This document shows, piece after piece, positions 1 to 50,251 of a DNA stretch of 50,251 nt (the stretch's first letter is position 1; each line of letters begins with the position of its first letter). The DNA is from Bdellovibrionota bacterium. GTDB taxonomy: Bacteria > Bdellovibrionota_C > UBA2361 > OMII01. The DNA is taken from NCBI GenBank assembly GCA_044356215.1, contig JBIKWQ010000015.1:1-50251 (forward strand), in the 5' to 3' direction. Made by a program: the position numbers and the translations under genes. The notes beneath the pieces are model-generated. The model did no database searches, was not told the origin of the DNA, and saw only the letters and a list, made by a program, of their open reading frames with translations.

Positions 1-96
1 GCAGAGGACACAGAGAAAACCCCATAATTACCCATAAAATGGCCGTTCTCTGTGTCCTCTGCGTCCTCTGTGGTGATAAAGAACTGCGACGCCCTT
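1..96 (-). mobile_element. MITE-like hairpin element, copy cut by window edge
   Basis: Reverse complement matches the left part of the copy at 38094-38256; ends in TIR ACTGCGACGCCCTT. Confidence 0.9.
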
Positions 97-113
97 GGGC
101 TTTAGGGCGTTGT

Positions 114-142
114 TTGACTAGCCACCCGCCTAGATGTAAAAC
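114..142 (+). promoter_or_regulatory. Putative sigma70 promoter (TTGACT-N17-TAAAAC), start site near ATG 149
   Basis: -35 at 114-119, -10-like at 137-142; ATG 6 nt further with no Shine-Dalgarno. Confidence 0.45.
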
Positions 143-148
143 AATAGT

Positions 149-905
149 ATGTGTAGGATGTTTCTCCAAACTCACTACGGTTGAAGAAACCCCAACATTT
201 GAACTTCTATCTGCGCCCAACTCTCTTAAGAAGCAGGCGTACTGCGCCAACCTGATAAATGGGGAAAAGGGACCGCATAATGATGGCTGTGGAGTGGCGT
301 GGCTTGAGGGTGAAACTATTCGTTTAGATAAAAGAGGTCCAAATTCGGGGTGGGACTCCTATTTTGAAAACCGCATCAATTCATTGGCAACCAGAGCCTT
401 AATTGCGCACAACCGGAAAGCATCTACAGGATTAGAGATCAACCAGGAGATGTCACATCCCTATCAAATGGAGTACCGTAGCGAATCGATCGCGTTCTGT
501 CACAATGGAGGGATCAAAAGCTTCATGGAGGAGGCGCGGGATGATAGAATAGCGGATTCTCGGGTGTTTATTAATCGCCTTGCCAATAACATCTCCTCGC
601 TGACCCTCAGCGCCCTTAAAGATTTTCTCGCTGAAGCCGCCGACTCATGGGACTACACCTCAATCAGCGCCCTTCTACTCACGCAGAATAGCATATTTGC
701 TTGGCGCTGTTACCGAGCCAATGAGAGGAATCTCGAAAAAAGGGACGCCTATTACTCTCTCTATCTTCGTGACCGTCCGGACCAGGCCTGCCTCGCCTCA
801 GAGCCAATCGATAAAGAACGGGATTGGGAGCCACTTAAAAACAGAACGCTACTAGAGCTGCGCCAAATTGATGGTCGTATAAAAATTGAGCGGGTCACAT
901 TTTAG
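149..905 (+). pseudogene. Class II glutamine amidotransferase (YafJ/EgtC-like) with +1 frameshift after codon 4-5
   Basis: ATG TGT AGG ATG (MCRM, N-terminal Cys nucleophile) at 149 is one frame off the body (HNDGCGVAW, IAHNRKAS, HPY, FCHNGGI, DS, ASEP); removing one T of TTT161-163 gives MCRMFSKLTT... Confidence 0.8.
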
Positions 906-1293
906 CCTCTGTACTGTGATGGGACTAGCATCAGCTAGCTTCGATGCTCAATTTGGCGATAAAAACACTGATCTAGTCGCTATCTGCACCTCTGACCGTA
1001 ACGACTGCGCTAAGAGTGCGATTAAGCAGCTTCCAGTTCGGTGCACCGCTCGGTTTAGAAAAGACTTTGATAAATCGATCGCATCTTGCCAGGCTGACAA
1101 AACACTAACAGAACTATCTGCCTGCTTAAGAGAGGCAAAAGCGGCGATGAAATCACCTAGTTTTGCCGCGTGCAAAGACGCGAAAAGCATAATAGCCAGG
1201 CGCCAAAAGATCTCTGTGCCAACCGCGACGACACCCGCATCTAAGGTGCTGGCTAAAACATGCCCAGACCTTTTCAAGAAGGTTAATAGTTAA
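886..1293 (+). CDS. Small Cys-rich, probably secreted hypothetical protein (start uncertain)
   Basis: 135-aa ORF, 8 Cys, Lys/Ala-rich, weak signal-like N-terminus overlapping the upstream stop. Confidence 0.55.
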   Translation: MSGSHFSLCTVMGLASASFDAQFGDKNTDLVAICTSDRNDCAKSAIKQLPVRCTARFRKDFDKSIASCQADKTLTELSACLREAKAAMKSPSFAACKDAKSIIARRQKISVPTATTPASKVLAKTCPDLFKKVNS

Positions 1294-1305
1294 AACCTCA
1301 GAAGA

Positions 1306-1535
1306 GGCATCGCCGGATACCACTACTTTGAGGGGCTCTCAGCAATCGACTCCTTCGCCAACGCTGCGATGATCCTCTCAGGTATGGGCCCATTAAATCA
1401 ACTAAGTACCGACAGGGAAAGATCTTCGCTGGAATCTACGCTCTCTTTAGTGGGCTAACATTTATAACAGTCGCTGTTGTGGTTCTATCACCGATTGCTC
1501 ATCGTATCTTTCACCGCTTTCATCTGGAGCCTTGA
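1306..1535 (+). pseudogene. 5'-truncated, frameshifted small membrane protein (potassium-channel-like two-TM family)
   Basis: Reads GIAGYHYFEGLSAIDSFANAAMILSGMGPLNQLSTD / GKIFAGIYALFSGLTFITVAVVVLSPIAHRIFHRFHLEP*; frame changes at ~1414; in-frame stop at 1291 and no start codon. Confidence 0.7.
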
Positions 1536-1588
1536 CCTCTTAATCCTGCACCTATCTCCTCCTCCTTCTCCTTGTCCTCATTCTGCAC

Positions 1589-1614
1589 GGTCAATCCCTA
1601 AATAGAGTTTACAT
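1589..1614 (+). repeat. GGTCAATCCCTAAATAG..TTACAT dispersed repeat, copy 1 (IS-end-like)
   Basis: 17-bp core identical at 1589, 2045 and 10970. Confidence 0.8.
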
Positions 1615-1706
1615 CAAATAAGCTATTTTGAGGTAAGGGGGCCACGGAGCGATGAATAGCTGTTACAGGGGAATAGCGATAACCAAGCCTAGGGCAAGCC
1701 CACACT

Positions 1707-1731
1707 AAGCGGCGCGGGAGCGCCGCGCTCC
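1707..1731. repeat. REP-like palindrome
   Basis: GCGGCGC-GGGA-GCGCCGC hairpin followed by GCTCC. Confidence 0.5.
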
Positions 1732-1754
1732 GAAAGATGCTCCTTTAATCCTAG

Positions 1755-1913
1755 CCTCTGTGATCCTCTGTGTTCCTCTGTGTTTCCATTCTAGATGTTA
1801 CGGATAGGGAGAAAACCACAGAGGTACACAGAGTATCACAGAGGTTATAATCCAAAGAGTCAGCCAGGCCACGATTAAATTATATTCCCCTCTCTGTGTT
1901 CCTCTGTGGTTTC
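1755..1913. repeat. Cluster of CACAGAG/CTCTGTG 10-bp-period repeats in alternating orientation
   Basis: CCTCTGTGWT x3 (1755-1784), inverse x3 (1815-1844), forward x2 (1891-1910). Confidence 0.8.
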
Positions 1914-1951
1914 CTCTTCCCTTGAGCCTGTAGAACTATCTTAGAATAAAT

Positions 1952-2000
1952 TCTACATTGAGGTCGCGGAGGGCCACGGAGATTGAACTTTGCTTATTTC
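1952..2000 (+). repeat. Dispersed repeat homologous to the left arm of the 23716-23808 hairpin
   Basis: TCTACATTGAGGTCGCGGAGGGCCACGGAGATTGAACTTTGCTTATTTC vs TCTACATCGAGGTCACGGAGAGCCGCGAAGATTTTACTTTGCTCATTTC; related fragment at ~1630-1657. Confidence 0.75.
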
Positions 2001-2044
2001 ACCTATCTGAAGAGGAGGAGATAGGTGTAGGTGCAGGAGAAAGA

Positions 2045-2069
2045 GGTCAATCCCTAAATAGGCTTACAT
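2045..2069 (+). repeat. GGTCAATCCCTAAATAG repeat, copy 2
   Basis: Exact core match to 1589 and 10970. Confidence 0.8.
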
Positions 2070-2091
2070 GTTTTTCTCCTAATTCTTCTCT

Positions 2092-3819
2092 TCATCCTGC
2101 CTTATTCCCCCCCCCTCCCCTCAACTCAACAACCCGATCAACCCGAGCCAAGGTCTCTAGACGGTGCGCTATCGTGATTACAGTTCTATCAGCTAAAGCA
2201 TCCCTTAATACCGACTGAATCGCCGCATCAGTGATCGTATCAACTCCACTTGTTGGCTCATCGAGCAAGACAAAGGGCTGTTTTGACAGAACCACCCGCG
2301 CTAAACACACAAGCTGTCTCTGGCCTACTGATAAGTTGCTACCTCCCTCAAGGATCGGCATATTGAGATCAAATGAAAGCCCTGTTGTTATTAACGCCTC
2401 ACGCACCTGCTCGTCTGTGTGGTGATTTAAACGATCTATATTAGACCGCAGTGTTCCCTCAAAGAGATACGGATCCTGCGGGACAACCGCAAATAGATCA
2501 CGCGCCTGATTGACAGGCATCTGCAAAATCGACCTGCCACCTACAGTAATATCTCCACCACGAACGTATACCATCCTAAAAAGAGCCTGTACAAAGCTAG
2601 TCTTTCCGGAGCCAGTCCTACCAACAAGTCCGACCTTAGAGCCGCTTTTTATCGTCAGGTTTAGGTTATTAAGGATAACAGGAGTGTTCTCACGGTAGCT
2701 CATTGAGTAATTTTTAAACTCTAGATCTCCCGGATGCTCATCCAACACAAGATTATTCACGACTTCATCTGCACTATCACGCTTTACACCATCGGCGCTC
2801 TCCTCTGATGGAAGATCCACATATTCAAATACACGTCTTGCGTGGCCAATAGTCTCGAACAACATTCCAAGGGACCATGTTAGCCACTTAAAGACCATCG
2901 AGATCTTAAACGAAGCCGTGATTATTACCCCACCTACCACAGGTGAAAGCGATCCGGAATGAATTCCTAGGTAGACAGCGAGCAGGATAACCGAACCGTA
3001 GACCGCGACACCCAAGTCCGCGATACACTGCCCCCACGCCTCTATACGCCCGCGCAAGAAATGCATCTGCATAAATCCGTGCGCGGCGTCACCTAGCCTT
3101 CTCATAAGCGCTGGCAACTGGCCGTAGATCGCGTAACACCTAACACCTTCAATCAGGTCAGTCTCACGGTGAAGCACCTCACCAAAACGCGCCGAGCGTA
3201 AAACAATTAGCTTCTGTAAGATCGGTGCTATATTTCGCTGCACGTAAAGGAAGAATAGAAATGTTGGGATCGCTATTAACGCCGCGACTGGACTCGCTAA
3301 CGCCACAACCCCTGTAATCACCATCAGATCAACAACCGCCGATGATGTATCTCCCAACCTTACCGGTAGCATCATCCTTAAACTATCAGCGTCTTTAACG
3401 ACCCTATTGATAATCTTTCCCGATGGGTACTCATCAAAAAATGTCGTTCGAGTTGCGTTTAAACCCTTAACCATCTTCTGACTTAAACTCTTGGCAAAAA
3501 CTTGGCCGCCCGACTCAAAAGAGATCCACTGGATAGCGCGAATGATAAACGCGCATATAACTAAAGCAGCGAGTGTGTATATCGTTAAATTAACGGCAAT
3601 ACCCGCGAAGCTAACAGCCGCTGAGTCTCCTCCGCCCTCAACCAGAGCGCCACACCCCCAGGTCACTAATTGAGGGACTAGAGATCCAGCTAATCCGATA
3701 ATCAGATTAGGTATCAACATGTAGCGAATAAACGGAACCTCGCGGAGATAGCGCCGAAGCAACGTGAAGTTTCCCTTAATCTCACCAGCGGTTTCTTGAG
3801 TAGTAAAGGTATCAGCCAC
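2092..3819 (-). CDS. ABC transporter TMD-NBD, ABCC/MRP second-half type
   Basis: [49 protein letters not shown]; likely start GTG 3819 with GGAGGAG upstream, overlapping the stop of the partner gene. Confidence 0.9.
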
Positions 3820-5716
3820 CGTGCTCCTCCACTGCTCTAAGATAGCTAGAGAACCGCGAGTCTGAATCCTTGGCGAGGAGCTTAGGATCTCCATCCTCAA
3901 CGATCCGTCCACTATCTAAAACCACCACACGATCACACCGCTCCAGTTCAGCCAAACGGTGCGACACCAATAAAAGCCCCTTTGCTTCATTTAAGATCGT
4001 TGTAATTAATGCTCGCTCTGTGGTTTGATCTACGGCACTTAACGGATCATCTAGAAACATCACCGGGCGCTTTGAGATAAACGCTCGCGCCAAACTAACT
4101 CTCTGCCGCTGACCGCCTGAGAGATTTATCCCCGACTCGCCCACCTCTTCTTCTAAACCTCGAGAGAAGAGCGCTAGATCTGTGGCTAGTTCCGCCATAT
4201 CGATCGCTTGCGCAACACTCTGCTCTGAAGATGCGCCCGATAGATCTATATTTAAGCGCATCGAGCTGTTTGAAAGAAAAGGCTGTTGCGGTGAATAGGC
4301 GACGTGAGAGCGAAACGCGTGATAAACATCAGATCTCCACAATGGCCCAAAGCTACCATCACTAAACTTAATCGAGATCTCACCACCTGATGCAGGTAGC
4401 TCACCTAAGAGGATCTCTAGCAAAGTAGTCTTACCACTTCCGACAGATCCAACTATCGCCGTGCGCTTAGTTAGATCAAACTCAACCGAGATCCGATCTA
4501 GCGCGACTCTCCCAGCAAAATCGTGTCGAAGATCCCTTACTATCACCGCGACCGGAGTCGCGCATTGATCTACCTCTCTATTACTCGCGCCGTTAGCTGC
4601 TGGGTCAAATCCTTGAATCTCATCATCAAGCTCAGGTTGCTCTAAAAGCTCCAGCGTCCGCCCGGCTCCAGCCGAAGCCGAACCAAGGAGCGAGAACGAC
4701 CACGGGATCCACTGGATGCTGAGCATGACGTGCTCAATTAACCAAAATGAAGAGAAGAGCTCCGCGACCGAGAGATCCACATTACGCGCCTTTGCCACGA
4801 ATATTAGAGTAACAAGTGGCACGATCGACCAGCTATGCGAGATCGCCCAAACAAATAATCCGATACCGTGTCGCAGCGCCGCGAAGTTTACATACGAGCT
4901 AGCACGCTGGTTTATCTCTGATTGAATCGTGTCGCTCCACCCCAAGAACCTAACTAACCGAATGTTTTTTACCCATTCGCCAACCGCTGTGATTAAAGAG
5001 TCCTGCCGCTTCTGCACAGCTCTCTGAACAAACTCAATTCCGTACATCCCGAGCGACGCGAGCGGAATTAAAATAAGACCAACACTTAAACTAATCAAAC
5101 CTATTGGCCCAGATAAGATCCAAATAGCCGGGATCGCCACAAATATAGAGACCAGCGCTGGGGTCCACTGTTGTAGTGCTGCGCTTAAGAAATCCTCGAT
5201 CGCCTCAACGTCAGAACCAATTAAGGTTTTTAATTGACCCTTGGAGAACTTAATCCGCCCCGCTGGCGAGATACGCGCCAACTTCTGATTGATTACATGA
5301 TAGAGCGTTATCTGAATACCGCGGTGTATCTGAAGACGCCTGCAGACGTTTCTATACTCTATCGCAATCTGCGCGACCTTTATTGTGAAGTAGAGTGAAA
5401 CGAGACCTACTCCAACCCACAAGGTCGCCCGCGCCTGAAATATCTCGCGCGCCAAAAGAGTGGCCGAGAGGACTAAAAGGGCGCTAGCTAGGCTCCAGAC
5501 CAGTACCTCAGCGATCAGATCTGACAGGGAGCGCAGCACCCAGATAAATAAAGAGAGCTTTGAGCGGATCCGCGAGGTATCGATCTCGGCGTTTGCCGCG
5601 GCGATATCGAGCTGGCGCTTAACTGCCTTGTGCAGAGCTATCGGCTCAAATTCAGTCGCCGCTAATATTTGCCGCCTGTGCTCCGCGGGTGATCTGAGAA
5701 ACTTAAATTTATACAT
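3812..5716 (-). CDS. ABC transporter TMD-NBD, ABCC/MRP first-half type
   Basis: [40 protein letters not shown]-terminal TM helices. Confidence 0.9.
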
Positions 5717-5940
5717 CTTATAAGACGCCGTTTCATCCTATCGAAGCACCTTAACCGATACCTTTACCGATAATTAGGCATCATCTTTCTAGGTAATAGG
5801 GATCTAACACCAACCTGCTGCAAACGTTGTTTTGCAAATAGTGGTCGTTGATAGTTGCTTAATCGCCCCCTTAACCTGTAAAGAGATGAGCTCCTCTTGC
5901 ATCGGATACTATATATATAGAGCACGGACAAAGATACACC

Positions 5941-8652
5941 ATGGAAAAGCGGCTAGTCATCGTCGAATCCCCAACTAAGGCCAAAACGATCAGTAAATTC
6001 CTGTCTAACGACTTCGAGGTTTTGGCATCGTACGGCCACGTTAGAGACCTGCCGACCAACGCGTCTGAGATCCCCGCTGACTTAAAGAAGCAAAAATGGT
6101 CGCGACTTGGAGTAAATGTCGATGATAATTTCAACCCTCTCTACGTCGTTCCGGCTGACAAAGAGAAGCGGGTTAATGAATTAAAGAGAGCCGTAAAGAA
6201 CGCCTCAGAAGTATATCTCGCAACCGACGAAGATCGCGAAGGAGAGTCGATCAGTTGGCACTTATTATCTCTTTTAAACCCAAAGGTTCCGGTTAAAAGG
6301 CTCGTCTTTCACGAGATTACCAAGAAAGCGATTGAGGAGAGCTTACAGCATGCCCGCACAATCGATGAGAACTTAGTTCGCGCTCAAGAGACGCGCCGAA
6401 TTATTGATCGCTTATACGGATACTCTGTCAGCCCGCTACTGTGGAAGAAGATGGTCCCCCGTCTAAGCGCGGGTCGCGTTCAGAGCGTGGCTATTAGGCT
6501 ACTAGTTCAGCGAGAGCGCGAGAGAGCTAAGTTTAGATCCGCTGATTTCTGGGATCTAAAAGCTACATTTGTATCACCTGAAAACCCAAATATCCCATTT
6601 GACGCGACCCTTACTCATGTAGGTGATAAACGCGTAGCGGATGGAAAGGACTTCGACTCAAATACCGGCAAGTTGCATGGCAAGAGCGACGTAGTCCTCT
6701 TAGATGAGGCCGCGGCGACTAAACTCTCTGAGAGCTTAGCGAAGACTCAAGCTAGAGTATCAGAGGTTGAGAGCAAGCCATTTACTCAGAAGCCTTACGC
6801 GCCATTTACAACGAGTACGTTACAACAGGAGGCTAACCGCAAATTAGGCTTCGGGGCGAAACGCACGATGGCCGTCGCGCAGACTCTTTACGAGAACGGT
6901 TTCATCACCTACATGCGTACTGACTCAACGACATTGTCAGAAGAGGCTTTAAGCGCGGCGCGCAGCCTAATCTCGCGTGAATTTGGGCCTGATTACCTCT
7001 CTGAGCAACCTCGAATCTACAAAACTAAGGTAAAGAACGCTCAAGAGGCGCACGAAGCGATCAGACCAGCGGGGGTTGAGTTCACACACCCAAGCGTTGT
7101 TAAGGATCGTCTGGGGCTTGAGGCGGTTCGTTTGTATGAGCTGATCTGGAAACGCACTCTGGCATCTCAGATGAGAGATGCTGAGGGCACAAGGGTCGCT
7201 GTTTCTGTCGCCGTTGATAACGCCACATTTAAGGCTAGCGGAAAGACGATCTCGTTTCCTGGATTCTTAAGAGCATACGTTGAGGGCTCAGACGATCCAG
7301 AGGGCGATCTCGCCGATCAGGATCGCAACTTACCACCACTAAAAGTTGGTGATGGTGTTAACTCAGATAAGTACGATGTAGTTAAGCACTCAACTCAACC
7401 TCCGGCGCGCTTTACTGAAGGTAGCTTGATTAAGGAGCTTGAGCGCTTAGGTATCGGACGCCCGAGTACCTGGGCAACTATCGTAGATGTAGTTCTCTCG
7501 CGTGATTACGCCTTTAAAAAAGGCCCAGCGCTTGTGCCAAGCTACCTAGCGATAGGTGTGACGGGGCTACTAGAGGGTTACTTCTCGCATTTAGTGGATT
7601 ACGAGTTCACCGCTAGACTAGAGGACGATCTAGATTCGATCTCTCGTGGTGAGTTAGACAACTTAGAGAAGCTGCGCTCTTTCTACTTCGGAGAGCAACA
7701 AGCCCTTAAAGGTTTAAAAGATCTCGTTTCCGAGGGAGATCAAACGATCGACCCAAGAGAGGTCTGCGGAATACGACTTGGAGAGGATTCTAAAGGACGC
7801 AAGGTCGAAGTCCGCATCGGGCGCTATGGTCCGTTTCTCTCAAATGGAGAGGATCGGGTTGGAGTCCCTGACTCACTCCCCTTTGATGAATTAACACCCG
7901 AGGTAGCGGAGAAGCTACTTGTGGCTGGAGCGAAGAAGGCCGAGGCGCTCGGTATAGATCCGGTTTCAAACCTTCCCGTTTACTTTAAAAGTGGACGTTT
8001 CGGGCCGTATTTTCAACTAGGTGATATGGGCGAGGGTGGTACAAAGCCTAAGATGGCCTCAATCCTCCCTGGTATGAACACCGAATCCGTAACTCTAGAG
8101 TTAGCGCTGCGGATCTTGGAGCTACCAAAGGTCATCGGAGTTAACCCTGAAAACAACACAGAAGTACTGGTGGCGAATGGAAAGTTCGGTCCGTATGTAA
8201 AGTGCGGAACTGATAGCCGCTCGATCCCAGCAGACGAGTCACCATTAACTATCTCTCTTGAGCGCGCACTTGAGCTACTCAAGCAACCACGAGTAGCCGC
8301 TCGCACAACGAGTCAGCCAAAGACCATTAAGGAGCTAGGCAAAAACCCTGAGAGTGGCGAGACGATCCAGATTAAGAACGGAAGATACGGACTCTACGTC
8401 ACAGATGGAACTATTAACGCCACTCTGCAACAAGGTGTTGATCCTGAGGCGATAACCCTCGATGAGGCGATCTCTTTAATTAAAGCGAGAGCCGAGAGAG
8501 GCCCAAGCAAGAAGAAGCGTGGCAAGCGAGCCCCAAAAACAGCCGCTGATGGAGCGGGAGAGGAGAGCGCTAAAAAGCCTAAAAAAACCTACGCTAAATC
8601 TACAGATAAGAAGAAAACTAAGAGCCCAAGAAAGAAAGCCGTCGGAGACTAA
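5941..8652 (+). CDS. topA: DNA topoisomerase I
   Basis: LVIVESPTKAKTI, ATDEDREGE, SAGRVQS, ITYMRTDS, AQEAHEAIRP, C-terminal GRYGPY-type repeats, Lys-rich tail. Confidence 0.98.
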   Translation: MEKRLVIVESPTKAKTISKFLSNDFEVLASYGHVRDLPTNASEIPADLKKQKWSRLGVNVDDNFNPLYVVPADKEKRVNELKRAVKNASEVYLATDEDREGESISWHLLSLLNPKVPVKRLVFHEITKKAIEESLQHARTIDENLVRAQETRRIIDRLYGYSVSPLLWKKMVPRLSAGRVQSVAIRLLVQRERERAKFRSADFWDLKATFVSPENPNIPFDATLTHVGDKRVADGKDFDSNTGKLHGKSDVVLLDEAAATKLSESLAKTQARVSEVESKPFTQKPYAPFTTSTLQQEANRKLGFGAKRTMAVAQTLYENGFITYMRTDSTTLSEEALSAARSLISREFGPDYLSEQPRIYKTKVKNAQEAHEAIRPAGVEFTHPSVVKDRLGLEAVRLYELIWKRTLASQMRDAEGTRVAVSVAVDNATFKASGKTISFPGFLRAYVEGSDDPEGDLADQDRNLPPLKVGDGVNSDKYDVVKHSTQPPARFTEGSLIKELERLGIGRPSTWATIVDVVLSRDYAFKKGPALVPSYLAIGVTGLLEGYFSHLVDYEFTARLEDDLDSISRGELDNLEKLRSFYFGEQQALKGLKDLVSEGDQTIDPREVCGIRLGEDSKGRKVEVRIGRYGPFLSNGEDRVGVPDSLPFDELTPEVAEKLLVAGAKKAEALGIDPVSNLPVYFKSGRFGPYFQLGDMGEGGTKPKMASILPGMNTESVTLELALRILELPKVIGVNPENNTEVLVANGKFGPYVKCGTDSRSIPADESPLTISLERALELLKQPRVAARTTSQPKTIKELGKNPESGETIQIKNGRYGLYVTDGTINATLQQGVDPEAITLDEAISLIKARAERGPSKKKRGKRAPKTAADGAGEESAKKPKKTYAKSTDKKKTKSPRKKAVGD

Positions 8653-9539
8653 TGGCAACGATCTTCTTAGTATCGGTACTGTTTTTTATACTAGGCGCCA
8701 TTATCGGCAGCTTCTTAAGCGTCTGCGTTTATCGAATCCCGATGGGCAAATACGAGCCCACTCGTGAGGGGATCAAAGAGCTAGATCACCCCGTGTCGAT
8801 AATATCCCCGGCGCGATCATTCTGCCCCAACTGCGAGCAGCAGATCGCCTGGTACAATAATATCCCGATCGTTTCATGGCTGACTCTGCGTGGCCGCTGC
8901 GCTTCGTGCGACGCTTCGATTCCATTTAGATACCTTCTAATTGAATTGCTCACGGCATTTCTCTCGGTTTGTTGCTATCTCCGTTTCGGGTTTGGCTTAA
9001 CAGCCTTTGTGGCTCTTATCGTTGTATCAGCGCTTGTCGTAATTACATTTATCGATATCGACTATATGATCATCCCGGATCTGATCACCTATCCGGGGAT
9101 CGCTTTGGGACTCCTACTGGGTGCTTTATCGTCGCTCCTTAACGGCTCAGGAATCCTTCCGCTACAGCTACCATTCGCGCAGAATTTCACCGATTCATTC
9201 GCCGGGGTCACGGTAGGCGCTGGAATACTCTACTTAGTGTGGTGGTTGTACCTAGTAATCAGACGGCGCGAGGGCTTGGGTCTGGGCGATATCAAGTTAC
9301 TTGGGATGCTGGGAGCTATCTTTGGATATGAGTGCGCCCTGGCTACTATCTTTGTTGGTTCGGTGCTCGGTTCTGTTTTTGGTCTCCTTCTGATTCTGGC
9401 TGGGAAGCACAGGTACTCTATGCACCTTTCGTTTGGACCTTACCTAGTCGTAGCCTTTATTTTATTTCTCTTTAACTTCCTAAACCTGATTAACTATCTT
9501 CGAGGTGTCACCAGCGGCACGATCTGGAGGGCGTTTTAA
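8652..9539 (+). CDS. pilD: Prepilin peptidase / N-methyltransferase
   Basis: GSFLSVCVYRIP, two CxxC motifs, DIDYMIIPD, GLGDIKL, FGPYL; TAATG overlap with topA. Confidence 0.93.
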   Translation: MATIFLVSVLFFILGAIIGSFLSVCVYRIPMGKYEPTREGIKELDHPVSIISPARSFCPNCEQQIAWYNNIPIVSWLTLRGRCASCDASIPFRYLLIELLTAFLSVCCYLRFGFGLTAFVALIVVSALVVITFIDIDYMIIPDLITYPGIALGLLLGALSSLLNGSGILPLQLPFAQNFTDSFAGVTVGAGILYLVWWLYLVIRRREGLGLGDIKLLGMLGAIFGYECALATIFVGSVLGSVFGLLLILAGKHRYSMHLSFGPYLVVAFILFLFNFLNLINYLRGVTSGTIWRAF

Positions 9540-10943
9540 GTGAGTAGCTCTGAGAGCGTTAACGAATCACCACTTGATTTAAGCGTACTGGTGATCGATG
9601 ACGATCTTGAGGTGAATCGCTCTCTTGAGGGTGTGCTGCAAACCTTAGGCTACTCAACGACTACTGCCCTATCAGGAGAGGAGGGCTTGGCGCTCTTAAA
9701 CTCACGGGTATTCGATCTCGTTCTGTGCGATCTAAAACTTCCTGGCGCATCAGGTCTAGATGTTTTATCTGAACACGCCCGCAAGGTTCCTGTTATTCTG
9801 ATGACCGCCTTCAGTAATGAGGAGATCGCCTCACACGCGGCGGCGTGTGGCGCGTTTGATTACATCAGAAAACCTATCTTCGCTGATGACCTCCTCTTCA
9901 CCTTGCGCCGTTTTGAGGAGCATGAACGATTAAAGCGTGAGAATCGAAGCTTAAAAGCGTCACTATCTGAGCGTTACTCGTTTAATAACATAATCGCTAA
10001 AAGCGCCGCCTTTGGCGCTGTTTTTGAAGTAATTAAGCGACTCTCACCTTTTAATACAACCGTGCTTATTACCGGAGAGTCGGGAACCGGCAAGGAGCTT
10101 ATAGCCCGCGCGATCCACGAGAATTCTCCGCGGCGCGGCAAGCCTTTTATCGCTATTAACTGCGGAGCCATTCCAGAGGCGCTGATGGAATCAGAGCTAT
10201 TTGGTCACAAGAAAGGCGCGTTTACTGACGCGACACGCGATAAGAAGGGACTCTTTGAGGAAGCTACCGGGGGAACACTATTCTTAGATGAGGTTGGAGA
10301 TCTCCCGCTACATCTTCAGGTAAAACTTTTGCGCGCCCTGCAAGAACAGAAGATCCGTAGGGTCGGAGACGAGGCTGATATATCGATCGACGCACGAATC
10401 GTATCGGCGACTCTGCGCAATCTAGACGAGGAGGCGCGCGCCGGCAGATTTAGAGAGGATCTCCTTTATCGATTAAATGTAATCTCAGTTCACCTCCCTC
10501 CGCTACGCGAGAGGCCTGAGGATATTACGGTTCTCATTGAGCACTTCCTAAAGAAGCACTCCAAACGTTTAAGCATCCCAGAGAAGCGAGTCCCTCAGGA
10601 TGTGCTTAAGGCATTAATCGAGTACCGATGGCCAGGAAACGCTCGAGAACTCGAGAACTGTCTTGAGCGAGCGCTAGTTCTCTCATCGGGCGATGAGATT
10701 GAGGCGCAATCTCTTCCGCCTCATATTATTCAAGTACTGACCAGAGCCGGAGAATCGATCAATCAGGGCGTAAATAGATCATCGACCAGCCTCTCGATAA
10801 AAGAGCGGACAACGGTGCTGGAGATCGATCTAATAAAGCGCGCTCTAGAGGAGACAAAAGGCAACCGAACTCATGCGGCTAAGATCCTTGAGATTAGCCA
10901 CCGGACTCTGCTTTATAAATTAAAGGAGTATGGGTTGGAGTGA
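9540..10943 (+). CDS. Sigma54-dependent response regulator (NtrC/AtoC/PilR family)
   Basis: Receiver domain, GESGTGKE, ESELFGH, GAFTDA, FREDLLYRL, WPGNAREL, C-terminal Fis HTH. Confidence 0.95.
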   Translation: MSSSESVNESPLDLSVLVIDDDLEVNRSLEGVLQTLGYSTTTALSGEEGLALLNSRVFDLVLCDLKLPGASGLDVLSEHARKVPVILMTAFSNEEIASHAAACGAFDYIRKPIFADDLLFTLRRFEEHERLKRENRSLKASLSERYSFNNIIAKSAAFGAVFEVIKRLSPFNTTVLITGESGTGKELIARAIHENSPRRGKPFIAINCGAIPEALMESELFGHKKGAFTDATRDKKGLFEEATGGTLFLDEVGDLPLHLQVKLLRALQEQKIRRVGDEADISIDARIVSATLRNLDEEARAGRFREDLLYRLNVISVHLPPLRERPEDITVLIEHFLKKHSKRLSIPEKRVPQDVLKALIEYRWPGNARELENCLERALVLSSGDEIEAQSLPPHIIQVLTRAGESINQGVNRSSTSLSIKERTTVLEIDLIKRALEETKGNRTHAAKILEISHRTLLYKLKEYGLE

Positions 10944-10969
10944 GGGGGTGCGGCTGGATATCCCACATG

Positions 10970-11058
10970 GGTCAATCCCTAAATAGGCTTTACATTTAGC
11001 AACCGTGCACGGTAAACGTCTCTCGTGCTCGTGCACAAAAACGTGAGACGTTCACGTG
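10970..11058 (+). repeat. GGTCAATCCCTAAATAG repeat, copy 3, followed by CGTGCAC-type palindromic repeats
   Basis: Exact core match; ACCGTGCACGGT and AACGTCTC...GAGACGTT palindromes follow. Confidence 0.7.
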
Positions 11059-11200
11059 GGAGAGCAGATCTAGGGACCGATCCACGACAAACGATGACTA
11101 TACTCAACATAAGCAGCCCCCTCCCAACTTCCCCTACCCCTACCAAATCCCGCGTCTTTATAAGCAGATAGCCAGACTAGCGCACGAGCCCAAGAAAAGC

Positions 11201-11220
11201 TGTTGATAACCTGTGGATAA
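11201..11220 (-). promoter_or_regulatory. Tandem DnaA boxes
   Basis: TGTTGATAA (11201-11209, one mismatch) and TGTGGATAA (11212-11220, perfect TTATCCACA complement). Confidence 0.6.
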
Positions 11221-11338
11221 CTCCCCGTTAAAACCCCTATCTCCTAGCAAAAAAATATAAAAAATCTGCCCTTCCTGGCGAAGCAAATTTAGATCTTAAG
11301 TATCTTAATATATTAAGAATTAGTAGCGCCTCCTCAAT

Positions 11339-11367
11339 TTGAACTTTAGCCGCCCATACCCTAAAAT
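11339..11367 (+). promoter_or_regulatory. Putative sigma70 promoter of the TldD-family gene (TTGAAC-N17-TAAAAT)
   Basis: Canonical spacing; ATG 11374 lies 6 nt after the -10. Confidence 0.6.
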
Positions 11368-11373
11368 ATAAGT

Positions 11374-13050
11374 ATGCTCACGCGATCGACGGTTGAAAAA
11401 TTAATCCCGATCCTTAAGCACGATACAAAGCGTGCTCTGAAGATGTGCGTGCCAGGTTTCCCTAAACCGTACTACTGCTCCTTTTTACTTAAAGATATCC
11501 ATTGGTTTAACACCTGGGCCAGCAGCGGATCTGAGTGTCGCTCGCAGCAAGATCGCACCCGCCACATCTACTGCGACCTCCGCGTAGGTTCTTATAACTA
11601 CGACCAGGTTTCTGAAGGGGGGCTTCATGAGTTAGATGAGGAGCTTGAGTCCTCCTCTTACAGCTCAGTGCCTATTGATGATAAGGACTACGATGGCTTA
11701 AGGATCACGGTCTGGAAGCTACTTGAGAGCAAATTTAGGGAAGCGCTCACGGATTTTAACCAAAAAGAGGCGGCGCGACTCGCTACTCGCAATTCGAACA
11801 ACAGCCTGCGCTCATTTACCCGCGCCAAGCGCACCTCATTCCGTCACCACTCAAGGATGGACCAGGTGGATTACGAGGCGTGGAGTAAATTCTGCAAAAG
11901 GGCATCCCTCTGGCTCTCACAACTCCCCCGACTATCAGGTAGCTGGGTTGAGTTCGATGTTTCACAGGAGACCAGGATCTTCGTAAATACAGAGGGGTCT
12001 CTCACTGTGCAGAACTCGCAGGTGTTTTGCCTAAGCGCTAATCTGCACCGACTCACCAAAGAGGGTTCACGGCTCGAGCAGGAGGTAGTTCTTAATTGCG
12101 GCTCGCTTAGCGAGCTCCCCGACATGAGCGAGTTTAAGCGGCTAATCCTGCAGAAATACGAGCAGCTCCAACGTGTCGCCCAAGCCAAGAAGATCCACGC
12201 TTTCTCTGGCCCAGTGTTGCTGTATCCAGGCCCCGCCGGATTGTTATTTCATGAAGCGGTCGGCCACCGACTTGAGGGGAGCCGGCTTCTCTCATCAGGT
12301 GAGGGACAAACATTTAAAGAGCAGGAGGGAAAACAGATCTTCTCTCTGCCGATTACGGTACGCGACAATCCGCAGCTTCGCGAGTTTAACGGCAAGCGCT
12401 GCATCGGCTCATACACCTACGACGACGAGGGTGTAAAGGCTCAGGACGCGGTGCTCATTGAAGATGGTGTACTAAAAGGTTTCCTCTCCACACGAGCAGC
12501 TTTAAAAAGTGGTCGCCACACATCAAATGGACACGCGCGCACAAAGCAGCACCAGCGGCCAATAAGTCGCATGGCTGTGACGATTATTGAAGGTAAAAAC
12601 GGCGAGCCGCTTGATCGTTTAAAAACCAAATTGATTCAGGAGATCAAACGACAGAAGAAACCGTTTGGCATGATCGTCTACGAGACAAACGGCGGAGAGA
12701 CCGACACCACTAACTACGACTTCCAGGCGTTCTCCGGTGACATCGCCTACGCGACCCTAGTGTATCCAAACGGCAAAGAGGTGTGCGTACGTGGCGTGAA
12801 CTTTGTCGGCACACCGCTACAGAGCCTAGGCAACATAGTCGCTGTTGGTGACTCGCCGGAGCTTGATAACGGATTCTGCGGAGCTGAGTCTGGGCTGCTT
12901 CCGATCTCAACGATAGCTCCGGCTGTCCTGGTACGTAACCTCGAGCTACAAGGCAAAGACGAGGAGCTTGTAACGCCAACTATCTTAAAGCGCCCGCAGA
13001 GCTTAAAGAGAAAGAAGAAGCAGCGGAGGCAAAAGCGCTCTGGGAGGTAG
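11374..13050 (+). CDS. TldD/PmbA family metalloprotease
   Basis: LFHEAVGHRLEG (HExxxH), YTYDDEGV, LIEDGVLKGFL, SNGHAR, GFCGAESG. Confidence 0.88.
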   Translation: MLTRSTVEKLIPILKHDTKRALKMCVPGFPKPYYCSFLLKDIHWFNTWASSGSECRSQQDRTRHIYCDLRVGSYNYDQVSEGGLHELDEELESSSYSSVPIDDKDYDGLRITVWKLLESKFREALTDFNQKEAARLATRNSNNSLRSFTRAKRTSFRHHSRMDQVDYEAWSKFCKRASLWLSQLPRLSGSWVEFDVSQETRIFVNTEGSLTVQNSQVFCLSANLHRLTKEGSRLEQEVVLNCGSLSELPDMSEFKRLILQKYEQLQRVAQAKKIHAFSGPVLLYPGPAGLLFHEAVGHRLEGSRLLSSGEGQTFKEQEGKQIFSLPITVRDNPQLREFNGKRCIGSYTYDDEGVKAQDAVLIEDGVLKGFLSTRAALKSGRHTSNGHARTKQHQRPISRMAVTIIEGKNGEPLDRLKTKLIQEIKRQKKPFGMIVYETNGGETDTTNYDFQAFSGDIAYATLVYPNGKEVCVRGVNFVGTPLQSLGNIVAVGDSPELDNGFCGAESGLLPISTIAPAVLVRNLELQGKDEELVTPTILKRPQSLKRKKKQRRQKRSGR

Positions 13051-13054
13051 TTTA

Positions 13055-13202
13055 TTCCCGATCGGGAACAAATCATCGCCGCTGCCAAATTAAGCCGAAA
13101 TACATTCCCGCTCGGGAAGATAATCTTTAACGATAGTACCTACTAGTCCAAATAAAAGCCTTTGCATATTGCATTTACCATGATAAAATTACCGTACGGG
13201 AA
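13055..13202. promoter_or_regulatory. Three palindromic operators TTmCCG-NN-CGGGAA plus hipBA promoter
   Basis: TTCCCGATCGGGAA 13055-13068, TTCCCGCTCGGGAA 13105-13118, TTACCGTACGGGAA 13189-13202; TTGCAT 13162 and TGA-TAAAAT 13181-13189. Confidence 0.8.
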
Positions 13203-13220
13203 CAATTACCAAAAGAGCAT

Positions 13221-13430
13221 ATGTCACTAACAACTTACGAGCTAGGAGAAACGATAAGATTAACCCGCAAGAAGCTGGGGATCACGCAGAGGGAGCTTGC
13301 ACTGACATCAGGAACTGGGCTGCGGTTTATTATCGACCTTGAGGGTGGCAAAGCAACCTGCCAACTTGCGAAGGCGCTGACCGTGATTGAGACCCTGGGA
13401 ATTAAACTTGAGCTGAGGCTACCAAAGTAG
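13221..13430 (+). CDS. hipB: HipB-like XRE HTH antitoxin (y4mF family)
   Basis: RKKLGITQRELALTSGTGLRFIIDLEGGKATCQL; directly upstream of hipA. Confidence 0.88.
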   Translation: MSLTTYELGETIRLTRKKLGITQRELALTSGTGLRFIIDLEGGKATCQLAKALTVIETLGIKLELRLPK

Positions 13431-13451
13431 TCTCGATTATCACGAGGATAA

Positions 13452-14690
13452 GTGGCAAGACGTACATTAAATGTTTACCTTCGCGATCACATCGTCGGGC
13501 AGCTTATACAGGACGAGCATGGGCAGATATTGTTTATCTACTCACACTATTGGCTTCACCATCCTGAGACGACCCACCTATCGCACTCTCTACCACTAAG
13601 AGAAGAGCCGTTCTCACGAAACGAGTGTCGGGGATTTTTCGCCGGAGTTCTTCCAGAGGAAGAGAAGCGCGAGATAATAGCCAAGAATCTCGGGATCAGC
13701 GCGCGGAACGACTTCGCGATGCTTGAGCAACTCGGTGGCGAATGCGCGGGGGCTGTAACACTGATTCGCCCCGGTGTCGATCTCCCCTCTAGCGCGGCCG
13801 GTAGTTATCAAGAACTCTCTTCGAGTGAGCTCTTAGAGATATTAAGAGCCTTGCCTAAGCGTCCACTTTTGGCCGGTGATACTGGCATCCGCCTATCGCT
13901 CGCTGGCGCTCAAGATAAGATTGCTGTTCGAGTTAATGGAGATAGGATATCGATCCCTAAAAATGGCGCCGCTAGTACGCACATTATAAAGCCTGCTATC
14001 ACGAGGTTTCCTGGATTAGTTGAGAACGAGGCATTCTGCATGAAATTAGCCGCGGCCGTGGGACTTTCGGTGGCGGAGGTCTCAGTCGGAGAGATAGAAG
14101 ATATAAAGTTTCTCTTGGTCAGGCGCTTTGACCGTACAATCAATGAAAACGGAGTGATTGCAAGGATCCACCAAGAAGATATCTGTCAAGCGCTGGGTTA
14201 CCCTCCCGAGCATAAATATCAATCAGAGGGAGGTCCCGGCCTAAAGGAGTGCTTTAAGCTTATTCGGGCGACATCAAACAATCCAGCCGCGGATCTTAAA
14301 GCTCTATTAGAGGCTCTTATCTTTAATCTAATAATCGGAAATAACGACGCCCACGCTAAAAACTTCTCTATTATTCACCACCAAAACAACACAACGCGAT
14401 TGGCGCCTCTTTATGATCTTATTTGCACCGCCGCGTATCCGGAACTTACCTCCAAGATGGCGATGAAGATAGGTAAGGCCGCGATATTTGATCAGATCTA
14501 TCCGCGAGAGATAGACCGCCTAGCCGATGAATGTGGGTTAAACAGAACCCTGACTAGAGAGAGATTAACTAACCTGGCACACGCGATCGAGCTAGCGACA
14601 AAAACTCTCCGGAGCAACCTAAATTACGGCGCTGACATAGCGGATCTGATAGTCTCTAGATGCGAAGCAGTTATAGAGCGATTTCAATAA
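13452..14690 (+). CDS. hipA: HipA family Ser/Thr kinase toxin
   Basis: N-terminal LSHSLP/LPE domain, SLAGAQDK P-loop, HQED, GNNDAHAKNFS, LAPLYD. Confidence 0.95.
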   Translation: MARRTLNVYLRDHIVGQLIQDEHGQILFIYSHYWLHHPETTHLSHSLPLREEPFSRNECRGFFAGVLPEEEKREIIAKNLGISARNDFAMLEQLGGECAGAVTLIRPGVDLPSSAAGSYQELSSSELLEILRALPKRPLLAGDTGIRLSLAGAQDKIAVRVNGDRISIPKNGAASTHIIKPAITRFPGLVENEAFCMKLAAAVGLSVAEVSVGEIEDIKFLLVRRFDRTINENGVIARIHQEDICQALGYPPEHKYQSEGGPGLKECFKLIRATSNNPAADLKALLEALIFNLIIGNNDAHAKNFSIIHHQNNTTRLAPLYDLICTAAYPELTSKMAMKIGKAAIFDQIYPREIDRLADECGLNRTLTRERLTNLAHAIELATKTLRSNLNYGADIADLIVSRCEAVIERFQ

Positions 14691-14719
14691 CAAGCCCACC
14701 GTGCTACCTTTTTAATCCT

Positions 14720-15772
14720 ATGAGCGAAAGAGACACATCTAAAATTATCTGCGACACGAGCGCTGTTACGGCGCGTGATGTTATACTTACCGGAGATAGA
14801 CCAACTGGCCCCCTACATCTTGGGCACTATATCGGCTCGCTTCGGGCCCGCGTTCAGTTACAAGACGTCTGCTCTCTGTTCGTTTTAATCGCTGATATGC
14901 AAGCCTTAACCGACAACGCCGGGAATCCACAGAAGGTTAGCGACAATGTACTTGAGGTGATGCTTGATTATCTCTCGGTGGGGATCTCACCAGAACGCGC
15001 GACGATCTATCTGCAATCAGCCATCCCCGAGACCTCTGAGCTGACGATGTATTTCTTGAACTTAGTAAACGTTGGAAGGCTTTCGCGTAATCCAACAGTT
15101 AAAAATGAGATCCAGCAGCGAGGCTTTGGAGATGAGGTTCCGGCGGGATTCTGGACCTATCCGGTAAATCAGGCTGCTGATATCGCGCAGTTTAAAGCGA
15201 CGATAGTTCCAGTTGGCCCAGATCAGATCCCGATCCTTGAGTTAGGTAACGATATAATCCGTAACTTTAACCGCACGTATAAGTGCCAGGTCTTTAAAGA
15301 GTGTAAGGCATTAACTCCAAGCTCAGGGCTCCTTCCTGGAACCGATGGCAGTAGCAAGATGAGCAAGTCTGCTGGCAACGCGCTTTATCTCTCCGATCCG
15401 CCAAATGTAGTGGCGAAGAAAGTTAAATCTATGTACACCGACCCTCAACACCTTAAGGTTGAGGACCCCGGTCACATTGAGGGCAACGTTGTCTTCTCTT
15501 ATCTAGACGCGTTTGACCCTGACACCGCTGAAGTGGCCAGGCTAAAAGAGCACTATCAACGCGGCGGACTAGCTGACGGGGTAGTAAAGGCTAGATTAAT
15601 CGATGTATTAGAGAGCTTTTTAAAGCCGATACGTGAGCGCCGGGCCGAGTACGCCAGTGATAAAGCGCAGGTTATGAAGATACTTAAAGCCGGAACAGAG
15701 CGCGCGCGTGCTGTCGCTAGCGCCACCCTAAAGGAGGCCCGGGCGGCTATTGGGGTGGTTGAGTTGGGGTGA
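14720..15772 (+). CDS. trpS: Tryptophan--tRNA ligase
   Basis: TGDRPTGPLHLGHY, ADMQALT, YPVNQAADI, VPVGPDQ, KMSKS; ATG 14720 preferred over 14660. Confidence 0.97.
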   Translation: MSERDTSKIICDTSAVTARDVILTGDRPTGPLHLGHYIGSLRARVQLQDVCSLFVLIADMQALTDNAGNPQKVSDNVLEVMLDYLSVGISPERATIYLQSAIPETSELTMYFLNLVNVGRLSRNPTVKNEIQQRGFGDEVPAGFWTYPVNQAADIAQFKATIVPVGPDQIPILELGNDIIRNFNRTYKCQVFKECKALTPSSGLLPGTDGSSKMSKSAGNALYLSDPPNVVAKKVKSMYTDPQHLKVEDPGHIEGNVVFSYLDAFDPDTAEVARLKEHYQRGGLADGVVKARLIDVLESFLKPIRERRAEYASDKAQVMKILKAGTERARAVASATLKEARAAIGVVELG

Positions 15773-15870
15773 GTTGAATTAGGTGTATGCCTGAGGGGTG
15801 GATTTGATTAGGTTTGGGGGGATGGTTAAAATACGGGCTGTTGGTAAACTTTTAGTATTTAGGTGATTGA

Positions 15871-17151
15871 ATGGCAGGTGGGCTTGAAACGAGAAATAGA
15901 TCTCCTCTGCAAGACAAAACAGTAGAAGAGACCTTGGGTTTTCTCGAACAGCATCACTATGCTGCGTTTAGTTTTGCGACCGGCCTGGATGTCGCCAAGA
16001 GGGCAGTGACTGCGACCATATTAAATGGCGACGATTCCGCGCAAATAATAGACCGAGCCAAGAGGAATGAAAAATATACGAGCGGTCTTAATGAATTGAT
16101 TTTAGGAAGCCGCATAACCGCGGTAGAGGTATACAACGCAATAGCTCTGATCAGGGACGTAATAGGCGCCGAAACTGAAAATCCCCACATAACTTTTGTT
16201 GATCGACTTCTACTCCTACAGATCGGAAGATGCCCCGAGGCCACCATAAAAGAGCTTGATAAATTGACCAGCGAGGAGCCTCGCTTCTGGTCCGCTCTTC
16301 TTGCTCATACCCTAGCAGGAAATATTCATAAGAGTAATTTAGGTAACGTTGACGAAATTTTATCTAAAAACAGTCCTAGTATTCCCCAACTAGACAATAA
16401 AATCGAAAAACTTAAGCAGGTAAAGGGTCTGCGAGACTTGCTTCCACGATTCTTAAGCAAATCACCCGCAGCGACAGTTGTTAAAGAGCTGATTGATTAC
16501 TCTAGATCAAATAATTCAGTCAGCGAGGTAGACCCATTAGGTGGCAGACTGGCCGAGCAATACGACTCTCTAGATCGGAATTCGCCAAAAAAAGACCCCT
16601 TGCTGAATCTGCGAATTGAGATCGGGAGGAAGATAGACGATATTCAAAAAGGACATGAAAAAAACCTCCCCCAACTCTCCACAGAACTCAAAAGACTAAT
16701 ACTGAGCCCGAGACTCTCACCCCTTGAAAGATTTCTAACAGCCGAACTATTAGTAGAAACAGATAGGCGCACAGATACCCCTAGCAATCCTGAATCCGCA
16801 AAGTACATCAGGTTCGCAAAGCATATTGAGCAGCTTAAGATTGAGAACTGCCCAACAGAGGCATTCGAGGATCTCCAAGAATTAACCAAAGAGCCGCAGT
16901 TCTGGTACGCGCTTTTAGCCAACTCTCTAAACACTAAGATGCGGCACCCAAGTAATCTTCAATTTATTGATCGCTTGCTAACCAGTAACAAGCAATTGCA
17001 TCAAGAAGACCCTCAGGCCAAGGCTCTATTGGCTAAACTTAGCCAATCGTCAGGTGCACTTAATTTTTTTCCAATGCTCCTCGAAGCTACAACTCCAGCA
17101 GACCTAGATCATGGCTCGGATGGTTTATCGTTAGGGCCCACGGATCTCTAG
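15871..17151 (+). CDS. Hypothetical protein with internal duplication
   Basis: 426-aa ORF with AGGTG RBS; CPxxxxxxLxxLT..EPxFWxALLAxxL occurs twice. Confidence 0.75.
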   Translation: MAGGLETRNRSPLQDKTVEETLGFLEQHHYAAFSFATGLDVAKRAVTATILNGDDSAQIIDRAKRNEKYTSGLNELILGSRITAVEVYNAIALIRDVIGAETENPHITFVDRLLLLQIGRCPEATIKELDKLTSEEPRFWSALLAHTLAGNIHKSNLGNVDEILSKNSPSIPQLDNKIEKLKQVKGLRDLLPRFLSKSPAATVVKELIDYSRSNNSVSEVDPLGGRLAEQYDSLDRNSPKKDPLLNLRIEIGRKIDDIQKGHEKNLPQLSTELKRLILSPRLSPLERFLTAELLVETDRRTDTPSNPESAKYIRFAKHIEQLKIENCPTEAFEDLQELTKEPQFWYALLANSLNTKMRHPSNLQFIDRLLTSNKQLHQEDPQAKALLAKLSQSSGALNFFPMLLEATTPADLDHGSDGLSLGPTDL

Positions 17152-17210
17152 CCCACAGCCCCCCATTGCCAGAATTCCGTTAAACTCACATTAGCCAGCC
17201 ATTAGAGTAT

Positions 17211-17228
17211 TGTTAGCTCGTCCTAATA
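17211..17228. promoter_or_regulatory. Palindromic TTAG-N6-CTAA box upstream of the porin
   Basis: TGTTAGCTCGTCCTAATA, 16/18 identical to 27401-27418. Confidence 0.5.
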
Positions 17229-17278
17229 TGCGAATATCCAGGCTCGTTGCGGTCCTGGATTAACAGTCGCTTTTAGCC

Positions 17279-18472
17279 ATGAAAACACTCTCAACTACAA
17301 AATATCTCCTCTGCCTAATAGCGGCTCTAACTTTAACTACTAGCTCTGCCCTCGCTCAGAGCGCCAAGACAGGAGCTCAAGTTACGGCAAAAACAGCATC
17401 TCTAGATGACCAGCTAGAGGATCTCGGTCGGGTATACAAAAACGATGAGAACAAGGTGCTCCAGGAGCTCTGGCTCTTAGGGCGCTTTCACGGCCAGTAC
17501 CACTGGACTGAGGCCTCGACCGGCAGCGACACTGGATATGAGACCCGCCGCTTCCGCCTCGGAGGTCAGGCAAAGATGTTTAAGAAAGCCACCCTCCACG
17601 CCCAGATGGTAAGTGGTAGTGATATCGATCCCTTCTATAACGGGTTTACTGAGCTGTGGGCGCAGTGGGCCTTCTCACCAGAGCTCGCCCTAACGATCGG
17701 ACAGCAGAAGCACCGTTTCACTCACGACCGAAACGTATCGAGTCGGTACATCAATTATCTTGAGAGAAGCATGCTTACTAATATGTTTGGCGTTGACTAC
17801 ACACCCGCTATTACTCTTCAAGGAAGGATTAAGGGGCTCACCTACTATACTGGATTTTTCACCAATGCCACTGGACAGAATATGGGTAAGGCTTTTACCG
17901 ATTTTAACTCCGGGTACTCATACTTAGCCGCGGCCTATTATGACTTAGGAAACGTTTTAGGCGCCGATAACCTGACCCTTCACTCAACTTATGTTCATAG
18001 CGATGCTAACGAAAACGCCACTAATTTTAACACATACGACAATGGAATTTCTGCCGCCGCGATAGTCACTAAGGGCCACTTCGCCTTAGTAAATGAATTA
18101 ACTACTGGACTTGGAAGCGATCGCGGTAACGCGTACGGAATGAACCTTCAACCAAGTTATTTCATCACTCGCGAGTGGCAGCTCGCTTTAAGATATCAAC
18201 TGGCGGCATCAAACGAGTCTGACGGCTTAAACGCGCAGAGGCGTTACGAGAGCCCGGCCGGATTAGGAAGGGGAGATCTCTATCAAGCCGGATACTTTGG
18301 TGTTAACTACCACATAGCCAGGCACAGGCTAAAGCTCATGACCGGAATTGAGTACGCCAATATGAGCGGAGAGCACGCATGGACCGCTAGCACTATGCTG
18401 CGTTTCTACTTTGGACCGCACTCAGGCAGAGCTTTTCCGATGAATCAGATCTTGCCGTTGGATTATGATTAG
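17279..18472 (+). CDS. Outer-membrane porin (OprO/OprP-like)
   Basis: Signal peptide (SALA/Q), ETRRFRLG, LTIGQQK, YLERS, beta-strand pattern with aromatic girdle. Confidence 0.8.
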   Translation: MKTLSTTKYLLCLIAALTLTTSSALAQSAKTGAQVTAKTASLDDQLEDLGRVYKNDENKVLQELWLLGRFHGQYHWTEASTGSDTGYETRRFRLGGQAKMFKKATLHAQMVSGSDIDPFYNGFTELWAQWAFSPELALTIGQQKHRFTHDRNVSSRYINYLERSMLTNMFGVDYTPAITLQGRIKGLTYYTGFFTNATGQNMGKAFTDFNSGYSYLAAAYYDLGNVLGADNLTLHSTYVHSDANENATNFNTYDNGISAAAIVTKGHFALVNELTTGLGSDRGNAYGMNLQPSYFITREWQLALRYQLAASNESDGLNAQRRYESPAGLGRGDLYQAGYFGVNYHIARHRLKLMTGIEYANMSGEHAWTASTMLRFYFGPHSGRAFPMNQILPLDYD

Positions 18473-18539
18473 CCGCATCGTCATTTCAGATATTTACCTT
18501 GTGCTACTTTCCCCGCAAACCCTTCCATAACTAGTAAGT

Positions 18540-21500
18540 ATGCGAAACACCGCGGTTAATACAAGGCAACAAGGCACGGCCGATCCGACTCGGGATGGCC
18601 GTCTGGATGCCGGCACTTACGCTTCTCCGGAAGTGCTAAAAATCCTGGTTGAACGCGACAACGCTTCCGGCCCGCTTATTGAACTAGATCCTTGTGGCTT
18701 TGTAGAGCAGCTTCTTTGCGGCAAAAACAATAAGTTTCCGATCGGTATTACACTAACCCAGCTTTCAAGGGAGATCTTCAAGCACATAGACTCGAAAGGG
18801 TTACCCAATAATCCCGAGTCCAGAGAGGCTTTAAAAGAGATCTTCTCCCCCACTCTTTTGCGACACGCTATCTGGCGCGCGCTAGGAGACTCATGGACGC
18901 ACGCACTTCCGCATGAGCTAGTGGCACTATGCTTTGTTTTTAACCCAAAGGAGACGCTACGAGAGATTAACTTTCTCAAGTTTCAACCTTATAAATCGGA
19001 GTGCAACGGGGCCGTTTGGTCTCGGGCCGCGAAGGGACTAATTCAGGGATGCCTGATTAAACCAACTCTCTGGGCGACCCTTGAGCCACGGCAAAAATCT
19101 CTTATTAAAGGCCCTGATATTATCGCGAACTATCTAAGAGATGCTCCCCTTGGTGAGCTAATCGAATTACCAGCGTCGTGTGTGAGAGCGGCGCTAAAGC
19201 TTAGAAAGCCACCATCTGAATTCGAACTAACAGATCAATCTATCTCCGTATGCAATCACTTGTATGAATCGAAATCTATACTAAGGACCCCAGGCCTTCT
19301 GCCGGTCCTTAGCTACCTGCGCGATATTGAGAAACCGCTGCCACTCAGACTGGTGGACAACGTAATAGACGCCATCCGAGGTGCCACTGCCGGAACTAAT
19401 AGGAGCTTGGACACATCTAACTGGGAGCTGTGCGAGAAAAATGGCGAGCCAAGGAGGGAGAGAGACCAGGCTGTTTATATCCGCCAGCACCTGATCGATA
19501 ACTTGATGAAATGGGAGGAGTTCTCTAGCCGCTTTTATCACTGCGACTCGAATAATTTCTTTGCGAATAAGGACCGGCTAGTCGCTGAGGCTAACTCAGA
19601 AGTAGAGAAGGTCCTGATGGCTTCCGGTAAGTTTACTCAAGCGGAGATCTACTCGGTTCTCGAATACCTGGGAAGCTTCGAAAAAGATTATGATCTGGAG
19701 CCGATAAAGGAGCTTGCTGAGTGTGTCCTAAATAAAAAACCGTATCAGGTCAGGTCAGCTATCTTGCCCTTAACGGAGATTGCGATTCTCTTCGCCGCCG
19801 GAAAAATTGAGCCTCAGTACCTAGTCACAGAGACCCTTCGCGGTAGGGGTGATGATTTCATGAATGTGCGTTGCAAGGAAACTCTACTGGGCGTCTTATT
19901 TAGAAACACCCAGCCATCAGAGGTATTCGATGAGCTTAAAGGTTCATTCGTCGGATCAATTGAGTTTTCAATCCCATGTCTAGCGAAGTGGGAGCACCTA
20001 CCCGAGAGGCCTGATCAACTTCTGTATAGAACCATCCTCGCGTTCGGAACCACGCTTTTTAGTGAATATGACGAGATAGCGAAAGTTCTAAGCGTCTGGC
20101 AACCAGCCCTAAAAGATGGGTTGTCTAAAGAGACAATCCCCGGGCTAACAAAGTATTTTTCACACAACGAGCTGTGTCGCGGCTTGTTTTACGCCCTAAC
20201 CAAGATTAGCAACACAGACGAGCGCTTTGTAAATTTGAGAGAAGATCTTCTTGAGAGACTCACAACTCGGGCCATCGATGAAGGATTCACCCGCGGTCGT
20301 CCTCTCGAAGAAACGATGAAACTGTTATACAGAAACTCCCCAAAAAAGGCATTGGAGCCGGCCGATCAGGAATCCGGTAAATTCTCGTATATCTGCTCAC
20401 TCAAGCTTTCCTCGGAGGAACTCGCATCATTCCCTGCCAACTACAAAGAGCTCGCTGAAAAAATAAATTACAGCTTGGGACGTCACCTCTCTAGTCTTAA
20501 TCTTGAGAACGCCCCATTTGTCTACTGCGACGACTCGTTATTTCAGGATTGGACCGCTCATGAAAAGAACGTTTTTCAGGGCGTTGCTTCTACTGACCAC
20601 AACCTAAATCGCGAGCAGGGTGCTATACAAAAGCTTATCCAAGCGGTCAAAATTATCTCTGATGCCAATAAAAACGGGGCCACCTTAGAGAATGTAAGGA
20701 GACGTTTAGCTAAGCGGGACCTGATCAAGTACTCTAAACACGAAATCAACCCAGCGGACGCGACAGCTTTCTACCTGACTAAATTTGGAATAAAGCCTCC
20801 GATTGAATTCGCGCCAATGAAACTGTTATCAGACGCCCTAGCCAAGAAAGATATGGGCTGGCGGTCGCGAAAACCGGATCTATGCTCAGCTCCTAAGAGA
20901 CACTTTTTAGAGGAAGAGCCGAAGCCAGAATATGTAGTAGCCAGACCCGCCGGAACCCTTCAAAATCTCCTCAAAAGATACTCACATGAGCTTCAAAAGG
21001 AGCTACCACTCCCCCATCGGCTAACCGTCTCAAAAGTTTTTTTTGGCCACTCAAGTGAGCGATGGGCGTTAACGGGACCCCTTTTCGAAAATAAATGGCG
21101 GATCGCGGGGGCGCTTATTGCAGTGTCAGCAGCCTGGTACGCCTCACGTCGAATTTGGCCAGACAACACTTCGCCGGGTGACATAGGCTCAGATCCGAGT
21201 TCCCCTGATGGCCTAACACCGAACGGACGAGTTCCTTCAGATGGAATACTGCTCGCTAAGACAAACTCTCCATTACCATCTAGGGAGCAAAGCTATTTAG
21301 TGCGAAGACTTATTGGTGCCGATTCAGCTGGCCCCTCACAACCGCCATTAAATTATCCGGGCTCTGATGAGCTGTATAAGATAATCGCCGATTCCGGAAA
21401 GGGGCGGCCTTATCGTAACATTGATATGTTGATCAACGAAGTTAGAAAGGGCTCTCTGATAGCCGCTCCTCTAGGGGCTCAAATAATTGATCCATCTGGA

Positions 21501-22823
21501 ACTATCATCGAGAATGGAGATGGGCGCTTTAGCGCTTTGAAGGACGCAAATGAGCTACCCGTAAGACTTTCAATACCCGACGGAATCCCTGAACTACTAG
21601 ATGCGGAAGCAATGGTTATAAGGAATAGGCTTGGCCAGCGACACCTCCCTCTATCAAAACCCCGCTTACCGTTTAGCGCTGTAAAAGAGCTTAGCCCACA
21701 GCTTGCCGAATATATCGAAACGGCTCGTAAGATGACGGCGGCGGAGGCCGCTGGGTACCTCAGAACAAAGGTAAGCGAGATCATAAAGTACGAGGAATCA
21801 CCCGAGTACAACACATTTTCCGGCTCATTCCACGACTACCTAGCGCTGATCTTTAAAAACGGCCGGGGCATCTGCGGACAATTCGCCTGTATCTACGATG
21901 AGGCTCTCAAGCACGCCGGCATACCAAGCGCCATCGTCTCGGCACTCGTACCTGAAAAAGATGGTGTTTCATACACAACGAGTGGGGGTCACGCGACTAA
22001 TCTGGTTTTTCTCCTTTCGCGGGAGGGCAGGATAGTTCCGGTTATTATGGACGCGACCGGCGCTGCTGCAGATGTCAATTCGCCGGTCCGTGAACAGCGT
22101 GACGGAATATCGTTAAAGGACTTAAAGCTACCAGCTACAGTCGCTGTAGCGACCGGACTAACAGGACTTTTCGTGGCCTTTTTAAAGAGGCGTGCGCAGG
22201 TAAGGGAGACAAAGATACTAGAGCGTCTGCAGCCGGATTCGGTTATTCATGAAGAGCCTGAGCCGGCTAAGCTCGAAGACGATCAGCCGGCTAATGAACC
22301 AAACGAGCCAACCACGACGGTTCAATCTAGAGGAGCGCTAGCGCGGGTTACTAAAGCGGAGGTGCTAGATAAATGGGAAATGAGCTTGAATTCAAATGAA
22401 AATGAGCGACGATATACGAATCAGCCAGCAGGCAAGTCATCTTTTGACTCAGATGAATTCGGAGGCAATTTCGAGTTTATGCTCAAAAATCAAAGTGAAG
22501 CTATAATAAACCGTGCTCGTGCGGTGGGGCTGTTGTGTGAAGTATTAAAGAAAGGGGGAATAGAACCAGATCGCGAGCTAGTCACAATACTCGATCTCTG
22601 GATACAAGCTATGAACGATCCAGAGTATCGGACCAAATGGATTGAGCATATCAATGAGTTTAAAAAGCCCGAGGGTAGGGCTCTTAAGATTTTTGCCAGT
22701 CACGTATTTCCGGAGCTCGGTGATTCTTTTGGAAGTGGATCGATGTTATCGCGATTTTTCACCACAAAGGCCCCAATCACCGAGGATCTCCTCTGCAGAT
22801 CCCTGGTGCCGCTTGGCAAATGA
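18540..22823 (+). CDS. Large membrane-anchored protein with transglutaminase-like domain
   Basis: GICGQFA..AGIPS (Cys 21873), GGHA (His 21990), IMDAT (Asp 22050) between two predicted TM segments. Confidence 0.75.
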   Translation: MRNTAVNTRQQGTADPTRDGRLDAGTYASPEVLKILVERDNASGPLIELDPCGFVEQLLCGKNNKFPIGITLTQLSREIFKHIDSKGLPNNPESREALKEIFSPTLLRHAIWRALGDSWTHALPHELVALCFVFNPKETLREINFLKFQPYKSECNGAVWSRAAKGLIQGCLIKPTLWATLEPRQKSLIKGPDIIANYLRDAPLGELIELPASCVRAALKLRKPPSEFELTDQSISVCNHLYESKSILRTPGLLPVLSYLRDIEKPLPLRLVDNVIDAIRGATAGTNRSLDTSNWELCEKNGEPRRERDQAVYIRQHLIDNLMKWEEFSSRFYHCDSNNFFANKDRLVAEANSEVEKVLMASGKFTQAEIYSVLEYLGSFEKDYDLEPIKELAECVLNKKPYQVRSAILPLTEIAILFAAGKIEPQYLVTETLRGRGDDFMNVRCKETLLGVLFRNTQPSEVFDELKGSFVGSIEFSIPCLAKWEHLPERPDQLLYRTILAFGTTLFSEYDEIAKVLSVWQPALKDGLSKETIPGLTKYFSHNELCRGLFYALTKISNTDERFVNLREDLLERLTTRAIDEGFTRGRPLEETMKLLYRNSPKKALEPADQESGKFSYICSLKLSSEELASFPANYKELAEKINYSLGRHLSSLNLENAPFVYCDDSLFQDWTAHEKNVFQGVASTDHNLNREQGAIQKLIQAVKIISDANKNGATLENVRRRLAKRDLIKYSKHEINPADATAFYLTKFGIKPPIEFAPMKLLSDALAKKDMGWRSRKPDLCSAPKRHFLEEEPKPEYVVARPAGTLQNLLKRYSHELQKELPLPHRLTVSKVFFGHSSERWALTGPLFENKWRIAGALIAVSAAWYASRRIWPDNTSPGDIGSDPSSPDGLTPNGRVPSDGILLAKTNSPLPSREQSYLVRRLIGADSAGPSQPPLNYPGSDELYKIIADSGKGRPYRNIDMLINEVRKGSLIAAPLGAQIIDPSGTIIENGDGRFSALKDANELPVRLSIPDGIPELLDAEAMVIRNRLGQRHLPLSKPRLPFSAVKELSPQLAEYIETARKMTAAEAAGYLRTKVSEIIKYEESPEYNTFSGSFHDYLALIFKNGRGICGQFACIYDEALKHAGIPSAIVSALVPEKDGVSYTTSGGHATNLVFLLSREGRIVPVIMDATGAAADVNSPVREQRDGISLKDLKLPATVAVATGLTGLFVAFLKRRAQVRETKILERLQPDSVIHEEPEPAKLEDDQPANEPNEPTTTVQSRGALARVTKAEVLDKWEMSLNSNENERRYTNQPAGKSSFDSDEFGGNFEFMLKNQSEAIINRARAVGLLCEVLKKGGIEPDRELVTILDLWIQAMNDPEYRTKWIEHINEFKKPEGRALKIFASHVFPELGDSFGSGSMLSRFFTTKAPITEDLLCRSLVPLGK

Positions 22824-22848
22824 GACTACTATCCCCTTATCGCCTTAA

Positions 22849-23649
22849 ATGAACGATCCTCTTCTTAAAAAATTATTAGATAACTCTCACCTCCCAACTA
22901 CGGGCGCTGATGAGCAGCTACTTTACTACACCCTTCAAGCATTTTCGCGTATACCTTACGAAAATATCTCTAAGATCGATTCTTTTAATGAGCTAGGAAT
23001 TAGATCGGCGAAGCACACCCCCGAGGAGCTGATCTCTAATTACATATCTAAAGGCACAGGGGGCACGTGCTTCCCGCTGACTCTAACTTTAGCACGTTTT
23101 TTAAACTCGCTTGGATACGAGGCGCATCCGATCTTAGCCGATAGACGCTATGGATCAGATACCCACTGCGCGGTTATTTTTCGCCAAAATGAATCACCCT
23201 GGCGAATAGTAGATCCTGGTTATCTGATCAATTCACCATGCGCCCTCCCCTCTGAGAACTTTAGCGTTCGCTATCAGCTAGGATTTACCACGATAGAGCT
23301 ACGCCACACCGGTAGAGATAAGAGAGTAGATCTCTTTACTAGTATCGGTTCCGCGGCCGAATCGCCGCGCTATAGATTGACCTACAAGATTGAGCCGATT
23401 GAAGAGACGCTCTTTGATTCAGCGTGGGATCGCTCTTTTGCATTTGAGATGATGGAGTACCCGGTTATCTCTCTAGCTCGCGGTGGGGCGCATATCTATA
23501 TTCAAAAAGACACTATAACAGTAAGAGATGGAGAGATAAAAAAGCGTCAAACTTTCTCGATAGAAGAGCTAGTTCTTGAAAGCGCTAAGCTTACTGGGAT
23601 AGATCGGGAGTTGCTGGGGAGGGTTGTTGGGCGGCGGGGTGAGCCATAA
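22849..23649 (+). CDS. Arylamine N-acetyltransferase family protein
   Basis: IPYENI, GGTCF, THCAV, IVDPGY (Cys-His-Asp triad). Confidence 0.85.
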   Translation: MNDPLLKKLLDNSHLPTTGADEQLLYYTLQAFSRIPYENISKIDSFNELGIRSAKHTPEELISNYISKGTGGTCFPLTLTLARFLNSLGYEAHPILADRRYGSDTHCAVIFRQNESPWRIVDPGYLINSPCALPSENFSVRYQLGFTTIELRHTGRDKRVDLFTSIGSAAESPRYRLTYKIEPIEETLFDSAWDRSFAFEMMEYPVISLARGGAHIYIQKDTITVRDGEIKKRQTFSIEELVLESAKLTGIDRELLGRVVGRRGEP

Positions 23650-23715
23650 ATCGGGGGGCATGTTTTCCCTTCTTTCTCCCCCTAATCCTTCTTATCCTCT
23701 TGCTACAAAATATAA

Positions 23716-23808
23716 TCTACATCGAGGTCACGGAGAGCCGCGAAGATTTTACTTTGCTCATTTCGTCAACATTCATCGCTCTGTGGCCCTCCGTGATCTC
23801 GATGTAGA
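23716..23808. repeat. Imperfect long hairpin repeat
   Basis: TCTACATCGAGGTCACGGAGAGCCGCG ... TGTGGCCCTCCGTGATCTCGATGTAGA. Confidence 0.8.
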
Positions 23809-23894
23809 CTCTAGGAAGAAGAGGAGATAGCTGTTCACAGGGAGCTTCTCCGCTCCCCGTCACTTCATGTAAAATCTTCTCTTGCCGCCATAGA

Positions 23895-24055
23895 CAGAGC
23901 GTCGCAGTGTTTTTGGTAAGCTGCTGAGACGATTAGTAAAATTTTTTACCACAGAGGACGCAGAGGACACAGAGAAAACCCCATAATTGCCCATAAAATG
24001 GCCGTTCTCTGTGTCCTCTGCGTCCTCTGTGGTGATAAAGAACTGCGACGCTCTA
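23895..24055 (-). mobile_element. MITE-like hairpin element, full copy with 14-bp flanking direct repeat (13/14)
   Basis: TIRs CAGAGCGTCGCAGT / ACTGCGACGCTCTA; flanks CTTGCCGCCATAGA (23881-23894) and CTTGCCCCCATAGA (24056-24069). Confidence 0.92.
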
Positions 24056-24101
24056 CTTGCCCCCATAGACACCCGCTCCCCACTTAGTAGATACTGAAAC
24101 G

Positions 24102-24635
24102 GTGCCTAACTCATCACGTTCTCCCAAAGTCAAATTATTCGTCGCTATCCTCGCGCGGCCGGAGATAGACCACAGCGAGACCGCGGCCATTTTGGCGGAG
24201 GTCTTTGGCTCAATTGATTATGCTGGCCCAAGGAAGCTCTTCGACTGCACTAATTACTATGAAGATGAGATGGGGTCAGGGCTTCTTAGAAGTATCATTA
24301 GCTTCACCGGCCCTCACTATGCGGAGATCCTTCCTGAAGCAAAACGTGCGTGCAATGAGATCGAGCGCGGCTGCGCAGTCGATCACGGCTCGGGCGAGCT
24401 AAAGAGGGTAGTAAATCTAGATATAGGATATCTAGATCACCATAAGGTTGTGCTGGCCAGCGCTAAGGGAGCTGGTCATAAGATCTATCTGGCAGACGGA
24501 ATCTACGCCGATCTCTCCCTGCGCTACTCACGGCGTGGATTCGAGCCTCTCCCGTGGACTTTTCCGGATCTAGCCGATGGGCGTTACAACGATGACTTTG
24601 TGGCGATTCGCCGGATTTTTATGGGGCGAGACTAG
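24102..24635 (+). CDS. DUF4416 family protein
   Basis: TNYYEDEMG, RVVNLDIGYL, LASAK, HKIYLADGIYADL, PWTFPD. Confidence 0.85.
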   Translation: MPNSSRSPKVKLFVAILARPEIDHSETAAILAEVFGSIDYAGPRKLFDCTNYYEDEMGSGLLRSIISFTGPHYAEILPEAKRACNEIERGCAVDHGSGELKRVVNLDIGYLDHHKVVLASAKGAGHKIYLADGIYADLSLRYSRRGFEPLPWTFPDLADGRYNDDFVAIRRIFMGRD

Positions 24636-24715
24636 CGGCTAAGAAATTGAGGGCTATCTCGCGTAAAGCAAGAGAATTATCTGCCCGAATTGTGTCGGTG
24701 ATGTCACTAATTTAA

Positions 24716-24781
24716 CAGGGCGTCTCTACGTTTTTGGTAAGCTACTGGGATTATTAGTAAAATATTTCCCACAGAGGACGC
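24716..24781 (-). mobile_element. Truncated, degenerate copy of the MITE-like element (one end only)
   Basis: CAGGGCGTCTCTACGTTTTTGGTAAGCTACTGGGATTATTAGTAAAATATTTCCCACAGAGGACGC aligns to the element end. Confidence 0.8.
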
Positions 24782-24884
24782 TTTTTTGTTCAGGATAATA
24801 GCTACTTTCCCGCACCCTCCCCGACCCTTCGCTCATCTTAAGATTCAAGCTTCGTGTTTATCTTTTGCAGTGAGCACCCGTTGT

Positions 24885-25766
24885 ATGTCCAGCAGTTTTG
24901 ACACCCCAAGAGTAAGACGTCGAACAGTCACACTTACTCACGATAAGATTATCAAAGATATTCCCTCATTATCTGAGGTACGGGTAATTAGATCCGCCGC
25001 TCAGCCGATAAAACAACCGAGGATCGATTATCAAGATCCGATCTTAGGCGCTGCCAAGACCCCAATATCAGAAACTCGGATTGCTAATCCACCGAACTCT
25101 TCTGTTAACGATGAACAGAGAGACAATCAATCAACTCGCGCAAAGGTTCAAACCGGCGCCAATGTGCTCGTCATTAACGCCAGCCAAGATACCGCCAGAG
25201 AGATAACCCTAGAGTTATCACGCACACTTCCTGGCTGCTCGATTCTCTTCGCGCCGACACTGCAACTAGCGCTCTGGATCCTAAAAAGAAGAACTATTGA
25301 TATCATATTATCGAGCGCGACTTTGCCTGATGGCCACCTAAGCAAGCTGCATGAATCATTAGAAGTGATGTCACCCCCTCCAGAGCTTGTGATCTTAAGC
25401 GATCTAACTACAACTAGAGCCGATCTCGGCTCGCATCCAGGCTACCGTTTTGTTGAGCTCCGCAGAGTTCAATCAAGCAAGCCGTATGCGGTAGCTAGCA
25501 AAGAGAGCGGCGCCACTCAGATATCAAGCCTGGGCGCGGATCTTCGAAATGATTTGAATAACCCACTGCAAGAGATAGTAGCCATGGCGTTTGTCGCCAC
25601 CTCAAGCACTGGATTATCTCCGGTGGCTGAAGAGGCTTTAAGCGCGATCCAACGCGCCGCTGCTAATATGTCGACTGTTGTAAATTCTCTGGAAGACAAG
25701 ATACGAAGCGTGGTTGAGAGCCCAAGCAGGATACTTAGTGTTGAGAGGCGTCAGGGTCGGCGATAA
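24885..25766 (+). CDS. Pseudo-receiver plus HisKA-like dimerisation domain protein, no ATPase domain
   Basis: VLVINAS...IDIILSSATLPDG (receiver-like), ADLRNDLNNPLQEI (H-box-like); start ATG 24885. Confidence 0.7.
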   Translation: MSSSFDTPRVRRRTVTLTHDKIIKDIPSLSEVRVIRSAAQPIKQPRIDYQDPILGAAKTPISETRIANPPNSSVNDEQRDNQSTRAKVQTGANVLVINASQDTAREITLELSRTLPGCSILFAPTLQLALWILKRRTIDIILSSATLPDGHLSKLHESLEVMSPPPELVILSDLTTTRADLGSHPGYRFVELRRVQSSKPYAVASKESGATQISSLGADLRNDLNNPLQEIVAMAFVATSSTGLSPVAEEALSAIQRAAANMSTVVNSLEDKIRSVVESPSRILSVERRQGRR

Positions 25767-27315
25767 GGGAGTTTTGGCTCTTGGTGAGGTTTTGTTGGTA
25801 GCGCTCTACATGTTGGGCTACTCTATTTATTGCACGCTTGATATCTCGCACCCTGGTACCAATCTCTTCCGCTATAGCCTCTGCATTTAGTCGCTTTTTA
25901 TAATTAACTTCTTCTGATGCCACGATCGCCTTGAGGCTCCCACTCAAGGAAGCCAATTTAATAGGGAGCTCAGTGCTCAGTAGGTACGCCTGAACATATT
26001 TGCCTCTATTTTTCGCGGCAGTGCAATCCCCCGTACTTATGAAATCTGTTAAGGCGTCGGCTATTTCCCAAGGATCGCCGGCTTCCTCAGGCGTCTCGTT
26101 GATCCTATCTTCAGTTGGACCGCCACTGGCACTACTCACAATGCTCTTAATGAATTCCCGAACGTGCTCCTTAATATAATAAACCTGACGCATTGTGATT
26201 CCATAATGGTTAGCTATTTGTTCGCGTAGCATCCGTTCAGCGTTCTTGCTTGGGCATTGTTCATTATGCGCAATAGCTTTCATTGTTCCAAATTGATTAC
26301 ATACGCCATCTCCCACGCCCCAATACGCTTGAAATATTTCCACGCACTTTAGCCTATGCTCTCTACTTTGATCATTTTTGGCCTGCGCTATATACAGCTC
26401 CAGCGCTTTGGTTATCTCTCTTAGCTTATCCTCTCTCTCCTCTCTCTCCTCTCGGCCAATAGCTTCATCCTCGGGCAAGGAGGCTCCGCTATCGGGGATC
26501 TTGTCAATAAAACTATATTCTTTTCCATTACCTGAGATGCCGGTGTAATTATTTATGGTTCTACGCTCAATCACCCCACCCCTATTAAGGCGCCCAGAAT
26601 ACTCCAGTATCTGTGCACATAGAGGAACGGAGAACTTATCATCAAGGTAATCTCGTTTTTGACTGGCTTTAGACTCGTTAAATGTAAAAAGCAGATTGAT
26701 AAAAAATTCGTGGCCTATTTTCGATTCGCTCGAAATCCTCCATCCTTTCTCTATTATTTTTTGCCGAGCCACGCTCTCTGTGCCCACAACAAGAGACTGA
26801 TAAGCATACCCAAGCGCGCTACTTACAATCTTTAGGTCCATGTGCTGGGTTATAAAAGTGGCTCTTTTAGAAAATCCCATCGTTCCTTCGTGTTCTTTAT
26901 GAAAGCTCCGCAGCTGCTCCGCCTTGTCCTCTCTAAGGACAAGCCACATTCGCAGCAGCGCGCTTCGAGCTTTGACGTCGAACTGTTCGGCTTGTCGATA
27001 TTCATTCCTTGCTATTCTTAGGCCGATACTCTCAATCGCATCGTTGAGCGCATCCTCACCGGCGTCGTTAAGTAGCCCTAGGACGTGATCAGATACACTA
27101 ATCCCCCCAGGTATTAAAAGCAGTTTTTTAAAAAGCTCTATATCTCGCGAGAGTTTCTGAAATATCGCCGGACTCACCTGCTGGTCCTCTTTCAACAGGC
27201 TCTCTAAGTCTCGGCGACTTCGCGATTCAAAAGATTCCCAGTCAATAGAGGATGCGTCAGGTCCGGCTCGTCGATCGCCGACTGGATTGTTGTTGGTAGG
27301 GCCTAGAGTGTCCAT
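25735..27315 (-). CDS. Hypothetical protein with sigma-factor region 3/4-like segment and two HTH-like motifs
   Basis: FIDKIPDSGASLPEDEA, EQIANHYGITMRQVYYIKEHV, EAIAEEIGTRVRDIKRAINRV; start 27315 or 27360. Confidence 0.65.
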   Translation of the reverse strand: MDTLGPTNNNPVGDRRAGPDASSIDWESFESRSRRDLESLLKEDQQVSPAIFQKLSRDIELFKKLLLIPGGISVSDHVLGLLNDAGEDALNDAIESIGLRIARNEYRQAEQFDVKARSALLRMWLVLREDKAEQLRSFHKEHEGTMGFSKRATFITQHMDLKIVSSALGYAYQSLVVGTESVARQKIIEKGWRISSESKIGHEFFINLLFTFNESKASQKRDYLDDKFSVPLCAQILEYSGRLNRGGVIERRTINNYTGISGNGKEYSFIDKIPDSGASLPEDEAIGREEREEREDKLREITKALELYIAQAKNDQSREHRLKCVEIFQAYWGVGDGVCNQFGTMKAIAHNEQCPSKNAERMLREQIANHYGITMRQVYYIKEHVREFIKSIVSSASGGPTEDRINETPEEAGDPWEIADALTDFISTGDCTAAKNRGKYVQAYLLSTELPIKLASLSGSLKAIVASEEVNYKKRLNAEAIAEEIGTRVRDIKRAINRVAQHVERYQQNLTKSQNSLIADPDASQH

Positions 27316-27400
27316 ACTCGGATTAGATAATAACCTTTCTGAATCTCTCACAAACACCACGGCTACTCTTCTTTTCGAGGACTCTATTTTGTTAGATTTA

Positions 27401-27418
27401 TGTTAGCTAGTCCTAACA
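27401..27418. promoter_or_regulatory. Palindromic TGTTAG-N6-CTAACA box in a divergent intergenic region
   Basis: TGTTAGCTAGTCCTAACA, near-identical to 17211-17228. Confidence 0.5.
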
Positions 27419-27568
27419 GAGGGTGTTTTATCGTTGCGTTTAGTAGCCTTCTGCCGCGTATTAAGGGCCCTGTCCCAATCTTTTCTCCATGGCGAATTTC
27501 TAATCGACTCCTAACGTTAAGATTATAGATCTGCAAAGAATTGAGATTTACATTCAGGGAGTGATTTT

Positions 27569-28228
27569 ATGAAGTTATGCACAATCCCAGATAATCCTGG
27601 CACTCGGCAGCGAAACGACGAAACCTTATTGAGTTGTTTAGCCGAGGAGAACGGTAATGGTAATCTAGCGCAGCTCCGAAATAATGAGCCTCTACCCGTT
27701 ATCTTGAGCAATCTCAAAAATCAGCTATATCAATTTAGTATTCTTAAACGTGCGGTTAATGCATTAGATGTAATCGAGAAGCTTGAGGATAAGCGCCGCA
27801 AGCTGGGGGAATCTAAGGCAGTGCTTTTAGATATTAGAGAGAAGCTCGCACAGGACGATTCACTTAACGATCAGGCGCTAAAGCCAATAGCCGAGAGACT
27901 CTATCCTCATATTAGCGAATGGGCTTACATTCCAAGCAGCGATGAGTTAGCGAAAGAAGCGGATAAGCAGATTAATCTGCTGTACTCTGAAAACAATCAA
28001 GCAGTGAAGGCTATCGCTCAACAAAGAATGAGTATAACCGAAATTTTTAAAGACCCATGTTTGGCGAGTTCGAGCGATGATTCGTCCACTCGGATCGTCA
28101 GCGATGACCAAATTAGGATCTGGTATAGCGACAAGAGAGATACTTGCCGAAACCTTTTTAAACAGCTTGATCTAAACATCGTCGATTATTTAGGATATGC
28201 CGCGGACGATTTCCTGAACGATTTCTGA
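27569..28228 (+). CDS. Hypothetical protein
   Basis: 219-aa ORF with GGGAG RBS; helical, coiled-coil-like composition. Confidence 0.7.
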   Translation: MKLCTIPDNPGTRQRNDETLLSCLAEENGNGNLAQLRNNEPLPVILSNLKNQLYQFSILKRAVNALDVIEKLEDKRRKLGESKAVLLDIREKLAQDDSLNDQALKPIAERLYPHISEWAYIPSSDELAKEADKQINLLYSENNQAVKAIAQQRMSITEIFKDPCLASSSDDSSTRIVSDDQIRIWYSDKRDTCRNLFKQLDLNIVDYLGYAADDFLNDF

Positions 28229-28260
28229 TCTAGCGCCGGAATCCAAGGCAATTACTGATT

Positions 28261-30036
28261 CTACTCCCCCTCAACCGCCAACAAAGTAGCCTGCAACTCC
28301 TGATTCCCGCCGTAGTTATTTATATCAGGCTTGCACGCGATCATTACTTTGTTTCCTACCTGCAACGCCGGATGCGATGTCTGGCGCCACATCAGCCCAG
28401 TAATGAAGCGCTTGCCGTCGGTTAGTAGAACTTTTAGATGCGCGTCTTTTAACACTCGAGATTCTTTAACTGTAAGCCCCTTTAGTAAAACTACTGGAGC
28501 TGGATTCCCCATACCAAACGGAGCCAGCCCTTCAAGCTGTTTAACTAACAACGGGGTGCACTCCTCAAGATTCGCCTCAGTATCAACATCTACAAAGGGC
28601 TCTTTCTCGATCTTCTCTAGCCGTTTGGCGCACTCCGCCACAAAAGCCGCTTTAAAAGCTAGTACGTTATCCTCATGCACTGAGAACCCTCCCGCTCCCT
28701 CGTGGCCTCCGAATTTTATCAGGTGCTCTTTCACCGAGGCCAAAGCCTCAACAACACTAAATCCACGAATCCCACGAACCGAGCCCTTCCATATTCCCGG
28801 GGAATCCATCCCCATTACCGCCGCAGGTCGATAGAAGTGCTCAACCAGTCTCTGCGCGACGATACCGATTACTCCGGTGTGAAACTCCTCGTGCCACGCG
28901 ACTAACCCAGATAACTCATTCCCTTCTCCCCGCTGGGCGCTAGATTCAATCTCGCGCTCGACCTGCTCTATGGCGCGCTCTTTTACGATCCCCTCAATAG
29001 TCTGGCGCTCGGCGTTAAGCTCATTTAAGTCTCGGGCTAGCTTGTCAGCTCTGATCGAATCCCTGGTGGTTAGGAGCTCGACTACTAATTCACCATGAAC
29101 GATACGACCCGCCGCGTTAAGTCGCGGGCCGATACCGAAGGAGACATCGCTACACCCAACCGCCCCCTTAATTCCGATAACGTTTCTAAGGGCTCTTAAG
29201 CCAGGACGCTTTGATACGGTTAAGCTCTCTAAGCCACGCTTGGCGATGACACGATTTACCCCGATTAACGGAACCATATCGCAGATGGTCCCTAAGCAGG
29301 CGAGCTCCAGATAATCCTTCGCGTCTATGCCGCGATCGCCAAACTCCTTTGTCAACGCTAGCACCAGATACCAAGCGAGCCCTGCCGCACAAGCTATGCC
29401 GTTAGCGAAACCACATCCTTTTTGATGCGGATTAATAAAGATATCCGCAGGAGGTGGCTCACCGCTCATATGGTGGTGATCGACCACTATGGTTTTTAAT
29501 CCAAGCTCCTTAGCGATCGTTAGTTCTTTAACGTTAGTAGTTCCGAAGTCTATCGTTAGCAGTAACGCGAAGCCTGAAGTAGCTATCTCTTGAACGGTTT
29601 TTTCATTTAGTCCGTAGCCATCAGCGAAACGATCAGGAACAAATACTTTTGACTTTATACCGGCGGCGTTAAAGAAATCGTGGACAACCGAGCCACCCGA
29701 GAGGCCATCAACATCGAAATCACAGCAGATAGCGATCTTTCCACCAGCCCGGTGACACTCCGCTATCGCTTTAGCCGCTTCTTTTAAGTTCTTTAAGCGA
29801 CTCGGGTCGGGAAGCCCATTTTTTAAAGTAGGCGCGATGTAGTTCTTTAGATCCTCTCCCGGAGAAAAACCGCGCGCTGCCAATACCCTTCCAACTACAG
29901 GACTTACTTTAAGCTCATCGGTTAGATCGCTTGCGCGCGCTAGATCCTGCTGACGCAAGCGGATCCGTTTATTTACGCGCGCCAAAGCGCCCCCTTTTCC
30001 GGAGTGCCCGTCGGATCTGTATGCTGGTATCGTCAT
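28261..30036 (-). CDS. recJ: Single-stranded-DNA-specific exonuclease RecJ
   Basis: DFDVDG, PDRFADGYGLN, VDHH, GTICDMVPL, GPRLNAAGR, GGHEGAGG, PFGMGNP. Confidence 0.97.
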   Translation of the reverse strand: MTIPAYRSDGHSGKGGALARVNKRIRLRQQDLARASDLTDELKVSPVVGRVLAARGFSPGEDLKNYIAPTLKNGLPDPSRLKNLKEAAKAIAECHRAGGKIAICCDFDVDGLSGGSVVHDFFNAAGIKSKVFVPDRFADGYGLNEKTVQEIATSGFALLLTIDFGTTNVKELTIAKELGLKTIVVDHHHMSGEPPPADIFINPHQKGCGFANGIACAAGLAWYLVLALTKEFGDRGIDAKDYLELACLGTICDMVPLIGVNRVIAKRGLESLTVSKRPGLRALRNVIGIKGAVGCSDVSFGIGPRLNAAGRIVHGELVVELLTTRDSIRADKLARDLNELNAERQTIEGIVKERAIEQVEREIESSAQRGEGNELSGLVAWHEEFHTGVIGIVAQRLVEHFYRPAAVMGMDSPGIWKGSVRGIRGFSVVEALASVKEHLIKFGGHEGAGGFSVHEDNVLAFKAAFVAECAKRLEKIEKEPFVDVDTEANLEECTPLLVKQLEGLAPFGMGNPAPVVLLKGLTVKESRVLKDAHLKVLLTDGKRFITGLMWRQTSHPALQVGNKVMIACKPDINNYGGNQELQATLLAVEGE

Positions 30037-30188
30037 AAGAGACCGTGGTTATAGCATCTGAGATGGTGAAGTAAAGTTGTAACTACTCGAAAGACCAGCG
30101 ATGACACCGAGGGACGAGAGCTGACTATTACCCACATCCTCGGTGATAAGTCTTCACAGAGAGTGTTCAGGACAATAGGTAGGTAAAA

Positions 30189-30399
30189 CTCTTTCCCAGC
30201 TCGCCGTTCTCATTTACTCTTTGTAAAGAATGAGCAATTCGTTAATCCTAAGCAATTTTTTCACAACTAGGCCAGCGAAGGGAAGGTATAAGCCGCACCG
30301 TCAGTATCCCCCCCCTCTGTCCGTTCTCGCTGGCCTCTTTGTTTAAATTAAAACCTCAGCGGATCCTTTTTGTACAAAGAGAGCGGCGAGAGAAAAGAG
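30189..30399. ncRNA. Candidate structured RNA or inverted-repeat cluster (rod-like, ~210 nt)
   Basis: Outer stem CTCGCCGTTCTC/GAGAGCGGCGAG with CTCTTT/AAAGAG, inner stem AGGCCAGCGA/TCGCTGGCCT, AT-rich central bubble; no family recognised. Confidence 0.4.
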
Positions 30400-30490
30400 G
30401 GAGGAAGTATAAAAGAGGTTGAGTGCTGCCTGGCAGGACTGAACTAAATCCAAGATTATTACCAATACATCTCCCCTCTCAGCTACTACT

Positions 30491-30499
30491 TGTGGATAA
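30491..30499 (-). promoter_or_regulatory. Single perfect DnaA box
   Basis: TGTGGATAA in the recJ / mntA divergent region. Confidence 0.35.
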
Positions 30500-30598
30500 A
30501 GTTAAAGGTCTGGGGTAGCTATTTCCAGTGAGTGCCTACGTATTACTTTTTCGACCGCTCTGGGCATGGTATCCTTTCCGCGGATTGGTTTATACAGC

Positions 30599-30991
30599 AT
30601 GTTAATAAAAACTCGATTAAAGCGCGGCTTCCCTGGAATCGACGCGATCTTAAGACGACATAAAGTAGAGCTCGCGTATATCTTCGGCTCGACCGCCAGT
30701 GGCGATCGGCTAAAGAACAGCGATGTCGATCTCGCTGTTATGTTACCGCGAAAGCTTAGCTCTCAAGCCCGTTTTAAAAAACGGCTAGGGCTAATCGCCG
30801 ACCTAACCGATCGCTACCGCAAGGATTTCGATGTGGTTGTCTTAAATGACATCGAGTCACCGATATTTAACTTCTCAATTATCGCCAGCCGAGGATTGGT
30901 CTACTGCCCGGATGAATTAGTGGCGCTAAATTTCGAATCAAGAGTTCTGGCTCTTCATGATGAGGCTGTGTTTATTAGAGAGAGAGATTAA
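30599..30991 (+). CDS. MNT minimal nucleotidyltransferase antitoxin (MntA-like)
   Basis: YIFGSTASGDRLKNSDVDLAV (GS-x10-DxD), DVVVLN; start 30599 or 30566. Confidence 0.88.
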   Translation: MLIKTRLKRGFPGIDAILRRHKVELAYIFGSTASGDRLKNSDVDLAVMLPRKLSSQARFKKRLGLIADLTDRYRKDFDVVVLNDIESPIFNFSIIASRGLVYCPDELVALNFESRVLALHDEAVFIRERD

Positions 30992-31413
30992 TGTCTACGA
31001 AAGCACGGGCGATTATCGTCGCGAAATTAGCTAGGTTGGCGGAGTACCTCGGATATCTAAAGGAGCTCGGTCGCTTCGCCGAGGATCGATTTATTAAGGA
31101 CTACAGGCTGTACGGGCTAGCTGAGCGGTATTTGCAATTATCGATTGAGATCGTAATTGATATATCCAGGCAACTCTTAATCGTTCTTGATGTTGAGAGA
31201 CCTGAGTCCAATACAGAGATGTTTGAGATCCTTGTTGAACGAAAAATTATCTCTCGTAAACTATACGAGAAATTAAGACTCATGGTCGGTTTCCGTAATA
31301 TTTTAGTTCACGACTATATGAAGATCGACCGAAGGGTGGTCTACAGAGCTCTCAAAGATGAGCTAAGAGATATCGAGCAATTTAAGCGAGCAGTCAATAA
31401 GAAGCTAAAGTAA
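30991..31413 (+). CDS. HEPN/DUF86 RNase toxin (HepT-like)
   Basis: ERYLQLSIE, GFRNILVHDY (R-x4-H-x-Y); TAATG coupling to the MNT gene. Confidence 0.9.
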   Translation: MSTKARAIIVAKLARLAEYLGYLKELGRFAEDRFIKDYRLYGLAERYLQLSIEIVIDISRQLLIVLDVERPESNTEMFEILVERKIISRKLYEKLRLMVGFRNILVHDYMKIDRRVVYRALKDELRDIEQFKRAVNKKLK

Positions 31414-31455
31414 TTAAGTAAACCCAGCCTGAATCACTCGCTCAGGGTTACCACC

Positions 31456-32241
31456 CTACCTATACAAAAACGGATAAATAACCATAGTCCGCGCATACGA
31501 CAGCGCCTTTAGCGGAATCGTCCACCAATACTTAAAGCTCTTTATCGCCGACGCCACAGCGACTCGCATATCATCTCTAAACTGTTTTCCGTAAGAGGTG
31601 TTACTCTTTGTCCCCTCGATCCTTCTAAATCCAGCGATATCTCGCGGCAAAACTATCGGCGCTCCAGCTACCTTGGCTATCCTTAGCCAGTACTCGTAAT
31701 CCATCACTAGGTTTTCACGCTCTGAGAAATATCCAACACGTGTAAGCGCATCACGTCTTAGGAATACAGCGGGCTGACAGATAAAGTTCTCAATTAATAG
31801 GAGGCTGTAAGAGTAATTTCTTAGAAGAAAATTCTTGTAGCGAGTAATTATCCCGTGAAACTCAGCCCCTGATTTATCGATAATCGCGCACTGACCTACT
31901 AGCCAGAGCTTATCGGGGTTGTTTTTAAACTCAGTCACCACACTACTTAAAGCACCCTCACGGTAAACATCATCGGCGTTTAAGAAAGCGATGATATCCC
32001 CTGTGGCGTGGCGTAAACCTAGATTAATTCCCTGTGATTGATTCGTTCCGGTGGCGTCGATTAATTTAATCCGCTCACCGTAGCGTGAGATAATCTTTAA
32101 AGTATCATCTTTAGAGCCGGCATCGGTGATGATGTACTCTAATTCAAAATCACCACTCTGCGAGAGGATACTCTCTATCGTATCAACGATAGTGGCCTGC
32201 GAATTAAAGCACGTGGTGACTATCGATACCTTCATCGCCAC
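31456..32241 (-). CDS. Glycosyltransferase family 2
   Basis: VSIVTTCFN, ITDAGSKD, FLNADD, ICQPAVF, MDYEYWLR. Confidence 0.92.
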   Translation of the reverse strand: MAMKVSIVTTCFNSQATIVDTIESILSQSGDFELEYIITDAGSKDDTLKIISRYGERIKLIDATGTNQSQGINLGLRHATGDIIAFLNADDVYREGALSSVVTEFKNNPDKLWLVGQCAIIDKSGAEFHGIITRYKNFLLRNYSYSLLLIENFICQPAVFLRRDALTRVGYFSERENLVMDYEYWLRIAKVAGAPIVLPRDIAGFRRIEGTKSNTSYGKQFRDDMRVAVASAIKSFKYWWTIPLKALSYARTMVIYPFLYR

Positions 32242-32250
32242 CGATACTAC

Positions 32251-32682
32251 TTACTTAGCGGCTAAAACCTTAAGCGCCTCGATGCGGGCTACCTTCTGGC
32301 TTAAAGCCTCCCACTCAGGATCGAATAGGCTTAATGTCTCTAACTGTGTCTTTAGAAGTGAGATGTCCTGATTAACAAGGGCTGTATCGAGCGAATCAGG
32401 GTTATCTACCGTATCAGCTAAGAGTGTTAAGGTAGTGCCCTTAAATGTGCAGATTCCACCTGATACTAAGCACCTCTTAACAGAAGCGGTGGCATTAACT
32501 CCAGTCGCTTGGCTAACCGAGTAAGAAACTAACCCGGTGCCAAGCAACCCTACGTACTCACAGTGATCCGCCAGGACGCCGATCTCGCCGTTCTCGGTTG
32601 GTACGGTAACCTCTGTTACTGTGGCCTCGATCTCTAGTCCACGACCAGAAAAGACCTTTAATTGAAAACTGGCGTCAGTCAT
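32251..32682 (-). CDS. atpC: ATP synthase F1 epsilon
   Basis: VPTENGEIGVLADH, VSGG, LADT; position after atpD. Confidence 0.9.
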   Translation of the reverse strand: MTDASFQLKVFSGRGLEIEATVTEVTVPTENGEIGVLADHCEYVGLLGTGLVSYSVSQATGVNATASVKRCLVSGGICTFKGTTLTLLADTVDNPDSLDTALVNQDISLLKTQLETLSLFDPEWEALSQKVARIEALKVLAAK

Positions 32683-32714
32683 CTATTCCTCACTCACTAT
32701 GATAAAGAATGTCT

Positions 32715-34196
<1,482 letters not shown>

Positions 34197-34200
34197 TTAT

Positions 34201-35091
34201 CTACTTAAGCGCCTCAGCTCCACCTACGATATCGAGTAGCTGGCTGGTAATTCCGCTCTGACGCAGCTTATTACGCTTAAGCGTCAATGAGTGGATCAGC
34301 TCTTTGGCGTTCTTTGTAGCGTTATCCATCGCTGTCATACGGCTTGCATGCTCGCTAGCCTTTGTATCAAAGGCCGCTTGACGGGTCATCGCGCGCACGA
34401 TACGAGGAACAACAGCGTCGAACACACGTTGTGGATTTGGCTCAAAGAGGGTGATTCCGGTTGCCGCGGCGCCCGCATCAACAGCGCTCACCGTAACGGC
34501 ATCGCGGCTTAGTGGGATCAGTCGCTCTGCAACTGCGGTCTGCGAAATCGCTGAGCGGAAACGGGTATAAACCACGTGCAGCTCATCGAACTCGCCCTTG
34601 ATAAAATCGATCTCTAGCTTCTGACAGAGATCTTGAAGCGGCCAAGCAGATGGATCATCGCTTAAGCTCTCAAGCGCCTCTACATAAGGACGTCCCACAC
34701 GGCGGAAATACTCAGCCGGTTTCTTTCCTAATAGAACACTCGATATCTCGCATCCTGGATGCTTTTCGGCTAGCTCCTTGCAGAGCTGCTCAAAGCGTCT
34801 ATTTACGTTTGTGTTAAAGGCGCCGCACAATCCACGACTCGCCCCAAGCACCAACACGCGAACCTTCTTCACCGATTGCTTCGCCTCTAAGAGCGGGTGC
34901 GAGAACTCGCCGGTGCCACCCTGTAGCTGCGCTAACACACCCTTTAGGGAATCTGTGTAGGCGCGCGAACGGGTTACCGCCTCCTGCGTCTTCCGCAGTT
35001 TAGCGGCCGACACCAGCTTCATCGCTGAAGTGATCTTCTTTGTGTTGTTCACCGACTTAAGGCGTCGGCGAATCTCCTTTAAGCCTGCCAT
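34201..35091 (-). CDS. atpG: ATP synthase F1 gamma
   Basis: KITSAMKLVSAAKL, RGLCGAFN, SRMTAMDNATKNA, RQSGIT. Confidence 0.98.
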   Translation of the reverse strand: MAGLKEIRRRLKSVNNTKKITSAMKLVSAAKLRKTQEAVTRSRAYTDSLKGVLAQLQGGTGEFSHPLLEAKQSVKKVRVLVLGASRGLCGAFNTNVNRRFEQLCKELAEKHPGCEISSVLLGKKPAEYFRRVGRPYVEALESLSDDPSAWPLQDLCQKLEIDFIKGEFDELHVVYTRFRSAISQTAVAERLIPLSRDAVTVSAVDAGAAATGITLFEPNPQRVFDAVVPRIVRAMTRQAAFDTKASEHASRMTAMDNATKNAKELIHSLTLKRNKLRQSGITSQLLDIVGGAEALK

Positions 35092-35105
35092 GCGCTATCG
35101 CTCCT

Positions 35106-36707
35106 TTATGCCGCTGTAGCGTGAGTCTGTTGCCCCTTAGCGGCTCCGGCGTGAGCGCCGTTTCCGTTAGTCGAGACCTTTTGAGCGCTAACCGCTGTTC
35201 CAGCGATGAACTGCTCAAGGAATCCACCGATCGCCTTATTTAAGCGCTCAGTAATATCCTTGGTTAGCTCAGCCTTAGTGCGGAGATCGTTCATAAGATC
35301 TGTCTGGCTCGTTAACATGTAACGGTGCAGAGCATCCTCGAAAGGACGAACTTGAGAAACCTCAAGCTTATCCGTAAATCCGTTAGCGACCGTGTAGATC
35401 GAGAGAACCTGAAGCTCTACCGGCATCGGCACGTTCTGTCCCTGCTTTAAGATCTCAACGAGACGAGCGCCCTTAGCGAGCTGCGCTCTTGTAGCAGGAT
35501 CTAGATCTGAACCGAACTGCGCGAACGCTTGCTTCTCACGGTACTGAGCGAGATCGAGACGGAGAGTTCCGGCGATCTTCTTCATCGCCTTAACCTGTGC
35601 TGCTCCTCCTACACGCGATACCGAGAGACCTACGTTTACCGCTGGTCTGATACCTGAGTTAAAGAGATCGGCCTCTAGGAAGATCTGACCATCTGTAATC
35701 GAGATTACGTTGGTTGGGATGTATGCTGACACATCGCCTTCGAGTGTCTCAATGATCGGCAGAGCTGTTAAAGATCCACCACCCAAAGCGTCACTTAACT
35801 TAGCAGCACGCTCTAAGAGGCGGCTGTGTAGATAGAACACGTCTCCTGGGTAAGCCTCACGTCCTGGTGGACGACGAGTTAGGAGCGAAACCGCGCGGTA
35901 AGCTACTGCGTGCTTGGTTAGATCGTCGTAGATCACCAAAGCATGCTTGCCTTTGCCCATGAAATACTCGCCCATCGCGCATCCGGTGTACGGAGCTAAG
36001 AACGACATCGGGGACGGCTCTGAAGCAGTAGCGGCAACCACGATTGTGTGGTCCATAGCGCCGTGCTCCTTAAGACGCTCTACCACCTGAACAACAGATG
36101 AGCGCTTCTGGCCGATAGCTACATAGATACAGATTACGCCGTTACCCTTCTGATTGATGATGGTGTCGATCGCTACAGTGGTCTTACCGGTTTTCTTATC
36201 ACCGATGATAAGCTCACGTTGACCACGACCAACTGGGGTCATCGAATCGATCGCCTTTAGACCGGTTTGCATCGGCTCGTGAACGGACTTACGACCAACG
36301 ATTCCAGGGGCCTTGATCTCGATACGACGAGTCTCAGTTGTCTTGATATCACCAAGTCCGTCGATCGGATTTCCAAGAGCGTCAACCACGCGGCCAACTA
36401 GCTCATCGCCTACTGGAACTGCGGCGATCTTGCCGGTGCGCTTAACCGTATCGCCCTCGGCGATCTCGGTGCTCTCACCCATAACAACCACGGCAACCTG
36501 ATCCTCTTCGAGGTTAAAGGCCAAACCCTTTGTGCCGTTAGCGAACTCCACGAGCTCACCCAACCCGACCTTTCCTAGGCCGTAAACACGGGCGATTCCG
36601 TCTCCAACGCTCAGCACTGTGCCGACCTCGCTGAGATCCTGATTGGTGGTTGCGCCACCGATCTTCTCTTTGATGATTCTGCTAATCTCATCTGCTCTTA
36701 TGTCCAT
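35106..36707 (-). CDS. atpA: ATP synthase F1 alpha
   Basis: [45 protein letters not shown]. Confidence 0.99.
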
Positions 36708-36746
36708 AGCGTTCCTTTCCTCTTCGATTGTTATCTGTAAATTTAC

Positions 36747-37313
36747 TTAAGCTAGCTGCGACGCGAGGCGTTGTAGTGTTCCAGCTACGGAACGATCTAA
36801 AAGCCTATCGCCAATCCGAATCGTCATACCACCCAACAAACTCGGATCGTGTTTAACACTTACCGTTACCTCTCCGCCTAAAGACTGAGAGAGCCGCGCC
36901 TTAACATCAGAGATAACCTCTGGTGTAACAGGATTAGCGACGCTTACCGACAACGTTAAGCTCTTACGGTACTCATTAACGAGCGCGCTGAAAAATTCAG
37001 AAACGGCAGGGAATATCGCCGCTTTGCGCAGGCTAACTAAGGTCTGCACTGTGCGCTCTGTCGCCTGATTCGCCCAACCATTAACTCCACTAACGGAGCT
37101 TAAAGACTTAACCAAGCTATCAACTATCTCAGCACGTGTATTATCCTGAACACTAGGATTAAGCATGCTCTGACGAAACTCAGGGGAGCCGCTCCATACT
37201 GAGGCCAACACCTTTAACTGCGCCGCAGTTGCGTCGAACTCAGTTGGTTGGCAGACCTCAAAGAGCGCTCTCGCGTATCTCTTTGCAACTCTGTCGTGTT
37301 TTGCCGCTGTCAT
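36747..37313 (-). CDS. atpH: ATP synthase delta
   Basis: VAKRYARALFE, DPSLLGGMTIRIGDRLLDRSV. Confidence 0.95.
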   Translation of the reverse strand: MTAAKHDRVAKRYARALFEVCQPTEFDATAAQLKVLASVWSGSPEFRQSMLNPSVQDNTRAEIVDSLVKSLSSVSGVNGWANQATERTVQTLVSLRKAAIFPAVSEFFSALVNEYRKSLTLSVSVANPVTPEVISDVKARLSQSLGGEVTVSVKHDPSLLGGMTIRIGDRLLDRSVAGTLQRLASQLA

Positions 37314-37361
37314 CTACTAATCGCCCCTACTCTAAAGTTTTGTTGTTTCGATCCCCGTTAT

Positions 37362-37961
37362 TTAGTTCTGAACTAAGCTCTTAGCGCGAGTTACCGCCGC
37401 CGCTTGGTAAGCACTGTCTCGTCCAGCGAAATCTCCCGAGGCAAAACGCTCCTTAGCTAACTGCAGAGCGCGCGATACAAGCGACTGCTTAAACGATACC
37501 TGCGCGGATCTCGTCTCTCCCTTTAATAGCTCACGTGCCTGGTCTTTAATTCGCGTGGCACGTTGCTGCGCCTGCTTAATCACATCATCAGCCTCCGCGT
37601 TGGCCTGCTCTACTAACTGCTGCTTAATCTTATCCTGCTCTAGTGGGAGCACCTTGATTAAGGCCTCGATTGCGTTTAGCTCGCGCTCTGCCGCATCTAC
37701 ATCTTCCCCCGATTGAGTCACTGTCTGCTTGATGCGAGCGACTCGCGCGGCCCACCCCTTGGCGAGCGGCTTGCGAAGGATGTAAGTCATTAAACCGATA
37801 TAGAGGACGAAGTTAATCCAGTAGAATGTCAGATCGCCAATGGATGGCTCGCCGTGACCAGACGACGCGAACGCTGCGCTCGGTAGCGCGGTAGTAACCA
37901 GTGCTAAAGAGTTTAATACTTTAGAGATAGAGTTCATGTTGGTGCTTTCTGAGATCGTCAT
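37362..37961 (-). CDS. atpF: ATP synthase F0 subunit b
   Basis: Leader ...AFAS, TM WINFVLYIGLMTYILRKP, long coiled coil; position before atpH. Confidence 0.85.
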   Translation of the reverse strand: MTISESTNMNSISKVLNSLALVTTALPSAAFASSGHGEPSIGDLTFYWINFVLYIGLMTYILRKPLAKGWAARVARIKQTVTQSGEDVDAAERELNAIEALIKVLPLEQDKIKQQLVEQANAEADDVIKQAQQRATRIKDQARELLKGETRSAQVSFKQSLVSRALQLAKERFASGDFAGRDSAYQAAAVTRAKSLVQN

Positions 37962-38048
37962 GCGTTTATTCTTAAATCTCTCTTTCAGTAGCTTGTTTTT
38001 TGGCCGCCGGTCTCACCGTATCTTTAGAGCGACCAGTAAAGCGCCGGT

Positions 38049-38077
38049 AGGATAGCCGCAAACGGTTGAGAAGTCGA
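38049..38077 (-). promoter_or_regulatory. Putative atp operon promoter (TCGACT-N17-TATCCT)
   Basis: Canonical spacing on the minus strand, 16 bp from the MITE end. Confidence 0.45.
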
Positions 38078-38093
38078 TATTTCGGAGGTGAAA

Positions 38094-38256
38094 AAGGGCG
38101 TCGCAGTTCTTTATCACCACAGAGGACGCAGAGGACACAGAGAACGGCCATTTTATGGGTAATTATGGGGTTTTCTCTGTGTCCTCTGCGTCCTCTGTGG
38201 TAAAAAATATTTTACTTATTATCCCAGCAGCTTACCAAAAACACTGCGACGCCCTG
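38094..38256 (+). mobile_element. MITE-like hairpin element, full 163-bp copy
   Basis: TIRs AAGGGCGTCGCAGT / ACTGCGACGCCCTG; 29-bp internal inverted repeat; no local TSD. Confidence 0.92.
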
Positions 38257-38264
38257 CTAAAGCC

Positions 38265-38426
38265 CAGAGCGCAAAGTATTTTTTGTAATCCTCTGGGATA
38301 ATTAGTGACATATTTCTACCACAGATGACGCAGGCGACTCGGCGAAAACTCGATAATTGCCCGTAAAATGGCTGTTCTCTGTGTCCTCTGCTTCCTCTGT
38401 GGTGAAAAATAACTGCGCGCGCTCTT
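38265..38426 (-). mobile_element. Degenerate older copy of the MITE-like element, inverted and adjacent to the previous copy
   Basis: CAGAGCG...ACCACAGATGACGCAG...ATAATTGCCCGTAAAATGGCTGTTCTCTGTGTCCTCTG...ACTGCGCGCGCTCT. Confidence 0.85.
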
Positions 38427-38633
38427 AAACGGAACGGGGCAAGTTGAAAAACGGCCAGAGAAGCTACGCTAAGTTTCTTGACTCGGCTTTTTCAGGGCGG
38501 GTGTTTCGGTGTTCTTAAAGAAGAGCGACAAAGCCACGCTTACGCGAAGTTTTTGAGTCTTTACAGCGGCTTATCTGATGCCTCGCGAAAGCAAACATTT
38601 ACTTACGAGAAAATGTTCCTTATAGTTAAGAGA

Positions 38634-39188
38634 GTGGAAGTACTACGCACAATCCAAGCATACGCTGAGTTAAAAGGGCTGCGATTTTTAGTCATCGGCG
38701 GTCATGCGGTCAATTGCTTCGGGTTGGCGAGACAGACTGGGGATATTGATCTTCTGGTTGAAGGAGATAATGCTTCCAATTGGACCGAACTTCTAGTGAA
38801 GCTAGATTACCGACCCGGTCAGAATGATTCAAGATTTGCCCGCTTCCGCTCGAGTTACTTAGCGGCTTGGCCCATTGATTTAATGTTCGTCGACTCCAGT
38901 ACATTTGAGAAGATGTACGCCGAGAGTCTAACATTCGAGATAGGGGTCAGCAGAGTAAAGGTGGTGAGCGCCAGGCATCTTGTAGTTCTTAAGCTTCACG
39001 CGTTGAAAGTTTACCAGGAGAGCCGATACTTAAAAGATTATAATGACCTGACGGGACTTATGCGTGCGGGAAAGGCTGTATTTGAAGAGAGCGAATTTCG
39101 AGATCTGTGTGTTAGATACGCGTCTCTTGAACTCTTTAATAAGGTCTCTGCTGAGCTAAAATTATGGAAGATAGAAAAGAATCAGTAA
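38634..39188 (+). CDS. Nucleotidyltransferase-fold protein (Pol-beta superfamily, AbiEii/DUF6036-like)
   Basis: FLVIGGHAV, RQTGDIDLLV, IDLMF, LVVLKL, KDYNDL; start GTG 38634 after TTTACT-N17-TATAGT. Confidence 0.8.
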   Translation: MEVLRTIQAYAELKGLRFLVIGGHAVNCFGLARQTGDIDLLVEGDNASNWTELLVKLDYRPGQNDSRFARFRSSYLAAWPIDLMFVDSSTFEKMYAESLTFEIGVSRVKVVSARHLVVLKLHALKVYQESRYLKDYNDLTGLMRAGKAVFEESEFRDLCVRYASLELFNKVSAELKLWKIEKNQ

Positions 39189-39358
39189 TAGCTCAGAACT
39201 TAGAGTTTCCAGAGGCGCCTTACTTCATGGCCGAGGTGGTTTCTTTTTCAGCGACAGAAATGGCGGAGATGTGTGAGCGAATGCTCCCGGTTTGGAATGA
39301 AAAACGATACTCTAAGCCAGATCCTGAATTCATAGGAGAACCGTTCAGCTTGGATTAA
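39164..39358 (+). CDS. Small acidic protein overlapping the nucleotidyltransferase gene
   Basis: 64 aa, 25-nt overlap, LEFP...EPFSLD. Confidence 0.65.
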   Translation: MEDRKESVIAQNLEFPEAPYFMAEVVSFSATEMAEMCERMLPVWNEKRYSKPDPEFIGEPFSLD

Positions 39359-39834
39359 AAAGCGTCTGCCTTCAGCTCTGAGAGGCACGAGTTATTTATC
39401 TCTCCGTGAACGATACACGAAGCGAGATCTCTTCGTGGTCTATTAAACGCGTATAGCGAGAGGGTCGAAAATAATACCGCTACTGTCGCGATAATAAAAA
39501 CCGCTCTTATTACAGGGAGCGCCCGAGGACCAGGTCTAATAGCGCGGCCAAGAAGGGTAATATACGCGAGTAGAGATACTATCCACGATGACGCGCAAAA
39601 TATCAGAGCGCTGACGACGGCTGAGATCGCATTTAGTCCAGATGTTCCTAGGCGTGTGAAAGGTCTAATAAAAGCGCCGATAAATGGCAGAATAAATAGG
39701 AGCGCGAGCCCCAAGCTCCATCCCGAGGGGATCATATTAGAGATAGAGCTACCCGCCGAGCTAAGGTCGCTCCCTACACGCGGCATAAAGCCACTAAGTT
39801 GCTGAAGAGTCTGTGAAATAGATAGCTCACTCAT
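39355..39834 (-). CDS. Hypothetical membrane protein
   Basis: About three hydrophobic helices. Confidence 0.7.
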   Translation of the reverse strand: MSELSISQTLQQLSGFMPRVGSDLSSAGSSISNMIPSGWSLGLALLFILPFIGAFIRPFTRLGTSGLNAISAVVSALIFCASSWIVSLLAYITLLGRAIRPGPRALPVIRAVFIIATVAVLFSTLSLYAFNRPRRDLASCIVHGEINNSCLSELKADAF

Positions 39835-39913
39835 AGTTGTTAATTTAGGTTATGGGGAAGTTTGCTCTGGATGTGATTTAAGTCAGAAAAGGATTCAGCA
39901 GATCAAAATCTCT

Positions 39914-40307
39914 TTGACTATCTTTTAAACTTGCTATACCTTGAAATTCTCTTATCCAATTTTTTGGGGAAACAGATGAGAATTTTTAAGGCGATGAATA
40001 GTGGCGAGTTTGTGATGGCGGGGACATCCCGTTTCATGACCTCCCAATCTCAGCGTTGAGGCTGGCCTTAAAGTCGCCAGCTCCTCCTAGAGCTGGCGGA
40101 TTCCTCTCTTAAAACTAAATCAACATCACGGTTGATTCCTGATTTCAGCGAGTAATAAACGAAGCTCTCTTAGAAAAAAGAGGAGTTGCGCACTTTATTC
40201 CAGTGACGCGTTGTTCGCGTCTGTTCGTTTCCAGCGAAGCATTGACGCTTAAATTTTGATTTTCGTGAAACGAGGCGCGGCCTCAGTTTCATCAGGAGTG
40301 GGGATTT
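39914..40307 (+). promoter_or_regulatory. Promoter plus long structured leader with candidate leader peptide (39976-40059) and alternative hairpins
   Basis: TTGACT-N17-TACCTT; GGGGA RBS and 27-aa ORF; stem CGCCAGCTC/GAGCTGGCG competing with GCTGGC 40061-40066. Confidence 0.6.
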
Positions 40308-42128
40308 ATGTTCAATAAAATAAAAAACAACCCAATAGTCTATCTTGTCACACGCATGTGGGAGTTCGGACGTGACCGCCGGGCGACTATCGTCACGACG
40401 ATGATTGGCTCAGCGCTAGCTATGATGACTTGGCTGACAGTACCGCTGGTGATGGCTAAGTTTATAAACAGTGCCCAGCGAGCGGCGAGCTCTAACGAGT
40501 TGTTGGAGTGCGCCGGCCTACTTGGTCTGTCGGTTATCTTAGGTGTTATCGCTTGGATGTTTCACGGGCCGAGTCGGGTAACTGAGCTGCTCACCTCTGT
40601 TCATGTGCGACGCAATATGCACGTCGCGCTATTAACTAAGGTAACGCGGTTGCCGATGAAGTGGCACACCCAGCATCACAGTGGAGAGACGATCGACCGA
40701 GTCGCTAAAGCGGGGTCGGCGCTATCCGAGTTTGCTGACTCTTCTTTCATGGTTGTTCAGCTCTTATCGAGATTGATAGGGGCTATGATTATGATGGCGT
40801 TCTTCATGCCAGAGGCGGCGCTGATCGTCGGTGTATCAATTGCCTTAGCAGTCGCGCTGATTTTGGCTTTTGACCGAGTATTAGTTCCGCTCTACGAGAG
40901 TGGTAACATTGTGCTCAATCACGTTGCCTCGAAGGTTCAGGACTATCTGACTAATATCACTACGGTGATAAGTCTCAGGCTTGAAGGGCGTGTTGTGAAC
41001 GAGATCAATCGAAAGATTGATAAGTTCATGCCGATAACTCGCAAGACGAGCGTTCTAAATGAGGTTAAGTGGTTCTTCACGAATCTATTAGTTGATATTA
41101 CCCGAGTAGTGACCCTATTCTGGTTCGTCTTTAAGGCAGTAAAGAGCGGTAAAGTTGTCGAGCTTGGTACATTAGTCGCGCTAAACGAGTACTTAACAGC
41201 TCTGGGAAATTCGTTCTTTGAGTTCACCTGGAAGTGGGGTGACTTTGTTATTAAAGCGACGAGGCTAAAAGCTATTGAGGCAATTGAGCGCGATTATTCA
41301 GCTCTTGTTGGAGAGGTGTCTCTGGAGCGTTTGCCGAAGGGATGGAAGAAGCTTCAGTTGACCGGGTTGTCCTTCAGACATGAGGGAGGAGATAAAGACG
41401 GCGCTGGCGTCTTCGATGTAAGCCTTTTGCTTGAGCGAGGTAAGAGCTACGCGGTTGTTGGAGCGAGTGGTGGTGGTAAATCAACATTGCTCTCACTGAT
41501 GCGTGGACTAAACAAAGCGCAAGCGGGTGAGGTATTTTGCGATGGTGTGAAGATAGAGAGCGGAATGACCGCTGTTTCACACAACACGACCCTTATCCCT
41601 CAAGAGCCCGAGGTCTTCGCTGATACGGTGCTAAATAACGTTACTATGGGTGTGGAGACTCCAGAGGAGAAGGTTCTGGAGGCTCTGGCGATGGCTAGAT
41701 TTTCGGAGGTTCTAGTCGATCTTCCAAAGGGTCTGGCCACTAACATCGCGGAGAAGGGTGTGTCTCTTAGTGGTGGTCAAAAACAGAGATTAGCTCTAGC
41801 TCGTGGATTGTTCTTCGCCCTTGACAGCGACTCAGACATTATACTGATGGACGAGTCGACAAGCAGTGTCGATATAGCTAACGAGCAGGGGATCTTTGAA
41901 GTGCTATTAGAGCGCTTTAAACACGATCTGATCTTGGCGACAACTCACAAGTTCAATCTCCTGCCGCTCTTTGACGAGGTAATTGTTATGAGAGATGGTC
42001 GGGTTGTTGAGAAGGGGCCGCTGGATACGCTTATCGCCAATAGGGGTGTGATGTCAGAGATGTGGGACTCGTACTCGCGCTCGGCAGGTTACAGAGTGGC
42101 AGGGATGGTCGCACACGGCTACGAGTAA
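40308..42128 (+). CDS. ABC exporter, fused permease/ATP-binding
   Basis: TM domain, GASGGGKST, PQEPE, LSGGQKQRLALARG, MDESTSSVD; AGGAG RBS. Confidence 0.93.
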   Translation: MFNKIKNNPIVYLVTRMWEFGRDRRATIVTTMIGSALAMMTWLTVPLVMAKFINSAQRAASSNELLECAGLLGLSVILGVIAWMFHGPSRVTELLTSVHVRRNMHVALLTKVTRLPMKWHTQHHSGETIDRVAKAGSALSEFADSSFMVVQLLSRLIGAMIMMAFFMPEAALIVGVSIALAVALILAFDRVLVPLYESGNIVLNHVASKVQDYLTNITTVISLRLEGRVVNEINRKIDKFMPITRKTSVLNEVKWFFTNLLVDITRVVTLFWFVFKAVKSGKVVELGTLVALNEYLTALGNSFFEFTWKWGDFVIKATRLKAIEAIERDYSALVGEVSLERLPKGWKKLQLTGLSFRHEGGDKDGAGVFDVSLLLERGKSYAVVGASGGGKSTLLSLMRGLNKAQAGEVFCDGVKIESGMTAVSHNTTLIPQEPEVFADTVLNNVTMGVETPEEKVLEALAMARFSEVLVDLPKGLATNIAEKGVSLSGGQKQRLALARGLFFALDSDSDIILMDESTSSVDIANEQGIFEVLLERFKHDLILATTHKFNLLPLFDEVIVMRDGRVVEKGPLDTLIANRGVMSEMWDSYSRSAGYRVAGMVAHGYE

Positions 42129-43768
42129 AGAATCCGCCGCATGATAGAAATACGCTCTCTAAGCTGAGTTTCAGTGCAGTTTGTTTGGCTTGGAATCTTC
42201 TGAATCGAGTTTAGATGAGCGTGTATCTGTGCATGCGATTGACGAGTTCTCTTGTGATGTAGGTTTACTAATTTACGCAGCTCTAAAGTTAGTAGGGCTT
42301 TCTCCTCGGCTCGTGTGCGTCGCTCATCTAGTCGCGCAACTACCTTTTCGGTGACGACCTGTTGAACCGCGTCTGACTGAGTCGGTTCGCCAAAAAGGGT
42401 TAATTGATTGCCGTGAACGATAACTGAGCTTAACCCTGAATTGGTTGAGGCTAACGCCTCCCATTTAGGCCGATCGGGTTTGTCATCGTTGCGAGCTGCC
42501 CTAAGTTCTCCATCAAAGAGATCGTTAGCTCGAGGACGTATGCAGTGGCGGATCTCATCCTCGATCTCTTCGGCTAATTTGATCAGCGAGGGATCGGCTG
42601 GGAGGTAGCAGTAGGCTACCTGTAGCGCGGCGAGCGTTGGGATGCGTCTTACAATGCGTCCTAAGAACTGCCTAAAATACATCTTAGTTCTTATAGTAGT
42701 GGCGTAAACCCCCACACGGAGTCGGGGGATATCAACTCCCTCGCTCACCATATTGCACGCCACAAGCCACGGTTCTGATGAGTCGCGATATTTTTTTAGT
42801 TTGCGAGCCGCTTCCGGTTCATCAGATAAGATTACCACTGGCGATGTCTTGGTTATATTCGCCAGAAGCTTGGCTAATTTTCTGGCGTTTGTTTGGTCAG
42901 CCGCCACTAAAAGACCGCCAGCGTTTGGGTGCTCGAGTCGTGTCTTAACCAACATCTCATGAGCTTCTTTAAGCATCGGCTCAATCCATCCACTAGCTGG
43001 ATCTAAAGCGGCTCTGAGGCGCCTTGATTCACCAATCGCGTCTAGATCATCAGAGAACCAAGCGCGTGCATCTCCGGCGTCGTCGCGCCAGGCGACTTCA
43101 CCAGCATAGGTAAAAAAAGCGGTTGGGCGACACACCCCTTCCTCAACAGCGCGGCTGTAGGGATATGAGTAGTCTGGTAGGCTAAACCCCTGTTGATCGT
43201 ATGAGACAAACGGTATCGGAGAGTTATCGCTGCGAAACGGTGTGCCGCTTAGGCAGATGATAAAGCTCGCCTCGTGGAAAGCTGTTCGTAGCCCATCTCC
43301 CCATGAGAGTCCGTCACCCGCGTGGTGAACCTCGTCTAAAATGATGCACGCCCCTTGAGTTAGCTTCTTAAAGGTCGCCGGTTTCTGCGCCACCTGCTGA
43401 TAGGTTACTACAAAGCCAGCATAGTCATCGGTTAGCTCACCACGACTATTCGAGAAGGAGCTATCTAAATGGAGGTTCATCTCTAGCGCTGCTCGCGCCC
43501 ACTGGATTTTTAAATGCGCGGTGGGAACAACGATTCCGATCTTGTTGACTCCCTGTTTGTTCTTTTGATGAAGCGCCAGCGCTAGAGCCGCTGTTGTCTT
43601 ACCCGCGCCCGGTGTCGCCTCGATCAGCACCGTTTTTTCGCGGCGCAGAACGCAGTCGCGGTAGATGCCGAAAGCCTCTTGTTGCCAGGGGCGGAGCTTG
43701 ATCTCAGGTAGAGTGGCTTGAGGTGCGATATTGGTGGATTTTAGGGAGTGAGCTTTTCGAGGTGGCAT
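42119..43768 (-). CDS. SF2 DEAD/DEAH-box (ResIII-like) helicase
   Basis: LRPWQ, ATPGAGKT, DEVHH, LSGTPFRSD, MVSEGVDIP, QFLGRIVR. Confidence 0.92.
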   Translation of the reverse strand: MPPRKAHSLKSTNIAPQATLPEIKLRPWQQEAFGIYRDCVLRREKTVLIEATPGAGKTTAALALALHQKNKQGVNKIGIVVPTAHLKIQWARAALEMNLHLDSSFSNSRGELTDDYAGFVVTYQQVAQKPATFKKLTQGACIILDEVHHAGDGLSWGDGLRTAFHEASFIICLSGTPFRSDNSPIPFVSYDQQGFSLPDYSYPYSRAVEEGVCRPTAFFTYAGEVAWRDDAGDARAWFSDDLDAIGESRRLRAALDPASGWIEPMLKEAHEMLVKTRLEHPNAGGLLVAADQTNARKLAKLLANITKTSPVVILSDEPEAARKLKKYRDSSEPWLVACNMVSEGVDIPRLRVGVYATTIRTKMYFRQFLGRIVRRIPTLAALQVAYCYLPADPSLIKLAEEIEDEIRHCIRPRANDLFDGELRAARNDDKPDRPKWEALASTNSGLSSVIVHGNQLTLFGEPTQSDAVQQVVTEKVVARLDERRTRAEEKALLTLELRKLVNLHHKRTRQSHAQIHAHLNSIQKIPSQTNCTETQLRERISIMRRILYS

Positions 43769-43911
43769 CAGTACAACGGAGCAACAGGCTAGCCAGTCCT
43801 GTAGGGTACTTCATGCTTGACCTGGGCGCTACTTGAAAAAAGCGTAGCTACTCACCGGATTTTTTTGATCGTTGTAGTCATTGCATCGCTAAATAGGGTA
43901 TTCTCGTGCAT

Positions 43912-44074
43912 TAGGGCGTCGCAGTTCTTTATCACCACAGAGGACGCAGAGGACACAGAGAACGGCCATTTTATGGGCAATTATGGGGTTTTCTCTGTGT
44001 CCTCTGCGTCCTCTGTGGTAAAAAATATTTTACTAATTGTCTCAGCAGCTTACCAAAAACACTGCGACGCCCTA
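43912..44074 (+). mobile_element. MITE-like hairpin element, full 163-bp copy with perfect 9-bp TSD
   Basis: TIRs TAGGGCGTCGCAGT / ACTGCGACGCCCTA; CTCGTGCAT at 43903-43911 and 44075-44083; arms 43934-43962 / 43991-44019. Confidence 0.95.
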
Positions 44075-44275
44075 CTCGTGCATCTTCTTTCTTGACACCG
44101 CCTAGTCGTGGGCGCCTAAATATTAGGGTTTAAGAGATAGCGTGTCTTTATCTTCATCTTCTTGAGAAATTAGGCCACATTCTTGCGCCAGTTCCACAAA
44201 TTTGTCAGCCAACTCGCCCCTTTGGTTAGAGATGATAAGTTGATGCGCGAAGCGCTCAAACCAATCAGCCTCGGG

Positions 44276-45610
44276 TTACAGCAACGTCCTCCTGTCAAAA
44301 GAAGTTCTTAACTCGCTCGTCAGAACATTCAAACATACTTCTTGGAGCACAGAGGGGCCCTGCACGCTAGGGGCTAAGTCATTAATCTGTTTTATCGCCT
44401 CGAGACCGCTCGTGCCAAACGCGCAGAGTGGTTGCAATATCATTTCGTAAAACTTTCTCTCTGATATTCCGTGATCTCGCTCGAGGTTTGCTAAATAAGG
44501 ACTAGGTTTTTGGATCATTTCCGTTAGCTTCTTGATTAGGCCCTCTCGGGCAGTATGAATTCGCTGTGCGTGAGGGGTCGTACTATCATCCGTTATCGCA
44601 AAATGCTTAGTACCGCTACCAAATCTAGAAATCTGCTCAAGGGTATGCTCTAGGCGAGTTAACTTTGAGCTAGGAGCTAGGTCGTCTATTAGATGCTTAA
44701 CATTTCCTGAACTAGCCGCTAATTCGGTTAGTATCTCAGCCACGGTTCTCTCGCTTCCGCTAAGCCCTCGTTTTTGAGTTTCATTGTATCGGCACTCGTT
44801 GCTTATATTAGATAATAAAGATTCTAGTCGAACTACAGCAGAACTCACTGAAATCGTTTTGTATCTGCCAAGAGGGGAGTCTTCGCGCAATCCCGTCTCT
44901 AATAAGTCTCTTGCTATGCGCGTCGCGTCTGCGGCATTCTTAAACGCATCTCCTTCCTTGTACGGCACGCTGCTCCCAGAGGTTCGCAGGAAATCCCTCA
45001 AAGAAAGGGTAGCGCTTTCTACCTCTGTACTGAGGATACTTCGGTAAATATCAGCCGATAGATCCCAGAGTTGTGTGAGCAAAAGTCGGAATTGTACTAT
45101 CGACTCATTGAGATAAGGATTAGAATTAGAGTTGACGTCACAAACAGGTCGCCCCTCTTCTAGTTTCGACCCTAGTTCAGCTATAAATTGTGAACGTTCC
45201 TTGATCCAATCGGCTAGCGATCTCTCTAGTGGCGCAAACTGGCCTCCCGAATTCCCATGTTGAGTCGAAGGTGTAAGCTGCGAAATAATTTCGGATAGCA
45301 GCTTGTGTACCTTATTGCCGGTGGTCGTTAGCTCGCCCGATAGTGCTTCGGCTATCTCACGCTGTTTACCCGGCTTCTCAGACTCATCTAAAGTGTGCCA
45401 GATACCCGATACCTCATACACTTTCTTCAATCCACTACCATCGGCACCTCTGATATCCAGGAGGACCTCCGAAAAGCGGTCACCTACTGCTGAGACCAGT
45501 CTGCCGAGCGACTTGGTGGTCTCTTCGATGCGCGCAGCCAATTGGCCTACATTTAGCTCTTGGGCAACACCTTCCTGTGACCGTGGCCGCACCTGTGTAG
45601 TCAAATTCAT
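44276..45610 (-). CDS. Hypothetical helical protein
   Basis: 444-aa ORF filling the interval; no recognised motif. Confidence 0.7.
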   Translation of the reverse strand: MNLTTQVRPRSQEGVAQELNVGQLAARIEETTKSLGRLVSAVGDRFSEVLLDIRGADGSGLKKVYEVSGIWHTLDESEKPGKQREIAEALSGELTTTGNKVHKLLSEIISQLTPSTQHGNSGGQFAPLERSLADWIKERSQFIAELGSKLEEGRPVCDVNSNSNPYLNESIVQFRLLLTQLWDLSADIYRSILSTEVESATLSLRDFLRTSGSSVPYKEGDAFKNAADATRIARDLLETGLREDSPLGRYKTISVSSAVVRLESLLSNISNECRYNETQKRGLSGSERTVAEILTELAASSGNVKHLIDDLAPSSKLTRLEHTLEQISRFGSGTKHFAITDDSTTPHAQRIHTAREGLIKKLTEMIQKPSPYLANLERDHGISERKFYEMILQPLCAFGTSGLEAIKQINDLAPSVQGPSVLQEVCLNVLTSELRTSFDRRTLL

Positions 45611-45857
45611 GATTAGTCACTCATCTAAAAAAACAAACTTCTTAGCTTGTACATAGTAAAATAACGGCCAAAACCAAAAATCCCTTAACGTGTATTTTAA
45701 CAAATCCCAGCCGCCAAAGATAATCAGGCTAAAACCTTGGCATATCAGGTGTTTGCCAGGGCAGTCCGGAGCCTCGCTCCGCTCGTCTCGGGTCCTTGTG
45801 CGGCTGTATTTACAGCGGTAAAACTATCTCGCAAGCTAGTTGGCAGCTTTTGATTTT

Positions 45858-46769
45858 ATGACCCTTAATACTCCCACATTAAATCACCTTAAGACTCTCG
45901 AAGCTGAGAGTATCTATATAATGCGAGAGGTGGCGGCTCAGTTTGAGCGGCCAGTCCTACTTTACTCAGTAGGTAAGGATTCCTCGTGTTTAGTTAGATT
46001 AGCTCAGAAGGCTTTTTATCCGGGTAAGATTCCGTTTCCTTTTCTCCACATCGATACAGGGTACAAATTTAAGGAGATGTATTCGTTTCGAGATGCGTAC
46101 ACAAAAGAGATCGGTGTGACCTTGCACGTTTACCGGAACGAAGAGGCGATCGCTAACAACGCTAATCCCTACGACTTTGGAACTCAGGCGTGCTGCGGCT
46201 ACTTAAAAACAAAAGCGTTACTTGATGGTTTAAAAAAATACGAGTTTGACGCGGCGATAGGTGGAGCTAGAAGAGATGAAGAGAAATCTCGCGCCAAAGA
46301 GCGTGTGTTCTCTTTTAGAGATCCGTTTGGTCAATGGGATCCAAAGAATCAAAGGCCCGAGCTCTGGAGCCAGTATAACGGCAAGATTAAGAAAGGTGAG
46401 TCGATCCGTGTATTCCCACTTTCAAACTGGACTGAGTTAGATATCTGGCACTATATATTGATGGAGGAGATCCCGGTTGTGCCTCTGTACTTCGCTAAGT
46501 CAAGGCGTGTGGTCGCTAGGGGAGATAATCTTATACCGGTAGATGAGGCGGCAAGGTTGCTTCCAGGAGAGGTCCCGCAAGAGGTGATGTGCCGGTTCCG
46601 TAGCCTCGGCTGCACACCGTGCACTGGAGCTATCCGCTCAAACGCGACAACGCTAGAAGGGATAGTCGGCGAGATGATGGTGGCGAGAACCTCAGAGCGA
46701 GCCACCAGGGTAATCGATCACGACGCGGAGGGATCGATGGAAACAAAGAAAAGAGAGGGATACTTTTAG
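45858..46769 (+). CDS. cysD: Sulfate adenylyltransferase subunit 2
   Basis: [55 protein letters not shown]. Confidence 0.97.
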
Positions 46770-48761
46770 ATGAACGCGAGAGGTTTAGGTATCGTCTCAG
46801 AGTTAACTGATCAGGGTCATATTTATAATAGAACCGCGCCGCGGAGCTTAACCGACTCTCAGGTGCGTGAGATCCTAGCTAAGAGCGAAAGGACAACGAT
46901 GCTCCGCTTTTCAACGGCGGGGAGTGTCGATGATGGAAAATCCACCTTAATCGGAAGGCTCCTTAGCGACTCAAAAAACGTCTACGACGATCACATTGCA
47001 GCGCTCGAGAAGAAAGCAAAAAATAAAGGAGAGGATCAGATAGATCTAGCTCTCCTTACAGACGGACTAAGAGCCGAACAGGAGCAGGGGATAACTATAG
47101 ATGTCGCCTATCGATATTTCTCAACTCCTAAGAGGCGTTTTATCTTAGCCGATACCCCAGGCCATGAGCAGTATACGCGCAATATGGCTACGGGGGCGTC
47201 AACCGCTGATCTGACGATTATCTTAATAGACGCCAGAAAGGGGGTTTTAACTCAAACCAAGCGCCATTCATTTATCGCTTCACTTCTTGGTGTGCCGAGA
47301 CTCCTTGTATGTGTAAACAAGATGGACCTAGTCGAATATAAACAGGAGGTGTTCGAGGAGATACGCGCGGACTACTCAGGTTTTTCAGCTAAGTTAGGTA
47401 TCAAAGAGATAAAGTTTATCCCCGTATCGGCTCTAAAAGGCGACTTTATAGTCGCCTCAAGTCAAAATATGCCGTGGTACTCGGGCGAGACGGTGATGCA
47501 GCACCTTGAAAATGTCTATATAGGCGCCGATCGTAACCAGATCGATTTTCGTTTCCCTGTTCAGTATGTGATTAGGCCAGATCAGAACTACCGCGGCTAT
47601 GCCGGACAGATTCGCTCAGGAAGTATATCTGTTGGTGAGGAGATCGTCGCTTTGCCGTCGCTGCGGCGTTCAAAAGTTAAATCAATCGATTATATGGATA
47701 CCGACCCAGCGAATAGAAGCCTAGCGTCAGCGGCAGCGCCGCTCTCTGTTTCGATCACACTAGAAGACGAAATCGATATATCGCGCGGTGACATGATCGT
47801 AAGAAGTCATAACATGCCGCAGATAAGGCAGGAATTTGAGGCGATGCTCGTTTGGATGTCAGAGAAGCCGATGGATCGGGCGCGTTCGTATATCATTATG
47901 CACACATCGCGGCAAACAAAGAGTTATGTCACGGCGGTTAACTATCGCGTGAACGTTAATTCTCTGCACAGAGAAGAGGGGAGAGCTCTTGAGTTAAATG
48001 AGATAGGCAGGGTGTCGATTGCAACAAAACAGCCACTTTTTATCGACCCGTATGAAAGAAATAGATCTACCGGTAATTTTATCCTCGTAGATGAGGACTC
48101 TTTCCAAACTGTAGCTGGTGGAATGATTATCGATCGTCAGCCTCGTGAGATAGCGGGGGTTGGCGGCAACAAGAGCCCTAGGTCAGCCGATATCCATAGA
48201 GAAGACGGCTCGATTACTCGGGGAGCGCGTGAATCTCGCTTCGGTCACAGAGCTGTCACTGTCTGGTGCACAGGACTTAGTGGCTCAGGTAAATCAACCC
48301 TCGCTAAAGCTCTTGAAGCGCGGATGTTTAATGATAGTCGACCTGTGTATCGTCTCGATGGTGATAATTTAAGATTCGGGATTAATCATGATCTCGGATT
48401 TAGTAAAGAGGATAGGCGAGAGAATGTCAGAAGGGCGGCGGAGGTCGCTAAATTATTTAACGATGCCGGCGTGTCGGTTATCTGCTCTTTGATCTCACCG
48501 ATGCGAGAGGATCGGGAGAGAGCTCGGGAGATCGTAGGCTCAGAGAGTTTCGTAGAGGTATATCTGAGCGCTCCGATAGATGAATGTGAGCGGCGTGATC
48601 CGCACGGACTATACAAAAAAGCGCGAGCAGGTGAGATCTCCGAGTTTACCGGAGTATCAGCACCTTATGAGGCTCCAGAGAGTCCGGATTTAGAGCTCGA
48701 CACCTCAAAGTTATCTGTCGATGAGTGCGTTGAGTCGCTGCTAAATAAGCTTGGCAGTTAA
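46770..48761 (+). CDS. cysNC: Bifunctional sulfate adenylyltransferase subunit 1 / APS kinase
   Basis: GSVDDGKST, GITIDVAYRYF, DTPGHEQYTRNM, then TGLSGSGKST, LDGDNLR, DPHGLYKKARAG. Confidence 0.97.
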   Translation: MNARGLGIVSELTDQGHIYNRTAPRSLTDSQVREILAKSERTTMLRFSTAGSVDDGKSTLIGRLLSDSKNVYDDHIAALEKKAKNKGEDQIDLALLTDGLRAEQEQGITIDVAYRYFSTPKRRFILADTPGHEQYTRNMATGASTADLTIILIDARKGVLTQTKRHSFIASLLGVPRLLVCVNKMDLVEYKQEVFEEIRADYSGFSAKLGIKEIKFIPVSALKGDFIVASSQNMPWYSGETVMQHLENVYIGADRNQIDFRFPVQYVIRPDQNYRGYAGQIRSGSISVGEEIVALPSLRRSKVKSIDYMDTDPANRSLASAAAPLSVSITLEDEIDISRGDMIVRSHNMPQIRQEFEAMLVWMSEKPMDRARSYIIMHTSRQTKSYVTAVNYRVNVNSLHREEGRALELNEIGRVSIATKQPLFIDPYERNRSTGNFILVDEDSFQTVAGGMIIDRQPREIAGVGGNKSPRSADIHREDGSITRGARESRFGHRAVTVWCTGLSGSGKSTLAKALEARMFNDSRPVYRLDGDNLRFGINHDLGFSKEDRRENVRRAAEVAKLFNDAGVSVICSLISPMREDRERAREIVGSESFVEVYLSAPIDECERRDPHGLYKKARAGEISEFTGVSAPYEAPESPDLELDTSKLSVDECVESLLNKLGS

Positions 48762-48870
48762 ACAATTTAGCCCTAGAACCTCAATTTCTTTAGCTTTTGA
48801 GACGAACTCTCATGTGAGGCCCTATAAACGGAGCCGCATGTATTCGGGAGGAGTGTAGGTACAGAAATAG

Positions 48871-50251
48871 CGCGGAGGGACATTAAGCGAGGAGATCTTC
48901 GACGCGCATATAAATTGCTGGACCGGAGAGACAGCGGAGTTATTAAGTGGAGCTCCGAGGAACTCCGTTGCGCGAGATCCCCCGAATACCTTAAAAATTT
49001 TCTCGTTGACTTTGTTCTTTGCCCTGGTGAGCGGCACGTTCGCTACAGATATTTACGCGCAGGACTTTGGCGGTTTGTCAGCTACGGATACGCCGACTAA
49101 TACACCTAGCGCGACGCCGAGTGATACGCCAACTAATACTCCGACAAATACCGCGACGGTAACGCCTACGAGAACGGCTACAGATACAGCGACGAATACT
49201 CCGAGCGCGACTCCTAGTGATACACCTACTAATACACCGAGCGCGACTCCTAGTGATACGCCTACTAATACTCCGACAAATACGCCGAGCAGTACTGCGA
49301 CGGTAACACCAACGAGCACACCAACCGATACAGCGACGAATACGCCGAGCGCGACCCCAAGTGATACGCCAACTAATACACCGACAAATACGCCGAGCAA
49401 TACTGCAACGGTAACACCAACGAACACGCCAACCGATACAGCAACGAATACACCGAGCGCAACTCCTAGTGATACGCCTACGGATACTCCGACGAACACG
49501 CCAACAGATACGGCGACTATAACGCCAACGAGAACTCCTACAAATACTCCAACAAGCTCACCGAGCGCGACTCCTAGTGATACGCCAACTAATACTCCGA
49601 CAATGACACCAACAGATACCGCGACGGTAACGCCTACGAGAACGGCCACAGATACAGCGACGAATACTCCGAGCGCGACTCCTAGTGATACGCCAACTAA
49701 TACTCCGACAATGACACCAACAGATACAGCGACGGTAACGCCTACGAGAACGGCTACAGATACAGCAACGAATACACCGAGCGCGACTCCTAGTGATACA
49801 CCTACTAATACTTCGACAAGTACACCAACAAATACTGCGACGGTAACACCAACGAGCACGCCAACCGATACAGCAACGAATACACCGAGCGTGACTCCTA
49901 GTGATACGCCTACTAATACTTCGACAAGTACACCAACAAATACTGCGACGCTAACACCAACGAGCACGCCAACCGATACAGCAACGAATACACCGAGCGT
50001 GACTCCTAGTGATACACCTACTAATACACCGACAAATACGCCGAGCAGTACTGCGACGGTAACTCCAACGAGCACGCCAACCGATACAGCAACGAATACA
50101 CCGAGCGCCACTCCTAGTGATACGCCAACTAATACACCGACAAATACGCCGAGCAGTACTGCGACGGTAACGCCAACAAGAACGGCTACAGATACAGCGA
50201 CGAATACACCGAGCGTAACTCCTAGTGATACGCCTACTAATACACCGACAA
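48871..50251 (+). CDS. Secreted Thr/Pro-rich repeat protein, open at the 3' window edge (start uncertain)
   Basis: Frame open from 48871 to window end: [48 protein letters not shown]...; absent from the ORF track because it has no stop in the window. Confidence 0.8.
49084..50251 (+). repeat. Coding tandem repeat (12-bp T-P-x-x subunits in ~108-bp higher-order units)
   Basis: Unit approximately [47 protein letters not shown] recurs at 108-bp spacing. Confidence 0.92.

Follow-up and report, generated by a model that had tools for sequence, protein, structure and literature searches.

Exchanged target duplications at two identical inverted MITEs beside the atp genes of a lake-water Bdellovibrionota MAG probably reflect an assembly or library chimera

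False inversions are known to arise when an unbridged inverted repeat is resolved incorrectly: as described for HINGE (PMC5411769), two inverted identical copies allow two traversals, and the wrong one flips the segment between them. Metagenome assemblies are also described as containing k-mer paths without read coherence (PMC8172020). The locus reported here offers the same two traversals, but differs from those cases in that the repeat is only 162 bp, the assembly is a short-read metagenome, and target-site duplications (TSDs) reveal which traversal is ancestral. Its flanks also resemble those of described inversions. In Halobacterium salinarum, the inversion at an ISH8B pair on pHS3 is reported to leave inverted copies without duplications of their own and two 'hybrid TSDs' (PMC7002104); that work describes complete genomes with both junctions assembled and one inversion seen both ways in long reads, whereas here a single junction is assembled and is known from contigs alone. 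The Drosophila inversions 2s and 2x3 likewise involve a non-coding MITE, BuT5, and exchanged 8-9-bp duplications at both breakpoints, but the account is of a eukaryotic system, an element of about 1 kb, and inversions fixed in their species (PMC3698922). Searches aimed at this kind of event found no publication on this MITE or locus, which does not prove its absence from print.

The window analyzed (50,251 nucleotides) is the whole of contig C73, beginning at its first base, from a lake-water MAG of 131 contigs and 3.24 Mb that is rated 96% complete and 1.2% contaminated. The contig stops inside one of two identical MITE copies and reads through the other. The first is a half copy at the contig tip (1-96, minus strand, element positions 96 to 1, identical to the copy at 38094), and the second is a full-length element at 38094-38256 (plus strand). 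The ~38-kb block between them (97-38093) carries a class II glutamine amidotransferase gene (EgtC-like, 149-905, plus strand, with an MCR start at 149 that is out of frame with the remainder), topA (5941-8652, plus strand), and atpF-atpH-atpA-atpG-atpD-atpC (32251-37961, minus strand). One gene of this cluster, atpF', is absent from the window; contig C31 carries it (140-616, minus strand), with a MITE end about 20 bp away.

We refer to the sequences flanking the two copies as a (96-105, minus strand), b (38085-38094, plus strand), c (38257-38266, plus strand), and d (the start of contig C31). The full-length copy has no duplication of its own, its two flanks differing at 8/9 positions. Its right flank instead pairs with the other copy: 38257-38265 is the exact reverse complement of 97-105 (GGGCTTTAG), and the match reaches 10 bp when bases 96 and 38266 are counted, so that a and c are the two halves of one 9-10-bp target duplication. 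Flank b (GAGGTGAAAA) has its partner half at d, after the MITE half at the start of C31, which overlaps the window start by 53 nt of element sequence only. A sequence-only reading of this DNA had reported the missing TSD and the a/c match, and had predicted that the far flank of the first copy would be the partner of 38085-38093; all three proved correct. However, the C31 flank is expected equally from a mis-join and therefore cannot separate a mis-join from an inversion. The a/c match is not due to chance. The GGGCTTTAG 9-mer occurs 29 times in 3.24 Mb and the 10-mer 6 times, and in 20 trials random flanks matched in only 0-1 of 14,399 pairs, as opposed to the 21 cross-matches observed. We also reject a preferred target as the source of the 9-bp match, since the exact pairing seen at both flanks is almost never obtained with random ones.

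The two copies are indeed oppositely oriented, as previously claimed, with arms 1-96 and 38094-38189 being 100% complementary, but the first is only a contig-tip half. The two copies are identical over 161 bp. The claim that they share a GGGTAATT variant holds for the whole-length match, which is found only at C73:38094, C73:1-96, and C31:1-120, but not for the 16-mer alone, which occurs 5 times in the genome. A shared leading A, also offered as evidence, carries little weight, because it may simply be the final base of the duplication belonging to each site; the same ambiguity exists at C7:14603 and C46:50629.

The element (~162 bp, with a 161-bp core) has 88 full and 64 partial matches in the genome. 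It is short, non-coding, and dispersed in many copies, with terminal inverted repeats, target duplications, and an empty site in a relative (sequencing run X7), all of which characterize MITEs. The 35-bp internal arms of the 38094-38256 copy make a hairpin (z = -13.5), and an Rfam scan of the element returned no family at gathering score and only sub-threshold microRNA hairpin models. Among 31 full copies at least 95% identical to 38094-38256, the 9-bp duplication is perfect in 21 and has 1-2 mismatches in another 6; the core is commonly 9 bp, and many duplications reach 10 or 11 when a terminal base is counted. The copy at 43912-44074 (plus strand) serves as a control, with CTCGTGCAT on both sides (43903-43911 and 44075-44083), confirming the intact TSD of the same length noted there earlier. 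The window holds two further copies on the minus strand, one at 23895-24055 flanked by a 15-bp duplication with 1 mismatch, and an older one, 83% identical, at 38275-38417 adjoining flank c. Among 35 genomes of the genus, the element is essentially limited to this one; one other has a 73-bp match at 86%, and seven others have short hairpin-arm matches only.

Ends of the ISAs1 family are described as 14-22-bp inverted repeats starting with CAGGG and producing a 10-bp duplication (PMC11946415). The MITE partly resembles them in its T/C-AGGG ... CCCT-A/G ends, 13-bp terminal repeats, and 9-bp duplications often extending to 10. Copies with perfect duplications have CAGGG (19/38) or TAGGG (17/38) at one end, the other being mostly T-AGGG. 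Unlike in ISAs1, the usual duplication is 9 bp and no ISAs1 transposase, which would be the cognate enzyme, was found in this 96% complete MAG; the family link, drawn from the ends, is a tentative one. The sole DDE_Tnp_1 gene had no MITE-like ends in the 2.2 kb viewed around it, and no long pair of MITE ends with a duplication, as expected of an autonomous element, was found. IS copies are often left out of assemblies.

The order of genes at the atp junction shows that the block is drawn opposite to its ancestral orientation. Joining the flanks that share a duplication restores parA-parB-bactofilin-atpF'-[MITE]-atpFHAGDC, and atpF' lies directly upstream of atpF in 15/19 relatives' loci; of the rest, a second b-type gene occupies this position in 1, and contig ends truncate 3. 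The right breakpoint falls within the atp cluster, where it separates atpF' from atpF, and not upstream of the atp promoter as had been proposed. Strand skew is in register with both neighbors in the un-flipped order only. In addition, an independent metagenome contig (L022), the sole match of a scan, carries flank b, the duplication, the same MITE variant, the duplication, and atpF', which is the un-flipped join, and differs from this genome at 14 positions in 3378 bp (0.4%). A 3083-bp contig from run X7 spans 36500 to 38099 and then continues into C31 sequence without a MITE, representing the empty site in a strain about 1.7% apart from this genome. Since L022 and X7 are different strains, they establish the ancestral state and leave room for a later inversion in this lineage. 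Contigs from runs X1 and X2 end 30 nt inside the element on both sides, and those of X1, X2, and X3 are uninformative on the join. The b-c join appears in none of the 4 runs compared, although contigs of this kind could not reveal it. Another X7 sequence (record 28) begins exactly at 38257 and runs for 102 further letters, a weak hint of an empty site at that position.

Reversal relative to the ancestral order is seen at the atp junction only. The comparison with relatives suggested earlier was informative there, but silent on the a-c join: the amidotransferase gene is present in 11/34 genus genomes, and none of 6 window neighbors matched within 1.5 kb in 9 relatives' loci. The a-side flank had 0 matches in species-representative genomes. 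No intact a-MITE-c join was seen in the run contigs or species-representative genomes, which is a point against a mis-join. At the b-c junction, we found no usable open reading frame that starts in flank b and reads through the element into flank c.

Exchanged duplications between identical inverted copies at the ends of a segment are what an inversion would leave, and the sequence-only reading had proposed one, naming a fixed rearrangement, a reversible switch, and a mis-join at a repeat as possibilities. Its logic of swapped TSDs, with 97-38093 drawn in a non-ancestral orientation, was right, but the evidence favors the mis-join over its main proposal of recombination. A true inversion should give two continuous new junctions, and the a-d junction is a contig break. 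Moreover, this one-sided pattern recurs. Three more hybrid copies are present in the assembly, at C78:30297-30136, C99:4037-4196, and C9:89759-89601, and their partner ends are all orphans at contig tips. Both flanks of the C78 and C99 hybrids are matched exactly by contig-tip halves, and the C9 hybrid has one flank matched exactly and the other with 1 mismatch. The C78 hybrid parts prs from rplY-pth, which adjoin in 16/19 relatives' loci. The C9 hybrid holds 64 bp of flank that C90 also has at its start, together with a MITE end of its own (126-nt exact end overlap), and this duplicated flank means that the hybrid coexists with an un-rearranged end. Among the 88 full copies, we found 0 cases of reciprocal flank exchange between two complete copies, even when allowing 1 mismatch. 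With 39 tip halves against 88 full copies, contig tips interrupt roughly a fifth to a third of loci; by a rough estimate assuming independence, the chance that three real events would all have lost their second junction is 0.01-0.03.

Together, the un-flipped, TSD-intact L022 join and the three recurring hybrids with orphan partners at tips favor a mis-join, and we consider it probable that the swapped flanks are an assembly or library chimera and not a flipped chromosome segment. This assessment is based on a comparison of contigs. The organism would carry two identical, oppositely oriented MITEs 38 kb apart, each within a target duplication of its own, the first separating atpF' from atpF and the second upstream of the amidotransferase gene. 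As the 162-bp element with its strong hairpin would be longer than the largest k-mer, and probably longer than a read, the two copies would collapse to one graph path with two entries and two exits. Entry flank a and exit flank d would then end as dead-end tips, while the assembler, or a chimeric library fragment, would run entry b into exit c. The outcome would be the element at 38094-38256, a hybrid with its left end from the atpF'/atpF site and its right end from the amidotransferase site that mimics an inversion. An exact 127-nt overlap joins eight contig pairs and suggests k = 127, and in the three exact cases none of the six orphan halves has more of the element than 74-120 nt. A point against this model is that the stretches shared in the C78, C99, and C9 hybrids are about 58, 37, and 11 bp, too short for a plain collapse at k = 127, so another joining step is needed in those cases. 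Gap closing by short overlap, or chimeric fragments, could yield hybrids of this kind.

Other observations also argue against a mis-join. Identical copies elsewhere were placed correctly, with their own duplications in 6/6, 3/3, and 2/2 members of three identical classes. A real and recent inversion is, on the whole, unlikely; its one-off form, by homologous recombination between the identical inverted copies and now fixed or common in the population, is rather more so. This form draws on the 161-bp identity, on the assembler's correct handling of other identical copies, and on the exchange of both duplications, the classic signature in the inversions described above (PMC7002104, PMC3698922). 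Such an event would separate atpFHAGDC from parA-parB-bactofilin-atpF'. Nevertheless, its second junction is not assembled, the same one-sidedness is seen at three other loci, 2/4 hybrids would split housekeeping clusters conserved across the order, and the strand skew would require the event to be very recent.

A mis-join also does not account for the closeness of the twin copies, the sole two loci of their variant being separated by only 38 kb of a 3.24-Mb assembly (by chance, an estimated 2.5% or so). Local hopping as the source of this closeness is unsupported, as 1/20 same-contig pairs are within 2 differences compared with 37/1156 others. Intramolecular replicative transposition would explain it in one step: the atpF'/atpF copy would have targeted, in trans, an empty site at a distance of 38 kb, copying itself and inverting the DNA between, and giving identical rare-variant copies that lie close together. 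An intact a-MITE-c allele would then never have existed. Such an outcome is described for IS6-family elements (PMC7986276), the donor state exists in L022, and flank c in X7 is not preceded by a MITE end. We regard this explanation as very improbable, given that young copies nearly all keep simple duplications (27/31 within 2 mismatches), that the parents of the C78, C99, and C9 hybrids differ, leaving those hybrids unexplained, and that the genome yielded no cognate transposase.

The biological significance is small: an artefact is the likeliest reading, and one-off inversions between copies of a repeat, where real, are already well described. For methods, the target duplications of an abundant MITE work as barcodes, which in this MAG flag four probable chimeric joins and match up about a dozen contig ends to guide scaffolding. 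When one partner of a split duplication sits at a contig tip, a mis-join should be assumed unless reads show otherwise.

A real and reversible join would be an unusual uncoupling of ATP synthase genes by a MITE. Whichever way the block lies, it is flanked by identical inverted repeats, and long reads of H. salinarum 91-R6 are reported to show both orientations of a transposon-bounded inversion (PMC7002104). However, the repeats here belong to a family of 88 full copies and are not dedicated locus-specific sites, and no recombinase family was found in the 36 window ORFs with NCBIfam or in 17 of them with Pfam; we consider it highly unlikely that both orientations coexist and interconvert. Equally doubtful is a scenario in which the b-c join is real, the population flips the 38-kb block next to parAB to and fro through recombination between MITE copies, and an outward promoter in the MITE keeps the cut-off atpFHAGDC expressed, and likewise prs/rplY. 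If true, core housekeeping operons of a freshwater bacterium in the wild would be undergoing rewiring by a young MITE family. A promoter and terminator scan of the element found no terminator, and its sole sigma-70-like match, directed towards atpF (38209-38238, minus strand), is at chance level (1 found, 0.7 expected). In favor of a one-off inversion, the break is separated from atpF by the MITE whichever way the block is turned, and judging by neighboring gene directions, atpF might stay expressed after such an event. Genes tend to read away from the MITE end that faces atpF (62/81 flanks compared with 46/82), and co-directional gaps show the same bias, 14 to 4 (p = 0.03).

The element at 38094-38256 is a genuine MITE with a 161-bp core, 13-bp terminal repeats, and a hairpin with 35-bp arms; its family comprises 88 full and 64 partial matches in this genome (3.24 Mb, 131 contigs, 96.5% complete, 1.2% contaminated). 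A perfect 9-bp target duplication flanks 21 of the 31 full copies that are at least 95% identical to it. The sequence-only reading, which took a split duplication as the trace of a ~38-kb inversion between this copy and the one at 1-96, had all its coordinates right. We found that the copy at 38094-38256 has no duplication of its own (its flanks mismatch at 8/9 positions), and that flank a (97-105), once reverse-complemented, equals 38257-38265, a match that runs on to 10 bp (flank c, 38257-38266). The window is contig C73 in full and base 1 is its tip, which makes the copy at 1-96 necessarily a half copy. The flank predicted for its far side is present at the start of contig C31 of the same assembly (flank d), which opens with 120 bases of this MITE variant and continues with GAGGTGAAAA, matching flank b (38085-38094) as its duplication partner. 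Whole-length matches to the variant occur only at 38094 and 1-96 of the window and 1-120 of C31. By their duplications, a belongs with c and b with d, and the assembly joins b to c, leaving a and d as tips. Two identical inverted copies provide entries a and b and exits c and d, so that an inversion and a wrong traversal yield identical letters. Therefore, the flank on C31 cannot decide between the two.

The block between the copies (97-38093) is drawn opposite to its ancestral orientation. On C31, parA, parB, a bactofilin gene, and atpF' lie beside flank d and are all directed at the MITE, and in the window atpF, H, A, G, D, and C sit beside flank b; with b joined to d, these genes again form a single co-directional cluster. 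The atpF' gene (b' subunit) scores under the Pfam cut-off (E 4.5e-5), and its nearest named relative is an uncultured Bdellovibrionales MAG (71% identity). Of 28 relatives matching atpF, the atp loci of the best 19 were fetched; atpF' lies directly upstream of atpF in 15, a second b-type gene takes that place in one, and contig ends interrupt the other three. This order places the break inside the atp cluster, ~20 bp past the atpF' stop and 132 bp ahead of the first ATG of atpF. GC skew points the same way: in the duplication-consistent order it is +0.095 for C31, +0.046 for the block, and +0.045 for the window beyond it, and its sign agrees in that order at fourfold-degenerate sites with genes split by strand.

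The block also holds a HipA-like gene (13452-14690), an MntA/HepT (type VII) toxin-antitoxin pair (30566-31413), small inverted-repeat elements of other families (1532-2070 and 23711-23813), and, within 23880-24070, a MITE copy with a 15-bp duplication containing one mismatch, versus the usual 9 bp. In the amidotransferase gene (149-905), the MCR start at 149 and the sequence from about codon 5 onward lie in different frames, whereas 9/9 relatives' genes checked start with MCR in frame; this gene is a pseudogene or contains a sequence error.

JGI metagenome contigs were scanned with a 26-nt flank-b probe, which gave one match, L022. This contig reads flank b, duplication, same MITE variant, duplication, and then 2.9 kb of C31, with 14 differences from this genome in 3378 bp. 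In the public metagenome run X7, a 3083-bp contig spans 36500-38099, with C31 sequence at its loose end, and is an empty site at b-d. These sequences establish b-MITE-d as an existing, ancestral arrangement; being from other strains (0.4% distant for L022, ~1.7% for X7), they do not prove that this lineage keeps it. Contigs from runs X1 and X2 end 30 nt into the MITE on both sides, and run X3 covers the c side only, as far as the MITE; a b-c join appears in none of the four runs, whose contigs could not have shown one. An a-MITE-c join was seen in no sequence examined. Among public runs, the best matches are lake-water metagenomes. A contig of run X7 skips 1.48 kb (38418-39899) holding an AbiEii-like nucleotidyltransferase and two small ORFs, and the old MITE copy next to it ends intact there; this stretch is a strain-variable insert.

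Most likely, the b-c join is an assembly or library chimera. Eight contig pairs share overlaps of exactly 127 nt, which marks a de Bruijn assembly with k = 127, presumably SPAdes-type. The six orphan halves hold 74-120 nt of MITE, not enough at k = 127 to get as far as the shared path; b-element-c, with both a and d dead-ended, would become an unbranched path. Published work describes false inversions at unbridged inverted repeats (PMC5411769) and k-mer paths without real counterpart in metagenome assemblies (PMC8172020).

Comparing every left flank with every right flank (14,399 pairs) yielded 21 cross-matches, where random flanks give 0-1; about half of these are ordinary loci split into two tip halves. 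Three full copies have both flanks matched by tip halves (C73:38094-38256, which is the window copy, C78:30297-30136, and C99:4037-4196), and in a fourth hybrid of two sites, C9:89759-89601, one flank finds an exact partner and the other a partner with a single mismatch. The C78, C99, and C9 hybrids are probable mis-joins. Their shared stretches (~58, ~37, and ~11 bp, respectively) are so short that short-overlap gap closing or chimeric library fragments would be needed, and in two cases the second hairpin arm falls within the switch window. In the C78 hybrid, rplY-pth is cut off from prs and an ispE-like kinase gene; prs precedes rplY in 16/19 relatives' loci (one is cut by a contig end, two lack prs within 1.5 kb). 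The last 64 bp of the C9 hybrid are flank sequence that recurs, with its own MITE end, at the start of C90, so that this hybrid stands beside an un-rearranged end. Real events would usually have had their second junction assembled, as most copies are; from the numbers of tip halves (39) and full copies (88), we roughly estimate the chance of losing all three at 0.01-0.03. No reciprocal flank exchange between two full copies was found in the genome.

A real one-off inversion would fit the assembler's correct resolution of 11/11 copies in three identical classes, and the twin copies' sharing of a rare variant only 38 kb apart in a family with no clear sign of local hopping. We nevertheless consider such an event unlikely overall, and recombination between the copies more doubtful still. 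In Halobacterium salinarum (PMC7002104) and for the Drosophila MITE BuT5 (PMC3698922), exchanged duplications are an established record of recombination between mobile elements; this signature is present here too, but only one of the two junctions is continuous. Intramolecular replicative transposition, outlined in PMC7986276, would explain twin identity and closeness in one step, but the family's duplications are intact and the other hybrids have non-identical parents, making this route highly improbable. An inversion might have been tolerated, as genes tend to point away from the MITE end facing atpF (62/81 vs 46/82 genome-wide, crude ORF calls), although a promoter-like site within the MITE is only at chance level. 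In co-directional gaps, genes run away from the first end in 14 cases against 4 (p = 0.03, with ORFs called crudely), and an outward promoter or a one-way transcription block is possible. A reversible switch is harder to credit than any of these: the locus does not resemble a programmed invertible region, its sites being ordinary members of the family, and the window's ORFs yielded no recombinase.

The MITE ends look like the ISAs1 ends described in PMC11946415, but no ISAs1 transposase was found in this 96.5% complete assembly. In rare copies whose terminal base is not T or A/G, that base equals the adjacent target base, and the duplication then reads 10 bp with one terminal base missing, which may reflect cutting geometry.

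The right contig tip (49053-50251) is a long repeat array with a 12-bp period and a 71-nt overlap with contig C14. Target duplications pair the contig ends C80/C120, C127/C68, C19/C117, C103/C40, C83/C1, C112/C116, C106/C108, C54/C129, C90/C128, and C100/C128, as well as C3/C62 and C50/C98 with one mismatch, and such pairs could scaffold the genome.
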